A stretch of 61,715 bases of DNA, counting the filler, from Thermodesulfobacteriota bacterium (lineage in GTDB: Bacteria > DASVDK01), in the NCBI GenBank assembly GCA_036381125.1. It is 6 parts of 6 records of this genome, joined end to end, with 100 filler letters (N's around TTAATTAATTAA, not from the genome) between each part and the next. Parts side by side here need not be neighbours in the genome. Positions count along the whole stretch, not along the records: positions 1 to 28,497 come from DASVDK010000242.1; 5 more parts are not named here. One strand, 5' to 3'. Within the stretch, counting starts at the first letter, position 1; each line of letters opens with the position of its first letter. The notes beneath the pieces are model-generated. The model had not been told where the DNA came from, did no database searches, and saw only the letters and a list, made by a program, of their open reading frames with translations. Both the position numbers and the translations under genes were made by a program. Shown here piece by piece: positions 1 to 61,715 of this stretch.

Positions 1-1
1 C

Positions 2-511
2 GCAGCACGGCTGGCCGGAGCGGGACCGTCGCGGGACGCCGGCCCCTTCCGCGGCTTCGCCGACCTGCAGCCGTGGCTCCAGGTCGCGCCCGGCGAGCGC
101 CTGCTCGTCCTCGGACCCCGAAGCCGACTCGACGCGGCCGCCGCCTCGCGAGTCGTCCGGCACGGCGGCTCGGCGACCGCGTTCGACGGGCCTCCCCCCC
201 TGCCGTTCCCCGACGGGCGGTTCGACGCCTGTCTCGTCGCCGGCCCCGTGGGAGGCCCGGCCGACGCGGCGCTGGTCGGACACGAGCTCTTCCGCGTGCT
301 CGCGCCGGGGGGACGGGCGCTCCTCGTCGGCCCGGTGGCATCGGGCGCGGGCGGCGCCGCCGAGCGGGGCGTGCCGACCGAAGGGGCCCTCCTGGCGCTG
401 CTCGCCCACTGCGGCTTCACGAACCCGACCGTGCTGGCCCGCCGGCGCCCGTCGGCCGACGAGGCCCCGGGCCCGGAGATCCTCCTGCTGCGCGTCACCC
501 GGCCGCGCTGA
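2..511 (+). CDS. Class I SAM-dependent methyltransferase-like protein, 5' partial
   Basis: Frame is open from base 2; contains LPFPDGRFD and [11 protein letters not shown], typical of Methyltransf_11; glycine-rich SAM motif looks degenerate. Confidence 0.55.
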
Positions 512-527
512 GGGTCGGACGAGGCCC

Positions 528-1013
528 ATGAGCACGAGCCGCCGCCCGCGCCGCCGCTTCGTCGTCCACGAGCACCACGCCTCGCGGCTTCACTTCGACT
601 TCCGCCTCCAGGTGGGCGGCGTCCTCAAGTCGTGGGCCGTGCCGAAGGGTCCCTCCATGGACCCCCGAGTCCGGCGCCTGGCCATCGAGGTCCCCGACCA
701 CCCGCTCGATTACGCGGACTTCGAAGGCGTGCTCCCCGAGGGGACCTACGGAGCCGGCCCGGTCGTCATCTGGGACGAGGGCACCTACGAGACGACCGGC
801 GACGACCCCGGGGCGGCGCTCGAGCACGGCGCGCTCGCCTTTACCCTTCACGGGCGGACGCTGCGCGGAGGGTTCGCCCTCGCCCGCATGGCCGGCGGCC
901 GGACCGGGAAGGAGTGGCTCCTCGTCAAGCGGCGCGACGAGTTCGCGCGCTCCCCCTGGCGCCTCGTGCCCAGGCTCACCGCCGCCGAGGCGCGGGCGCT
1001 GCGGGATCGGTGA
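528..1013 (+). CDS. Stand-alone DNA ligase D 3'-phosphoesterase (LigD PE) domain protein
   Basis: [51 protein letters not shown]. Confidence 0.92.
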
Positions 1014-1094
1014 GCGCGCCCGGGGGAAGGGGTCGGCCCCGACGTTCCCCGCGCCACGCCGGGCCCCCGGGAAAATGGAAAGACCTGACCCCGG

Positions 1095-2084
1095 TCACGA
1101 GTCGCCGCCGAGCGGCAGCTCGAGCCGCCCGTCGCGCGGCGCGAAGGTCGTCCCGAACTCGGCCGACAGGCGCGCGACGCGCTCGAGGATGGCCTCGCGC
1201 TCGTCGCCGGTCGCGATCCCCACGCGCGCGTACGAGAGGCTGACCGGGACGACGTCGAGCCCGACCACGTCGTCCCCCTCGATCGCGAGCCGGAAGAGGC
1301 ACGACCGGTCGTTGCGCAGCACGGGGTCGACGGCGTAGTCGTCGAGGAAGTCGCCGGTGTCGTAGAGGATCGGCCGGCCCCGGTAGACCTCGATGCCCTG
1401 GACCAGGTGCGCGCTGTGCCCGTAGTAGGCGTCGGCGCCCCTGTCGATCACCGCCTGGGCGAATGCGCGGAAGCGGTCGCTCGGCCGCTCGACCATGTTC
1501 GGCCCCCAGTGGTTCGAGAAGACGACGACCCGGGCCCCCGCGTCGCGCGCCGCGCCGATCATCACCTCGACGCTCTCGAGGACGATCGGGTCGAGCGAGA
1601 CCGGGAGGTAGTTCGTCCCGGGCCGGTCGGGCTCGGCCGCGAAGTCCGGCTCGTTGTCGGTCGCCGCCACGAGCGCGATCCGCGTGTCGCCGACGTCGAG
1701 GAGCGCCGGCTGCCTCGCCGCCTCGAGGTCGCGCCCCGCCCCGGCGTGGCGGATGCCGGCCGCGTCGAGGTGGGCGAGCGTGTCGAGGAGCCCCGCCTCC
1801 TCGAAGTCGAGCGTGTGGTTGTTCGCGAGGCTCACCGCGTCGATGCGGGCGGCCGCGAGGACGGCGACGGCCGAGGGGTCGGCCCGGAAGTGGAAGACCT
1901 TGGGCGTCCGCGTCCAGGGGTGCCGATGGGTCGTGATCGCGCACTCGAGGTTCACGACGCGCGCGTCGGCCTCCCGGAGGAGCGGCAGGACGTCGCCCCA
2001 CGGCTCCTCGGGCGTCATCGCCCGGAGCGCCTCGTTCACGCCCCGCCCGAGCATGACGTCGCCTGCCAGCGCGAGGATCGCCAT
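1095..2084 (-). CDS. CapA/PGA_cap family metallophosphoesterase
   Basis: GDVMLGRGV, VNLEC, SLANNHTLDF, HWGPN, GHSAH, GDFLDDY. Confidence 0.9.
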   Translation of the reverse strand: MAILALAGDVMLGRGVNEALRAMTPEEPWGDVLPLLREADARVVNLECAITTHRHPWTRTPKVFHFRADPSAVAVLAAARIDAVSLANNHTLDFEEAGLLDTLAHLDAAGIRHAGAGRDLEAARQPALLDVGDTRIALVAATDNEPDFAAEPDRPGTNYLPVSLDPIVLESVEVMIGAARDAGARVVVFSNHWGPNMVERPSDRFRAFAQAVIDRGADAYYGHSAHLVQGIEVYRGRPILYDTGDFLDDYAVDPVLRNDRSCLFRLAIEGDDVVGLDVVPVSLSYARVGIATGDEREAILERVARLSAEFGTTFAPRDGRLELPLGGDS

Positions 2085-2091
2085 GGCGCCG

Positions 2092-2478
2092 TTACGCCTC
2101 CTCCCAGAGGTCCTTGAGATCGCGCGGGAGCTGGGCCAGGACGTCGTCGGCCTCGCCGGGCGAGATCCGGTCCTTGAGAGCCCCGAAGACCATGAGCGTC
2201 ATCCAGCGCGCCTCGCGCGGCGACCTGAGCCCCGCGCCTCGTCTCACCCGCTCGAGGAACTCGATGAGGTGCATCTTCTCGGGCGTCCGGTTCGGCCGTT
2301 CGCCCGCGTGCCACATCGCCTTCAGCTCGCCGGGAAGCTGCGCCGCGAGCTGGTCGGCCTCCTCGGGCGTGAGGCGGTCGCGCAGCGTGTGGAAGACCGC
2401 CGCCGTGGCCCGCTCGACGACCTCGGGCGGCACCCGGCCCGTTGCGTCGATGATGCGCTGGAAGAACGGCATCGTCAT
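2092..2478 (-). CDS. DUF2267 family protein
   Basis: Start re-called (MTMPFF, GAGGTG RBS); two repeats of LRDRLTPEEADQLAAQLP / LKDRISPGEADDVLAQLP; start overlaps upstream stop. Confidence 0.8.
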   Translation of the reverse strand: MTMPFFQRIIDATGRVPPEVVERATAAVFHTLRDRLTPEEADQLAAQLPGELKAMWHAGERPNRTPEKMHLIEFLERVRRGAGLRSPREARWMTLMVFGALKDRISPGEADDVLAQLPRDLKDLWEEA

Positions 2479-3014
2479 GCTGTCCACCTCTCGCCGACCG
2501 GGAAGACGCGCGAGGCCTGCGGCCCCTGGCGCCCCTCCTCCACCTCGACCTCCACCGGCTGCCCCTTCGAGAGCGCCTCGAACTCGAGGTCGTGCAGCGC
2601 GTTGCGGTGGAAGTAGACCTCCTCGCCCTCCGGCAGCAGCACGAAGCCGTAGCCGCGCTCGGGGAAGAGCTTGTGGATGATCCCCTGAGGCCTCGGGCCC
2701 GGCGGCTTGCCGAAGCGCCTGAGCCGCTCGGCGTACTCCGCGAGTTCTCGCTCGAGCACCTCGAAGGCGGCGTGCAGGGCGTCGGTCATCTTTTCCCCCA
2801 CCTTGTCCACGCGCAGCGTCCGCCCCGGCATCAGGGCGAGGAGCGCGACCTCGTCGGCCCCCTGGCGGTGGTGCCGGTCGTGCTTGAGCGTCACGTGCAG
2901 CCGGACCATGCGCGGGTAGCGCGTCTCGAGGTCGCGCACCCGCGCGTCGATGAGCGTCCGCCAGCTCTCCTGCAGCGGGATGTCGCGGCACTGGTTCTCG
3001 ATCTCGACGTCCAT
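2475..3014 (-). CDS. HPF/RaiA ribosome-associated protein fused to a C-terminal cold-shock domain
   Basis: Start MDVEIEN; S30AE-like N-terminus (DALHAAFEVLEREL); CSD motifs GYGFV, VYFHRNAL, GRQGPQAS. Confidence 0.85.
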   Translation of the reverse strand: MDVEIENQCRDIPLQESWRTLIDARVRDLETRYPRMVRLHVTLKHDRHHRQGADEVALLALMPGRTLRVDKVGEKMTDALHAAFEVLERELAEYAERLRRFGKPPGPRPQGIIHKLFPERGYGFVLLPEGEEVYFHRNALHDLEFEALSKGQPVEVEVEEGRQGPQASRVFPVGERWTA

Positions 3015-3043
3015 GTCGTCTCCTCTCGATCGCCCGCGGGTGG

Positions 3044-4399
3044 TCACGCGGCGCCGTGGCGGCGCCGGGCCTCGCCCGCGGGCGCCAGGTGCTCCGAGAA
3101 CCACGCCACCGTCGCCTCGACGGCCCGCCGCAGGGCGGCCGGGTCCTCGAAGAGGTGGTCGCCGCCCGGCACCACCTCGAGGCGGTGCGGACCGGCCAGG
3201 CGGCCCGCGAGCGCCTCGTTGGCCGCCCGCGTCGGCGTGTCGTGCTCGCCCACGACGAGGAGCGTGGGGACCTCGACGCGCCAGGCGGCGTCCTCCGCCC
3301 CCGCCGGGTTGGCCGACCGGAGCACGAGCGCGCGGATGCGGGAATCGATCGAGGCGCGCAGGAGCGCCACGGCGCCGCCCGAGCTGGCGCCGGCGACGCC
3401 GATGCGCGTCTCGTCGGCGGCCCCTTCGGCGAGGACGGCGTCGATCGCCGCGCCGAGGTCCTCCACCTGCCGCTCGACGGTGCTCTCCTCGAGCGTCCCC
3501 TCGCTCTCGCCGTGCCCGGTGAAGTCGAACAGGCACGCGGCGAACCCCGCCGCCCTGAGCGCCTCGGCGGCCGCGCGGTTTCGCGGGCTCTCCTTCCCGC
3601 TTCGCCACCCGTGTGCGAAGAGGACGGTCGGGAAGGGGCCGGCGCCGGCCGGCAGGAGCAGCTCGCCGGCCAGCTCGAGCCCGCGCGGGTTCCGGAAGGT
3701 CAGCAGGCGGTCGCCGCCGACCCCCCCGCCGCTCCGCGCCCGCCTGGCCTCCTCGAGCATCGCCACGACCTCGTCGTCGGTGACCGGCGAGAAGTCGTCG
3801 TAGTACTGCCCCACCGCCACGAAGGCGTCGTCGACCACGAGGCCGACGAAGCGGCCGGCCTCGCGGCCGAAGCGCCTCGCCGCCTCCACCGACGCGCAGG
3901 GGACGGCGACGATCACCTCGGTCGCACCGTGGCGGCGGGCGTAGCGGACCGCCGCCTCCATGGTGAGGCCGGTCGCGAGGCCGTCGTCCACGAGCACGAC
4001 GGGCGCCGGCAGGTACGTCGCCAGCGGCGGGACGCGGTAGCGCGCCATCCGCCGCCGGATCTCGCCGAGGACCCTCTGCTTCGCCTCCATGACATCGTAG
4101 TCGCCGAGGCCGAGCGCCTCGACGGTTTCCGGCGTCGTGAGCACCTCGCCGTCCTCGTCGACCGCGCCGAACGCCAGCTCGGGCGCGAACGGCGCCGACA
4201 GCTTCCGCGCGTAGGCGACCGTCATCGGGGCCCCGAGCCGCCGCGCAACCGGGAGCGCCACCGCGACCCCTCCCCTCGGGATCGCGGTCACGACGCACCC
4301 CTCGGGCACCGTGCCGGCCAGCTCGGCCGCGAGCGCCTCGCCCGCCTCGGCCCGGTCTCGGAACGTCCGGCGCGCCCCCCATCCGCCTCGTCCGTCCAT
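3044..4399 (-). CDS. Phosphoribosyltransferase fused to an alpha/beta (dienelactone-type) hydrolase
   Basis: FRDRAEAGEALA, PRGGV, VLVDDGLATG; hydrolase GASSGG nucleophile, GEHD, GDHLF. Confidence 0.88.
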   Translation of the reverse strand: MDGRGGWGARRTFRDRAEAGEALAAELAGTVPEGCVVTAIPRGGVAVALPVARRLGAPMTVAYARKLSAPFAPELAFGAVDEDGEVLTTPETVEALGLGDYDVMEAKQRVLGEIRRRMARYRVPPLATYLPAPVVLVDDGLATGLTMEAAVRYARRHGATEVIVAVPCASVEAARRFGREAGRFVGLVVDDAFVAVGQYYDDFSPVTDDEVVAMLEEARRARSGGGVGGDRLLTFRNPRGLELAGELLLPAGAGPFPTVLFAHGWRSGKESPRNRAAAEALRAAGFAACLFDFTGHGESEGTLEESTVERQVEDLGAAIDAVLAEGAADETRIGVAGASSGGAVALLRASIDSRIRALVLRSANPAGAEDAAWRVEVPTLLVVGEHDTPTRAANEALAGRLAGPHRLEVVPGGDHLFEDPAALRRAVEATVAWFSEHLAPAGEARRRHGAA

Positions 4400-4438
4400 G
4401 GTCCTCTTCCTCCTCCTCCTCGGTCGGCACGCCCCGGC

Positions 4439-6214
4439 TCACATCCGGCAGGCGTCCGGGTCGCAGCTCGCGAAGTACTCGCGGCTCTCCGCCCGCTCGC
4501 CCACGCCGAGCGTCAGCACCTGGCGCCCCTTCGACCCCGACCTGAAGACGGTGACCCCCTTGAGCCCCATCCGGTGGGCCTCGAGGTAGGCGTCGCCGAC
4601 CTCGGCGGGCGTGGCGCGCTCGGGGAGGTTGATCGTCTTCGACACGGCGTTGTCGACGTGGGCCTGGAACGCCGCCTGGACCCGGAGGTGGTCGTGCGCC
4701 GACACCTCGGTCGCCGTCACGAAGAGCCGGCGCACCGCCTCGGGGACCCCCGGCACCCCCTGCAGGCTGACGCGCGCGACGACCTCGTCGATCACCCGTT
4801 CGGCGTCTCGCAGGTGGCGGCGCGCGTGGCGGACGAAGAGCGGGTTCACCTCGACCAGCGGCTCGCCCCCCAGGGTGTGCTCGCGCCGGTAGGCGAGCGC
4901 GAAGAGCGGCTCGATCCCGCCGCTCGTCCCGGCGATGATCCCGATCGTGCCGGTCGGCGCGATCGACAGCCGCGTGGCGTTGCGGATCGGCTCCCCCCGG
5001 GCCGCGAAGGTGCTCTCGCCCCAGGCGGGGAAGGGGCCCCGCTCCTCGGCCAGGTCGCGCGACGCCTGCCGCGCCTCCTCGTCCACGAACGTCATGATCC
5101 GGTCGGCCCACGCGACCGACTCGTCGGAGCCGTACGGCACGCCGAGCGCGATCAGGCACTCGGCGAACCCCATGACGCCGAGCCCGACCTTGCGGGTGCG
5201 GCGGGTCGCAGCCGCGATCTCGGGGAGCGGCTCCCGGTTCACCTCGACGACGTCGTCGAGGAACCGGATGCCGATGCGGACGGTCCGCCCGAGCCGCGCC
5301 CAGTCGACCTCGGCCCGGTCGCCGACCGTCCTGACCATGTTGGCGAGGTTGACCGAGCCGAGGACGCAGCTCTCGTAGGGCAAGAGCGGCACCTCGCCGC
5401 AGGGGTTCGTCGCCTCGATGGCCCCGAGGGCGGGTACCGGGTTGGCCCGGTTGACGGCGTCGACGAAGAGCAGGCCCGGATCGCCGGTCGCCCAGGCCGC
5501 CTCGACGATCCGATCGAAGACCACCCGCGCCGGAAGCCTTCGGGCCGTGCGGTTGGTGCCGGGGTGGACGAGGTCGTACTCGCCGTCCGCGCGGACCGCG
5601 GCCATGAACCGGTCGGGGACCGCGACGGAGAGGTTGAAGTTCCCGAGGCTCGTCCCGTCGCGCTTCGCGTCGACGAACTCGAGGATGTCGGGATGGTCGA
5701 CGCGGAGCACCGCCATGTTGGCGCCCCGCCGCCGGCCGCCGAGCTTGACGTGCTCGGTGGCGCAGTCGAAGACGCGCATGAAGGAGACCGGCCCCGACGC
5801 CTCGCCCCCGGTCGAGGCGACCACCTCGCCTCGCGCGCGGAGGGCCGAGAACGAGAACCCGGTCCCCCCCGCCGTCCGCTGCACGAGCGCCATGGCCCGC
5901 ACGGCACCGAAGATCGACTCCATGCTGTCCTCCACGGGGAGGACGAAGCAGGCCGCGAGCTGACCGAGGGGGGTCCCCGCGTTCATGAGCGTTGGCGAGC
6001 TCGGCAGGAAGTCGCGCGCCTCGATCACCGCGGCGAAGGTCTCCTGCCACCTGGCCGCCTCGCGGGCCGAGCCGAGGAGGAGCTCCGCGTGGGCCACCCC
6101 GCGCGCCACCCGCTCGACGAGCGCCTCCGGCGTCTCGACGACCTGGCCCTTCGCGTCGCGCCGCAGATAGCGCGCCGAGAGGACCCGCAGGGCGTTGGGC
6201 GACAGTTCGCGCAT
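4439..6214 (-). CDS. nrdJ: Adenosylcobalamin-dependent class II ribonucleotide reductase
   Basis: PSSPTLMNAG, LAACFV, GGRRRGANM, ATNPCGE, SCVLGS, IAPTGT, AVSKTIN, C-terminal CDPDAC. Confidence 0.93.
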   Translation of the reverse strand: MRELSPNALRVLSARYLRRDAKGQVVETPEALVERVARGVAHAELLLGSAREAARWQETFAAVIEARDFLPSSPTLMNAGTPLGQLAACFVLPVEDSMESIFGAVRAMALVQRTAGGTGFSFSALRARGEVVASTGGEASGPVSFMRVFDCATEHVKLGGRRRGANMAVLRVDHPDILEFVDAKRDGTSLGNFNLSVAVPDRFMAAVRADGEYDLVHPGTNRTARRLPARVVFDRIVEAAWATGDPGLLFVDAVNRANPVPALGAIEATNPCGEVPLLPYESCVLGSVNLANMVRTVGDRAEVDWARLGRTVRIGIRFLDDVVEVNREPLPEIAAATRRTRKVGLGVMGFAECLIALGVPYGSDESVAWADRIMTFVDEEARQASRDLAEERGPFPAWGESTFAARGEPIRNATRLSIAPTGTIGIIAGTSGGIEPLFALAYRREHTLGGEPLVEVNPLFVRHARRHLRDAERVIDEVVARVSLQGVPGVPEAVRRLFVTATEVSAHDHLRVQAAFQAHVDNAVSKTINLPERATPAEVGDAYLEAHRMGLKGVTVFRSGSKGRQVLTLGVGERAESREYFASCDPDACRM

Positions 6215-6253
6215 CGACGCGACTCCTCACGCTCGGCCCGGCCGGCCGTGCCC

Positions 6254-6655
6254 CTAGCCGCTCACCCAGGCGCGCAAGAGGTCGGTCTCCGTGAGGATCC
6301 CGACGAGGCGGCCCTCGTCCACGACGGGGAGTGAGCCGACCCGCAGGTCGAGCATGACGCGAGCCGCCTCCTCGACCGGCCGGTCGGGGTCCACGGTGGT
6401 CACCTCGCGCGACATCACGTCGCGTACGGCGAGCCGCGCCATCGCCTGGTCCGCGGCCTGGACGGAGCCGGGTGTGGCGACCTCGGGCCGCGCGAGCGGC
6501 AGGTCGCGGTCGCTGACGATGCCGACCAGGCGCCCCCCCTCGATCACCGGCAGGTGCCGGAAGCCGCCGCGCCGCATCCGCCGGTACGCCTCCGCGACCG
6601 GCATCTCTGGCGTCGCGGTCTCCGGCAGCGGTTGCATCCATTCCCTCACTCGCAT
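6254..6655 (-). CDS. CBS-pair domain protein
   Basis: Start MRVREWM after AGGAG; RHLPVIEGGRLVGIVSDRD and SLPVVDEGRLVGILTETD. Confidence 0.9.
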   Translation of the reverse strand: MRVREWMQPLPETATPEMPVAEAYRRMRRGGFRHLPVIEGGRLVGIVSDRDLPLARPEVATPGSVQAADQAMARLAVRDVMSREVTTVDPDRPVEEAARVMLDLRVGSLPVVDEGRLVGILTETDLLRAWVSG

Positions 6656-6747
6656 GACTGGTCTCCTTGGCCCGCGCCGAACGTGCCGGGCCCGGCTCGC
6701 GTCACGGCGCGCGTCGGGCGCCCACGCCGGCGGCACTCCTGTCGGTT

Positions 6748-6763
6748 CGCAACGTGGATGCCA
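6748..6763 (-). promoter_or_regulatory. Sigma-54 -24/-12 promoter of the CBS-nrdJ operon
   Basis: Minus strand TGGCAT-CCACG-TTGCG (GG-N10-GC). Confidence 0.8.
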
Positions 6764-6816
6764 GGGCGTGCCGCGGCCGAACCTGCGCGCCCGCGCGCAT
6801 CTCCCGCCGTCGCGGT

Positions 6817-6852
6817 GAGGCATGACCGCCCCACCTGCGGCCCCCGTGTCCC
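6817..6852. promoter_or_regulatory. Tandem palindromic enhancer (UAS) candidate
   Basis: GAGGCA-TGAC-CGCCCC (6817) and GCGGCC-CCCG-TGTCCC (6837). Confidence 0.6.
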
Positions 6853-6871
6853 GTATGGCCGGCGGCTCGGC

Positions 6872-7810
6872 TCACGTCCGGCTCACCAGATCGCGGACCG
6901 GCTCCCCGCGATGCAGGCGCAGGATCGCCTCGGCGAGGAGCGAGGCGACGCCGACCCGCTCGATCGGCGCGGCGAGGTCGGCCGGCGCCTCGACGCTGTC
7001 GGTGACGACGAGACGGCGGATCGGCAGCGGCGCGAGCCGCTCGGCGGCCCGCCGGGGCAGCACCGCGTGCGTCGCAGCGACGACGATGTCCGGCTCGGCG
7101 CCCGCATCGAGCATCGCATGCGCCCCCGCCTCGATCGTCCCGCCGGTGGAGATCATGTCGTCGACGATGATCGGTCTGCGTCCCCGCACCTCTCCGGTCA
7201 GGCCGCTCGTCACGACGTCCGCCGCGCCGACCCGGGTCTTGTGCACGACGGCCATGGGGAGGTCGAGCAGGCGCGCGAACCGCTCCGCCCGGTGGACCGC
7301 GCCGAGGTCCGGGGAGACCACGACGCCGTTGCCGGCCGCCTCCCGGCCGATCGCCTCGACGAGCCGCGGCACGGCGCTCAGGTGCTCCACCGGAACCGGG
7401 AAGGCGCTCTCGATCGCGGCGGCGTGGAGGTCCAGGGCGACGACCCGGTCGACGCCGGCCGTCCCGATCAGCGACGCGACCATGCGCGCCCCGAGCGGCT
7501 CACCGGGGTGCGTCCGGCGGTCCTGGCGCGCGTAACCGAGGTAGGGCACGACGGCGGTGACGCGGGCCGCTCCGGAGAGCCGGCAGGCGTCGGCCAGGAA
7601 GAGGAGCTCCACCAGCCGCACGTCGGCCGGCGGGCTCGTCGGCTGGACGACGTAGACGTCGGCCCCCCGCACGTGCGCCTCGACCTCGACGTGCAGCTCG
7701 CCATCCGGGAAGCGCTCGATTCGGCAGGCGGCCGGCTCGGTCCCGAGGGCGCGCGCCGTGGCGCGGGCCAGCTCGGGGTGGCCGGGTCCGGCGATCAGGA
7801 CCAGCGTCAT
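6872..7810 (-). CDS. prs: Ribose-phosphate pyrophosphokinase
   Basis: Start MTLVLIAG after GGAGG; FPDGE, PYLGYARQDRR, DLH, VVSPDLG, IVDDMISTGGT. Confidence 0.93.
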   Translation of the reverse strand: MTLVLIAGPGHPELARATARALGTEPAACRIERFPDGELHVEVEAHVRGADVYVVQPTSPPADVRLVELLFLADACRLSGAARVTAVVPYLGYARQDRRTHPGEPLGARMVASLIGTAGVDRVVALDLHAAAIESAFPVPVEHLSAVPRLVEAIGREAAGNGVVVSPDLGAVHRAERFARLLDLPMAVVHKTRVGAADVVTSGLTGEVRGRRPIIVDDMISTGGTIEAGAHAMLDAGAEPDIVVAATHAVLPRRAAERLAPLPIRRLVVTDSVEAPADLAAPIERVGVASLLAEAILRLHRGEPVRDLVSRT

Positions 7811-7837
7811 GGCCACGCCTCCTCGGCGCCTTCCGGT

Positions 7838-7853
7838 CGCAACGTCGGTGCCA
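7838..7853 (-). promoter_or_regulatory. Sigma-54 promoter of prs
   Basis: Minus strand TGGCAC-CGACG-TTGCG, near-consensus. Confidence 0.85.
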
Positions 7854-7905
7854 GGCGGGGCGCATCGTAACCGCGCGTCTTCGCGCCGGCCCCACGCGCC
7901 GGGGT

Positions 7906-7941
7906 GCGGCACGCCCGCCTCGCCCGTCGCCTCGATGTCCC
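7906..7941. promoter_or_regulatory. Tandem palindromic enhancer (UAS) candidate
   Basis: GCGGCA-CGCC-CGCCTC (7906) and GTCGCC-TCGA-TGTCCC (7926). Confidence 0.55.
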
Positions 7942-7953
7942 GATCACCGCGGT

Positions 7954-7969
7954 CGGCACGCCGCTTGCG
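7954..7969 (+). promoter_or_regulatory. Sigma-54 promoter of polX
   Basis: CGGCAC-GCCGC-TTGCG, ending 39 bp before the ATG. Confidence 0.75.
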
Positions 7970-8007
7970 GGTCCTCGAGCCGGGCGACGACGCGCGAGGG
8001 GGGGCGT

Positions 8008-9771
8008 ATGAAGAACCTCGAGGTGGCCCGTCTCTTCGACCTGATGGCCGACCTGCTCGAGCTTTCGGGCGGCAACCGCTTCCGCATCCGGGCCTACCGC
8101 CGGGCCGCGCGCAACATCGAGAGCCTCGCCGAGGACCTCGAGACCGTCGCGGCCGAGGGGCGACTCGACGACATCCCGGGGGTCGGCGAGGACCTTGCCG
8201 GCAAGATCGCCGAGTACCTGGCAACCGGTCGGATCCGGGCCCTCGACGGGCTCCGGGCAGCCGTACCGGCCGGCGTCGCCGACCTCCTCGCCGTGCCGGG
8301 GATCGGTCCGAAGACCGCCATGGTCCTCTACGAGAAGGCGGGGGTCCGCACCATCGATCGCCTGAGGGCGCTGGCGCAGGCGGGCAAGCTGCGGGGCCTG
8401 CCCGGCATCCAGGCGAAGACCGAGGCGAACATCCTCAGGGGGATCGCGATCGTCGAGCAGGGCCGGGCGCGCGTGCCGCTCGGGCGCGCGCTCCTCCTGG
8501 CCGAGGACCTCGTGCGGGCCCTCGAGGCGGTCCGCGGCGTCGACCGGGTCGCCCTGGCCGGCTCGATCCGCCGGGGCAAGGAGACGGTCGGGGACATCGA
8601 CATCCTGGTGACCGCCGCCGACCCGAACGCGGTGATGGCGGCCTTCGTCGACCTCCCGCAGGTCGCCGAGGTGCTCGAGCGGGGCACGACGCGGACCTCG
8701 GTCCGGCACCGCGACGGCATCCAGGTCGACCTGCGGGTCGTGGAGCCGGCGAGCTTCGGCGCCGCGCTCCAGTACTTCACCGGCTCGGCCGGGCACAACA
8801 TCCGCATCCGCGAGATGGCCGGCCGGCTCGGTCTCAAGGTCTCGGAGTACGGCGTCTTCCGGGAGGACTCCGGCCGGCGGGTCGCGGCCGCGACGGAGGA
8901 AGACGTCTACGCGGCCGTCGGCCTGCCGTTCATCCCGCCCGAGCTGCGCGAGGACGCGGGCGAAATCGAGGCGGCGCTGGCGGGGAGGCTGCCGTCGCTG
9001 GTCGAGCCGGACGACATCCGCGGTGACCTGCACTGTCACACGCGCGCCTCGGACGGGCACCACAGCGTCGACGAGCTGGTCGCCGCGGCGGCCGCACGCG
9101 GCTACGCGTACGTGGCCGTCACCGACCACAGCGCGTCGGCCACGATCGCGCACGGGCTCTCCCGGGAGGCGCTGCCCGCCCACCTGGCGAGGATCCGCGC
9201 GGCGGAGGCCGCCCATCCCCGCATCCGCGTGCTCGCCGGGACGGAGTGCGACATCCTGCCCGACGGCCGGATGGACTACCCCGACGAGCAGCTCGCCCGG
9301 TTCGACCTCGTGATCGCGGCCGTGCACAGCCGCCTGCGGCAGTCGAAGGCCGAGATGACGCGTCGCATCTGCCGGGCGCTGGCAAACCCGTACGTGCACG
9401 TCCTGGCCCATCCGACCGGGCGGCTCTTCGGCGAGCGGGCCCCGTACGAGGTCGACCTCGACGCCGTGCTCCGAACGGCGCGCCGCTTCGGCAAGGCGGT
9501 CGAGATCAACTGCTGCCCGCAGCGGCTCGACCTCGACGGCACGCACGCGCGGCGGGCGCGGGACCTCGGCGTGCTCGTCGCGATCGACACCGACACGCAC
9601 GCCCTCGATCAGCTCGGCACGATGCGGCTCGGCGTCACGACGGCGCGGCGAGGCTGGGTCGGCCGGGAGCAGGTCGTCAACGCCTGGCCGCTCGAGCGGC
9701 TCCTCGCCTTCACGCGCGGGCCGCGGGCCGGCGCGGCCGCGCCGGCCCGGCGCGCCGCCGGGCGGCGCTGA
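8008..9771 (+). CDS. polX: DNA polymerase X with PHP domain
   Basis: RIRAYRRAA, HhH motifs IPGVG/VPGIGPK, GDIDIL, VDLR, YFTGS; PHP residues DLHCHT, TDHS, DTDTH. Confidence 0.95.
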   Translation: MKNLEVARLFDLMADLLELSGGNRFRIRAYRRAARNIESLAEDLETVAAEGRLDDIPGVGEDLAGKIAEYLATGRIRALDGLRAAVPAGVADLLAVPGIGPKTAMVLYEKAGVRTIDRLRALAQAGKLRGLPGIQAKTEANILRGIAIVEQGRARVPLGRALLLAEDLVRALEAVRGVDRVALAGSIRRGKETVGDIDILVTAADPNAVMAAFVDLPQVAEVLERGTTRTSVRHRDGIQVDLRVVEPASFGAALQYFTGSAGHNIRIREMAGRLGLKVSEYGVFREDSGRRVAAATEEDVYAAVGLPFIPPELREDAGEIEAALAGRLPSLVEPDDIRGDLHCHTRASDGHHSVDELVAAAAARGYAYVAVTDHSASATIAHGLSREALPAHLARIRAAEAAHPRIRVLAGTECDILPDGRMDYPDEQLARFDLVIAAVHSRLRQSKAEMTRRICRALANPYVHVLAHPTGRLFGERAPYEVDLDAVLRTARRFGKAVEINCCPQRLDLDGTHARRARDLGVLVAIDTDTHALDQLGTMRLGVTTARRGWVGREQVVNAWPLERLLAFTRGPRAGAAAPARRAAGRR

Positions 9772-9779
9772 GCCGCGGA

Positions 9780-12197
9780 TCAGGCCGGTCCCCTGGCCGC
9801 GAAGGCGCGCGCCGCCTCGGCGAAGCCGCGCAGCCGCGCCTCGACGAGCTGGTTCACGCTCCCGTCCGGGAACCGTCCCGCCGCGTCGCGCTCGCCGGCC
9901 GGCCGGCCGAGCAGCAGCGCTATCGCCTCGTCCACGTCCCCCACCGGGTGGATGCGGAACCGGCCCGCCTCGACCGCCTCGACGACGTCGCGCCGGACCA
10001 TGAGGTTCTTGACGTTGCTGCGGGGGATCAGCACCCCCTGCTCCCCCGTGAGGCCGCACTCGCGGCAGACGTCGAAGAAGGCCTCGATCTTCTCGTTCAC
10101 CCCCCCGACCGCCTGCACCTGGCCGTGCTGGTTGATCGAGCCGGTGACGGCGAACGCCTGCGAGACCGGCAGGTCGGCCAGGGCCGAGATCAGCGCGCAG
10201 GCCTCGGCCAGCGAGGCGCTGTCGCCGTCGACGGCGCCGTAGGTCTGCTCGAAGACGAGGCTCGCCGCGAGCGAGAGCGGGGCCTGCGACGCGTACCGGG
10301 CGCCGAGGAAGCCCTCGAGGATCAGGACCCCCTTGGAGTGGATCGGCCCGCCGAGCTCGACCTCGCGCTGGATGTCGACGACCTCCCCCTTGCCCACCCG
10401 CACGCGCGCGGTGATCCGCGCGGGATGCCCGAAGGCGGCGTCGCCGAGCGGGACCACGGAGAGGCCGTTCACCTGTCCGACCGTCGCGCCGGCGGTGTCG
10501 ATGAGGACGGTCCCGCGCCGGATCGACTCGATGACGCGCTCGCGCATGCGGCCCGTACGGCGGCGCTGGGCGTCGATGGCCGCCTGGACGTGCTCGCCCG
10601 TGACGACGGGCGCCGCCGCCGTCTCGGCGTGGAACTCGGCCTCCCTGAGCAGGTCGACGACCGGCCGCATGTGGACCGAGAGCTTCTCGGCGTCCCCCGC
10701 GAGGCGGGCGGCGTGCTCGATGACGCGGACCACGGCGCTCCGGTCGAAGGCGCGCAGGCGCTCGCGGCGGACGAGCGTCGCGATCAGGTTGGCGTAGAGC
10801 GCGTGCGTCTCCGGCCGCCGGTCCAGGCTCTCCTCGAAGTCGGCGACGACCTTGAAGAGCTCGGGGACGTCGGGGTCGACGGCCGCCATCAGATGGTAGA
10901 GGAGCCGTTCCCCGACCAGGATGACCTTCGTCCCGCCGAAGGGGATCGGCTCGGGCTCGAGCGACACGGTCGGCACGACCGCGAGGAGTTCGGCGGGGGG
11001 CTCCATCCGGATCTCCCGGGAGCGGATGGCCCGCTTGAGCGCCTCCCACGCGAACGGCTGCTGCAGGACCTTGCGGGCGTCGAGGATCAGGTACCCGCCG
11101 CTCGCCCGGTGGAGCGCGCCCGGCTTGATCAGGGTGACATCGGTGAGCAGGGCCCCGAACTGGGCGACGTGCTCGATGCGGCCGACGAGGTTCGTGTAGG
11201 TCGGGTGGTCCTCGTGGACGATCGGCGCGCCCCGCGTGGCGCCGTTGTCGACGAGGACGTTGACCGCGTAGCGCCGCGCCGCGGCGCCGTCCCTCTGGTT
11301 GCGGCGGAACGCCTGGGCGAGCATCGCCTCGAGCCCCATCGGCCCCGCCTCGAGGAACTCGTCGGCGCGGTCGATGACGTCGCGTTCGACCTCGTCGAGG
11401 TACTCGAGGACGGCCGGCAGGTCCCGATAGCGGGCGCGCACGCCGTCGAGCACGCGGCGGGCGACCGAGGTCGACGTCTCCCGGTCGAGCCCCTTCATCG
11501 CCTCGTGCTGCTCGTGCCCCCACTCGTGGAGCCGCTGGAAGAACGCCTGCACGTCGGAGCCGACCCGCTCCATCTCGGCCTGCATCCGCGCCTGCTCCGG
11601 CCTGGAGAGCTGCGCCAGGTCGGCAGGCCTGAGCGGGGCGCCGTCGCGCAGGGGGGCCACGACGAGGCCCCCCTCGGTTCGCACCACCGCGACCCCCCGC
11701 TGCCTCGCCCGCTCCTGCACCTCCGCGAAGGCCTGCGCCTGGCGCTCGTTGAACCGGGCGATCAGCTCCTGCTTGCGCGTGCGGTACTCCTCGCTGTCGA
11801 ACGCGGCACGCATGGCGTCGCGGATGTCGGCCACGGCCTGCTGCATGTCGTCGCGCAGCCGCGAGCCGCGCCCCGGAGGGAGCGAGAGGACGCGGGGCCG
11901 ATGGGCGTCGGCGAAGTTGTGGACGTAGCAGCGGTCCGGCGGCGCCGCCTCGCCCGCCGCTCGCGGCCCGAGGATCTCGCGCAGGAGCGTCTCCTTGCCG
12001 ACGCCGGGCGGGCCCATCGCGAAGAGGTTGTAGCCGTCGTGCCGGATGGTCAGCCCGAACCGGACCGCCTCGACGGCGCGCTCCTGGCCCACCATCCCGG
12101 TGGTCCCGACGGCCTCGTCCGTCGTCGCGAAGGGGATGTCGTCCGGCTCACACCGCCGGTACAGGTCGGCGGCCGACAGGGTGGACGCGGCACGCAT
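9780..12197 (-). CDS. Lon-like (LonC/AAA_32) ATP-dependent S16 protease
   Basis: GQERA, GPPGVGKE, PGALHRASGGYL, GQVNGLSV, catalytic DGDSAS and NEKIEAF. Confidence 0.9.
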   Translation of the reverse strand: MRAASTLSAADLYRRCEPDDIPFATTDEAVGTTGMVGQERAVEAVRFGLTIRHDGYNLFAMGPPGVGKETLLREILGPRAAGEAAPPDRCYVHNFADAHRPRVLSLPPGRGSRLRDDMQQAVADIRDAMRAAFDSEEYRTRKQELIARFNERQAQAFAEVQERARQRGVAVVRTEGGLVVAPLRDGAPLRPADLAQLSRPEQARMQAEMERVGSDVQAFFQRLHEWGHEQHEAMKGLDRETSTSVARRVLDGVRARYRDLPAVLEYLDEVERDVIDRADEFLEAGPMGLEAMLAQAFRRNQRDGAAARRYAVNVLVDNGATRGAPIVHEDHPTYTNLVGRIEHVAQFGALLTDVTLIKPGALHRASGGYLILDARKVLQQPFAWEALKRAIRSREIRMEPPAELLAVVPTVSLEPEPIPFGGTKVILVGERLLYHLMAAVDPDVPELFKVVADFEESLDRRPETHALYANLIATLVRRERLRAFDRSAVVRVIEHAARLAGDAEKLSVHMRPVVDLLREAEFHAETAAAPVVTGEHVQAAIDAQRRRTGRMRERVIESIRRGTVLIDTAGATVGQVNGLSVVPLGDAAFGHPARITARVRVGKGEVVDIQREVELGGPIHSKGVLILEGFLGARYASQAPLSLAASLVFEQTYGAVDGDSASLAEACALISALADLPVSQAFAVTGSINQHGQVQAVGGVNEKIEAFFDVCRECGLTGEQGVLIPRSNVKNLMVRRDVVEAVEAGRFRIHPVGDVDEAIALLLGRPAGERDAAGRFPDGSVNQLVEARLRGFAEAARAFAARGPA

Positions 12198-12327
12198 GGT
12201 CCCCTACGCCTCGCCCCGCTCGATACCCTGGATGGAGACGCCGACGATTCGACGCACCTGTCGATCCCCCGTGCGGTCTGCTCCGGCACCCGGCCGGTCG
12301 GGCCGCGACCGCGGCGGCCGTGAGACA

Positions 12328-12343
12328 TGCAAGCCGGGCGCCA
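12328..12343 (-). promoter_or_regulatory. Sigma-54 promoter of the Lon-like protease
   Basis: Minus strand TGGCGC-CCGGC-TTGCA. Confidence 0.78.
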
Positions 12344-12398
12344 GCGACCGAGCGCCGTGCCGGCCGTCCCGGTCCCCGAGGCCGCGCGGCCGCCTCGC

Positions 12399-12434
12399 GT
12401 GGCGCGCCTGTCCCATCCGTGGCGGCGCCGCCCC
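12399..12434. promoter_or_regulatory. Tandem palindromic enhancer (UAS) candidate
   Basis: GTGGCG-CGCC-TGTCCC (12399) and GTGGCG-GCGC-CGCCCC (12419). Confidence 0.6.
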
Positions 12435-12487
12435 ACCGGCCGCGCCCCGAGCCCGCCGCAGGTCGCCGGACTTGCGCCGGATCGTCG

Positions 12488-12503
12488 TGGCAGCGGGCTT
12501 GCA
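12488..12503 (+). promoter_or_regulatory. Sigma-54 promoter of the VIT1 gene
   Basis: TGGCAG-CGGGC-TTGCA upstream of a GAGGAGG RBS. Confidence 0.8.
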
Positions 12504-12527
12504 TCGGGAGACGAGAGGAGGACCGCC

Positions 12528-13061
12528 GTGAACGACCCGCACGAGCCCCCGCTCGGGGGCGACCTGGTTCGGCACTACCTGGGGGACCTGATCTACGGGG
12601 CCAACGACGGCATCGTCACGACCTTCGCCGTCGTCTCGGGCGTGGAGGGGGGCTCCCTCGACGCCCGCGTGGTCCTCGTCCTCGGGGTGGCCAATCTCCT
12701 GGCCGACGGCGTCTCCATGGGGGCCAGCAACTTCCTCGCCATCCGGTCGGCGGAGGCGGGCCGGGCCGCCTCGGGTCTCGAGCAGGTCGAGCCGTACCCG
12801 AACCGGCACGCCATCGCCACCTTCCTCGCGTTCGTGCTCGCGGGGGCCGTGCCGCTCGTCCCCTACGTCGTCGTCCCGCCGGACCGGCGGTTCCTCACGG
12901 CGATCGTCGCGACGCTCCTCACGCTCTTCGTCGTCGGCGCGCTCCGCTCGTTCGTGACGGCGCTGCGCTTCTGGCGGGCCGGCGCGGAGATGCTCGTCGT
13001 GGGGGCCGCGGCCGCCGCGATCGCCTACGGCGTGGGGGCGCTCGTCGCCGGGCTCGTCTGA
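12528..13061 (+). CDS. VIT1/CCC1 family Fe/Mn transporter
   Basis: GTG start; IYGANDGIVTTFAVVSGV, ANLLADGVSMGASNFL. Confidence 0.9.
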   Translation: MNDPHEPPLGGDLVRHYLGDLIYGANDGIVTTFAVVSGVEGGSLDARVVLVLGVANLLADGVSMGASNFLAIRSAEAGRAASGLEQVEPYPNRHAIATFLAFVLAGAVPLVPYVVVPPDRRFLTAIVATLLTLFVVGALRSFVTALRFWRAGAEMLVVGAAAAAIAYGVGALVAGLV

Positions 13062-13078
13062 GGACCGGCGCCGCGCCG

Positions 13079-13960
13079 TCACTCCGGCTCACGCGACGCC
13101 TCGAAACCCGAGACGAGGTCGAGCAGCTCCGCGGTGATCGTGTCCTGGCGGACGCGGCGCGACTCGGCCGTGAGCGCCTCGAGGCGCTCCTCGATGTTGC
13201 GCTCGGCCGCCTGCATCGCCGAGAGCCGGGCGGCGTGCTCGGCTGCGAGCGACTCGGCCGCCGCGCGGAAGATGCTCACGAAGAGGTGCTGGCGCACGAG
13301 CGCGGCCAGGAGCCGATCGGCGTCCATGGTGTAGGTCGGACGCGTCCTGGACGGCCACGGCTCGCCGGCGAGCCGCTGGAAGCGCCGCAGGTCGACCGGC
13401 AGGAGCGGCGCCAGGTGCGGCGACGCCGCGCCGCCGCGGCCGCGCCGGTTGTGGACCAGGAGGACGCGGGACACCCCTCGCCCCTGCCAGGCCTCGACCG
13501 CGAGGAGGATCTCGTCCACGAGCGCCGAGAGGCCGGCCGCAGTGCCGGGCAGCACGAGCCGGCGCTCGATCCGCTCACCGAACCCCTCGAGTCGTGCCGC
13601 GGCCCGCGCTCCGGCGGCGAGCCAGGCGCGCGCCTCGCGCGGCACGCCGAGTCGCTCCACGGAGGCGCGGGCGAACGCCGCGACGGCGTCGTTGAAGCCC
13701 CCGCAGAGGCCGTGGTCGGAGCCGAAGACGACGGCGCCGGTCGCCCCCGTCTCGCGGCGAGTCGGCTCCGGCCGGGACGGCCGGTCGCGCAGGACCACCC
13801 GGAGCCCCAGTTCGACCGCCCTCGCGTACGACGCGAGCGCGTCGGCCGCCTGGTCGTACTGCCGCACGCTGACGGCCGAGAGCGACTTCATCGTGCGGAC
13901 GATCGACCGGAGGCTCTCGGTCGTGTCGATCCGGCGGCGCAGCGCCTCAAGCGTCGCCAT
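13079..13960 (-). CDS. atpG: N-ATPase gamma subunit
   Basis: [49 protein letters not shown]. Confidence 0.92.
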
Positions 13961-15512
13961 GACCGCCGCGCGCCCCCCCGGCCGGCAGGATCTCGCGCAC
14001 CGCCGCCCGTGCCAGCTCGAGGAGCCGGTGGCGCGCCTCGTCCCCGAGCCGCTCGCCCCGCTCGATCGCCTCGACGACGTCGCCCGCCTGGTCGCCGAGC
14101 CGCCGGCGGATCGCCGCCTCCGCCGCGGCGACCCGCTCCGGCTCGATCGCGTCGAAGACCCCCTGGCCCGCCGCGAACAGGACCGCGACCTGGTCGGCCA
14201 CGGGGAGCGGCCGGTACTGCGGCTGCTTGAGGACCTCGCGGACCCGCCGCCCACGCTCGAGGTCGCGGCGGGTCCGCTCGTCGAGCCTCGTGCCGAAGCG
14301 GGAGAAGGCCTCGAGCTCCTCGAACTGGGCGTAGGCGAGCCTGAGCGGCCCGGCCACCGCGCGGAAGGCGGGGAGCTGCGCCCGGCCCCCCACGCGCGAC
14401 ACCGACCGGCCGACGTCGACGGCGGGCAGGAGCCCCTTGCGGAAGAGGTCGGGCGACAGGTAGACCTGACCGTCGGTGATCGAGATCAGGTTGGTCGGGA
14501 TGTACGCGGAGAGGTTCTGCGCCTGGGTCTCGACGATCGGCAGGGCGGTGAGCGAGCCGCCCCCGCGCGACTCGCGCAGGCGGGTTGCCCGCTCGAGGAG
14601 CCTCGCGTGGACGTAGAAGATGTCCCCCGGGTACGCTTCGCGCCCCGGCGGGCGGCGCAGCAGGAGGGACAGCTCGCGGTAGGCGCGGGCGTGACGCGTC
14701 AGGTCGTCGTAGACGACCAGCACGTCGCGGCCCCGCGCGACGAAGTACTCCGCCATCGACGTCGCCGCGTACGGCGCGAGGAACTTGAGCCCCGGCGGCT
14801 CCTCCCCGCCGGCCACGACGACGATGGAGTGGTCCATCGCCCCGTGCGCGCGCAGCGCCGCGATCACGCCGGCGACGGCCGATCCCCGCTGGCCGATGGC
14901 GCAGTAGACGGAGACGACGCCGCGGCCGCGCTGGTTGGTGATCGTGTCGACGGCGATGGCGGTCTTCCCCGTCTGGCGGTCCCCCAGGACGAGCTGGCGC
15001 TGACCGCGGCCGATCGGGACGAGGGCGTCGATCGCCTTGATGCCGGTCTCCAGGGGAACGCTCACCGGCGCGCGGTCGAGGATGTCGGGCGCGCCGCGCT
15101 CGGTCGGCCACCGCTCCGCCGCCCGGATCGGGCCGCCGCCGTCGAGCGGCCGGCCGAGCGGGTCGACGACGCGGCCGACGAGCGCCGGACCGACCGGCAC
15201 GTCGACGACCCTGCCGGTGCGGCGGACCGAGGAGCCGGCCGCGGGGGTCGGCGCCGAGCCGAGGAGGACGACCCCCACGCCCCCCGGCTCCAGGTTGGAG
15301 GCCAGGCCGAGGAGGCCCCCCTCGAAGCGGACGACCTCGTCCGCCCGGACGCCGGCGAGGCCCTCCACCTGGGCGGTCGCCCCGGTGACCTGGACGACGG
15401 TCCCGCTCTCCTCCACGCGGAGACCGTCCACCTGGTCGTCGAGGGCGCGCGAGACGAGGCCGAAGGTCTCGCGGGCGAGGTCGGTCAGGCTCGACGGCAC
15501 GTCGCGGCTCAT
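13947..15512 (-). CDS. atpA: N-ATPase alpha subunit
   Basis: [37 protein letters not shown]. Confidence 0.95.
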
Positions 15513-16297
15513 GTCAGCCGGACCGCCTCGGCCTCCGCGGGCGGCTCCGCGAGGAGGCCGGCGAGCCGCTGCTCGAGGTCGTCGAGGTAGCCGTCGATGC
15601 TCCAGGTGAGCGTGCGCCCCCCGGCGATCGCCTCGATGCCGCAGGTCACCTGGTCGGTCGTCTCGTACGCGATCTCGAGGCCGCCGCCGAGCGTCTCGTG
15701 CACGGCCGCCGTGATCGTCCGCCGGGCGCTCGCGGGCAGGGGGAAGGCGCTGCGCACGCGGACCGGCCCGCCGGCGGCGCGGGCCTCGGCCGCGACGGCA
15801 TCGGCCGTCTCGGCCGGCAGCCGGCGCACCTGCTCGGCGAAGACCGAGGCCATCTGCTCCTCGAGGGCCGCGTCGGCGAGGTGGGCGAGCGCGCGGCGGG
15901 CCATCTCGAGGAAGTGTCGGGCCGCCTGGCGCCTGAACTCCTGGAGGAACGCCGCCCGCTCCTCCTCGAGCTGGGCCCGCCAGCGGGCGCGGGTCTCCTC
16001 GACCTCCCGCCTGAGGTCGGCCTCGAGCTGGCGGCCGAGCCGCTCCGCCGCGGCCCTCGCCTCGTCCATCAACCGGGTCCGCGCCGCCTCGAGCGCCTCG
16101 AGCGCCTCCTCGTGGCGGCGGGCCGCCCTCTCCGCCGCCCGCCCCTTCGCCTCGGCCTCCGCGAGCCTGGCGGCGACCTCGGCCTCGCGGCGCTTCATGG
16201 CCCGCACGATCGGCCCGTAGAGGAACCGCGCGAGCAGCCAGACGAGGACGAGGAAGTTGACGATCTGGGCGAGGACGGTGACCCAGTCGACGCGCAT
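15509..16297 (-). CDS. atpF: N-ATPase b subunit (long form, no separate delta)
   Basis: [19 protein letters not shown] membrane anchor, coiled coil, C-terminal CGIE..GG..WSIDGYL. Confidence 0.9.
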
Positions 16298-16300
16298 CCG

Positions 16301-16579
16301 CTACCCCGAGACCTGGGCGGCCACCCGGTTCCAGAAGGGATTGGCGAAGATGAGGATCAGCGACACGACGAGGGAGTAGATCCCCGACGACTCGACGATC
16401 GCCAGGCTCACGAAGAGCGTGCGCGAGATCGTGTTGGCCTCGTCGGGCTGCTGGGCGATGGCCGCGAGCCCCTGCGCGGCCGCCCGTCCCTCGCCGAGCG
16501 CGGCGCCGAAGCTGCCGACGGCGACCGTGATCCCGGCCGTGATGATGGAGACCATGCCGATCAGACCGAGGTCGTTCAT
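16301..16579 (-). CDS. atpE: N-ATPase c subunit
   Basis: 92 aa; [27 protein letters not shown]. Confidence 0.93.
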
Positions 16580-17277
16580 GGAGTCCTCCCGTCGCGATCC
16601 GCGTGAGCCTTGCCCGGATGGGCGCGCGTTGCCGCGGCAATGTACACCATCGCCAGGACCGCGAAGATGTACGCCTGGATGAGCCCCGTCAGGAGACCGA
16701 AGAGCTGCATGACGATCGGAAAGAAGAACGGGGCGATGCCGATGAGGATGGCCACGATCATCGTGCCGCTCATCATGTTGCCGTAGAGCCGCACGGCGAG
16801 CGCCACGGTCCTCGAGATCTCGCCCATGACGTTGATCGGCAGCATGAGCGGCGTCGGGTGCAGGTAGGTCCGCAGATACCGGAGAACCCCCTGCCGGGCC
16901 ACGCCGAAGAGCGGCACCGCGACGAGCACGCAGAGGGCGAGCGCCACGGTGGTCGACAGCGAGGCCGTCGGCGGGACGAACCCGGGCACGACACCGAGGA
17001 TGCTGCTGGTCGCGATGAAGAGGAACAGCGTCCCGACGAACGGCAGGTACGGCCCCGGCTCCTGCTGGCTCACCTCGCGGATCTGGGCGCGGATCGCGAG
17101 CACGATCACCTCGAGCAGGTTCTGCCACCGCGTGAGCCGCGTCGAGGCGGACAGCCGGCGCGTGACCAGGCACGAGACCCCCGTGAGGAGCCCCATGACG
17201 AGCCAGGTGTAGGCGATCGTCGCGTTGACCTCGTACGCGCCCCATCGCCAGACGACGACCGCGTCGGTGTTCGGCAT
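16576..17277 (-). CDS. atpB: N-ATPase a subunit
   Basis: [39 protein letters not shown]. Confidence 0.93.
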
Positions 17278-17600
17278 CAGGAACGGCCCTCGTCCCGGAC
17301 GAGCCGGCCCGACGGCCGGCGCGGTCCGCCGAGCCCGCGGCGCGCCGCCCCGACGGCTGCGGTCCTCACGGCGAGGAGCCCCGCCATCGCCGCCGCGAGC
17401 CGCTCCCACCGGCCGTCCATGACCAGGAGGATGCCGATCGCGAGGACCGCGAACCGAACGGCGGCGCCGGCGACGAGCCAGCGCGCCGGCGCGGCCACCC
17501 GGTGGAGGCGGCGCACCAGGAGCCAGAGCCCGCCGAAGTGGACCGCGCCGAGCGCGATGCCGGCGAGGAACGGGAGGACGAGGTCTCGTGCGTCAGTCAT
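17277..17600 (-). CDS. atpR: N-ATPase-specific subunit AtpR
   Basis: LGAVHFGGLWLLVRR, membrane Arg residues; lies between atpQ and atpB. Confidence 0.85.
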   Translation of the reverse strand: MTDARDLVLPFLAGIALGAVHFGGLWLLVRRLHRVAAPARWLVAGAAVRFAVLAIGILLVMDGRWERLAAAMAGLLAVRTAAVGAARRGLGGPRRPSGRLVRDEGRS

Positions 17601-17876
17601 CGCGACTCTCCCGCGTCACCCAGTACCAGGCGTTCAGGCACCCCAGGGCGACGCCGCCGAGAAGGCCCGCCAGGGTCCAGGAGATCGGCCCCGGGAACCG
17701 GCGGTCGAGCCAGACGCCGAGGGCGATGCCGACGAGCGTCGGCACCGCGACCGACCAGCCGACGAGGCCGAACATGCCGAGGCCGAACCAGACCCCCCTG
17801 CGGCCGGCGAGGCGGGCCCGGCGCTTGCGCCTCGCCTTGCGGCCGATCGTCTCGGGCACCGAGGGCCGCCGCCGCG

Positions 17877-17880
<4 letters not shown>
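17593..17880 (-). CDS. atpQ: N-ATPase AtpQ (AtpZ/AtpI family)
   Basis: GTG start; WFGLGMFGLVGWSVAVPT, GVWLD, GCLNAWYW. Confidence 0.85.
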
Positions 17881-23381
<5,501 letters not shown>

Positions 23382-23385
<4 letters not shown>

Positions 23386-24266
23386 ACCCGTTTCCGTCGA
23401 TCCTGGTGCCGCTCGACGGCTCGAGCACCGCGGCGCGGAGCCTCGGGTGCGCGACCTGGCTCGCCCGGCGCCTCGGCTCCCGGCTGCACGTCCTCAACGC
23501 GGGCCCCGATCCGCTGCCGGCCCGCGAGGCGCTCACGCGCCTCAAGGTCCCGGAAGCGGCGTGGCCGCTCGTCGTGCTGCACCAGGCGCCGGCCTGCCCG
23601 GCCGACGCCGTCCTCGAGGCGGTCGCCCAGTACGAGGTCCAGCTCGTCGTGATGACGGCGCGGGGCAAGACGGCCGAGGCGCAGGCGGCGGGCGACACGA
23701 CCCGCCTCGTCGGGCACGTGACGCACGCCGTCCTCGAGCGAAGCCCGGTGCCGGTGCTGCTGCTGCCGCCGGCCTACCGCGAGGAGCTGCCGTGGACGCG
23801 CGTCCTCGTCCCGGTCAGCGGCGAGGCCGAGGCGGACGCCGCGCTGACCCTCGCGGTCCGGCTCGCCAGGGCGCTCGACCTCGGGGTCCACGTCGTGCAC
23901 GTGATCCCGCCGGGCGACGGCGACGCCGACCTCGCCGCCAGGGCGCGCTACGCGGACGCCCTCCACCACGAGTACCCGCGCCAGCTCGAGGAGGTCGTCA
24001 GCCGCGCCCTCGCCGACTGCACCCCGGGGGAGCGCTGCCGCGTCGAGGACGTGGCGCTCGGCTACGGCGAGGTCGACACCGAGCTGCTCGCCCTGATCGA
24101 GCGCAAGCGGGTGAGCCTGCTCGTGATCGGCTGGCACGGGTGTCTCGCGAGCGGCCGCGCTCCGGTGCTCAGGCGCCTGATCGAGTCGGTCGCCTCCCCG
24201 CTCCTGCTGGTCAAGCCGGCCGAGCCGCAGCCGTTCCGGCTCAAGGTCGGCGAGGAGATCGAGTAA
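23382..24266 (+). CDS. Tandem-domain universal stress protein
   Basis: ILVPLDGS, VVMTARG, GHVTHAVLERSPVPVLL, second VLVPVSG domain; ATGA overlap with the upstream gene. Confidence 0.85.
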
Positions 24267-24275
24267 CGGGCGCCC

Positions 24276-25751
24276 TCAGAGGTCGAGGCCGAGCGCCGGG
24301 CCCGCGACGAAGTAGCCGACCAGCGACACCAGCACGATCCCGAGCAGGTTCAGCCAGAACCCGGCGCGGACCATCTGCCCGAGTCGCACGTAGCCCGACC
24401 CGAACACCATCGCGTTCGGCGGCGTCGCCACCGGGAGCATGAACGCGAGGCTCGCCGCGAGCGTCGCCGGGACCAGGAGCAGCGTCGGGTCGAGCCCCAG
24501 CGCCGTCGAGACCCCCGCCCCGCCGAGCACCGGCATCAACGTGTTCGCCACCGCCGTGTTGCTCGTCAGCTCGGTCAGGAAGATCACCCCGGTCGCGACC
24601 GCCGCCACCACGAGAAAGGGGTGCGCGCCGCGGAGCGACTCGAAGCCGCCGCCGATGAAGCGGTCCACGCCGCCTCCCTGGATCGCCGCGGCGAGGCTGA
24701 GCCCGCCCCCGAAGAGGACGAGGATCCCCCAGGGGAGCTTCGACGCCGTCTCCCAGTCCATGGCGAACGTCCGGGTCCGGACGTCGACGGGGATCAGGAA
24801 GAGGGCGCCGGCCGCGATGACGGCGATCCCCTCGTCGGTGAGCCCGGTGAGTCCGGTCAGCGCCGCGATCTGCGGCCTCGCGACCCACGCGAGCGCCGTC
24901 AGCGCGAAGACGACGGCCACGACCCGCTCGCCGCGGCTCATCGGCCCGAGCCGGCTGAGCTCGTCCCGGATCATCTGCCGCCCGCCCGGGACGCGGCCGA
25001 GCCGCACGGGGAACGCCACGGCGGTCAGGTACAGCCACGCGAGCGGCAGGAACGCCGCGACGAGCGGCAGGCCCACCGCGAGCCACGCCGTGAAGCCGAT
25101 CTCCTGCCCGTAGACGCGCTGGACGTACCCCTTGAGGACGACGTTCGGGGGCGTCCCGATCAGGGTGCCCACGCCGCCGATGCTCGCGGCGTAGGCGATC
25201 CCGAGCACGAGCGCGGCAGCGAAGTCGGCCCCCGGCCGCCCCGCCCCCTCCTCCGCTCGCGCGCGCACCAGGCGGATCACGCTCACGCCGATCGGCAGCA
25301 TGATGGCGACCGTGGCGGTGTTGGAGACCCACATGCTCATCGCCGCCGAGGCGAGCATGAAGCCGGCGACGAGCCCGCGCGGCCCGGTGCCGACCATCAG
25401 GACGGTCGCGAGCGCGATCCGCCGGCTGAGTCCCCAGCGCTCCATGCCGAGGCCGAGGACGAAACCGCCCATGAAGAGGAAGATCACCGGGTCGGCATAC
25501 GGCTCGGCCGCCTCGCGGATCGTCCGGGCGCCGAGGAGCGGCAGGCACGCGATCGGGACCAGCGCCGTGGCGGCGAGCGGCACCGCCTCGGTGAGCCACC
25601 AGACGGCCATCAGCACGCCGACGCCCGCGATGACGCGCCCCTCGTGGGTCAGGCCCCGGCCCCCCTCCGCCGCCTCGGGGGCCAGGAGGTACACGACCAG
25701 CCCGAGCACCGGGCCGGCCGCGAGCCCCGCCCACTGGACGCCGACCTGCAC
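24276..25751 (-). CDS. DASS/SLC13 anion:sodium symporter
   Basis: WWLTEAVP, SMWVSNTAT, GTLIGTPPN, TELTSNT, FMLPVATPPNA; true start may be slightly upstream. Confidence 0.92.
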   Translation of the reverse strand: MQVGVQWAGLAAGPVLGLVVYLLAPEAAEGGRGLTHEGRVIAGVGVLMAVWWLTEAVPLAATALVPIACLPLLGARTIREAAEPYADPVIFLFMGGFVLGLGMERWGLSRRIALATVLMVGTGPRGLVAGFMLASAAMSMWVSNTATVAIMLPIGVSVIRLVRARAEEGAGRPGADFAAALVLGIAYAASIGGVGTLIGTPPNVVLKGYVQRVYGQEIGFTAWLAVGLPLVAAFLPLAWLYLTAVAFPVRLGRVPGGRQMIRDELSRLGPMSRGERVVAVVFALTALAWVARPQIAALTGLTGLTDEGIAVIAAGALFLIPVDVRTRTFAMDWETASKLPWGILVLFGGGLSLAAAIQGGGVDRFIGGGFESLRGAHPFLVVAAVATGVIFLTELTSNTAVANTLMPVLGGAGVSTALGLDPTLLLVPATLAASLAFMLPVATPPNAMVFGSGYVRLGQMVRAGFWLNLLGIVLVSLVGYFVAGPALGLDL

Positions 25752-25801
25752 CCGGCTGGCCGGCTGCGGCTCCGGCGCGCCGGGGAGGTCGCCTGCCGCG
25801 T

Positions 25802-26113
25802 TCAGCGCTGGCCGAGCCGCCCGAGCGTGCTGTCGAGCGCGCGCTCGAGCTTACGCGTGGCGCCGTCGATCGCCTGCCGCATCGTCTCGGCCTGGTCGCT
25901 CGCCGCGACCGGATCGAGCCCGGCGAGGCGCGCCTCCAGGACGCAGCGCTTGTCCTCTCCCGACTTGAGGCTGTTCACGTCGCTCAGGTGGACCTCCAGG
26001 CGCGTGATGCGATCGGCGAAGCGGTCGAGCGCCTCCCGCATCATCACCTCGACCTCGCGGGCCAGGCTCTCGCCCCCCTGGATCTTGCCATCGGTGTTGA
26101 CCTGAACGTGCAC
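25802..26113 (-). CDS. HPF/RaiA family ribosome-associated protein
   Basis: GTG start after GGAGGA; QVNTD, RITRLEVHLSD, DKRCVLEARLAG. Confidence 0.85.
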   Translation of the reverse strand: MHVQVNTDGKIQGGESLAREVEVMMREALDRFADRITRLEVHLSDVNSLKSGEDKRCVLEARLAGLDPVAASDQAETMRQAIDGATRKLERALDSTLGRLGQR

Positions 26114-26251
26114 GGGTGTCCTCCTCCGGGTCGTCGCTTCCTCTGGTACCGCGCGGCGTCGAGCTCGTCCACGGCGCCGACGGCTCGCCACGGCGCGGGC
26201 GAGCGGCCGCTCGCGTGCAGCCGCGAGCGACCGGTCTCACGGCGGGCTCGT

Positions 26252-26267
26252 GGCATATTCGGTGCCG
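26252..26267 (-). promoter_or_regulatory. Probable sigma-54 promoter of hpf-DASS
   Basis: Minus strand CGGCAC-CGAAT-ATGCC (GG-N10-GC, weak -12). Confidence 0.5.
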
Positions 26268-26329
26268 GGCGCCGACGCCCCGCAAGGGCTCGAAATCGCT
26301 CGCGCGCGCTCCCCAGGCCCCACGGTGCC

Positions 26330-26366
26330 GGGACCTCGGTGCCCCGGTGCGGGACCCGAAAGCCCC
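26330..26366. promoter_or_regulatory. Tandem palindromic enhancer (UAS) candidate
   Basis: GGGACC-TCGG-TGCCCC (26330) and GGGACC-CGAA-AGCCCC (26351). Confidence 0.6.
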
Positions 26367-26594
26367 ACCCCGCCGCCCGGTCGGCACCCACGGCAGCGCC
26401 CGGCGTGCAGGCAGGCCCCGGCCGGGCCGGCGACCCCGCCCGGGGCGGTCCACCGGGCGCCGTGTCGGCGAGCGTCGTCACTTCCCGCAACTTGCGGCAG
26501 CCTGTAGGGTAGGCCGACCGGGCCGGCAAGGCGGGAACTCGGATAAGTCTGCGGAACATCCCCGCTTTTGTGGCACGATGCCGGAGGGGCGTAC

Positions 26595-26610
26595 CGGCTC
26601 GTGTCTTGCT
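26595..26610 (+). promoter_or_regulatory. Probable sigma-54 promoter of the HTH gene
   Basis: CGGCTC-GTGTC-TTGCT. Confidence 0.55.
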
Positions 26611-26665
26611 CCGACGGCACGCTCGAGATTCCGCTTCACCGATGGACGGACAGCAGGAGTCGCCG

Positions 26666-27058
26666 ATGGCGCGTCGACGCCGAAGCCCGCCCGCCCTGCT
26701 CACGCTCCACGACGCCGCCGCCGCGGTCGGCCTGAGCGTCCCGACCCTTCGGCGGCACATCCGATCGGGCCGGCTCCGGGCGGAGCGCATCCGGGGAAAG
26801 TACGGTCCCGAGTACCGCGTCGACGCGCGCGCGCTCGCCGTTCTCGGCCTCCCGGTCACGCTGCCGCCGCGTCGTTCACCCGCCATCGCTCCGCCCCGGC
26901 GGCATGCCGGCGTCGAGTCCGACGCGCTGGCGAGGCTGCTCGCCGAGCTTGGCGCACTGCGTCAGGAGCTGCGCGACCTCCGCAGGGCGCTCGCCGAACT
27001 CACCGCCAGGCTCCCCGGCGCAGAGCCGGGTCGATCCGGTCGCGCGCGACGACGGTAG
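26666..27058 (+). CDS. Excisionase/MerR-like HTH protein with C-terminal coiled coil
   Basis: AGGAG RBS; LTLHDAAAAVGLSVPTLRRHIRSGRLRA; heptad LAELGALRQELRDLRRALAEL. Confidence 0.75.
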   Translation: MARRRRSPPALLTLHDAAAAVGLSVPTLRRHIRSGRLRAERIRGKYGPEYRVDARALAVLGLPVTLPPRRSPAIAPPRRHAGVESDALARLLAELGALRQELRDLRRALAELTARLPGAEPGRSGRARRR

Positions 27059-27433
27059 CGCTCGCCCTTCCGGGAGACGGGGGGTTCGCCCCGCCTCGGG
27101 ACTTCGGTTCCCTCTTGTCAGCGGCGAGCGGCTCGATATAGAGTAGTTGCATGGCCAATCCGTGGTCACCCCTGCGCACCTCTGATCATGCCCGGCGGCT
27201 TCGAAACCCCGCTCCACGACGTGATCGGAGCGAAGGCCGCCTTCGGGAAGGCACGGTCGCACCGACGTAGACCGTTCGCCCGGCACGCGCGGTCACGCGA
27301 ACGCTCCTTGCGCGTTCGCCCGAACGTCGAGCCCGTCAGAGCCGCTCCGGTGAGCCGGAGGCGCCCCCTTCCCCGTGCGCCGTCACGTGCCTGGCAGGCT
27401 GACGCTCCCGTCGTCGAGAGGAGGACCTGGTCA

Positions 27434-28497
27434 GTGCGCATCTCGCGAGGCGCGACGGCAGCCGTCCTTCGAGGCTTCTTCGATCCGACGCCGGGCGCCG
27501 TCGCGCTGCTCGACGCGAGCGGCCGCATCGTGCTCGTCGACGACCGGCTGACGGAGCTGTTCGGCTACGCGAGGAGGGAACTCGTGGGCCTGCCGATCGA
27601 GACGCTGATCCCGGACCTCCGCCGACGATCGTCCCGGGCGCGCGTCCCGGCCCGCGCGCTCGAGCGCGCGGGCCGCCGCAAGGACGGCAGTCGGCTTGCC
27701 GTCCGGGTCGCCTTCCACCCGTTGCCGAGCGACGGCAAGCGCCTCGTCGTCTGCACCGTCGACGACATCGCCGGCCGCAAGTCCGCCGAGTCCGCCCTTC
27801 GCCTGCTGCTCGACGCGAGCCTCGCCCTCGGCGGGGCGCTCGACGCCGACGCGGCCGCCGAGGCGGTCGCGCGCGCGGCGGTCCCCGCGATGGCCGACTG
27901 GTGCGTGGTCGACCTCGTCGCAAGCGACGGGACGTTCCGCCGGGCGGCGGTCGCCCATGCCGATCCCGGCCTCGCCGCACTCGCCAGGCGGCTGCGCCGG
28001 TTCGCACCAGAGCCGAACCGGCCGCACGAGGCGCAAGCGGCGCTGCGGACCGGCGCCCCGCAGCTCGTCCCGACGCTCACCGATGCGTGGCTCGCCGCGC
28101 ACACCCGGGACGCCCGTCACCGCACGCTCCTCGCGGCCACCGGCGCCCGCTCCCTCATGTGCGTGCCGCTCGGGACGGAGGGCCGGACGCTCGGTGCGCT
28201 GACCTTCCTGGCTGCCGGATCGGGACGGCGCTACGAGGCGGCCGATCTCGCCGTGGCCGGCGCGCTCGCCCGGCAAGCCGCCCTCGCGATCGCGAGCGCG
28301 CAGGCGATCGGCGAGGCCCGAAAGGCGACCCGCCTGCACGAGGCCTTTCTCGCCCGCGCCGGTCACGAGCTGCGGATGCCGATCACCATCATCAAAGGCC
28401 ATCTGGCGCTCCTCGCGCAGCGGCTCGCGGCGCGCGGAGCCGACGGGCAACTCCAGGACCTGCTCGCCGTCGCGCGCCGCCACACCGATCGCATGGC
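27434..28497 (+). CDS. PAS-GAF sensor histidine kinase, 3' partial
   Basis: GTG after GAGGAGG; PAS (LFGYARRELVG, GRRKDGS), GAF (ADWCVVDL, SLMCVPL), H-box GHELRMP. Confidence 0.88.
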
Positions 28498-28597
28498 NNN
28501 NNNNNNNNNNNNNNNNNNNNNNNNNNNNNNNNNNNNNNNNNTTAATTAATTAANNNNNNNNNNNNNNNNNNNNNNNNNNNNNNNNNNNNNNNNNNNN
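28498..28597. other. Artificial contig linker
   Basis: N-run, TTAATTAATTAA (stops in all frames), N-run. Confidence 0.98.
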
Positions 28598-28598
28598 C

Positions 28599-28726
28599 CG
28601 GGAGCGAGAGGTCGCCCTGGCGGCGGGGCTGCCGGCGATGGCACTGGGCGACCGGCCGCGACGGCCGGTCTCTCGCGGCGCCGCGCCTCGTCGCGCGCAT
28701 CGTCGCCGCGTTGAAGGAGGACGGGC

Positions 28727-28730
<4 letters not shown>
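28599..28730 (+). CDS. 3' end of an upstream gene, possibly YbeY
   Basis: Open frame REREVALAAG... ending in an ATGA overlap with corC; ybeY-corC-lnt is a common gene order. Confidence 0.4.
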
Positions 28731-29736
<1,006 letters not shown>

Positions 29737-29740
<4 letters not shown>

Positions 29741-31335
29741 CGTCCCGGCTCCGGACGGTCCCGCCCGGGGCGGTGGCGTCCGGATTGCTCCTCACCGCGG
29801 CCCTCCCGGACTGGAACCTCTGGCCGCTCGCCTTCGTCGCGTTCGTGCCGCTGCTCGCGGCGCTCGAAGGCCGGGGGCCGGCCGAGGCGGCCCGCATCGG
29901 GTTTGCCGCCGGGCTCGTCCACGCCGCCACGACCGTCTACTGGGTCGCCTACACCATGAGGGTCTACGGCGGGCTGCCGTGGGTCGTCGGCGCCGCGGTG
30001 ATGCTGCTGCTCGCCAGCTACATGGCGGCCTACCCCGCGGTCTGGGCCGCCGGGCTGGCCTACGCCGGCGGCGGCAAGGCCCCGCTGCCGGTCCCGGCGC
30101 TCGTGCTCGCCGTCCCGCTCTGGGTCGGCCTCGAGTGGCTGCGCAGCTGGCTGCTCACCGGGTTCCCCTGGATGCTCCTCGGCTACTCGCAGTACCGGCA
30201 GCTCACGCTGATCCAGGTCTCGGACCTCGGCGGGGTGTACGTGGTGTCGGCGCTCCTGGTCGCGGCGAACGTGGCCCTCTACGGGCTCGTGCGCGCCCGC
30301 GCCTCGGGCGCGTGGCGCCCGGCCGCCGCGCTCGCAGCCGGGGCGGCGCTGGCGCTCGGCGCCGGCCTCGCGTACGGCGCCGCGCGCCTGGCCGCCCTCG
30401 AGTCGGCCGGGCCCGCAGCGGCGCGGACGCTCGAGGTCGGCGTCGTCCAGGGCAACGTGCCGCAGGACCGGAAGTGGGACCCGGCATTCCAGGCGGAGAC
30501 GGTCGAGGCCTACCGCAGCCTCACCATGGAGGTGGCCGGGCGGGGTGCGCGCCTCGTCGTCTGGCCGGAGACGGCGGTCCCGGCGTTCTTCCAGCGCGAT
30601 CCCCGGATCAGGCCGGCGGTGCTCGACACCGCCAGGCGCGCGGGTGTCGATCTGGTCTTCGGCGCGCCGTCGGCCGAGATGCGGCCCCCGCGGACGCCCG
30701 AGGGCGAGCCGCGCGTGGTGCTCTTCAACTCGGCCTACGTCGTCGGGGCGGCGGGGCAGGTGAAGGGGCGCTACGACAAGCAGCACCTGGTGCCCTTCGG
30801 CGAGTACGTGCCGCTCTCCGGGCTGCTCTTCTTCGTCAACAAGCTGGCTCAGGGGATCGGCGACTTCGAGGCGGGGAGGGGCATGCCGCCGATCGAGGCG
30901 GCGGGGGCCCGCCTCGGGATCCTGATCTGCTACGAGGCGATCTTCCCCGACCTCGCCAGGCGCATGGTGGCCGACGGCGCCCAGGTGCTCGTCAACATCA
31001 CCAACGACGCCTGGTTCGGGCGGACGGCCGCCCCCGAGCAGCACCTCGCCCAGGCGGTCCTCAGGGCCGTCGAGCTGAAGCGCCCGCTGGTGCGCGCCGC
31101 CAACACCGGCATCTCGGCCATCGTCGCCCCGTCGGGTCGCGTCGGCCCCGTCCTGGGGCTCTTTACCCGAGGCGCCCTGACTGGTAGTATCGCCGTCCCG
31201 CAGCCCGATGCCGGCGCCTCGACGCTGTACGCGCGGACCGGCGACCGCTTTGCCCAGCTCTGCGCCCTCGCGGCCGGGATCGCGCTCTTCCTGACCGCGC
31301 GCCGCCGCCGAGGCGAGGCGGCGGCCCGGCGATGA
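29737..31335 (+). CDS. lnt: Apolipoprotein N-acyltransferase
   Basis: GTG start; TGFPW, VQGNV, WPETA, YDKQHLVPFGEY, ICYE, NDAWFG, RAANTGIS. Confidence 0.95.
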
Positions 31336-31359
31336 GCCGTTGCAAGGAGATTGGTCGAC

Positions 31360-32470
31360 ATGCTTCCGGAAGCCCGACAGGCGCTCGACGCGGTTACGGC
31401 GCGGCTCGGCCGCCTCAGGGGGTATCTTTGACCTGGAGGGCAAGCGAGCCCGCATCGACGCGCTGGACCGCCTGATCAACGCCCCGACGTTCTGGGACGA
31501 CCGCGAGGCGGCCGAGAAGGTGCTGCGCGAGCGGAGCGCGGCCCAGGCCGACCTCGAGGCCTACGAGCGCCTCGAGCGCGAGCGGGCCGAGGCCGAGGGG
31601 CTCCTCGAGATGGCCGAGGAGGAAGGGGACGAGGCGGTCGCCAGGGACCTGACCGGTACCCTGGCCAGGCTCGACGAGCAGGTCCGGGAGCTGGAGGTCG
31701 CCCGCGTCCTGTCGGGCGAGCACGACAACAAGCCGGCCATCGTCACCATCCACCCCGGCGCCGGCGGCACCGAGAGCCAGGACTGGGCGGAGATGCTGCT
31801 GCGCATGTACCTCCGCCACTGCGAGCGCCGGGGGTGGAAGACCGAGATCCTCGACTACCAGGCGGGCGAGGAGGCGGGGATCAAGACCGTCACCTTCGTG
31901 GTCCGCGGCCCGTACGCCTACGGCTACCTCAAGGCCGAGGCCGGCGTCCACCGCCTGGTGCGCATCTCGCCGTTCGACGCCTCCGCCCGGCGGCACACCT
32001 CCTTCGCCTCGGTCTTCGTCTTCCCCGAGCTGGACGACGAGATCGTCGTCGACATCGACGAGAAGGACCTCCGGATCGACACCTACCGGTCGAGCGGCGC
32101 GGGCGGGCAGCACGTCAACAAGACCGACTCCGCGGTCCGCATCACGCACCTGCCGACCGGCATCGTGGTGGCCTGCCAGAACGAGCGCAGCCAGCACAAG
32201 AACCGGGCCATGGCCTTCAAGATCCTCCGGGCGCGCCTCTACGAGTACGAGCGCCAGAAGCAGTCGGAGAAGATGGAGGCGCTCCATTCGTCCAAGAAGG
32301 AGATCGGCTTCGGCAGCCAGATCCGGTCCTACGTGCTGCAGCCCTACCGGCTCGTGAAGGACCACCGGACCGGCCTCGAGGTCGGCAACGTGGACGCCGT
32401 CCTCGACGGCGACATCGGCCCCTTCATCGACGCCTATCTGCTCGGTGCAGCCGACGCTCGGCGGTCGTGA
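31360..32470 (+). CDS. prfB: Peptide chain release factor 2 with programmed +1 frameshift
   Basis: ATG 31360 gives 23 codons to CTT-TGA; the +1 frame continues with SPF and GGQ motifs. Confidence 0.96.
31417..31432 (+). promoter_or_regulatory. RF2 frameshift cassette
   Basis: AGGGGG-TAT-CTT-TGA-C. Confidence 0.96.
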
Positions 32471-32541
32471 GGGGCGTTCGGAGCCGCGGCGTCCGCGAAT
32501 GGGCAAGGCGCGAAAATCCCAGTCGTGACGCAGAGATCGTC

Positions 32542-32571
32542 TTGACTGGCCGACAACCGCCCGTCTATACT
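32542..32571 (+). promoter_or_regulatory. Sigma-70 promoter of lysS
   Basis: TTGACT-N18-TATACT. Confidence 0.7.
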
Positions 32572-32615
32572 TCGTCGATTTTTTCGCCGTGTGCTCACGG
32601 AGGCTTCCGTCCGCC

Positions 32616-33202
32616 ATGTCCCTCGCCAAAGAGCGCCTCGAGACGTTGCGGCGCCTGCGCGAGGCGGGCATCGATCCGTACCCCAACGACTTCAAGCCGA
32701 CGCACACGAGCGCCGAGCTGCGCGCGCAGTTCCCCGAGGGGGAGCCGGCCGGCGGCGCCGAGACCGAGACGACCTACGCGGTCGCCGGCCGCGTCGTCGC
32801 GCGCCGCAGCTTCGGCAAGGCCACCTTCGTCACGCTGCAGGACCGGGCCGGCCGGATCCAGGCCCATCTGAGGAAGGACGTCCTCGGCGACGAGGGGTAC
32901 GGCCTCCTCGACTTCCTCGACCTCGGCGACTTCCTCGGCGTGGTCGGCCCGGTCTTCCGCACGAGGACGGGCGAGCTGACGGTCAAGGCCGAGCAGGCGC
33001 GGCTCGTCGCCAAGGCGCTCCGGCCGCTGCCGGAGAAGTGGCACGGGCTCCAGGACGTCGAAATCCGGTACCGCCAGCGCTATCTCGATCTGATCGTCAA
33101 CCCCGATTCCCGGCGGGTGTTCGAGACCCGGAGCCGCGTGCTGGCGGCGCTGCGCGCTTTCCTGAACGCGCGCGGGTACCTCGAGGTCGAGACGCCGATG
33201 AT
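32616..33202 (+). CDS. lysS: Lysine-tRNA ligase (class II), 3' partial
   Basis: GIDPYP, RSFGKATF, LRPLPEKWHGL, RYRQRYLDL, LEVETPM. Confidence 0.96.
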
Positions 33203-33302
33203 NNNNNNNNNNNNNNNNNNNNNNNNNNNNNNNNNNNNNNNNNNNNTTAATTAATTAANNNNNNNNNNNNNNNNNNNNNNNNNNNNNNNNNNNNNNNNNN
33301 NN
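33203..33302. other. Artificial contig linker
   Basis: N-run with TTAATTAATTAA. Confidence 0.98.
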
Positions 33303-34384
33303 GCCGTCAGCACGGCACCGCGCGCCGCGAGGGCGGCGCGCTCGAGGATTGCGGCGAGCTCGGACACGTTCCCCGGCCAGGCCTGGACCGCGAGCCAGGC
33401 GGCGGCGTCGGGAGCGAGGGTGTCGGCCTGGCTGCCGACGCGCGCCGAGATGCGCGCGAGGAGCCCGCCGGCGAGCGGCACGATCTCGTCGCGCCGCTCG
33501 CGCAGCGGCGAGAGGTGGAGCGTGCGGGGCGCGAGGCGCTCGTAGAGGTCGGGCCGGAAGCCGCCCCGCCTCGCCCGCGTCGAGAGGTCGCGGTCGGTGG
33601 TGGCGATGACGCGCGGCGGGCGCGGCGGCGCGCCGGGGTCGGCCGGCCGTCCGGCGGCTGCCTCGAGGGCGTCGAGCATGCGGATCAGCTCGCGCTGCAC
33701 GACGGCGGAGGCGGCCCACACCTGGGCCACGACGAGCGTGCCGCCCGCGGCCTCGTCGGCGAGGCCGCCCGCCCTGAGCAGCTCCGCCTCCTGCTGCGCG
33801 TGGTCGAGCGCCGCGCAGCGGAGCGTCCGTACCGGCGCCTCGCGCCGGGGGCCGGCGGCGTGCATGGCGCGGGCGAGCGTGACCTTGCCGGTGCCGGCCT
33901 CGCCGACGACGAGCACCGGCAGGTCGCTCGCCGCCATCCGCTCCGCCTCGCGGTAGACCGATGCGGTGGCCGGCCCGGGGGCGAGGAACGGTTCGATCGG
34001 CTCGGCGCGACGGGTCTTGATGCGCTCGAGGGCCCGCTCCACCATCGAGCCGAGCTGCGGCAGGGGAAAGGGCTTCTGGAGGTAGTCGAAGGCGCCGAGC
34101 TTCATGGCGTGCACGGCCGACTCGACGGTCGCGAAGCCGGTCATGAGGAGGATCTCGGCCCGGGGGCAGCGCTGCCTGGTCGCCTCGATGACCTCGATGC
34201 CGGACAGGCCCGGCATCCGCAGGTCGGTGACGACGACGTCGACCGGAGCCCGCTCGAGCTGGGTCATCGCCTCGGCGCCGGAGTCGGCAGTTGCGACCTC
34301 GAGCCCGACCTGTTCGGTCAGGTACCGCTGTACGACCGTCCTGACGGCTGGATCGTCGTCGATCACCAGGACCCGGTATCCCAT
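33303..34384 (-). CDS. NtrC-like response regulator with degenerate AAA+ domain, 3' partial
   Basis: REC (VIDDD, TDLRMP, KPF); GEAGTGK, FRPDLYERL, WPGNVSEL; no GAFTGA. Confidence 0.85.
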
Positions 34385-34426
34385 CGCGCCTCCGTCAGGC
34401 CCCCGCTCGGGGGGCGAGCGGGCGGG

Positions 34427-34456
34427 ATCATATGTAAGGCCCGCGGGCCATGTCAA
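34427..34456 (-). promoter_or_regulatory. Sigma-70 promoter of the response regulator
   Basis: Minus strand TTGACA-N18-TATGAT. Confidence 0.7.
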
Positions 34457-34543
34457 GGAAAACGCTTCCCGATCGCGCCCGGACCGGGCGGAGCACACGG
34501 TTCTACTGACCGAATTTCGGTCCGAGTCCCGCGTCATATTCGC

Positions 34544-34572
34544 TTGACAGCGCTCGTGAAGGAGCGTACAAA
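34544..34572 (+). promoter_or_regulatory. Possible sigma-70 promoter of the sigma factor gene
   Basis: TTGACA-N17-TACAAA. Confidence 0.5.
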
Positions 34573-34838
34573 CGGTGACTACCCCGCCACGAAGCCAGGC
34601 ATCTGGACCGCGAGTCCGGCTGACGACAGACGAGAACCCTTGGGAGCGCGCGTCCGTGCGGCAACGGGGGCCTGGGCGCCCGGCCGCGCGAAGGCCGGCG
34701 CTCGGGCGCGAGTTGCGGGGAAGACGGTTTTCCCCGTAGAGACGCGGGTTTTTGCACACGTTGTGACGGGCGTCACGCAGTTCCCTGTCGGGACGCTGCA
34801 CCATTCACGTCGACGCGAGGGATGGGCGAAGGGGACCG

Positions 34839-36224
34839 ATGACGATCATCAAGGACACCGTCGAGGCGGAACAGCACTGGGGTGCCCTCGAAGAGGAAGA
34901 GCTCGAGGAGCTGCTCCCGGCCGAGGAGCCCGAGGAAGAGCCGGCCGAAGAGGCCGAGGCCGTTCCCGAGGTCGACCGGTCCGACCCCGCCCAGGCGTAC
35001 CTGCGCGAGATGGGGGCCATTCCGCTCCTCAAGCCTGACGAGGAGGTCCGGCTCGCCTCGACGATCCGCGACGGGCGCGACGGCATCATCCGCACGCTCT
35101 CCGAGAGCGGGATCGGCGTCCGGCACATCCTGCGCCGGGCCCGCCAGGTGGACCTCGGGCTGGTCTCCTTCGACGCGGTTTTCGGGCGCGACGACGACGG
35201 CGAGGACTCGCCCCAGGCCGACCCCGAGGCCATCAAGAAGACCATCGCGCGGCTGCGCCGCCTGGCGAAGCGTCCGGATCGCTACAGCGCCGCGATCAGC
35301 CGGACCGCAGGGGAGGTGCCGCTGGCCGAACGGGAGGCCGAACGCTTCGTGAAGCGGCTGCACCGGCTCGCCCGCAGGATGGGCGACCCCGGCCGCAAGC
35401 CGCGCAAGCGCGCCCTCAAGGCGGCCGCCCTCGTCGACCTCAAGCCGGCCGAGCTGCGGCAGCTCTCGCAGCGCATCGCCGCCGAGGAGGCGCGGGTGCG
35501 CGAGGCGAAGGACGCCATGGCGAAGGCCAACCTCCGCCTGGTGGTCTCCATCGCCAAGCGCTACCTGTCGTCCCGGCTCTCCTTCCTGGACCTCATCCAG
35601 GAGGGGAACATCGGCCTGATGCGGGCCATCGAGAAGTTCGACCACCGACGCGGCTACAAGTTCTCCACGTACGCCACCTGGTGGATCCGGCAGGCCATCG
35701 TGCGGGCCATCGTGAACCAGGGGCGGACCATTCGCCTCCCGGTCCACATGGCCGAGGCGGCCGGCCGCCTCGGCCGCACCGCCCGGGCGCTCAGGCAGGA
35801 GCAGGGGCGCGAGCCGACGCCCGAGGAGCTGGGGCAGGCCCTCAAGCTGCCGGCCGACCGCGTCCTCGACATCATCCGGAGCGAGCGGACGATGGCCTCG
35901 CTCGACGCGCCGGTCGGCGAGAGCGGCGAGAGCCGGCTCGGCGACCTCATCCGCGACTCGCGTGCGGTCGCGCCGACCGACCTGATCGCCGAGCGCGACC
36001 TGTCGGACCAGCTCCGCAAGGCGCTGGCGACGCTGACGCCGCGCGAGGAGCAGGTGCTGCGCATGCGGTTCGGCCTGGGGCCCGAGCCGGAGCACACGCT
36101 CGAGGAGGCGGGCCGCCGCCTCAACGTGACGCGCGAGCGGGTCCGGCAGATCGAGGCCAAGGCGCTCGAGAAGCTGCGCCGTCCCGGATTCCGCCGCCGG
36201 CTCGAGGGGTTCGTCGAGAGCTAG
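34839..36224 (+). CDS. RpoD/RpoS-family sigma-70 factor
   Basis: Region 1.2 [58 protein letters not shown]. Confidence 0.93.
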
Positions 36225-36247
36225 GGCGGGGCGCCCGTGAATCACAG

Positions 36248-36286
36248 GGGCCCGGCAGGCGTAGCCTGCCGGGCCCGTTGCGTTTT
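36248..36286 (+). terminator. Probable intrinsic terminator after the sigma gene
   Basis: 13-bp perfect stem GGGCCCGGCAGGC-GTA-GCCTGCCGGGCCC, then GTTGCGTTTT. Confidence 0.65.
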
Positions 36287-36300
36287 CGGGACCGGAGGGG

Positions 36301-36445
36301 ATGACGCGCTACGACGCCGTCGTGGTGGGCTCCGGCCCGAACGGTCTCGCCGCTGCCGTGACGCTGGCCCGCGCCGGACGCTCGGTGCTCGTGCTCGAGG
36401 GGCGCGAGACGATCGGCGGCGCCTGCCGGTCGGCCGCGCTGACGC
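36301..36445 (+). CDS. FAD-dependent oxidoreductase (phytoene dehydrogenase-like), 3' partial
   Basis: [23 protein letters not shown]. Confidence 0.8.
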
Positions 36446-36545
36446 NNNNNNNNNNNNNNNNNNNNNNNNNNNNNNNNNNNNNNNNNNNNTTAATTAATTA
36501 ANNNNNNNNNNNNNNNNNNNNNNNNNNNNNNNNNNNNNNNNNNNN
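36446..36545. other. Artificial contig linker
   Basis: N-run with TTAATTAATTAA. Confidence 0.98.
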
Positions 36546-36588
36546 CGCGCACCCGGCGCGCCCGTCGGCCCCTCGCCGGCCGTGGTCC

Positions 36589-38457
<1,869 letters not shown>

Positions 38458-38472
38458 GCCCCCGATTCTAGC

Positions 38473-40530
38473 CTATTCGGCGCGGACGATGGGTACGAGG
38501 AGGGTGTCGCCGACGCGTACGGCCGACAGGTCGCGTCCTTCGTTCGCTTGCTCGAGGAGCCAGAACGGGATGCCGTTGGTCTCGGCGAGGCGCCAGGGGG
38601 TCTCGCCCGCCTCGAGGCGATGGGGCCTGGTGCCGACGACGTCGAGCGTCCGCTCGGCGCGAGCGCGCAGCTCCTCGTGATAGGCCCGGCGCCGCGCCTC
38701 GAAGGTCTCCGGGTCGACGCGCGCCGCCGAGACGCTCACGCTGCGACCGACCCGCAGCACCTGGTCGGGCGCGAGGCCGTTGCGGGCGCGGAACGCGTCG
38801 ATCGGCTCCTCGCTCCACGCGGCGAGCCGCCAGACGGTTTCGCCGCCGCGCACGACCGTGTGGAAGATCGGCTCCCCGGCGGACGAGACGGCGGGCTGCA
38901 CGCGGGACCCCGGCTGCACCAGGCCGTCGTCCCCGGCCCCGGCGACCGGAGCCGTCGCGTTCGCCTCGGCCGCCTCCACGGCCGCGTCGAGGAGCCGGTC
39001 GCCCGACGCCTCGGGCGGCCGCGCGGCGAGCGCACCGGCGGCCGGCTCGCCGTCGTCCGGCGACGCGGCGTCGCCGCCGCCGGCCAGGAAGAGGGCGAGC
39101 GCCTCCTCCTCGGCCGCCATGAGCTGCGCCCGATAGATCTCGGGGTCGAGGCGGGGAGCCGGCGGCGTCGGCGGCTCGGCGCGCGGCGCCGCCTCGGTAC
39201 GGGCGACGGCGCGCGGGGTCGCGGTCGACCCGATGGCGGCGGCCCGCAGCGCAGGCGGCTCCACGACCGGCGCCGTGGCGGCGGCCACGGCGGCCCGCGG
39301 CCGCCAGCCGGGTCGCACCCGGAACTTCGCCGCCACGAGGCGCGCGCGGCGGTCGGCCGGCACGCGGATCGCGTACCCCTTCGGGAGCGCGTGCCGGCCG
39401 CGCAGGGCGCGCTCGGTGAGGCCGGGGTTGAGGGCGCGGATGGTCGCGAGGTCGACCTTCGCCCGGCGCGCGAGGTCGGACACCGTGGTGCGCCCCGGCA
39501 TGGCGACGAGGTCGTAGAGGTAGGGCTCCTCCCGCTCGATCGAGCCGAAGTAGCGCGTCGCGTTGCGCTCGACGTGGAGCGCCGCCAGGAACTCCGCGTA
39601 GAAGTTGCGCGACGCGAAGCCGAACGCGGGCCCGCGGTATTCGCGGACGATGCGGCCGATGTCGCGCGAGCCGATCTCGGCGACGGCGCGCAGCATCCCG
39701 TACTTGCCGTGGTTGTAGGCCGTGATGGCCAGCGGCCAGGACTTCAGCGCGGCGTGGTTGTCGGCCAGCAGGCGCGCGGCCGCGCGGGCGGCGAGGATCG
39801 GGTCGTTGCGCTCGTCGACGAGGTGGTCGATCCTCAGGTACTGCCGGCCCGTCGACCGGATGAACTGCCAGACGCCCGACGCGCCGGCCGACGAGCGCGC
39901 GTCGAGGTCGAACATCGACTCGACGAAGGGCAGCCGCGTCAACTCGATCGGCACGCCCTCCTGCACGAAGACCTGCTCGATCTCGGGCAGGTAGCGCGAC
40001 GCGACGCGCAGTCCCGCGACGAAGCGGTCCTTCTGACCGGTCTGGGCGCGCACCCGGTCGACCGCGTCGAGGAAGCGCGCGGCCGGGACCCGGCCGCCGT
40101 CGTCGGAGAAGAGCTCGAAGATGCGCCGCTGCTCGGCGGTGAGGCGCTCGGGGCGGTCGGCGTGGCGCGCGATGTCGCGCAGGAGGTTGCGGATCCGCTC
40201 CTTCTCGAGCTCCTCGGCGTTGGCGCGCGTGCTGCGGCGCTGCCAGTCGCTGAGCGGCGAGCGGGCCAGCTCCGAGAAGTCGAGGACGCCGTAGACGACG
40301 TCGAGCCGCTCGTTGTCGTGGATGATCGTCTGATCGCTCGTGTATCGCGCGAAGACGTCGATCCAGAACGTGACCGCCGGCCGGATCTCGGAGGGGATCG
40401 GGAAGAGCTGCGCGGCCCGCGAGACCGCGGCCGCGGCCGGGCGGGGGGCGAGGAGGCAGGCCGCGAGCCAGGGGATCGCGAGGGCGAGCGCGAGGGCCGC
40501 ACGCCTCAGGGGTGTTGCCGCGCTGCCCAT
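38473..40530 (-). CDS. Lytic transglycosylase (MltD-like) with LysM domains
   Basis: Signal peptide; LPFVES, GVWQF, AITAYNHG, ASRNFY; Ala/Pro-rich linker; LysM-like VVRGGETVW, AGETPW. Confidence 0.88.
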   Translation of the reverse strand: MGSAATPLRRAALALALAIPWLAACLLAPRPAAAAVSRAAQLFPIPSEIRPAVTFWIDVFARYTSDQTIIHDNERLDVVYGVLDFSELARSPLSDWQRRSTRANAEELEKERIRNLLRDIARHADRPERLTAEQRRIFELFSDDGGRVPAARFLDAVDRVRAQTGQKDRFVAGLRVASRYLPEIEQVFVQEGVPIELTRLPFVESMFDLDARSSAGASGVWQFIRSTGRQYLRIDHLVDERNDPILAARAAARLLADNHAALKSWPLAITAYNHGKYGMLRAVAEIGSRDIGRIVREYRGPAFGFASRNFYAEFLAALHVERNATRYFGSIEREEPYLYDLVAMPGRTTVSDLARRAKVDLATIRALNPGLTERALRGRHALPKGYAIRVPADRRARLVAAKFRVRPGWRPRAAVAAATAPVVEPPALRAAAIGSTATPRAVARTEAAPRAEPPTPPAPRLDPEIYRAQLMAAEEEALALFLAGGGDAASPDDGEPAAGALAARPPEASGDRLLDAAVEAAEANATAPVAGAGDDGLVQPGSRVQPAVSSAGEPIFHTVVRGGETVWRLAAWSEEPIDAFRARNGLAPDQVLRVGRSVSVSAARVDPETFEARRRAYHEELRARAERTLDVVGTRPHRLEAGETPWRLAETNGIPFWLLEQANEGRDLSAVRVGDTLLVPIVRAE

Positions 40531-40802
40531 CTGTTCGATCGATCTCCCTGGCGTTGTCCGCGCCTGCGCCATGCCCGGCCCGCTGGAAATGGCGCGCAGA
40601 CTACCCCAGGACGACGGACCCGTCAAGCGCCCGGACCCCCAGTGATCAGGGCCTTGAGGCCCGGATTCGCTCGCGCGATCCACGTCACCTGCCGGGACCG
40701 GCCGGTGTCGGTGCCGGCGCGGCGCCGGCAGAGGAGATGGACATGTCCGCCGGTGTCGCGGTGTGGGGCTCGGGTCCCGTCTCGCGTCGCGTCCGGGCCC
40801 CT

Positions 40803-42006
<1,204 letters not shown>

Positions 42007-42059
42007 GGTCGTCTCGTTGGCCGACGGGTGGCCGGCAGCGCGTGCAACACCATCAGTCT

Positions 42060-42089
42060 ACCACGTTGGTACGTCACCACGTTGGTACG
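42060..42089. repeat. Exact 14-bp direct repeat (16-bp period), operator candidate
   Basis: ACCACGTTGGTACG-TC-ACCACGTTGGTACG, overlapping a minus-strand extended -10 TGGTAGACT. Confidence 0.7.
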
Positions 42090-42204
42090 CCCCGGGCCGC
42101 GTGGGCCTCGCGTTCGCCGTCGCCCCGTGCCGTGACACGTCTCCGCCGGACTCGAACCGCGGAGGCGGAGGCGATTGACGCACGAGACGATTCGCGGACG
42201 GAGC

Positions 42205-43668
42205 CTAGCGCGCGGACCCCGTCAGGGCCTCGACGAAGCGCCGCTCGGCAGCCGCCACGCGGTCGATCGGCGCGAGCAGGTTGTTCGCGAAGAGGACGAA
42301 GGCGAGGAGCTCGCCCCTGGGCCCCTCGGCGTAGCCGGCGAGCGTGCGGACGCCGTTCAGGCTGCCGGTCTTCGCCCGCACCCGGCGCGCCGCGGGCGAG
42401 TCCGCGTATCGGCGCTGCACGGTGCCGTCCACGCCGAGGAGGCCGAAGCCTGCGGCGAACTCGGCGCGCGAGTCGAAGCGGCGCTCCATGGCCAGCAGGA
42501 CGGCGACGAGGTCGGACGGCGAGAGGAGGTTCAGGCGGGAGAGCCCCGAGCCGTCGACGAGCACCGCCTCGGCCGGATCGGCGCCGGCCTCGCGCAGCAC
42601 GTCGCGCAGCACGGCCAGGCCCGCCGCGCTGCCGGCCGGCCCCCCGGTGGCCTCGACGCCGAGCGTGCGGAGCACCATCTCCGCCATGAAGTTGTTGCTG
42701 AACTTGCCCATGTCGGCCAGCACGGCGCCGAGGGCGCGCGAGCGGTGGACCGCGAGCGGGACGGCGCTGCCGGGCGTCGGGCCTTCACCGATGCCGCCCC
42801 GGACGTCCACGCCCACCCCGACGAGCGCGTCGCGCACGGCCGTGGCGAGGTAGCGAGCCGGCCCCTCCACCCGCCGCACGACGCGCCTCGCCGGGGCGTC
42901 CTCGGGGAGCGTCCCCGAGACCAGCAGGACGGTGCTGTCCGGGTCGGCGGGGTCGGACAGCGCGGCGCCGACGGCGAGCGCGTAGGGCGTCCCGGCCGGG
43001 CCGGTCGTCGCGCGGTTGTCGACCCGGATGTAGCTCGTGAGCGGCTCGAGCGTCACGACGGGCGGGCTCCCCGCGGCGCCCGGCTGCACCGTCACCTCCA
43101 CGGCGTTGAAGTTGAACGACGCGGCGCCGATGATCGGGCGGTAGGCCTCGGGCCCGTCGTAGAGCGCCCAGCCGGATGGCTCGCCCTCGGGCGGGAAGAG
43201 GCTGCCGTCGGCCACGACGCGGCCCTCGACGCGCGTCACGCCGGCGGCCCGCACGGTGGCCGCCAGCCGGAAGACCTGCTCCGCCACGAGCGAGGGATCG
43301 CCGCTGCCGCGGACGTAGAGGTCGCCGGCGAGGACGCCGTCCTCCAGGGCGCCGTCGCCGAGGATCGGCGTGAGCCACGCGTACTCGGGGCCGAGCCGCA
43401 GGAGCGCGGCCGCGGCCGTGACGAGCTTCAGCGTGGAGGCGGGGACGAAGCGGGTGTCCGGTTGGCGGGCGAAGCGGACCCGGCCCGAGCGGACCTCCAC
43501 GACGAGCGCCCCCACCTGGGCGCCCTTGAGCGCCGGGTCGGCCAGCGCCCTGTCGAGCGCGGCGGCGAGGCGGTCGGCCGGAGCGGCCCACGCGTGTGCG
43601 GCGTGCAGCGCCAGGCCGACGGCCAGTGCCGTCGCGAGGCCGAGAAGGGTCCGATGCGGCGTCCGCAA
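42205..43668 (-). CDS. dacB: D-alanyl-D-alanine carboxypeptidase/endopeptidase (PBP4, S13)
   Basis: PASTLK, GSGDP, SNN, DGSGLSR, KTGSL; start codon uncertain. Confidence 0.92.
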   Translation of the reverse strand: MRTPHRTLLGLATALAVGLALHAAHAWAAPADRLAAALDRALADPALKGAQVGALVVEVRSGRVRFARQPDTRFVPASTLKLVTAAAALLRLGPEYAWLTPILGDGALEDGVLAGDLYVRGSGDPSLVAEQVFRLAATVRAAGVTRVEGRVVADGSLFPPEGEPSGWALYDGPEAYRPIIGAASFNFNAVEVTVQPGAAGSPPVVTLEPLTSYIRVDNRATTGPAGTPYALAVGAALSDPADPDSTVLLVSGTLPEDAPARRVVRRVEGPARYLATAVRDALVGVGVDVRGGIGEGPTPGSAVPLAVHRSRALGAVLADMGKFSNNFMAEMVLRTLGVEATGGPAGSAAGLAVLRDVLREAGADPAEAVLVDGSGLSRLNLLSPSDLVAVLLAMERRFDSRAEFAAGFGLLGVDGTVQRRYADSPAARRVRAKTGSLNGVRTLAGYAEGPRGELLAFVLFANNLLAPIDRVAAAERRFVEALTGSAR

Positions 43669-43753
43669 GGCGAGCCATCTTACCAGGGAGTATACTGACC
43701 CCGCTGGGTCGCGCGCCGCTCGCGACGCGGCCCCCGTCTCGGAGGGGTGGTGC

Positions 43754-44728
43754 ATGCGCGTCCCTCGATCGCTCGTTCTCCTCGCCGCCGCCCTCGTCGG
43801 CCTGACCGTCCCATCCGGGGCTCAGGGGGCGGTTCCCGCCAGGCCGGGCGACTACCCGGATCGGCCGGTGCAGGTCATCGTGGCGTTCGGCGCCGGCGGC
43901 GGCACCGACGTCGCCGCGCGCACCGTCTTCCGGGCGGCCGAGCGACTCTCCGGAGCCGCCTTCCCCGTGGTGAACCGCCCGGGGGCCTCGGGCGAGCTCG
44001 GCTGGACCGCCATCGCGACGGCCAGGCCGGACGGCTACACGATCGGGATGGTGAACCCGCCGGCGTTCGTCATCCTGCCGATCACGCGTCCGACCGCCAG
44101 GTACACCATCGACTCGTTCGACTACATCGCCAACATCGTCCGGGACCCCGGTACGATCCTCGTTCGGGCGGACAGCCCGCTGAAGAACATGAAGGACCTC
44201 GTGGCGGCGGCGAAGAAGGCCGACGGCGCCTTCAGCATCGCCTACTCGGGCCCCGGCACCGCCGAGGCGGTCGCCCTCGACCAGCTCGAGCGGAGTCAGG
44301 GGATCACCCTCAACAAGATCCCCTTCGACGGCACGGCCCCCTCGCTCACCGCCCTCATCGGCGGCAACGTCGACGCCATGTCGGCCAACATCAGCGAGCT
44401 GATCGGCCAGATCCGCCAGGGCCAGCTCCGCTCGCTCGGCGTGGCGGCGACCGAACGGGTCGACATGGTGCCCGACGTCCCGACCTGGCGCGAGCAGGGC
44501 ATCGACATCCAACAGGTCGCCTACCGCGGCATCGCCGCGCCGAAAGGCCTGCCGCCCGAGCGGCTCGAGTACCTCGCGCAGCTCATCCGCGCGGTCGTCG
44601 AGGACCCGGAGTTCAGACGGCAGGCGGCGGAGCTGAGCCTGCCGCTCCACTACCTCGGGCCGAAGGAGTTTCGCGAGGCGATCGTCCAGATGCGGAACAC
44701 GCTCCAGCCGGCGCTCGAGAAGAAGTAG
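43754..44728 (+). CDS. tctC: Tripartite tricarboxylate transporter substrate-binding protein
   Basis: Signal peptide, YPDRPV, GGGTD, NRPGASG, PDGYT, VPTWRE. Confidence 0.9.
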   Translation: MRVPRSLVLLAAALVGLTVPSGAQGAVPARPGDYPDRPVQVIVAFGAGGGTDVAARTVFRAAERLSGAAFPVVNRPGASGELGWTAIATARPDGYTIGMVNPPAFVILPITRPTARYTIDSFDYIANIVRDPGTILVRADSPLKNMKDLVAAAKKADGAFSIAYSGPGTAEAVALDQLERSQGITLNKIPFDGTAPSLTALIGGNVDAMSANISELIGQIRQGQLRSLGVAATERVDMVPDVPTWREQGIDIQQVAYRGIAAPKGLPPERLEYLAQLIRAVVEDPEFRRQAAELSLPLHYLGPKEFREAIVQMRNTLQPALEKK

Positions 44729-44729
44729 C

Positions 44730-45197
44730 GTGCGCGCCCGCCTCTCGGGACGGGGGGACGCGGTCGCGGCAACGTTCATCGCCCTCGTCGGGCTCGCCGG
44801 CGCGGCGGGCGGCGTCTCGCTCGGCCTCTACTCGGGGCGCGCCCCGGGGCCCGGGCTGATCCCGCTCCTCGCCGGCGCCGCCGTGGCGGTCTCGGCGGGG
44901 GCGATCGCCCTGGCCGCGTGGGCGGGCCCCCCGCGGCCCGCTCCGCCGGCCACGCCGGAGGGCCTGCGCAGGGTCGTGATCGTCCTGCTCCTCATGGGCG
45001 CCTGGGTCGTGCTCCTCGAGCCGGCCGGCTACGTGGCGGCCACCGCGGCCCTCCTCGTCGCCCTGCTCCGCTTCGTGGAGCGGGTCCCCCTCCGGGTGAC
45101 GCTCGCCGTGGCCCTCGCGACCGCCGGCGGCCTCGCCGCGCTCTTCGGCGGCGTCCTCGGCCTGCCGCTCGCCGCCTGGCCCGCATGGATCTCCTGA
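44730..45197 (+). CDS. tctB: TctB family small membrane subunit
   Basis: PGPG motif, about four TM segments, between tctC and tctA. Confidence 0.82.
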   Translation: MRARLSGRGDAVAATFIALVGLAGAAGGVSLGLYSGRAPGPGLIPLLAGAAVAVSAGAIALAAWAGPPRPAPPATPEGLRRVVIVLLLMGAWVVLLEPAGYVAATAALLVALLRFVERVPLRVTLAVALATAGGLAALFGGVLGLPLAAWPAWIS

Positions 45198-46681
45198 CGA
45201 GCCTCGCCTACGGGTTCGGCGTGGTCTTCACGCCGGCCAACGTCCTCCTCGCGCTGGCCGGCTGCCTGGCCGGCACGCTGGTGGGGGTGCTGCCGGGCCT
45301 CGGGCCGACCGCCACCATCGCCGTCCTCCTGCCGCTCACGTTCGGGATGGACCCGGCCGGCGCCCTCATCATGCTGGCCGGCATCTACTACGGGGCGATG
45401 TACGGCGGCTCCACGACGTCGATCCTCCTGAACGTCCCGGGCGAGGCGGCGAGCGTGGCGACGACGCTCGACGGCTACGCGCTCGCCCGCCAGGGGCGCG
45501 CCGGCCCGGCGCTCGGCATCGCCGCCATCGGCAGCTTCTTCGCCGGCACCGTGAGCGCGGTGGCGCTCGCGCTGATGGGGCGGCCCCTCGCCGACGTCGC
45601 GGTCCGCTTCGGCCCGCCGGAGTACACGGCGCTCACGCTCCTCGCCCTCGGCACGATCGGCCTCACCGGCGGCGAGTCCGCCGTCCGGTCGTTCGCGATG
45701 GGCGCCCTGGGCCTCCTCCTCGCCACCGTCGGCACCGATCGGGTGGGGGGCGTCGAGCGCTTCACGTTCGGCGTCCCGTACCTCTACGAGGGGGTCGACT
45801 TCCTGCTCGTGATGCTGGCCTTCTTCGCGGTGACCGAGGTCCTTTCCACGCTGGCGCGCGGTGAGGAGGGCGCCTTCACGCCGCCGCCGCGGGGGCTGCG
45901 CAGCCTCTTGCCGACGGCCGACGACCTGCGGCGCTCCGCCTGGCCGATGGTCCGATCCGCGATCCTCGGCTTCGTGATCGGCGTCCTGCCGGGCGGCGGC
46001 GTCGTCACGGCCGCCTTCCTCGCCTACGCGATGGAGAAGCGCCTGGCCCGCGACCGCGGCCGCTGGGGGAAGGGGGCGATCGAAGGGGTGGCGGCGCCGG
46101 AGACCGCCAACAACGCCGCGGCCGGCGGCGCGCTGGTCCCGCTCCTCTCGCTCGGGATCCCCGGCTCCGGCTCGGCCGCCATGCTCCTGGGCGCCATGAC
46201 GATCACCGGCGTGCAGGCGGGACCGCTCCTCTTCCAGCAGCGACCCGACGTGGCCTGGGGCCTCATCGCGAGCCTCTACCTCGGCAACGTGGTGCTGCTC
46301 GTCCTGAACCTCCCCCTCGTGCCGGTCTTCGCGAGCATCCTGCGCACCCCGTACCGTATCCTCTACCCGATCGTCCTCGTCCTGTCGCTCACGGGGGCAT
46401 ACGTGACCCGCACGCAGCTCTTCGACCTCTGGCTCCTCCTGGCCTTTTCCGTCGCCGGCTTCCTCCTCGTGCGGCGGGGCTTCCCGCCGGCTCCCCTCGT
46501 GGTCGGTCTCGTGCTGGGCCCCCTCTTCGAGCAGTCGCTGCGGCAGTCGCTCCTCCTCGCCCGCGGCGACTGGGCCATCTTCGTGAGGCGCCCCTGGTCG
46601 GCCGCCTTCCTGGCCGGCTTCGTCCTGTCGCTCGCGGCCCCGCTCCTCCTCGGCGCCGTCCGTTGGCGGAGGCCGGCGTGA
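45185..46681 (+). CDS. tctA: TctA permease
   Basis: GVLPGLGP, YYGAMYGGSTTSILLNVPG, APETANN, LGIPG. Confidence 0.93.
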   Translation: MDLLTSLAYGFGVVFTPANVLLALAGCLAGTLVGVLPGLGPTATIAVLLPLTFGMDPAGALIMLAGIYYGAMYGGSTTSILLNVPGEAASVATTLDGYALARQGRAGPALGIAAIGSFFAGTVSAVALALMGRPLADVAVRFGPPEYTALTLLALGTIGLTGGESAVRSFAMGALGLLLATVGTDRVGGVERFTFGVPYLYEGVDFLLVMLAFFAVTEVLSTLARGEEGAFTPPPRGLRSLLPTADDLRRSAWPMVRSAILGFVIGVLPGGGVVTAAFLAYAMEKRLARDRGRWGKGAIEGVAAPETANNAAAGGALVPLLSLGIPGSGSAAMLLGAMTITGVQAGPLLFQQRPDVAWGLIASLYLGNVVLLVLNLPLVPVFASILRTPYRILYPIVLVLSLTGAYVTRTQLFDLWLLLAFSVAGFLLVRRGFPPAPLVVGLVLGPLFEQSLRQSLLLARGDWAIFVRRPWSAAFLAGFVLSLAAPLLLGAVRWRRPA

Positions 46682-47676
46682 CGCCGCTCGCGCGCGTGCG
46701 CGCCGTGCTCGCAGGCCGTCCCACGGACCGTCCCGCCTTCGCCCTCTGGCGGCACTTCCCAGGGGAGGATCACGACGCCGACCGCCTGGCTGCGGCGGAG
46801 CTGGCGTTCCTCGCCGAGTACGGGTACGACCTCGTCAAGCTGAACCCGCCGGGGATGTACTTCGTCGAGGACCGCGGCGTGCGGTGGCGCTACTACGGGG
46901 ACCACCGGACGGCGCCCGAGGTGCTCGCGGTGCCGGTGCATCGGCCAGGCGACTGGGCGGTGCTGCCGCCGCTCGAGGCCGACGGGGGCGCCCTCGCCGT
47001 GCGCCGGGCCGCGATCGCGAAGGTGGCGGCCGCGGTCGGGGAGACCCATCCGGTCCTCGAGACGGTCTTCACCCCGCTCACGGTGGCCGCCAAGCTGGCC
47101 GGCGACCGGATCGTGTCGCTGGCCGAGGAGGGGCCGGATGCGCTGGAGGCGGCGCTCGCGCGATTCGTCGAGGAGATCGCCGCCTACGTTCGCCTCGCCC
47201 TGGCGGCAGGGGCGCGCGGCCTCTTCCTCGCGAACCAGATGCTCCAGCGGGCGGCGTTCCCCCCGCGCCTCTACGCGCGCTTCGGCGCCCCGTTCGATGC
47301 GGCGCTCGTCGAGCGCATCCGGCCGCAGGTCGAGATCCTCGCGCTGCACGTCCACGGCGGGGACGTCGACTTCGACGCGGCGGCGCGGCTCCCGGCGGAC
47401 CTCCTCTCCTGGCACTGTCGCTCGACGCCGCCGAGCTTGACGGCCGCCCGCGAACGGACTACAACGCCTTTCCTCGCCGGCCTGGCGCGCGAGACGCTCC
47501 TGCGCGGCAGCCCGGCCGACGCGGCTGCCCAGGCCCGAGCCACGCTGGCCGAGGCGGGCGGACGAGGGGTCATCGTGGCGCCCGACTGCACCGTCTCGCC
47601 GATGGCGCCGCCGGCCAACCTCGCCGCCGTCCGTGACGCGATGCGCGGCGGCGCCTCGAGCGGAGGGACGCGCTGA
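46678..47676 (+). CDS. Uroporphyrinogen decarboxylase/MtaA-like family protein
   Basis: DRP..LWRHF, DLVK, TVFTP, LHVHG, APDC; lacks the RQAGR motif of HemE. Confidence 0.75.
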   Translation: MTPLARVRAVLAGRPTDRPAFALWRHFPGEDHDADRLAAAELAFLAEYGYDLVKLNPPGMYFVEDRGVRWRYYGDHRTAPEVLAVPVHRPGDWAVLPPLEADGGALAVRRAAIAKVAAAVGETHPVLETVFTPLTVAAKLAGDRIVSLAEEGPDALEAALARFVEEIAAYVRLALAAGARGLFLANQMLQRAAFPPRLYARFGAPFDAALVERIRPQVEILALHVHGGDVDFDAAARLPADLLSWHCRSTPPSLTAARERTTTPFLAGLARETLLRGSPADAAAQARATLAEAGGRGVIVAPDCTVSPMAPPANLAAVRDAMRGGASSGGTR

Positions 47677-47678
47677 CC

Positions 47679-48042
47679 ATGCCGCCGAACGCCGCCGGCC
47701 TCTTCATGGTCGGCTTCCCCGGTCCCACCCCGTCGCCCGACGCGGCGGCGCTGGTGCGCGAGGGGGTCTCCGGCGTCATCTACTTTCGCCGCAACCTCGG
47801 CGAAGGGCCGGCCGGCGCCGCCCGCCTCACCGCCGACCTGCAGCGCCTCGCGCGGGACGCCGGCCGCCCGCCGCTCCTCGTGGCGGCCGATCAGGAGGGG
47901 GGGATCGTCGCGCGCCTGCGCGCCCCCTTCACGGAGTACCCGGGCGCCGACGCCGTCGGCCTCGCCGGCGACGAGGGGCTCGCGGAGCGCGTCGGGCGGG
48001 CCATCGCGGCAGAACTCCGCGCGGTCGGCATCACGGTCGACT
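47679..48042 (+). CDS. nagZ: GH3 beta-N-acetylhexosaminidase, 3' partial
   Basis: GVIYFRRN, DQEGGIVARL, ELRAVGIT. Confidence 0.8.
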
Positions 48043-48142
48043 NNNNNNNNNNNNNNNNNNNNNNNNNNNNNNNNNNNNNNNNNNNNTTAATTAATTAANN
48101 NNNNNNNNNNNNNNNNNNNNNNNNNNNNNNNNNNNNNNNNNN
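48043..48142. other. Artificial contig linker
   Basis: N-run with TTAATTAATTAA. Confidence 0.98.
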
Positions 48143-48232
48143 GCGGTCCGCCGGGTTGCGGTCCTCGAAGGTCTTGCCCGAGGCGGCGTCCACCCACTTG
48201 CCGCCGACGAGGTTCTTGAAGGCCTCGGCCAT
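48143..48232 (-). CDS. Aldehyde dehydrogenase N-terminus, 3' partial
   Basis: MAEAFKNLVGGKWVDAASGKTFEDRNPA. Confidence 0.75.
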
Positions 48233-48270
48233 CGATCGCTCCTGTGCTGCTGGGGATTGGGGGAACCGCG

Positions 48271-48651
48271 TCACGCCACCGCGACGACCTCGATCTCGAC
48301 CTCGGCCCCGCGCGGCAGGGCTGCCACCTGCACCGTCGAGCGAGCCGGCCGTGCGCCGCCGAGCGCCTCCTCGTAGATCGCGTTGACCGTGCCGAAGTGC
48401 GAGAGGTCGGTCAGGAAGACCGTGGCCTTCACGACCTTCTGGAGGCTCGTGCCGGCCGCGGCGAGGACCGCCTCGAGGTTCGCCAGCACGCGCCGCGTCT
48501 GCGCGGCGATGTCGCCGGTGACGAGCTGCCCGGTGGCCGGGTCGAGCGGGATCTGGCCGGAGGCGAACACGAAGCCTCCGGCCACCACGGCCTGCGAGTA
48601 GGGCCCGATCGCCTTCGGGGCGGCGTCGCTGTGGACCTGCGTGATCGTCAT
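48271..48651 (-). CDS. ridA: RidA family enamine/imine deaminase
   Basis: APKAIGPYSQA, SGQIP, PARS, VEIE. Confidence 0.95.
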   Translation of the reverse strand: MTITQVHSDAAPKAIGPYSQAVVAGGFVFASGQIPLDPATGQLVTGDIAAQTRRVLANLEAVLAAAGTSLQKVVKATVFLTDLSHFGTVNAIYEEALGGARPARSTVQVAALPRGAEVEIEVVAVA

Positions 48652-48688
48652 CGTGTGCTCCTCGCGTGAGGCGATTGTAACACCCGCT

Positions 48689-49999
48689 TCAGAGGACCCG
48701 CACCCACCCGAACGAGATCGCGAAGGCGACGGAGACGGCGTACATCAGCGGGTGGACGCGGCCCCCCTTGCCCGACAGGAGCATGAGCACCGTGTAGGCG
48801 ATGAACCCGTAGCCGATGCCGCGCGTGATGCTGAACGTGATCGGGATGAAGAGGAGCGTCACGAAGGCAGGCAAGGCCTCGGTGAAGTCGTCCCAGGGGA
48901 TGTCCCTGACCACGGTCATCATGTAGAAGCCGACCACGATGAGGGCCGGCGCGGTGGCCGCCGCGGGGACGATGCCGGCGAGCGGGGCGATGAAGATGCA
49001 GGCGAGGAAGATGAGGCCGGTGACGACCGAGGTGAGCCCCGTGCGCCCCCCCTCGGCCACGCCGGCCGCGCTCTCGATGTACGACGTGACCGACGAGGCT
49101 CGCAGGAGCCCCCCGAACGCGGCGGCCAGCGAGTCGACCAGGAGGACCCGGTTGCCCCGCGGCACCTCGCCGGTGGGGCTGAGGAGCTTCGCCTCCCCGG
49201 CCACCGACACCATCGTCCCCATCGTGTCGAAGAAGTCGGCGATCAGGAAGGCGAAGATCGCCGGCCAGAGGGAGGCCTGGACGATGACGCCGAAGTCGAT
49301 GTTGCCGACCTGCGAGAAGTCGGGCAGCGCCACGAGGGCCGAGGGCGCCTTCGTGAGCCCGAAGAAGGTGCCGATCACGGTGGTGATCACGATGCCGAGC
49401 AGGATGCCCGCCTTGACGCGCAGCGCCAGGAGCGCCGAGGTGACGAAAAGGCCGAGGATCGCGACGATCGTAACCGGTTTGCCGAGGTCGAGGTCCACGG
49501 TGATCGGCACGCCGGGGGCCTGTCCCGCCTGCACGAGCCCGGCCTGGGCGGCGCCGATGAGCGCGATGAAGAGCCCGATGCCGACGCCGATGGCCCGCTT
49601 GAGGGCCATGGGAATGGCGCGGAAGATGGCGATGCGGACCCGGGTGAGGACCAGGAGCGTGATGATGATCCCCTCCCAGAAGACGACCGCCATCGCCTGC
49701 TCGGCCGAGAGCTTGAGGCCGGCGATGAGCGTGAAGGCGACCGCCGCGTTGAGCCCCATGCCCGACGCCAGGGCGATGGGCATGTTGGCGTAGAGCCCCA
49801 TGGCGATCGACATGACGCCCGCGGCGAGCGCCGTGACCGCCGCCGTCTGCTCCCGCGGCAGCCCGACCTCGCCGAGGATGATCGGGTTCACGAAGAGGAT
49901 GTACGCCATCACCATGAAGGTCGTCGCGCCGGCCACGACCTCCGTGCCGACGGTCGTACCCCGTCGGCGCAGCTCGAAGAGCCGATCGAGAAGTTCCAC
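48689..49999 (-). CDS. NCS2/AzgA-type purine permease
   Basis: GTG start; TTFMVMAYILFVNP, GMGLNA, DFFDTMGT, YIESAAGV, GGRTGL. Confidence 0.92.
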   Translation of the reverse strand: MELLDRLFELRRRGTTVGTEVVAGATTFMVMAYILFVNPIILGEVGLPREQTAAVTALAAGVMSIAMGLYANMPIALASGMGLNAAVAFTLIAGLKLSAEQAMAVVFWEGIIITLLVLTRVRIAIFRAIPMALKRAIGVGIGLFIALIGAAQAGLVQAGQAPGVPITVDLDLGKPVTIVAILGLFVTSALLALRVKAGILLGIVITTVIGTFFGLTKAPSALVALPDFSQVGNIDFGVIVQASLWPAIFAFLIADFFDTMGTMVSVAGEAKLLSPTGEVPRGNRVLLVDSLAAAFGGLLRASSVTSYIESAAGVAEGGRTGLTSVVTGLIFLACIFIAPLAGIVPAAATAPALIVVGFYMMTVVRDIPWDDFTEALPAFVTLLFIPITFSITRGIGYGFIAYTVLMLLSGKGGRVHPLMYAVSVAFAISFGWVRVL

Positions 50000-50004
50000 C
50001 GGAA

Positions 50005-50130
50005 AGCCCCCTTCTTTCGCGGAGTTACGGTTCGGCGCCCGCACCCGGTCCCGAACGGGGGCTGCTCCGCCCGCGACCCCTCGACTTCGCCGTTCAGGTA
50101 GGGCGAGCTAGCGCCCGTTGCGCCCGCTCC
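50005..50130 (-). ncRNA. Candidate structured 5' leader (riboswitch-like) of the purine permease
   Basis: Long hairpin (CCUGAACGG/CCGUUCGGG, GCUCGC/GCGGGC) whose 3' arm AGCCCCCGUUC is complementary to the RBS region GAAGGGGGCU. Confidence 0.4.
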
Positions 50131-50567
50131 TACGTTCTCCCCGAGCAGGCTCGGCGTCAAGGGCAGATGCCGCGCGGCACGGAGGGAGCGTGGAGCGGCC
50201 ATCTGCGGCCCGGGATGCCCGGCCGGCCCGCGTGTCGCCGGCCGGAGCCCGGCGACGCCGCTCGGAGCGGGACGTGCCGCACCGGGCGCCTTCCAGGCCT
50301 TCCGTGCCTCCATGATAGAAGAGCCGCATCGCTCACCTCGTGGAACCCGGTTCGAACCGAGTTGGACCTCCGCCGGCTGCCCGCCGTGACACGCTCCGCG
50401 GCCGCGGATCGCAGCGCGTCGCCGACGGCCTGGACCGGAGGGGCGCCAGCCCCTCGGGCGCCGGGCGGCCTGCTCGCGCGCCCGCGTTCGCTTCGCTAGG
50501 CTCGATGGACCCTGCCCTCGGAAGGGAGGTCGGGCGCGTAGGGGAGGACGCGCAAGGAGACGTCCTC

Positions 50568-51719
50568 GTGCCGCGAACGCTCGCGCCGGCGGCCGGTGTC
50601 CTCGTCCTCGTCGCCCTGGCGATCGTCCCGCTGCCGGCGGCCGCCGGCCACCGCGCCCTCTGCTTCACCGGCCCGCCGTCCGGCGCCGACTGCCTCGCGA
50701 AGCTGCTCGAGTACATGGATGCCGAGAACGCCGGCATCGACGTGATGATGTACCGGTGGTCGGACTGGCGCTACACCGACCGGCTCATCGCGAAGCACCG
50801 GGCCGGCAAACGGGTCCGCGTGATCATCGACCGGTCGCAGTACCTCGAGAACGCCAAGTTCCACGCGCAGGTCGACCGGCTCGCCGCGGCCGGCGTGCCG
50901 ATCCGCATCACGCGCCACCGGGGGGTGACCCACTCGAAGACGACCCTCCTGCGCGGCCAGGGTCGGCTGGTTCTCGCCGTCTACCACCCGGTCGGGGGGA
51001 TCCGGAACTGGGAGATGCACTTCGCCCTCCAGGACCCCGAGGCGCTCGGCCGGATGGTCGAGCGATTCGATCGCGCCTGGCACAACGTCGACCCGCAGGT
51101 CGGGACCTTCGCGCCGTTCTCCCGGGGCATGCGGCTCAGGACCGAGGCGGAGATGGCCGAGGCCCCCACCGCCTCCTGCTACGAGGACCCGGACCCCGAC
51201 CCCAACCCGCTCCCCGACGACGCCACGTACGACCTCTGCTTCTCGGGGGACGAGAACTGCCAGGCCTCCCAGCTCGCGCCGGCCATCGACGGCGAGGCCG
51301 ACCGCCTCGACGTGGCGATCTACGCCATGTCCTCCTCGTCGATGCGCGACGCGCTCGTCCGCTTCGCACGGAGCGGCCGGCCGCTCCGTCTGATCGTGGA
51401 CGGCGCTCGGGCACGCGAGCCGGCCATGCGCGGCACGCTCCGCGCCGTCCTGGCGGCCGGGCCCTCGGGCAACGTCCGGATCAAGGCCGACGTCGCCTCG
51501 ACGTCGATGCACCTCAAGATGGTCGTCGGCTCGACCTGGGTCGCGTTCGGCAGCTCGAACTATCGCGACGGCTCGACGACGCGCGTACGCGGCTGCCAGA
51601 GCCGGGACTACTCCGAGAACGACCTGATGCTCGTCCGTCACCGGGCCGTGCGCGACGAGGCGCGCGCCAGGTTCGATCGGCTCTGGTCGAGCCGGGACTT
51701 CGCCCCGTTCACGCCGTGA
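50568..51719 (+). CDS. Secreted phospholipase D-superfamily protein with two PLD-like domains
   Basis: AGGAG RBS, signal peptide, IDVMMY/LDVAIY, VRVIID, HSK and HLK...GSSN. Confidence 0.75.
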   Translation: MPRTLAPAAGVLVLVALAIVPLPAAAGHRALCFTGPPSGADCLAKLLEYMDAENAGIDVMMYRWSDWRYTDRLIAKHRAGKRVRVIIDRSQYLENAKFHAQVDRLAAAGVPIRITRHRGVTHSKTTLLRGQGRLVLAVYHPVGGIRNWEMHFALQDPEALGRMVERFDRAWHNVDPQVGTFAPFSRGMRLRTEAEMAEAPTASCYEDPDPDPNPLPDDATYDLCFSGDENCQASQLAPAIDGEADRLDVAIYAMSSSSMRDALVRFARSGRPLRLIVDGARAREPAMRGTLRAVLAAGPSGNVRIKADVASTSMHLKMVVGSTWVAFGSSNYRDGSTTRVRGCQSRDYSENDLMLVRHRAVRDEARARFDRLWSSRDFAPFTP

Positions 51720-51884
51720 GGCCGGGCGCCGCGACCCGACCTGTCCGACTGTGCGCCAGCCCACAGACCCGGCCGGAGAGAGCGGCGACAACGCCGCCGC
51801 GGGCGGACGAATTCGTCGCCGCGCTCGGCATCTGCGCGCCGCTCGATGGGGGACGCTGATCGGCCCTCGAGCACCACCCATCCC

Positions 51885-51912
51885 TTGACACCCGTCCGTC
51901 CCCCCCTACGAT
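51885..51912 (+). promoter_or_regulatory. Sigma-70 promoter
   Basis: TTGACA-N16-TACGAT. Confidence 0.6.
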
Positions 51913-51957
51913 GCGGAGCCAGGCGCCGGCACGAGCATCCCGGGGGCGAATCATCGC

Positions 51958-52272
51958 GTGAGCTACGACACGAGCCTCGAGCACCCTTCACGCGCGGCCC
52001 GGCGGCGTTCGTCGCGGGCCTCCGCCACGAGGCGATCCCGACGGCCGTCGTCGAGCGGGCGAAGCTCCTCGTCGTCGACCCGCTCGGCACCGTCTGCACG
52101 ACCGTCTCCCGATCGCGCGACACCGCTTCGATCTCGGGTGGCCGAGACGTTCGAGAAGCCGGCCGCGCGCACCCTGCCGCCGACACGGGCGGCTCGGCTG
52201 CGCGACGCGGCGCTCGGGCTCGAGCGCCTCGAGGACGCCGCGGAGGTCGCGCGGCTGCCGGTACTGGACTGA
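51958..52272 (+). pseudogene. MmgE/PrpD family remnant (frameshifts and large internal deletion)
   Basis: AAFVAGLRHEAIPTAVVERAKLLVVDPLG resembles the N-terminus; in another frame AARLRDAALGLERLEDAAEVARL resembles the C-terminus; only about 100 codons in total. Confidence 0.7.
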
Positions 52273-52283
52273 GGAGGCCGGAT

Positions 52284-53276
52284 ATGTCGAAGGGGATCGG
52301 TCGCGGGTACCGTGCGCTGGCGTGGGGCGTCGGCATGGCCCTGGGACTCCTCGTCGCGACCGCGGAAGCCTCGGCCGCGCGGGTGCTCGACACGTTGCGG
52401 ATCGTCGCCCCCGCGGCTCCGGGGGGCGGCTACGATCGCACCGCGCGGGCGATGCAGCAGGCGATCGAGGAGGCAAGGCTCGCCCGCAAGGTGCAGGTGA
52501 TCAACGTCCCGGGCGCCGCCGGGGCCATCGGGCTCGCGCAGTTCATCAAGAACGACCGCGGCCGCGGCGACGCGCTCATCGTCGGCGGGTTCGGGATGGT
52601 GGCCTCGTTCCTGACCAGCAAGTCGGTCGTCACGCTGAAGGACGTGACGCCGGTCGCCCGGCTCACCGGCGAGTTCCTGCTCGTGGTCGTTCCCGAGGCG
52701 TCGCGCTTCCGGACCCTCGCCGACCTCACCGCCGCGCTCAAGGCCGATCCGGGCGCCGTGTCGATCGCCGGCGGCCCGGCGGGCGGCACCGACCACATCG
52801 CCGCCGCGCTGCTCGCCGAGGCGGTCGGCGTCGGCGGCAACCGGGTGAACTACGTCGCCTTCTCGGGCGGCAGCGGCGACTCCATCGCCTCGCTCGTCGG
52901 CAACCAGGTGTCCGCCGGCTTCGGCGGGTACAGCGAGCTGATCGGCCACGTGCGGGCGGGCAAGCTCCGAGCGCTCGGCATCACCGCCGAGGCGCGGGTG
53001 CCCGGCCTCGACATCCCGACGCTGCGCGAGCAGGGGATCGACGTCACCCTCGTCAACTGGCGCGGCGTCTCCGCGCCGCCAGACCTCGAGCCCCGGCAGC
53101 GGCAGGCGTACCTCGACCTCGTCGACCGCATGGTGAAGTCGGACGCCTGGAAGGCCGAGCTCGCGAAGAACGGCTGGAGCGACCAGTACCTGTCCGGCGA
53201 CCGGTTCGTCGAGTACCTCGACGCCGAGCAGGCGCGCGTCGAGAAGGTGCTCCGCGGCCTGGGGCTCCTGAAGTAG
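52284..53276 (+). CDS. tctC: Orphan TctC/Bug substrate-binding protein
   Basis: GAGGAGG RBS; PAAPGGGYDRTAR, NVPGAAG, GGTDH, PTLREQG, NWRG. Confidence 0.9.
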   Translation: MSKGIGRGYRALAWGVGMALGLLVATAEASAARVLDTLRIVAPAAPGGGYDRTARAMQQAIEEARLARKVQVINVPGAAGAIGLAQFIKNDRGRGDALIVGGFGMVASFLTSKSVVTLKDVTPVARLTGEFLLVVVPEASRFRTLADLTAALKADPGAVSIAGGPAGGTDHIAAALLAEAVGVGGNRVNYVAFSGGSGDSIASLVGNQVSAGFGGYSELIGHVRAGKLRALGITAEARVPGLDIPTLREQGIDVTLVNWRGVSAPPDLEPRQRQAYLDLVDRMVKSDAWKAELAKNGWSDQYLSGDRFVEYLDAEQARVEKVLRGLGLLK

Positions 53277-53356
53277 CGGGCGCCGACCGGATGCGCCGGC
53301 GCCCGGCCTCCTCGCGCAGGCGCGGACCGGCCGGCGAGAGGACCGGTGGACGCGGC

Positions 53357-54046
53357 TCAGGCTCGCCAGCGGAGTCCGACCGCCTTCGTCAGGAACTCCA
53401 CCAGGGGGCTCGCCGTCCGGAACGCCCGGATGCAGCGGCCGAGGAATCCGGGGGCGAGCACCTCGTCGTCCGTGAAGCCGACCGACGTGTAGAAGTCCGT
53501 GAACATCAGGTCGTCGGCGAGCGGGTGGTCGGCGTCGTAGCCGCGGGGGACGCGGGAGAGGCGGTCGCCCTCGATCTCCCCGACTCGCCGCCGCACCGCC
53601 CTCCAGGCCGCCGGCCTGGCGACGATGGCGTCGCGCACCCGCCTGAGCGCCGCCGAGTCGGGGCGCCAGAGGCCGCCGCCGGCGAACGAGGCGCCCGGCT
53701 CGAGGTGGAGGTAGAAGCCCGGGGCGTGCACGTCCTTGCCGGCATCGCGATGGGGGAAGTGGGCTGCCGCGTGCGTCTTGTACGGGGACTTGTCGGCCGA
53801 GAAGCGGGTGTCGCGGTAGATGCGGAACATGGAGCCGCCGACCGGCCGCGGGTCGGCGAGGAAGCACGGGCTGATCCCCTTGAGCCCGGGCCCCAGGTCG
53901 GCGATGAAGGCGAGCATCGGCTCGCGCACCTCCGCCTCGTAGCGGGCGCGCCGCGCGTCGAACCAGGCGCGGTCGTTGTGGCGCTCGAGCTGGGCGAGGA
54001 AGGCGAAGAGACCGGGGCCGAAGTGGGCGCGACGCGCAGGCGTCAT
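53357..54046 (-). CDS. DUF2461 family protein
   Basis: NDRAWF, FRIYRDTRFSADKSPYK, GFYLHLEPG, PRGYDADHP. Confidence 0.9.
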   Translation of the reverse strand: MTPARRAHFGPGLFAFLAQLERHNDRAWFDARRARYEAEVREPMLAFIADLGPGLKGISPCFLADPRPVGGSMFRIYRDTRFSADKSPYKTHAAAHFPHRDAGKDVHAPGFYLHLEPGASFAGGGLWRPDSAALRRVRDAIVARPAAWRAVRRRVGEIEGDRLSRVPRGYDADHPLADDLMFTDFYTSVGFTDDEVLAPGFLGRCIRAFRTASPLVEFLTKAVGLRWRA

Positions 54047-54102
54047 GGAGGCAGTGTAGCGCGGCTGGCGGAGCGCTCGCGCCCGCGGTACGACGAGCGG
54101 CC

Positions 54103-54975
54103 GTGACGATCGGGATGCTCTACGCACTCGGGGCGGCGCTCGCCTGGGCCGGCGTCGGGCTCGTCGCGCGGGCCATGCCGCCGCGGGCCTCCACGCTGGG
54201 CGTCAATGCCGTCCGGCTCGCGGCGGCCGGCGCCCTCCTCCTCCTCACCACCCTCGCCGTTCAGGGCCCCGCCGCCTTCGCGCGCCTCACCCGGGCCGAC
54301 CTCGTCCTCGTCGGCCTCTCGCTCCTCTCCGGCAACGCCGTCGGGGACACGGCGTTCTTCGGCGCGACCCGCCGGCTCGGCCTCGCGCGTGCGATGGCGC
54401 TCTGCATGAGCTACCCGATCGTCGCGGCCGTCCTGGCCTGGCTCGCCCTCGGCGAGCCGCTCACGCCCGGCCTGGCGGCGGGCGCGCTGCTCACGGTGAC
54501 GGGCGTCGCGGTGATCGTGCTCTCGGAGAGTCGGGCGGAGGGGGACCCGGCACGCTTCCGCGCGGGGGTCGGGCTGGCGTGCCTGGTGATGGTCTCCTGG
54601 GCGCTCTCGTCGGTCCTCCTCAAGCCGGCGCTCGTCCGCGTGGACCCGGTGACGGCGCAGGGCATGCGCCTCGCGACGGCGGGGACGGTGCTGTTCGGCG
54701 TGCTGGCGGCCCAGGGGCGGGTGCGCAAGGCGTTGGGGGCGCTCGCCGGCTACCGCGGGCGGGTGGCGGTCGTCGCGCTGCTGTCGGCCCTCACCGGCGC
54801 GCTCTTCACCGCGGGGCTGCACCATGCCGGCGTCGGGCCGGCCACGGTCCTCTTCGCCACCTCCCCGCTCTTCGGCGTCCCGCTCGCCTGGCTCGTCCTC
54901 GGCGAGCGGCCGTCGCCGCGCACCCTCGCGGGCTGCGCCCTCACGGTTGCCGGGGTGGCGATCCTCGACTCGTAG
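54103..54975 (+). CDS. DMT/EamA family transporter
   Basis: Two EamA repeats (LGEP, LGER), about 10 TM segments. Confidence 0.85.
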   Translation: MTIGMLYALGAALAWAGVGLVARAMPPRASTLGVNAVRLAAAGALLLLTTLAVQGPAAFARLTRADLVLVGLSLLSGNAVGDTAFFGATRRLGLARAMALCMSYPIVAAVLAWLALGEPLTPGLAAGALLTVTGVAVIVLSESRAEGDPARFRAGVGLACLVMVSWALSSVLLKPALVRVDPVTAQGMRLATAGTVLFGVLAAQGRVRKALGALAGYRGRVAVVALLSALTGALFTAGLHHAGVGPATVLFATSPLFGVPLAWLVLGERPSPRTLAGCALTVAGVAILDS

Positions 54976-54981
54976 GCGGGG

Positions 54982-55527
54982 CTACATCATCCCCAGCTCG
55001 AGCCGGGCCGCCTCGGACATCCGCCCCGGGTGCCAGGCCGGCTCGAGGACCACGTTGACCTCGGTCTCGGCCACGCCCGGCAGCGACGCGACCTTCTGCC
55101 GGACGTCGTTCTCGAGCACCGGGCCCATGCCGCAGCCGGGCGCGGTGAGGGTGATGTCGATCTCGACGCGGCTGCCCCCCTCGACCGGCTTGATGTCGCA
55201 CCGGTAGACGAGCCCCAGCTCGACGATGTTGACCGGGATCTCGGGGTCGTAGCAGGTGGCGAGCTGCTCCCAGACGGCCGCCTCGAGGTCCTCGCCCCGA
55301 AGCGGCGGCAGGTCGGCGCGCGCCGCGGCCGCCGACTTGCCGAGCGCATCGGCGTCCTTCGCGTCGATGCGGACCATGTAGCCGAAGTCGGTCTGCACGG
55401 TGTACGTGCCACCGAGCGACTGGAGCAGCGTGACGCCGGTGCCGGCCGGGATCGTGACCGGCGTGCCGGCCGGGATCTCGATGGCTTCGACGTCGCGCGA
55501 GAGCGTGATGCGTTCGTAGGTCGCCAT
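54982..55527 (-). CDS. sufT: Fe-S cluster assembly protein SufT (DUF59)
   Basis: CYDPEIPVNIVELGLVY, TLTAPGCGMG, MSEAARLELG. Confidence 0.9.
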   Translation of the reverse strand: MATYERITLSRDVEAIEIPAGTPVTIPAGTGVTLLQSLGGTYTVQTDFGYMVRIDAKDADALGKSAAAARADLPPLRGEDLEAAVWEQLATCYDPEIPVNIVELGLVYRCDIKPVEGGSRVEIDITLTAPGCGMGPVLENDVRQKVASLPGVAETEVNVVLEPAWHPGRMSEAARLELGMM

Positions 55528-55534
55528 GTGGGAG

Positions 55535-55987
55535 TCACTCCGTGGAGACCGGCCCGTCCGACTTCCCCTCGAGCGCGGCGTGCAGCGTGTGCCAGGGGAG
55601 GCTCGCACACTTGACCCGCATGGGGAACTCGGACACGCCGGCGAAGACCGCGAGCTTGCCGAGGAGCGCCTCGTCGGGCTCTCCCTCGCCGGTGACCAAT
55701 CCGTGGAAGCTCGCGAAGAGACGCTGCACCTCGCCGCGGGTCTTGCCCTTCACGGCCGCGGTCATCATCGAGGCCGAGGCGGTCGAGATGGCGCAGCCGC
55801 TCCCCTGGAAACCGGCGTCGCGGATGACGTCGCCCTCCACGTCCAGGTAGAGCGTGATCTGGTCGCCGCAGAGGGGGTTGTACCCCTCGGCCGCCGCGAC
55901 CCGCGGGCCCTCGAGCTTCGAGAAGTTCCTCGGCCTCTTGCCGTGGTCGAGGATGATCTCCTGGTAGAGATCGCGCAGGTCGTCCAT
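55535..55987 (-). CDS. sufU: SUF system NifU-family protein
   Basis: LYQEIILDH, NPLCGD, GCAISTAS, RVKCA. Confidence 0.95.
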   Translation of the reverse strand: MDDLRDLYQEIILDHGKRPRNFSKLEGPRVAAAEGYNPLCGDQITLYLDVEGDVIRDAGFQGSGCAISTASASMMTAAVKGKTRGEVQRLFASFHGLVTGEGEPDEALLGKLAVFAGVSEFPMRVKCASLPWHTLHAALEGKSDGPVSTE

Positions 55988-55989
55988 GG

Positions 55990-57243
55990 TCAGGCGAAGA
56001 CCTTGCGCACCTTCTCGAGGCCGACGACCAGCGCGTCGACCTCCTCGCGCGTGTTGTAGAGGGCGAACGACGCGCGGGCGGTTGCCGGGATGCCGAAGCG
56101 CTGCATCACCGGCTGGGCGCAGTGGTGCCCGGTCCGGATGGCGATCCCCTCGCGGTCGAGGATGGTGCCGATGTCGTGCGGGTGCGCCCCGTCGAGGACG
56201 AAGGAGAGGACGCTCGCCTTCTCCCGCGCCGTGCCGATGATTCGCAGGCCGGGCACCTCCTGCACCGCCTCGGTGGCGTAGGCGAGGAGGTCGGCCTCGT
56301 GCCTGGCGATGGCCGCGAGCCCCACCGACTGGACGTAGTCGATGGCGACGCCGAGCGCGATGCCGCCGGCGATGTTCGGCGTGCCGGCCTCGAACCTGGC
56401 CGGCAGCGGCGCGTAGGTGGTCTTCTCGAAGGTGACGCTCCGGATCATGTCGCCGCCCCCCTGGTAGGGCGGCATGGCCTCGAGGAGCGCCTGCTTCCCG
56501 TAGAGGACGCCGACGCCGGTCGGGCCGTAGAGCTTGTGGCTCGAGAAGACCAGGAAGTCGCAGTCGAGCGCCTGCACGTCGACCGCGAGGTGCTGCACCG
56601 CCTGCGCCGCGTCGAGGAGCACCGGCACGCCCTGCGCGTGCGCGATGGCGATGATCCGGTCGACCGGGTTCACCGTGCCGAGCGCGTTCGACACGTAGGC
56701 GACCGCCACGATCCGCGTCCGCGGCGAGAGGAGCCGCTCGTACTCGTCGAGCAGGAGCTCCCCGGCGTCGTTCATCGGGATCACCCGCAGGACGGCCCCC
56801 TTCTCCTCGCAGAGCATCTGCCAGGGGACGATGTCGGAGTGGTGCTCCATGGCGGAGATGACGATCTCGTCGCCCGCCCGGACGTGGCGGCGGCCGTACG
56901 CGGCGGCGACGAGGTTGATCCCCTCGGTGGCGCTCCGGGTGAAGACGATCTCCTTCTCGCTGCGCGCGTTCAGGAAGCGCTGGACCTTCACCCGCGCCGC
57001 CTCGTACCCCTCGGTGGCGCGCTGCGAGAGGAGGTGCACGCCCCGGTGGATGTTGGCGTTGTCCTGCTCGTAGAACCGGCGCTCCGCCTCGATGACCGCG
57101 CGCGGCTTCTGGGCCGTCGCGGCGTTGTCGAGGTAGACGAGCGGCCTGCCGTGCACGGTCTCGGCGAGGATCGGGAAGTCGGCCCTGAGGCGCCGGACGT
57201 CGTACGGGGCGGCGGCCTCGACCGCGTGCTTCGGAGCGCGCAT
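55990..57243 (-). CDS. sufS: Cysteine desulfurase
   Basis: YLDNAAT, SSHK, FEAGTP, RTGHHCA. Confidence 0.96.
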   Translation of the reverse strand: MRAPKHAVEAAAPYDVRRLRADFPILAETVHGRPLVYLDNAATAQKPRAVIEAERRFYEQDNANIHRGVHLLSQRATEGYEAARVKVQRFLNARSEKEIVFTRSATEGINLVAAAYGRRHVRAGDEIVISAMEHHSDIVPWQMLCEEKGAVLRVIPMNDAGELLLDEYERLLSPRTRIVAVAYVSNALGTVNPVDRIIAIAHAQGVPVLLDAAQAVQHLAVDVQALDCDFLVFSSHKLYGPTGVGVLYGKQALLEAMPPYQGGGDMIRSVTFEKTTYAPLPARFEAGTPNIAGGIALGVAIDYVQSVGLAAIARHEADLLAYATEAVQEVPGLRIIGTAREKASVLSFVLDGAHPHDIGTILDREGIAIRTGHHCAQPVMQRFGIPATARASFALYNTREEVDALVVGLEKVRKVFA

Positions 57244-57247
57244 GCAG

Positions 57248-57500
57248 CTACTCCCTGGTGCGCCCGGCCGGCAGCCGGGTGAGGATCACGTCGTCGAGCA
57301 GCTCCCGCAGCGCAGGCACCCTGACCCGTTCGACGACGTCGGCCGCGAATGCGTGCATGAGGATCCCCCGGGCGGCCGCCTCGGGGATCCCCCGGGTGCG
57401 GAGGTAGAAGAGCTGATCCGCCTCGAGCTGGCCCAGCGTGGCCCCGTGGGTGCACTTCACGTCGTTCGCGAAGATCTCGAGCTCGGGGCGCGTGTCGACG
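57248..57500 (-). CDS. sufD: SufD C-terminus, 5' partial
   Basis: PELEIFANDVKCTHGAT, LFYLRTRGI. Confidence 0.9.
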
Positions 57501-57600
57501 NNNNNNNNNNNNNNNNNNNNNNNNNNNNNNNNNNNNNNNNNNNNTTAATTAATTAANNNNNNNNNNNNNNNNNNNNNNNNNNNNNNNNNNNNNNNNNNNN
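57501..57600. other. Artificial contig linker
   Basis: N-run with TTAATTAATTAA. Confidence 0.98.
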
Positions 57601-57731
57601 GGGTTGAGGAGCGTCCAGGCGTACCCGAGCACCGAGCCGCGGTACCGGGCCTTGACGTCGCGCCAGACGAGGCTCGCGACGAGCGCCCGGTGGCGGTAGA
57701 GTTCGGCGAAGTGCTCGAGGACAGGCCTCAC
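57601..57731 (-). CDS. wzm: Polysaccharide ABC transporter permease, 3' partial
   Basis: LVWRDVKARYRGSVLGYAWTLLN. Confidence 0.85.
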
Positions 57732-57789
57732 GCGTCGTGTCCCAGGTGGTGGCGGCGGCCGGGCCGTCGCCGGCCCGAAAGGCCGGCGT

Positions 57790-57857
57790 ATTCTACGTAT
57801 CCGAGCGGGCTTGTCAAATCGAAAGCCTTTGACACCCGGCCCGAAAACCGGTATATC
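57790..57857. promoter_or_regulatory. Back-to-back sigma-70 promoters
   Basis: Minus strand TTGACA-N16-TAGAAT (57817-57790); plus strand TTGACA-N17-TATATC (57829-57857). Confidence 0.6.
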
Positions 57858-57867
57858 GCCCCCGCCC

Positions 57868-59280
57868 ATGATCCTCGTCCTCGGCGCCGGGCTCACCGGC
57901 CTCTCCACCGCCTATCACCTCGGTGACCGCCCGGGAGGCGCCCCGCCCTACCGGCTCGTCGAGCGGGACGCGGAGCCGGGCGGGCTCGCCCGCTCCGTGG
58001 ACGCGGACGGCTTCGTCTTCGACTTCACGGGCCACCTCCTCCACCTGCGCGACGACGGGATCAGGGCGCTCGTCGCGCGGCTCGTCCCGGACGGCTTCGA
58101 GCGGCACGCGCGGCGCGCGTTCGTCTTCTCGAAGGGCGTGCTGACGCCCTATCCCTTCCAGGCGAACACGTACGGCCTGCCGGCCGACGTGGTCCGGGAG
58201 TGCGTCGAGGGGTTCGTCCAGACCCTCATCGAGGAGGCGCGATACGGGAAGGCGGGGGCGGGCGGGCGAGCCCGGGCGGGCGCCTCTCGAGCCGAGGCGG
58301 GCGCGACGGCGCCGGTAGCCGGCTCGGCCCGGGCGGCCGATGCCTCGCCTTCGTTCCACGACTGGGTCCTGCGGACGTTCGGCGCCGGCATCGCGCGGCA
58401 CTTCATGTTCCCCTACAACGAGAAGCTCTGGCAGCGCGACCTGCGCGAGGTGACGACCGACTGGGTGGCCTGGTCGATCCCGAAGCCGGCGCTGCGCGAC
58501 GTGCTCGCGGGCGCGCTCGGCCGCAGCGAGACCGCCTTCGGCTACAACCCGCAGTTCCTCTACCCGCGCGCCGACGGCATCCGGCTGCTGCCGAGGGCCT
58601 TCCTGCCGCACGTCCGGCCGCCGGAACTCGGCAAGCGCGCCGTCGCCGTCGACCTGGTCCGGCGCACGGTGCGGTTCGCGGACGGCGAGACGGCCGGCTA
58701 CCGGACGCTGGTCTCGACGATCCCGCTGCCCGAGCTGATCGCGATGGCGGCGCCGGTGCCCGACGCGCTGCGCGACGCGGCGAGCCGGCTCGACTACGTC
58801 TCGGTCTGCAACGCGAACGTCGGGCTCGAGGGGGCGTCGGTGCCCGACGCGCACTGGATCTACTTCCCGGAGCCGGCGTTCCCCTTCTATCGCATGGGGA
58901 TCCCGTCGAACCTGTCGCGCGGCATCGTGCCTCCGGGCGCCGTCGCCCTCTCCTTCGAGGCGTCCTACCGGCGCGGCCGCGCGCCGGGGGCCGACTTCGA
59001 AGAGGCCGCGCTCGCGGCGGCCGAGGCGGCCGGCCTCGTCCGTGGGCCGTACCGCCGGCTCACCGGCCGCACGCTCCACATCGAGTACGGCTACGTCGTC
59101 TTCGACGAGCACCGGCGCCGGCACCTTCCGGCGCTCCTGGAGTTCCTGTCGGCCCACGGGGTCGTCTCGACCGGCCGTTACGGCGCCTGGGAGTACTCGT
59201 CGATGGAGGACGCCATCCGGCACGGCCGCGAGGCGGCGGCCGTCGCGGCCGCGGGCGGTCCTGCCGCGGCGCGTCGATGA
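57868..59280 (+). CDS. FAD-dependent oxidoreductase (protoporphyrinogen oxidase/UDP-galactopyranose mutase-like)
   Basis: LGAGLTG, GGLARS, FDFTGH, PYNEKLW, GRYGAWEY. Confidence 0.82.
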   Translation: MILVLGAGLTGLSTAYHLGDRPGGAPPYRLVERDAEPGGLARSVDADGFVFDFTGHLLHLRDDGIRALVARLVPDGFERHARRAFVFSKGVLTPYPFQANTYGLPADVVRECVEGFVQTLIEEARYGKAGAGGRARAGASRAEAGATAPVAGSARAADASPSFHDWVLRTFGAGIARHFMFPYNEKLWQRDLREVTTDWVAWSIPKPALRDVLAGALGRSETAFGYNPQFLYPRADGIRLLPRAFLPHVRPPELGKRAVAVDLVRRTVRFADGETAGYRTLVSTIPLPELIAMAAPVPDALRDAASRLDYVSVCNANVGLEGASVPDAHWIYFPEPAFPFYRMGIPSNLSRGIVPPGAVALSFEASYRRGRAPGADFEEAALAAAEAAGLVRGPYRRLTGRTLHIEYGYVVFDEHRRRHLPALLEFLSAHGVVSTGRYGAWEYSSMEDAIRHGREAAAVAAAGGPAAARR

Positions 59281-60446
59281 TCCGGGTGGTGCAGGTCATC
59301 ACGAAGCTCGAGCTGGGCGGCGCCCAGCAGCTCTGCCTCGAGCTCTGCCGGCGGCTCGATCGCCGCCGGTTCGAGGTGGTGCTCGTGAGCGGCGCGGAGG
59401 GGGAGCTGGTGGCGGAGGCGCGTCGGCTCCCGGACGTCCGCTTCGAGGCGGTACGGCCGCTCGTCCGCGAGGTGTCGCCGGCCGCCGACGCCGCGGCGCT
59501 CGCGGCGCTCGTCCGGCTCCTCCGCCGCGAGCGGCGGACGGCGCGCGGCCCGCTCGTCGTGCACACCCACTCGTCGAAGGCCGGCGTGCTCGGCCGGCTC
59601 GCGGCGCGCCTGGCGGGCGTGCGGCACGTGGTGCACACGATCCACGGGTACGCCTTCCACGCCGGGCAGCCGCCGGCGGTGCGCCGCCTCTACCAGGCGA
59701 TCGAGCGCGTCGCGTCCCGTTGGGCCGACGCGCTGGTCGCGGTGGCCGAGGAGAACCGCCGCACCGGGATCGCGCTGGGCCTCTTCCGGCCCGAGCGGTG
59801 CGAGGTGATCCCCGGCGGGATCGACGTGGCGGCGTTCAGTCGGCCGCCCGAGGCGCGAGAGCGCGCCCGGGCGGCGCTCGGCCTGCCGGCCGGAAGCGGG
59901 GTGGTGGGGATGGTGGCCTGCCTCAAGCCGCAGAAGGCGCCGGAGGACTTCGTCGCCGTGGCGGCGCGCGTGCGCGCCGCCGTGCCCGGGACCCGGTTCC
60001 TCATCGCGGGCGACGGCGAGCGGCGCGCGGCCGTGGAGGCGGCGGCGCGGGCGGCCGGGCTCGACGGCGACCTCAGGCTCCTCGGCTGGCGCCGCGACGT
60101 GCCGGACATCCTCGCCGCGCTCGACGTGCTGGTCCTCACGTCCCGCTGGGAGGGGCTGCCGCTGGTCTTCCCGCAGGCGATGGCCGCGGGGCGGCCGGTC
60201 GTGGCGACCAACGTGAACGGCGCGCCCGAGGCGGTGCGCGAGGGCGTCACCGGACACCTCGTCCCGCCGGGCGACGTGGAGGCGCTCGCCGACCGGGTGA
60301 TCGACCTCTTGCGGAACCCCGACCGTCGCCGGGCGATGGGCGAGGCGGCCCGCTCGGCCGCCGCCGCGTTCGACGTCGGCGCGATGACGCGCCGCCACGA
60401 GGCGCTCTACGAGCGGCTCGTGGCGCGCGAACGGGGGGCGGCGTGA
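59277..60446 (+). CDS. Glycosyltransferase family 4
   Basis: GGAQ, HTHSSKAG, KPQK, SRWEGLP; Gln (QAMAAG) at the second Glu of EX7E. Confidence 0.92.
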   Translation: MIRVVQVITKLELGGAQQLCLELCRRLDRRRFEVVLVSGAEGELVAEARRLPDVRFEAVRPLVREVSPAADAAALAALVRLLRRERRTARGPLVVHTHSSKAGVLGRLAARLAGVRHVVHTIHGYAFHAGQPPAVRRLYQAIERVASRWADALVAVAEENRRTGIALGLFRPERCEVIPGGIDVAAFSRPPEARERARAALGLPAGSGVVGMVACLKPQKAPEDFVAVAARVRAAVPGTRFLIAGDGERRAAVEAAARAAGLDGDLRLLGWRRDVPDILAALDVLVLTSRWEGLPLVFPQAMAAGRPVVATNVNGAPEAVREGVTGHLVPPGDVEALADRVIDLLRNPDRRRAMGEAARSAAAAFDVGAMTRRHEALYERLVARERGAA

Positions 60447-61234
60447 CCGACGCGGCGCCGGACCTCTTCGCCGTCGTGCTCGCGGCGATCGTGGGGAGCG
60501 TGGTCGGCTCCTTCCTGAACGTCGTGATCATCCGGCTCCCGGAGGGGCGGTCGATCGTCCGTCCCGGCTCGGCCTGCGGCCGCTGCGGGACGCCGGTGCG
60601 CTGGTACGACAACGTCCCGGTGCTCGCCTGGCTCTGGCTGCGGGGGCGCTGCCGCGCCTGCGGCGTCCGCCTGTCGGTCCAGTACCCGCTCGTCGAGGCC
60701 GGCACCGGCCTCCTCGCCGCGGCCGCGGTCCTGGCCTTCGGGGTCACGCTGGACGCGCTCGTCGCCTTCGCCTTCCTGGCGGCGCTCGTCGCCGTGAGCG
60801 GGATCGACCTCAGGATCCGCGAGATCCCCGACGCGATCAGCCTGCCGGGGACGTTCCTCGGCCTCCTCGTCTCGCCCTGGTCGGGCCTCGTCAGCTCGCC
60901 GTCGGCGGCGCTCGTGGGGGCGCTCGCCGGCGCCGGCGGGCTCTACCTCGTGGCGGCCACGTACGAGTGGATCCGGGACCAGGAGGGGATGGGGCTCGGC
61001 GACGTGAAGCTCCTCGCCATGATCGGCGCGGTCCTCGGCTGGGAGGCGCTCGTGCCGACGGTCCTCCTGGCGTCGCTGGTCGGCGCGGTGGTCGGGATCG
61101 CGCTCACCGTGGCGAAGGGGCGCAAGGACCTCGCCCTGGCGATCCCGTTCGGGCCGTTCCTCGCCCTCGGCGCGGCGGTGACGCTCCTTCTGCCGGGCTG
61201 GTGGATCGCGCTCCTGGCATGGCTTGCCGGTTGA
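60443..61234 (+). CDS. pilD: Prepilin peptidase
   Basis: GSFLNVVI, SACGRC, GRCRAC, GIDL, GMGLGDVK, PFGPFL. Confidence 0.93.
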   Translation: MTDAAPDLFAVVLAAIVGSVVGSFLNVVIIRLPEGRSIVRPGSACGRCGTPVRWYDNVPVLAWLWLRGRCRACGVRLSVQYPLVEAGTGLLAAAAVLAFGVTLDALVAFAFLAALVAVSGIDLRIREIPDAISLPGTFLGLLVSPWSGLVSSPSAALVGALAGAGGLYLVAATYEWIRDQEGMGLGDVKLLAMIGAVLGWEALVPTVLLASLVGAVVGIALTVAKGRKDLALAIPFGPFLALGAAVTLLLPGWWIALLAWLAG

Positions 61235-61260
61235 CAGGGCGCCGGCCGGTCGAAGATAAT
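61231..61260 (+). promoter_or_regulatory. Possible sigma-70 promoter
   Basis: TTGACA-N18-GATAAT overlapping the pilD stop. Confidence 0.5.
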
Positions 61261-61296
61261 CCGCGCGGCTTCTCGAGGCCGGCGGGGGAGCGGCGC

Positions 61297-61715
61297 ATGG
61301 AGGCAGAGGGGCGCGCGTCGAGTCCCGGTGCCGCGCGAGCCGCGGCCGCCCCGGCGACGGCGGCGGGCGGGTCGGCGCGGCCGGCGGCGCCCCCCGCGCG
61401 CTGGCGCTTCGGGCTCCGGACCGAGATCGTCGCCAGCATCGCGATCGTGCTGGTCGCGGCCCTCCTGCTGGTCGGCCTCGTCGTCATGAAGGTCATCGAG
61501 CGGATCGCGCTCGACCAGCAGGTCCGCTTCGGCGAGGCGGTCCTCCAGTCGCTCCAGTACAACGTCGCGCTCGCCTTCCCGGCCGGCACGGGCGCGCTCG
61601 AGTCGCTGCGCGGCGGCCCGCTCGAGACGGCGGCCGCGCTCTACGCCACCGGCGGACAGGTGCTGCGCGTCGTGGTCACCGACCGGCAGGGCGTCGTCCT
61701 GGCCGACACGGACGG
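61297..61715 (+). CDS. Probable membrane sensor histidine kinase, 3' partial
   Basis: Open to the window end; N-terminal TM (LRTEIVASIAIVLVAALLL) then Cache-like VVVTDRQGVVLAD. Confidence 0.55.
   Translation, partial: MEAEGRASSPGAARAAAAPATAAGGSARPAAPPARWRFGLRTEIVASIAIVLVAALLLVGLVVMKVIERIALDQQVRFGEAVLQSLQYNVALAFPAGTGALESLRGGPLETAAALYATGGQVLRVVVTDRQGVVLADTD

Follow-up and report, generated by a model that had tools for sequence, protein, structure and literature searches.

Published systems with which the region studied here can be compared are the DosR dormancy regulon of Mycobacterium tuberculosis, the sigma-54/NtrC-type hypoxia regulon governed by NmpR in Myxococcus, which contains CBS and USP genes (PMC11841059), and the lxa locus of Burkholderia, a clustered DosR-like low-oxygen island (PMC3721108). 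A first-pass annotation of the DNA had proposed a dormancy gene set resembling the DosR regulon under enhancer-dependent control, in an arrangement for which it knew of no description. Our literature search found no published description of this gene arrangement either, but the idea itself has precedents in Myxococcus and Burkholderia, as far as these two sources set them out. We read the region, with moderate confidence, as a single sigma-54-dependent regulon island for the non-growing survival of oxygen or energy limitation.

Organization of the island

The window, that is, the whole stretch of 61,715 nucleotides that was analysed, consists of six contigs concatenated via N44-TTAATTAATTAA-N44 linkers and comes from an uncultured, very GC-rich soil bacterium. 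Genes were called by GC3 periodicity, followed by Pfam and then NCBIfam profile searches. The island comprises 24 genes in eight transcription units, all of them on the first contig piece (1-28497), where every gene named by the first-pass annotation was recovered (Table 1), including its proposed additions N-ATPase, Prs, PolX, Lon and VIT1 (Pfam/NCBIfam). For comparison, we used a relative (G001) that is about 93% identical.

Table 1. Features of the island and its edges, with window positions
Feature	Positions	Strand	Evidence and remarks
LigD 3'-phosphoesterase domain protein, island edge	528-1013	+	PF13298, 144 bits
CapA/PGA_cap, last gene of the six-gene CBS operon	1095-2084	-	PF09587, 258 bits
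DUF2267 protein	2092-2487	-	PF10025, 110 bits
HPF (S30AE) ribosome hibernation factor-cold-shock domain fusion	2475-3014	-	PF02482 + PF00313
Phosphoribosyltransferase (PRTase)-alpha/beta-hydrolase fusion	3044-4399	-	PF00156 + hydrolase families
Adenosylcobalamin (B12)-dependent class II ribonucleotide reductase (RNR)	4439-6214	-	TIGR02504 NrdJ_Z; PF02867, PF00317
CBS-pair protein, first gene of the CBS operon	6254-6655	-	PF00571, two stretches
Sigma-54 promoter, CBS-RNR-PRT-HPF-DUF2267-CapA operon	6749-6763	-	TGGCAT-N5-TTGC; identical in G001 (intergenic DNA 85% identical)
Dyad-like site, CBS operon	6837-6852		GGGAC half-site intact and retained in G001; full dyad with 2 mismatches; 89 nt upstream of promoter
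Prs, ribose-phosphate diphosphokinase	6872-7816	-	TIGR01251, 304 bits; Pfam
Sigma-54 promoter, prs	7839-7853	-	TGGCAC-N5-TTGC; identical in G001
Sigma-54 promoter, polX	7954-7969	+	CGGCAC-N5-TTGC; identical in G001
PolX, family X DNA polymerase with PHP domain	8008-9771	+	PF14716, PF14791, PF02811
LonB/LonC-like protease	9780-12197	-	PF13654, PF20436, PF20437, PF05362
Sigma-54 promoter, lon	12329-12343	-	TGGCGC-N5-TTGCA; orthologous G001 region not recovered
Dyad-like site, lon/VIT1	12399-12414		2 mismatches; 89 nt from VIT1 promoter, 71 nt from lon promoter
Sigma-54 promoter, VIT1	12488-12502	+	TGGCAG-N5-TTGCA; orthologous G001 region not recovered
VIT1-family iron/manganese transporter	12528-13061	+	PF01988, 121 bits
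N-ATPase operon, nine genes	13079-19669	-	Pfam, including PF12966 AtpR, PF09527
Single-domain USP, first gene of the N-ATPase operon	19666-20127	-	PF00582, 118 bits
Sigma-54 promoter, USP-N-ATPase operon	20165-20179	-	TGGCCC-N5-TTGCA; identical in G001
Two dyads, USP-N-ATPase/GH65	20250-20289		GGGACGGCGCTGTCCC perfect at 20250-20265; one-mismatch copy 20274-20289; distances to the divergent promoters 86 and 90 nt; retained in G001
Sigma-54 promoter, GH65-USP operon	20340-20355	+	TGGCAC-N5-CTCGCA; -24/-12 kept in G001, one spacer base differs
HAD (beta-phosphoglucomutase family)-GH65 glycoside phosphorylase/hydrolase fusion	20425-23385	+	PF03632 (366 bits), PF03636, PF00702; TIGR02009 above cut-off
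Tandem-domain USP	23382-24266	+	PF00582, three stretches
DASS/CitMHS-type anion transporter	24276-25751	-	PF00939, 225 bits
Short HPF/YfiA-type ribosome hibernation factor	25802-26113	-	PF02482
Tentative weak sigma-54 promoter, HPF-DASS	26252-26267	-	CGGCAC-N5-ATGCC; weaker than the rest
Two dyads, HPF-DASS	26330-26366		One mismatch each, 21 nt apart; both retained in G001 bar one change each
PAS-GAF-HisKA sensor kinase, truncated at contig end	27188-28497	+	Pfam

The class II RNR scored 669 bits against the NrdJ_Z model (cut-off 400), and the N-ATPase beta subunit 778 bits against TIGR03305, "alternate F1F0" (cut-off 752). The N-ATPase genes are transcribed in the order beta, epsilon, AtpQ, AtpR, a, c, b, alpha, gamma, and the USP that heads the operon overlaps the beta subunit gene by 4 nt. 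The best solved match of the HPF-cold-shock fusion was 9t0z, a 183-aa "ribosome hibernation promoting factor" that spans both parts, while the short HPF matched 7m4z, a "ribosomal subunit interface protein" (1e-14). For the PRTase-hydrolase fusion there were 702 homologues, the best of them 94% identical. In G001, the LigD phosphoesterase gene comes after a sigma-54-headed Cpn60-NAPRTase-USP unit.

Comparison with the DosR regulon and distribution

The likeness to the DosR regulon stands at the level of family or domain architecture for nine of the 24 genes, and the remaining 15 have no counterpart there. In the case of the CBS, USP and HPF proteins, the closer relationship to DosR-regulon subfamilies than to paralogues that the first-pass annotation had proposed to look for was not found: the CBS protein was closest, among solved structures, to the AcuB-like 5awe (1e-34), with Rv2626c at only 1.3e-10; for the USPs, Rv2623 and Rv1636 were not closer than other members of the family; and neither HPF matched a mycobacterial factor among the solved structures. 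Moreover, conservation of neighbours around the PRTase fusion is loose, with a USP in 11 and an RNR in 5 of 80 loci. Taken by themselves, these observations would suit a superficial resemblance, in which common stress families and a few metabolic genes have become neighbours by chance in a sigma-54-rich genome and follow no single programme. We consider this very improbable, given that the rarer architectures, namely the PRTase-hydrolase fusion, CapA, NrdJ/Z and HAD-GH65, are held in common with DosR block 2 and Rv2006 as these are described (PMC3177182, PMC5309233), and that the neighbour families of the PRTase fusion recur in distant phyla (RtcB-CapA-PRT-Prs in L014, CapA-PRT-RNR in L133, and also L051, L075 and L158). 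The dyad at a fixed distance from the promoters, presented below, argues in the same direction. The G001 island additionally has NAPRTase and RtcB in common with the DosR set described in those two sources.

The distribution of these genes also bears on whether the island could be a horizontally mobile cassette that moves between soil phyla with its own regulator, which would be compatible with the regulon reading that we favour. Its occurrence is patchy, since a search of 40 relatives of G001 recovered the HAD-GH65 gene only in G001 itself and as one weak match (34% identity); synteny with G001 ends at about window position 481, beyond which G001 carries USP-NAPRTase-Cpn60; and related gene sets are present in loci of Acidobacteriota, Gemmatimonadota and Actinomycetota. 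Horizontal transfer has also been put forward in a review as a possible route for DosR-regulon genes (PMC5309233). However, the island shows no compositional anomaly with respect to its flanks (GC 0.73-0.76 in both), and its gene calls revealed neither an integrase nor a tRNA or repeat boundary, so that we regard a mobile cassette as improbable.

Sigma-54 promoters

The motif TGGC-N7-TTGC occurs eight times in the whole window, against 0.89 expected from shuffles, and none of 100 shuffles reached eight. Five of these sites are intergenic within the island and correctly oriented toward the next gene; two further island promoters, those of polX and GH65, have one departure each from the motif and are likewise intergenic and facing the next gene. 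In this way, seven of the eight transcription units carry a clear -24/-12 promoter and the eighth (HPF-DASS) a weak one, whose GG-N10-GC is present both here and in G001. At the five promoters for which a comparison was possible (CBS, prs, polX, USP/N-ATPase and GH65), the -24/-12 elements are unchanged in G001, where the surrounding intergenic DNA is 85-92% identical. The 13 promoters aligned from the window and from contig C72 of G001 gave the consensus CTGGC-N7-CTTGCA. In 159 loci of other lineages, a sigma-54 motif was found on the sense strand in 10 of 228 regions upstream of cargo genes, where 2.1 were expected and 3 were found antisense. RpoN is encoded in G001. The enhancer-dependent control proposed for the island units is strongly indicated by the seven well-placed promoters and the weak one, by the conservation in G001 of the five compared, and by the shared dyad upstream.

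A dyad upstream of the promoters

This dyad, GGGAC-N6-GTCCC, was defined as a consensus from the window and C72. With at most one mismatch it occurs 12 times in these sequences, seven of them upstream of sigma-54 promoters. Of 20 sigma-54 sites, 8 have such a dyad 40-180 nt upstream, compared with 2.4% of 4000 random positions; in seven cases the distance is 86-93 nt. For the window and C72 the enrichment is partly circular, because the consensus was derived from this DNA. In independent DNA that was not used for the definition (L129 and L003), three of six sigma-54 sites have it. The total in the window (nine with at most one mismatch) is not above that of a Markov model (about eight), and it is the placement alone that is unusual.

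A good dyad is absent (3-4 mismatches) at prs and polX and, in C72, at fbp, usp-rtcB and usp19; therefore, more than one activator may act. Having five of the 13 aligned promoters in this condition would fit an island for general stress, stationary phase or desiccation, served by several sigma-54 activators that answer to cues as different as energy charge, nutrients and redox, with oxygen not being the main signal. We hold this to be unlikely; the units that do have the dyad in common are spread across the entire island. The evidence from the regulators and the cargo bears on the same question.

Candidate regulators in related genomes

The island extends further in G001, where it also encodes NAPRTase, RtcB and many USPs as well as an NtrC-type activator and a sensor kinase. 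The activator, encoded on C72, contains a REC domain, PF00158 (242 bits), HTH_8 and the GAFTGA motif. The adjoining kinase, of 988 aa, has two PAS domains in tandem with matches to the heme domains of FixL (1e-14 to 1e-13), and the histidine and arginines aligned to the FixL heme pocket are retained. An unrelated metagenome contig (L129) presents an activator 63% identical to that of G001 beside a FixL-like kinase with one heme-PAS domain (PERLRGAH), together with three USPs, a sigma-54 site with the dyad 89 nt upstream, and a pyruvate:ferredoxin oxidoreductase gene preceded by a sigma-54-like site. The suggestion of the first-pass annotation that low oxygen is the signal is backed by the GAFTGA activator next to a FixL-like heme-PAS kinase in the G001 island.

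An activator and heme-PAS kinase of this type were not found within the window; the activator fragment that the window does have (33303-34384, in a different contig piece) shares only 34% identity with the activator of the island. The PAS-GAF-HisKA kinase beside the island, with weak matches to solved structures, does not have the FixL-type heme histidine in the alignment. This is in line with a general stress response, as are the at least 12 NtrC-type activators in G001, the further PAS and GAF domains of the 988-aa kinase, and the fact that a large share of the cargo (HPF, USP, Lon, PolX and N-ATPase) is not specific to oxygen; about 30% of the low-oxygen genes of Burkholderia are reported to respond in stationary phase too (PMC3721108). 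On the other hand, the heme-PAS domains adjoin the conserved activator both in G001 and in L129, and the RNR of the island is oxygen-independent, which, together with the oxidoreductase of L129, argues for oxygen as a cue.

A proposed survival regulon

An oxygen-responsive sigma-54 survival regulon is the best reading because the G001 island has the FixL-like kinase and the activator, and because the arrangement recurs on L129. According to this model, falling oxygen would be sensed by the FixL-like heme-PAS histidine kinase, encoded in the part of the G001 island that lies outside the window; the kinase would phosphorylate the NtrC-type response regulator (REC-AAA+ with GAFTGA-HTH_8), and the same two-component pair is presumably present in the genome of the window. 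The regulator would then bind GGGAC-N6-GTCCC, whose centre lies some 80 nt upstream of the -24 element, and open the sigma-54 promoters of at least eight transcription units here and of six more in G001.

The physiological roles are predicted from the gene families. The two HPFs, one of them with its fused cold-shock domain, would hibernate ribosomes; the B12-dependent RNR and Prs would supply dNTP and PRPP without oxygen; PolX and the LigD phosphoesterase could repair DNA in non-replicating cells, and the Lon-like protease would provide proteolysis. HAD-GH65 may turn over sugar-phosphate and disaccharide, VIT1 and DASS may handle metals and anions, and the USPs and CBS protein would act as nucleotide-binding stress proteins, while the N-ATPase would hold ion gradients through ATP-driven ion export. 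The gene set mirrors in part the tuberculosis dormancy regulon, but its activation appears to run through another control system, one that probably senses oxygen.

Organization of the gene island

The window has a G+C content of about 75% and consists of six contig pieces; the five linkers between them each read N44-TTAATTAATTAA-N44, a six-frame stop spacer. Because the window is a string of six contigs, genes beyond position 28497 are not countable as neighbours of the island. The first-pass annotation had described a dormancy gene set of DosR type on one contig, and its location holds, since 1095-26113 lies entirely inside piece 1 (1-28497). Genes were called by GC3 periodicity and then scanned with Pfam and NCBIfam; every gene item listed in that annotation was recovered. 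In total, the island comprises 24 genes in eight transcription units, among them a six-gene operon on the minus strand with the order CBS, RNR, PRTase fusion, HPF-cold-shock, DUF2267 and CapA. The features are collected in the following table.

Features of the window discussed in the text
Feature	Position	Strand	Remarks
ORF	2-511		
CapA	1095-2084	-	end of six-gene operon
DUF2267	2092-2487	-	six-gene operon
HPF-cold-shock-domain fusion	2475-3014	-	six-gene operon
PRTase-alpha/beta-hydrolase fusion	3044-4399	-	six-gene operon
B12-dependent RNR	4439-6214	-	TIGR02504 NrdJ_Z, 669 bits against a cut-off of 400
CBS pair	6254-6655	-	first gene of six-gene operon
Sigma-54 promoter, CBS operon	6749-6763	-	
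Palindrome TGCGC-N6-GCGCA	6780-6795	-	
Prs	6872-7816	-	
Sigma-54 promoter, prs	7839-7853	-	
Sigma-54 promoter, polX	7954-7969		CGGCAC-N5-TTGC, one departure from the core
PolX-PHP	8008-9771	+	
LonB/LonC-like protease	9780-12197	-	
Sigma-54 promoter, lon	12329-12343	-	
Sigma-54 promoter, VIT1	12488-12502	+	
VIT1	12528-13061	+	
N-ATPase operon	13079-19669	-	nine genes, AtpR and AtpQ included
N-ATPase c subunit	16301-16579	-	
USP	19666-20127	-	4-nt overlap with first N-ATPase gene
Sigma-54 promoter, USP/N-ATPase	20165-20179	-	
Perfect dyad GGGAC-N6-GTCCC	20250-20265		
Sigma-54 promoter, GH65	20340-20355		TGGCAC-N5-CTCGCA, one departure from the core
HAD(beta-phosphoglucomutase family)-GH65 fusion	20425-23385	+	overlaps tandem USP gene
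Tandem USP	23382-24266	+	
DASS transporter	24276-25751	-	after short HPF
Short HPF	25802-26113	-	upstream of DASS
Weak candidate promoter, HPF-DASS	26252-26267		GG-N10-GC kept
Sigma-54-like site CGGCTC-N5-TTGCT	26595-26610	+	
Small ORF	26653-27058	+	
PAS-GAF-HisKA kinase	27188-28497	+	cut by contig end
Response-regulator/sigma-54 activator fragment	33303-34384	-	C-terminus cut by contig end
RpoD-like sigma-70 gene	34839-36224	+	
Linkers	28498-28597, 33203-33302, 36446-36545, 48043-48142, 57501-57600		gene adjacency across them is meaningless

A longer form of VIT1 starting at 12327 (ORF 12327-13061) was rejected by eye, as its first 67 codons are rich in Arg and Pro and a ribosome-binding site precedes 12528. 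Neither the ORF at the edge of the window nor the small ORF upstream of the PAS-GAF kinase gene matched any Pfam or NCBIfam family; by inspection only, the former resembles a SAM-methyltransferase fragment and the latter an HTH protein. Among solved structures, the HPF-cold-shock fusion has a counterpart of equal length and layout, chain 9 of 9t0z (183 aa, "ribosome hibernation promoting factor"), and therefore this type may already have been structurally characterised on the ribosome.

Sigma-54 promoters and the same island in a close relative

The window contains eight copies of TGGC-N7-TTGC, with 0.89 expected, and none of 100 dinucleotide shuffles reached eight. Five of these matches are intergenic in the island and oriented toward the next gene, while those at 12727, 29774 and 44364 are intragenic and were taken as chance. 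Counting all promoters with the -24 GG and -12 GC elements well placed at the correct spacing, the island has seven.

The best homologue of the PRTase fusion (94% identical) is encoded in a MAG labelled Thermodesulfobacteriota, here G001, followed by homologues of Rokubacteria/NC10 with 60-67% identity. This fragmented genome of 3.3 Mb contains the island on several contigs, with a nucleotide identity of 90-94%. It also encodes RpoN (PF04552, 219 bits) and at least 12 NtrC-type activators. Three aligned intergenic regions, 85-92% identical, allowed the comparison of five promoters (CBS, prs, polX, USP/N-ATPase and GH65), the lon/VIT1 region lying outside it, and in all five the -24 and -12 elements are unchanged in G001. 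The enhancer-dependent wiring that had been proposed for the gene set is strongly indicated by seven well-placed promoters and a weak one, by the five unchanged ones and by a dyad shared upstream (see below), and the earlier interpretation was right on this point.

A sigma-54-like site that precedes the small ORF upstream of the PAS-GAF kinase gene is also kept in G001, and this ORF and the kinase may form a second sigma-54-controlled regulatory unit.

The G001 contig C72 (27.4 kb) extends the island past the LigD phosphoesterase gene. Its genes are, in order, USP, NAPRTase and a Cpn60-type chaperonin; a class V FBPase; USP, archease and RtcB; USP, a MacB/HlyD exporter, CBS and three USPs; and finally an NtrC-type response regulator, a 988-aa multi-PAS/GAF histidine kinase, three USPs and CBS. 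Six TGG[CT]-N7-TTGC sites lie in the intergenic regions of C72, heading its units. When window positions 1-511 were compared with C72 from 4978 onward, synteny was seen to stop at about 481, where the window has an unrelated ORF and G001 has USP-NAPRTase-Cpn60 behind a sigma-54 promoter. No match to the rest of C72 was found among the other pieces of the window. As regards the HAD-GH65 fusion, among 40 genomes related to G001 it is full-length only in G001, with one match of 34% identity in the genome G015. Two further GH65 paralogues are present in G001 (C248 = L089 and C503 = L090), 49% and 42-58% identical in parts.

A dyad at fixed distance from several promoters

A k-mer search for words common to the upstream regions gave mostly GC-rich noise. 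It was through the count of GGGACA, with five of its 15 occurrences in the window inside the four divergent intergenic regions of the island, and through the alignment of the regions upstream of 13 promoters of the window and C72, that the dyad GGGAC-N6-GTCCC became apparent. With up to one mismatch it occurs nine times in the window and three times in C72; the count alone is unremarkable, because a Markov model predicts about eight for the window. Its placement is notable: seven of the 12 dyads are located upstream of sigma-54 promoters. The perfect dyad of the window lies between two divergent promoters, 86 nt from that of USP/N-ATPase and 90 nt from that of GH65. Considering the 20 sigma-54-type sites of window piece 1, C72 and two further contigs (L129 and L003), a dyad with up to one mismatch was present 40-180 nt upstream of eight, compared with 2.4% of 4000 random positions; in seven cases the distance between dyad and promoter is 86-93 nt. 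The two unrelated contigs, L129 and L003, are a fair test, since the consensus was derived from the window and C72, and there the dyad accompanies three of six sigma-54 sites. The dyad would represent a shared upstream activator sequence and is a candidate operator. At the promoters of prs and polX, and at those of fbp, usp-rtcB and usp19 in C72, a half-site at most is present, so a second activator besides the dyad-linked one is possible.

A different palindrome, TGCGC-N6-GCGCA, precedes the CBS promoter by about 25 nt, just ahead of the -24 element; it resembles the half-sites of the Myxococcus regulator NmpR in reversed order, and in G001 its spacer differs by one base.

Candidate activator and oxygen sensor

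The NtrC-type regulator encoded in C72 has the architecture REC-AAA+-HTH_8 (PF00158, 242 bits), with the GAFTGA motif present. A 63%-identical orthologue is found beside USPs in L129, a metagenome contig whose PRTase fusion is 52% identical. The window itself has an activator fragment, adjoining an RpoD-like sigma-70 gene, which was considered as the island regulator and rejected: it is on another contig piece and, being only 34% identical to the C72 regulator, is a different activator.

Adjacent to the regulator in C72 is the 988-aa kinase, with PAS, GAF and HisKA domains. Two of its PAS domains match the heme domains of FixL (1e-14 to 1e-13) and also DosP. Both read PER[YF]RAxHREH[VI]RRF, so that the histidine and the arginines aligned with the FixL heme pocket are kept; we take the histidine to be the proximal heme ligand and the arginines to be heme contacts. 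The kinase of G001 is accordingly described here as a candidate oxygen sensor of the FixL heme-PAS type. The window kinase shows a deletion at the place of the heme histidine. L129 shows the C72 arrangement again. Its FixL-like kinase (PERLRGAH) is divergent from the activator gene, and after the activator come a sigma-54 site with a dyad 89 nt upstream, three USPs and CBS. Two other features were noted on these contigs: a pyruvate:ferredoxin oxidoreductase behind a sigma-54-like site (L129 12361-15970, minus strand) and an archaeal-type SAM synthetase (PF01941; L129 6109-7305 and L003 4227-5438, both minus strand).

The N-ATPase operon

The N-ATPase (alternate F1F0 ATPase) was reportedly described by Dibrova et al. 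in 2010. Like the known enzymes, the operon of the island opens with beta and epsilon, includes AtpQ and AtpR (PF12966, PF09527) and encodes a beta subunit of the alternate type (TIGR03305 "alternate F1F0", 778 bits against a cut-off of 752). The sequence of the c subunit, ...ALGEG...AAAQG...IVESSGIY..., has a glutamate in helix 1 and VESSGIY in helix 2 and would fit the Na+-binding type. What sets the present operon apart is the USP gene at its head, together with a sigma-54 promoter and the island dyad, and on these grounds the N-ATPase is placed in the putative low-oxygen regulon. We found no paper that ties the N-ATPase to a low-oxygen regulon.

Comparison with the DosR regulon

According to the available portions of the sources, the DevR targets include Rv0569-Rv0570, Rv0571c, Rv0574c-Rv0573c, Rv2006, Rv2626c, Rv2623 and Rv0079 (PMC3177182), and the annotations in the regulon comprise a B12-dependent RNR, a PRTase, a polyglutamate-synthase-like protein, a glycosyl hydrolase/otsB1, RafH and RtcB (PMC5309233, PMC7753917). 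On this partial basis, nine of the 24 island genes belong to families of the DosR regulon, at the level of family or architecture: the B12-dependent RNR (Rv0570), the PRTase protein (Rv0571c), the CapA-like protein (Rv0574c), the glycosyl hydrolase/otsB1 (Rv2006), CBS (Rv2626c), the USPs and the ribosome factor (Rv0079). The extension in C72 has two more likenesses in the text available to us, the NAPRTase of nicotinate salvage (Rv0573c) and RtcB (Rv2631) (PMC5309233). The other 15 genes, N-ATPase, Prs, PolX, Lon, VIT1, DASS and DUF2267 among them, are without DosR counterpart, and hspX, a nitroreductase, tgs and narK2 were seen in neither the window nor C72.

Closeness to the M. tuberculosis proteins was gauged through solved structures for CBS, USP and HPF. 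The CBS protein is best matched by an AcuB-like structure (1e-34; Rv2626c, 1.3e-10) and the single USP by 4wny (4e-17; Rv2623, 9e-8; Rv1636, 2e-4), whereas the tandem USP has no Rv2623 match at 1e-5 and both HPFs match non-mycobacterial factors. In a scan of genome contigs, no mycobacterial locus was present among the best 80 of 584 relatives. The "DosR-like" character attributed to the gene set thus stands for nine of 24 genes at the family or architecture level, but the CBS, USP and HPF proteins are not closest to mycobacterial ones, and we consider the label overstated.

As to regulation, both systems would have two-component control and a palindromic operator with a GGGAC half-site. In the 20-bp DosR consensus the pentamers are 4 nt apart, whereas in the island they are separated by 6 nt and placed about 90 nt upstream of sigma-54 promoters. 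DosR is of the NarL/LuxR type and acts at housekeeping-sigma promoters; here, on the contrary, an NtrC-type AAA+ activator would act at sigma-54 promoters, and the Pfam scan of window piece 1 revealed no regulator of DosR type (REC plus LuxR/GerE HTH). DosS and DosT sense through a heme-GAF domain, in contrast with the FixL-like heme-PAS of the sensor in the relative. The GGGAC pentamer is common to the DosR box, given as G4G5G6A7C8T9 in the accessible text of PMC3177182, and to the island dyad (20250-20265; C72 24120-24135). This likeness may be a coincidence in GC-rich DNA; the DosR-spaced form GGGAC-N4-GTCCC had three exact matches in 1.27 Mb of 80 related loci, with no phylum pattern.

Other low-oxygen systems

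A close regulatory parallel in the literature comes from M. xanthus NmpRSTU. As far as the available text of McAllister et al. 2025 (PMC11841059) goes, a heme-dependent kinase relay leads to an NtrC-like activator, NmpR, which binds GCGCA-N5-TGCGC upstream of sigma-54 promoters and induces its regulon under hypoxia; the regulon includes a CBS gene, a USP, cbb3 oxidase, HemN, hemerythrin and pilR, it is autoregulated, and its authors draw a parallel to the USPs of mycobacterial dormancy. The sequence of heme kinase, NtrC-like activator, dyad and sigma-54 low-oxygen regulon with CBS and USP is what both systems would have in common. They differ in the operator (GGGAC-N6-GTCCC here) and in the sensor, a protoglobin kinase within a four-component phosphorelay there and a FixL-type PAS kinase here, in whose PAS, GAF and HisKA domains no globin domain was found. 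Moreover, the NmpR regulon described in those portions has seven scattered promoters and 23 genes, with no contiguous island of RNR, HPF, PRTase, CapA, GH65 and N-ATPase.

The contiguous arrangement has its parallel in the lxa locus of Burkholderia cenocepacia. In the accessible part of Sass et al. 2013 (PMC3721108), it consists of 50 genes in 50.7 kb, is switched on at low oxygen and required to survive anoxia, and an overlap with the DosR regulon is remarked upon. Its many USPs, its class II RNR, its pentose/PRPP-related kinase, its ion-pumping ATPase and its protease have counterparts in the present island. Nevertheless, the same part presents lxa with a TGA-N6-TCA motif of Anr/FNR type and candidate CRP-family regulators, without sigma-54 promoters or an NtrC-type activator, and with PHA synthesis, acetate kinase and alcohol dehydrogenase, whereas HPFs, the PRTase fusion, CapA, GH65, PolX and the N-ATPase are found here. 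Finally, the rhizobial FixL-FixJ system resembles the island in the PAS domains of the kinase, whose aligned His and two Arg positions are kept; the predicted partner here is an NtrC-type sigma-54 activator and not FixJ (NarL/LuxR-type), and the kinase has two tandem heme-PAS domains with additional PAS and GAF. Our search of the literature returned no paper on the present arrangement; further regulon members may appear in supplementary tables of the papers cited.

Low oxygen is probably the signal, and the island is, by prediction, a two-component, enhancer-dependent low-oxygen or stasis regulon, a variant of an already known type of system.

Recurrence in other bacteria and biological meaning

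The same cargo families recur loosely in the surroundings of about 160 PRTase homologues of many phyla. Raw counts in 80 genome loci were 11 for USP, six for Prs, five for RNR, four each for DUF2267, HPF and CBS, and two each for PolX and CapA; in the same loci with L001 left out, RtcB was counted four times, NAPRTase three times and Cpn60 once (also raw). Telling loci are L014 (RtcB-CapA-PRT-Prs), L133 (CapA-PRT-RNR), L051, L075, L158 and L160. A weight matrix built from the 13 promoters was discarded because GC bias made it useless on other phyla, and a generic pattern was substituted. In 159 other loci, the sigma-54 motif was present on the sense strand in 10 of 228 upstream windows (2.1 expected; antisense, 3), for example upstream of USP and PolX in a Terriglobia MAG and of Cpn60 in L130. 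Two PRTase-hydrolase homologues have a third domain, DJ-1/PfpI in P0004 (652 aa) and CBS in P0115 (610 aa); the fusion to CBS would be in keeping with a functional relation of the adjoining CBS and PRTase genes.

A joint reading of these data, tentative and to our judgement somewhat unlikely, is that many soil phyla would share a portable toolkit for non-growing survival under low oxygen, whose regulatory front end has repeatedly been exchanged. The core of this toolkit would comprise the PRTase-hydrolase fusion, CapA, the B12-dependent RNR, NAPRTase, RtcB, HPF, CBS and USPs. The front end would be DosS/T-DosR in Actinobacteria and control of Anr/FNR type in Burkholderia; this lineage, Methylomirabilota-like bacteria and some Acidobacteriota would use a FixL-like kinase together with an NtrC-type activator and sigma-54. 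Under the same tentative reading, the N-ATPase would be a regulon member in the sigma-54 version, and the GGGAC half-site common with the DosR box could exceed chance. If true, this would provide the first physiological setting for the N-ATPase, namely ATP-driven ion export that keeps gradients once respiration stops.

Little is known of the ways in which uncultured soil bacteria pass into non-growing states and survive them. The island offers a testable regulon, with a promoter type, a candidate operator at fixed spacing and candidates for the activator and the oxygen sensor, and its composite signature (dyad, about 73 nt, -24/-12 promoter) is searchable in other genomes and in metatranscriptomes. 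It also brings genes of unknown role (PRTase-hydrolase fusion, CapA, DUF2267, HPF-cold-shock fusion and N-ATPase) into one context. The DosR regulon is the best-studied programme of non-growing survival and is usually treated as an actinobacterial speciality; part of its cargo recurs here under sigma-54 control, which permits very tight off-states.

Follow-up and report, generated by a model that had tools for sequence, protein, structure and literature searches.

In Mycobacterium tuberculosis, low-oxygen survival genes are governed by DosR (DevR), a NarL-type regulator served by two similar GAF-haem kinases, DosS/DosT, with no known involvement of sigma-54; the CBS protein of this regulon is Rv2626c. 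In the FixL/FixJ system of rhizobia, FixL haem with bound O2 keeps the kinase off. The NmpRSTU system of Myxococcus xanthus (PMC11841059) is built from an NtrC-type activator, tandem palindromic enhancers and sigma-54 promoters, with autoregulation, a haem sensor kinase and hypoxic induction; its kinase NmpU is a protoglobin kinase acting in a relay, and the NmpR regulon comprises 7 promoters, with CBS, USP and P-type ATPase genes among the targets. The lxa locus of Burkholderia cenocepacia (PMC3721108) groups USPs, alpha-crystallin, nitroreductase, ribonucleotide reductase and a cation ATPase in one low-oxygen island, where a single motif recurs at many intergenic points and at outlying loci. 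N-ATPase (alternate F1Fo) operons, the cellular functions of which have been called largely unexplored (PMC5376962), carry atpD/atpC in front, include atpQ/atpR and occur beside a regular F-type operon.

The window analysed here (the whole stretch of 61,715 nt) consists of six contigs joined via N spacers, with contig C242 at positions 1-28497; C-numbers denote contigs of the genome studied (G000; 382 contigs, 96% complete), and G001 is a sister genome. C242 forms one end of a large island of stress/dormancy genes that, in G001, extends leftwards beyond the C242 end and contains its own two-component pair, equivalent to that on G000 contig C57, the C242-C57 linkage being taken from the G001 contig and not from the G000 assembly. 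In common with NmpR, the locus has an NtrC-type activator and sigma-54 promoters with tandem palindromic enhancers, and is predicted to add autoregulation, a haem sensor kinase and hypoxic induction; CBS, USP and P-type ATPase genes are again among the targets. It differs in having a multi-PAS/GAF kinase that adjoins the activator, and about 20 promoters; no protoglobin (PF11563) is found in the 96% complete genome. The characteristic DosR gene set is present in the regulon, with USPs, otsB1-like GH65, CtpF-like ATPase, nitroreductase, alpha-crystallin and an nrdZ adjoining a phosphoribosyltransferase (compare Rv0570/Rv0571c), and, as with DosS/DosT, the regulon includes a second, similar kinase (C361). 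The mechanism is already known from NmpR, of which the present regulon is a well-supported variant. On the predicted features we lean towards a low-oxygen sigma-54 regulon that would work as NmpR does, with another sensor and another site. This reading suggests that three regulators, namely DosR, Anr/Fnr and a sigma-54 activator, have come to control one and the same survival gene set.

Sigma-54 boxes on C242 and across the genome

The nine 16-mers that a sequence-only reading had picked out on C242 as sigma-54 promoters are all present with the position, strand and orientation given to them, and do form four divergent pairs plus one. The single box, at 6748..6763 (- strand; 14.2 bits; 16/16 bases in G001), precedes a - strand unit (1095..6655) of genes assigned by family profiles: a CBS pair (6254-6655), class II ribonucleotide reductase NrdJ/Z (4439-6214), a phosphoribosyltransferase-hydrolase (3044-4399), an HPF+cold-shock fusion (2475-3014), DUF2267 (2092-2487) and CapA (1095-2084). 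The first pair consists of 7838..7853 (-; 13.7 bits; 16/16), before prs for ribose-phosphate diphosphokinase (6872..7810, -; TIGR01251), and 7954..7969 (+; 14.3 bits; 16/16), before polX, encoding PolX with a PHP domain (8008..9771, +; NF006375). Next are 12328..12343 (-; 13.5 bits) and 12488..12503 (+; 13.1 bits), both outside G001 assembly coverage, which face genes for a LonB-like AAA protease (9780..12197, -; PF13654, PF05362) and a VIT1-family membrane protein (12528..13061, +; PF01988). The box at 20164..20179 (-; 13.4 bits; 16/16) serves a unit whose first gene encodes a universal stress protein (19666..20127, -; PF00582), followed by a complete N-ATPase operon, atpD-C-Q-R-B-E-F-A-G (13079..19669, -; alternate-F1F0 TIGR models, PF12966). 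Opposite it, the moderate box at 20340..20355 (+; 9.6 bits; 15/16 in G001, core kept) precedes a + strand unit (20425..24266) with an OtsB1-like HAD-GH65 fusion (20425-23385) and a tandem USP (23382-24266), both by family profile. In the last pair, 26252..26267 (-; 5.5 bits; 13/16 in G001, GG and TGC kept) faces a - strand unit (24276..26113) of an HPF/S30AE protein (25802-26113) and a DASS transporter (24276-25751), again by family profile, whereas 26595..26610 (+; 14.1 bits), identical in G001 inside a poorly conserved stretch, precedes the gene for a 130-aa HTH_17 protein (26666..27058, +; PF12728 at 28.5 bits) that is conserved in G001. Of these last two boxes, both initially called weak, only the former is so. 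The proposal of one box per transcription unit applies to nine of the ten units that start on C242; the tenth, a PAS-GAF-HisKA kinase gene (27434 to the contig end), is preceded by a sigma-70-like promoter (27115..27142, +) with both hexamer regions nearly kept in G001, which marks the island edge.

The boxes were scored with a matrix trained on 177 sites, all from contigs other than C242. Seven boxes reach 13.1-14.3 bits with a chance expectation of 0.002-0.004 per 200 nt, and 20340 has an expectation of 0.026 per 200 nt, so that eight of the nine exceed the intergenic null; 26252 (0.15) is by itself not above chance. An origin of the boxes by chance in 74% GC DNA would agree with the score of 26252 and with the simple pattern YGGC-N7-TTGC, for which eight of the 15 matches in the window fall outside the nine boxes (most of the extra matches listed by the matrix scan being in coding sequence). 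This explanation is scarcely credible, as the window holds 15 such matches (seven of the nine boxes among them) against 4.1+/-2.0 in 100 shuffles (maximum 10), and the GG/GC spacing upstream of genes is N7 at 46 sites as compared with 3-13 for N5, N6, N8 and N9. Moreover, the boxes point at their genes, 108/112 box bases are kept in G001 against 819/988 in other intergenic DNA, and phased enhancers accompany the boxes (see below). An intact rpoN and about 19 full activators are encoded in the genome. Together, rpoN, the N7 spacer enrichment, conservation in G001 and the shared phased enhancer argue that the nine boxes are very probably sigma-54 promoters. The RNA evidence comprises one RNA run, which provides contigs of a relative only, and these show no transcription starts.

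Sigma-54 control peculiar to the island had been proposed from the TTGACA-type promoters on the other contigs of the window, which are indeed near-consensus (e.g. before 32616, 34384, 36224, 57868 and 61297), and would look like an import into a genome otherwise run by sigma-70; C242 also has the most boxes of any contig at ~5-fold the genome-average density, albeit with some short contigs denser. The genome-wide scan refutes island-only control unless the other boxes are non-functional, and the claim of specificity was wrong: about 184 distinct boxes lie on 119 of the 382 contigs, and 186/3204 upstream regions score >=11.5 as compared with 21-26 in three shuffles. With the GC content of the island near that of the genome, and with enhancer-linked promoters elsewhere, import is very improbable. 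Sigma-54 is used widely, including at genes read from their N-termini alone as dnaK, clpB, hsp20 and pilins, and a run of its boxes is by itself ordinary in this genome. What is special to the island is the shared enhancer together with the activator/sensor pair, not the sigma factor.

A tandem palindrome upstream of the boxes

A signal absent from the earlier account, a tandem 18-bp palindrome of the form YGGGRCR-N4-YGYCCCR, lies upstream of eight of the nine C242 boxes, mostly at -90/-70 and helically phased. The tandem at 6816..6853 (6816-6833, 6836-6853; like the others, without assigned strand) is at -90/-70 from box 6763 and is kept in G001, with changes there toward consensus. A weak tandem at 7905..7942 (7905-7922, 7925-7942) is at -89/-69 from box 7853 and unusually close, at -49/-29, to box 7954 of polX. 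The tandem at 12398..12435 (12398-12415, 12418-12435) is common to its divergent pair (-92/-72 and -90/-70), as are three motif matches at 20230..20290 (20230-20247, 20249-20266, 20273-20290). Finally, 26329..26367 (26329-26346, 26350-26367) is at -100/-79 from box 26267, and it is because of this phased enhancer only that the 26252 box is credible; from box 26595 the same sites are at -266/-245.

The motif first came to notice on visual inspection of C242, and hand-picked promoters served as seed. Three results are therefore not fully independent of its discovery: a matrix built from seed promoters off C242 recovers a tandem site within 160 nt of eight of the nine C242 boxes (7 at the usual distance), the whole genome holds only 20 tandem matches (18 intergenic, 17 adjoining a sigma-54 box), and 19 enhancer-box distances fall into clusters of 59-61, 67-72, 79-81 and 87-94 nt, with a Rayleigh p of 2e-4 at 10.5 bp. 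Besides C242, at least 11 contigs carry enhancer-linked promoters. The N4 spacer gives 16 intergenic matches as compared with 1-5 for other spacers, and 152/162 enhancer bases (54/54 in the core) are kept in G001. The motif holds in other organisms too: a de novo search of 32 metagenomic promoters that adjoin homologues of one NtrC-type activator yields the same 18-mer, at -91/-71, and this metagenome-derived motif places eight of the nine C242 promoters among the first 22 of 262, with the two that share 20230..20290 at ranks 1 and 2. At sigma-54 promoters an IHF site between enhancer and box is frequent though not essential; IHF-like sites there are clear in the 32 metagenomic promoters (6-9 of 9 matches) and weak on C242 (4-7 of 9); the genome has 4 IHF/HU genes. 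Six of 17 island promoters have no tandem enhancer at a normal distance within 160 nt. No tandem enhancer lies within 160 nt upstream of 26595, C144:938, C144:2277, C49:1363 or C49:1387, and that of C144:2311 is at -168. Box 26595 ranks 213/262 for the enhancer and may answer to another activator.

The palindrome is distinct from the operators of the systems above. In the DosR box a 4-bp centre separates GGGAC from GTCCC, as against 6 bp between the half-sites here; the form with a 4-bp centre fits 7-9 of 10 positions and the 6-bp form, which is the enriched spacer, 8-10 of 10. The regulator encoded in the island is of NtrC type, not NarL type, and the 8 LuxR-type domains of the genome include none on island contigs. 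NmpR recognises GCGCA-N5-TGCGC with 14-15 bp between sites, as compared with 1-6 bp here, and the best fits to it in five C242 control regions are 7-8 of 10, none perfect. The lxa motif is TGA-N6-TCA (Anr/Fnr type), which has no full match in those five regions.

Conceivably, the sigma-54 boxes are real while the palindrome is bound by another activator or by a Crp/Fnr/NarL-type co-regulator, given about 19 full activators, 10 Crp-type and 8 LuxR-type domains in the genome, a C16 activator with a similar helix, and four metagenomic loci with the helix IDRRTLHRKL that adjoin a related palindrome seemingly 1 bp shorter (by eye). We regard this as improbable, since the motif goes with the DRKT-x-HR recognition helix and, in other organisms, immediately follows the gene for it: at 80 metagenomic loci with relatives of the activator, which are kin and in many cases short, a tandem site occurs at 19/55 with a DRKT[FILV][HY]R helix and at 0/25 others, and five column-shuffled matrices gave 0 matches on these loci. 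In G000 the DRKT-type helix occurs in the C57 activator only. In addition, the phasing to the box suits a looping activator, and FNR-type boxes occur at 7 places in the genome with 0 on C242. We thus consider, with good confidence, that the palindrome represents the enhancer of the C57 activator.

Activator, sensor kinase and predicted circuit

The activator and kinase genes, outside the window but in the same gene island as C242, sit behind an enhancer/sigma-54 promoter of the same type. The activator has the receiver Asp, an AAA+ domain with GAFTGA and Walker A/B, and a Fis-type HTH, with no named NCBIfam equivalog at cut-off. In the kinase, a GAF domain accompanies four PAS domains, of which the central two (PAS2, PAS3) have FixL and E. 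coli DosP as best PDB matches, with His420 and His549 aligned to their proximal His; such PAS domains with the proximal His also occur in kinases at 11/80 metagenomic loci. The region of the FixL distal O2-stabilising Arg aligns poorly, with no clear counterpart aligned, and haem binding is suggested by one conserved His. Differences from FixL/FixJ are the tandem arrangement of the two haem-type PAS domains and a partner that is a sigma-54 activator in place of FixJ. The probable reader of the palindrome is an activator coupled to a haem-type O2 sensor, so that low O2 likely triggers the tuberculosis-like survival genes.

In the predicted circuit, PAS haem carrying O2 would silence the kinase, as in FixL, and a drop in O2 would lead the kinase to phosphorylate the activator. 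Two activator dimers would then bind the tandem enhancer ~-90/-70 from the -24 element, oligomerise and loop to sigma-54 RNA polymerase to open the promoter, with a single enhancer driving both promoters of a divergent pair. The activator/kinase genes, under their own type of promoter, would provide positive feedback, and the second kinase (C361) may also signal to this activator. As output one would expect a low-oxygen survival programme of USPs, CBS, HPF, Hsp20, GroEL2 and B12-dependent ribonucleotide reductase, along with PRPP and NAD salvage, trehalose-type GH65 and the N-ATPase, and elsewhere nosZ, AhbC-like, Acg, ADH and the carbamate-kinase operon.

The same wiring may instead serve NO, CO, redox or energy state in a general growth-arrest regulon, which we hold to be unlikely, though not negligible. 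The four PAS domains and GAF, the absence of a FixL-like PAS from C361, and the nosZ, chaperone, protease and DNA repair genes of the regulon favour it, and DosR, according to PMC3721108, responds to NO and CO besides hypoxia. Against it, two PAS domains match O2 sensors best with the proximal His kept across lineages, and class II RNR, USPs, CBS, P-type ATPase and Acg are common to demonstrated low-oxygen regulons. From these matches, low O2 is the likely signal.

More tentatively, and with rather less than even confidence, DRKT-x-HR activators, FixL-type kinases and the 18-bp enhancer could form a low-oxygen master switch in several uncultured Gram-negative phyla, which here would place the N-ATPase, clade II nosZ and ATP-yielding cyanuric-acid breakdown under one O2 signal. 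The activator family, as yet unnamed, would then act as a functional DosR; the N-ATPase would have a role in hypoxic survival and clade II nosZ a route of sigma-54 control. The finding owes its value to a full predicted circuit for dormancy, from sensor and activator to operator and about 20 promoters, in a lineage not yet cultured; this makes testable when N-type ATPases are expressed and how clade II N2O reductase is switched on.

Predicted regulon content and the N-ATPase operon

The targets that resemble the DosR/lxa sets are USPs, CBS, NrdZ, OtsB1-like, Acg and Hsp20, to which the N-ATPase operon, clade II nosZ and the carbamate-kinase operon are added; those off C242 include AhbC-like radical SAM genes, Acg, ADH and the latter two. 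Haem-copper oxidase-family genes, NarG and NosZ are encoded in the genome. PolX, LonB, a LigD domain and the cyanuric-acid operon would suit a general stress or nitrogen role too. Seven of the nine N-ATPase subunits exceed the cut-off of their TIGR models, with gamma and c just under, and a second atpD on C359 indicates that the N-ATPase is additional to a regular F-ATPase. In contrast to described N-ATPase operons, this one has the strongest enhancer, a sigma-54 box and a USP gene in front of it; a literature search turned up no account of control of this kind. The coupling ion of another N-ATPase was mispredicted from sequence; the c subunit here has two carboxylates and an ES-S-x-x-Y stretch. 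The occurrence of a second rotary ATPase in a survival gene set is puzzling.

Sigma-54 boxes on C242 and across the genome

The host genome (4.33 Mb, 73% GC, 96% complete) carries an intact rpoN gene, and all nine 16-mers that the sequence-only reading had proposed as sigma-54 promoters on contig C242 (window 1-28497) are present at their positions (starts 6748, 7838, 7954, 12328, 12488, 20164, 20340, 26252 and 26595). The pattern YGGC-N7-TTGC, which seven of the nine boxes fit, occurs 15 times in the window against 4.1 ± 2.0 in 100 shuffles. Across the genome, 46 correctly oriented TGGC-N7-TTGC matches precede a gene (13, 3, 7 and 6 for spacers N5, N6, N8 and N9, respectively), and 29 of 31 TGGCA-N6-TTGC sites are non-coding. 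With a scoring matrix iterated on 177 sites, none of them from C242, seven boxes score 13.1-14.3 bits and 20340 scores 9.6 bits, in keeping with the proposal, whereas 26252 (5.5 bits; 0.15 expected by chance per 200 nt) is the sole box that by matrix score alone falls within chance. The sister genome G001, of the same genus and about 93% identical, covers seven of the nine boxes; five are unchanged, 20340 has one change and 26252 has three in its 16-mer. Box bases are kept in 108 of 112 cases as compared with 819 of 988 in the remainder of those intergenic regions (Fisher p 2e-5). Judged from sequence, the nine-box observation on C242 appears real. PF00158 has 26 matches genome-wide, 19 of which are near-full activator domains, and none is on C242.

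The suggestion that the signal is specific to this island did not survive a genome-wide box scan, which rules out sigma-54 control peculiar to the island: 184 boxes lie on 119 of 382 contigs, and 186 of 3204 upstream regions reach at least 11.5 bits versus 21-26 in three shuffles. Box density is 0.42 per 10 kb genome-wide versus 2.1 on C242. The companion remark, that the other contigs show TTGACA-type promoters instead, is borne out in so far as they precede at least five genes on the window's other contigs, but C242 has one too, at 27115-27142 before its tenth unit. On those other contigs, a sigma-54 box of borderline score (10.6 bits, C246 position 1916) belongs to a gene that reads as ftsH (36589-38430, minus strand). 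The gene at 33302-34384 (minus strand), which is cut off at the contig edge, encodes a receiver and a partial sigma-54 interaction domain with no GAFTGA match, and sits behind a near-consensus sigma-70 promoter.

A tandem palindrome upstream of the boxes

The hexamers GGGACA/TGTCCC are enriched upstream of island genes (9/17 regions, versus 12/164 other sigma-54 promoters), the island being C242 and the contigs joined to it via G001, and lie at a near-constant distance from the box. The full motif is an 18-bp palindrome, YGGGRCR-N4-YGYCCCR, arranged in tandem with a period of 19-24 bp and predicted to be an activator site (tandem enhancer). When seeded with nine sites taken from promoters picked by hand on other contigs, a matrix detects the tandem arrangement at eight of the nine C242 boxes; for the weak 26252 box it lies at -100/-79 (site starts counted from the first base of the box). 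Tandem matches of at least 16 bits number 20 genome-wide, with 18 intergenic and 17 adjoining a sigma-54 box, and the N4 spacer gives 16 intergenic matches versus 1-5 for other spacers. Nineteen proximal enhancer-box distances, which are not independent because seeds and shared sites are included, group at 59-61, 67-72, 79-81 and 87-94 (Rayleigh p 2e-4, outliers 29 and 149 omitted). In G001, 152 of 162 enhancer bases are kept, as are all 54 of the core. The matrix scan gave no nearby enhancer site at boxes 26595, C144:938, C49:1363 and C49:1387; the enhancer is downstream at C144:2277, at -168 at C144:2311 and at -49 at polX. Beside LonB-like homologues of other phyla it was found at 0 of 79 loci (L003-L081), and the LonB-like gene therefore travels without such control.

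NmpR-, FNR-, lxa-, CRP- and DosR-type boxes were considered as the shared element and rejected, as none beats the 6-bp-centred palindrome in the five C242 control regions. At C144:2263-2325 and C49:1349-1401, sigma-54 boxes stand back to back with about 23-33 bp between them, and within 320 nt upstream of the C49 pair the 18-bp type of enhancer is missing. Strong sigma-54 boxes without tandem enhancer at C346:3270, C130:10772 and C185:559 precede N-termini that read as dnaK, clpB and hsp20; a separate sigma-54 heat-shock regulon is likely. Predicted sigma-54 regulons described in PMC12316311 include chaperone genes, and USPs in Planctomycetia.

The activator and its relation to known systems

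The sequence of the island's off-window regulator P0001 (C57:4720-6111) shows GAFTGA, the receiver Asp and an HTH of Fis type; the helix of this HTH, DRKTIHRL, is unique among the activators of this genome. Metagenomes scanned with the final 143 aa of P0001 gave 238 confirmed loci, of which the best 80 were used and their regulon content read from the flanks only; at many of these 80, USP and CBS genes follow the activator. Of the 55 loci in this set whose helix reads DRKT[FILV][HY]R, 19 have a tandem site, versus 0 of 25 others (these taking in two near-variants and one unparsed locus), and column-shuffled matrices (n=5) find no tandem sites there. A sigma-54 box lies just behind the regulator at 35 of the 55. 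A random-start palindrome search of 32 non-redundant metagenomic promoters recovered the same 18-mer at -91/-71, and the resulting motif places eight of the nine C242 promoters within the top 22 of 262, with 26595 ranking 213. In the reverse direction, the test picked out 26 of the 32 metagenomic promoters, versus 0-1 in 20 shuffles. An IHF-like site is visible in the metagenomic promoters and weak on C242. At L229, L235, L239 and L241 the activator helix is IDRRTLHRKL, and behind the gene come a sigma-54 box and a related palindrome apparently 1 bp shorter; these loci lend themselves to testing how the helix sets the site.

DRKTIHR[LM] is common to 109 of 110 protein homologues of the activator, which are known as proteins only and whose NCBI labels include Thermodesulfobacteriota (the G001 protein), Ca. 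Methylomirabilis and many Longimicrobium, among them the cultured species L. terrae. An ESM Atlas search returned generic AAA-lid/Fis clusters only. The C-terminal 67 aa had no match in 41 genomes (E<=1e-12) or in two samples of 251 genomes (E<=1e-11), results that are uninformative as to absence because the searches had no positive control and, in the 251-genome samples, at most 24 candidates were scored per genome.

The predicted sensor-activator-enhancer circuit has good computational support, and it is a variant of a known mechanism. NmpRSTU of M. xanthus has the same mode of working (PMC11841059), but both its site and its protoglobin sensor are absent here, and the circuit is thus not assigned to it. 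The gene contents of the DosR and lxa systems, as given in PMC7753917 and PMC3721108, are mirrored here, whereas neither the DosR nor the lxa box fits. The main text of PMC4641369 gives the usual enhancer distances and holds no GGGAC string; its supplements could contain the 18-bp motif. A literature search, with subscription papers mostly outside its scope, returned nothing on this activator, the 18-bp site or sigma-54-controlled N-ATPase, and PMC5376962 describes N-ATPase functions as largely unexplored.

The kinase, its probable signal and the reach of the island

The partner kinase (C57:1757-4723) contains four PAS domains and a GAF domain. For the two central PAS domains, 13 of 14 PDB matches are FixL or DosP-type haem-PAS entries (one of them listed as yddU, the older name of DosP), and His420 and His549 align with the proximal His of FixL/DosP, which is retained by kinases at 11 of the best 80 of 238 metagenomic loci. 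None of the genome's other PAS domains matched these FixL/DosP-like domains at E<=1e-8. The closest paralogue, the C361 kinase (57% in the DHp domain), is predicted to be enhancer-controlled. By order and strand, the regulator and kinase genes lie downstream of the enhancer-bearing promoter C49:740, an arrangement that implies that the pair would be autoregulated through this promoter.

Outlying enhancer-linked targets include Sec-type nosZ, AhbC-like and TIGR04053 radical SAM genes, Acg with a P-type ATPase, USP-ADH and an atzD/carbamate-kinase operon. The clade II nosZ operon (C355:4598-4724, L149) lies behind an enhancer and sigma-54 box, with an FNR-like box at C355:2445 before other genes. 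The cyanuric-acid/carbamate-kinase operon (C381:6821-6858, L151) has a strong sigma-54 box with the 18-bp tandem enhancer at -89; an ATP-yielding anaerobic role would fit this arrangement. The genome encodes haem-copper oxidase-family genes and NarG, and has seven FNR-like boxes, all of them off C242. FixL itself is active when O2 is lacking. Low O2 would be the simplest common thread of sensor and targets; NO, CO or energy state could also act as the signal. A single RNA run had 0.05 of the words in common; it consisted of short contigs of a relative, showed no start sites and says nothing on expression or habitat.

Genes on C242, called by a custom hexamer model (which missed the HTH_17 gene) and assigned with Pfam and NCBIfam, encode CBS, class II ribonucleotide reductase, phosphoribosyltransferase-hydrolase, HPF-cold-shock fusion, DUF2267, CapA, Prs, PolX, LonB-like protease and VIT1 proteins, a USP with a complete N-ATPase operon behind it, HAD-GH65 with tandem USP, HPF with DASS, and HTH_17. 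In G001, contig C72 extends about 22 kb left of window position 1 with USP, NAPRTase, GroEL, FBP aldolase/phosphatase, archease, RtcB, ABC exporter, CBS, many further USPs, an NtrC-type regulator, a multi-PAS/GAF kinase, DksA/TraR and Hsp20. This extension corresponds to C144, C197, C49, C57 and C363 of the present genome, which bear the same boxes and whose join to C242 is accordingly inferred from G001.

Two HPF/S30AE genes on C242 stand under sigma-54 boxes, and the hpf-like gene after rpoN (C266:25391-25567, equivalent to L001:2045-2221) reads as 59 aa only and looks degenerate. Just upstream of box 26595, a GGCA-N3-TGCC inverted repeat (26568-26582) is fully kept in G001 amid divergent surroundings and is possibly an operator for the HTH_17 protein. 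Between LigD-PE and CapA, a short intergenic repeat (1055-1097) has more than 20 matching places in G001 and is a candidate REP-like element or terminator.
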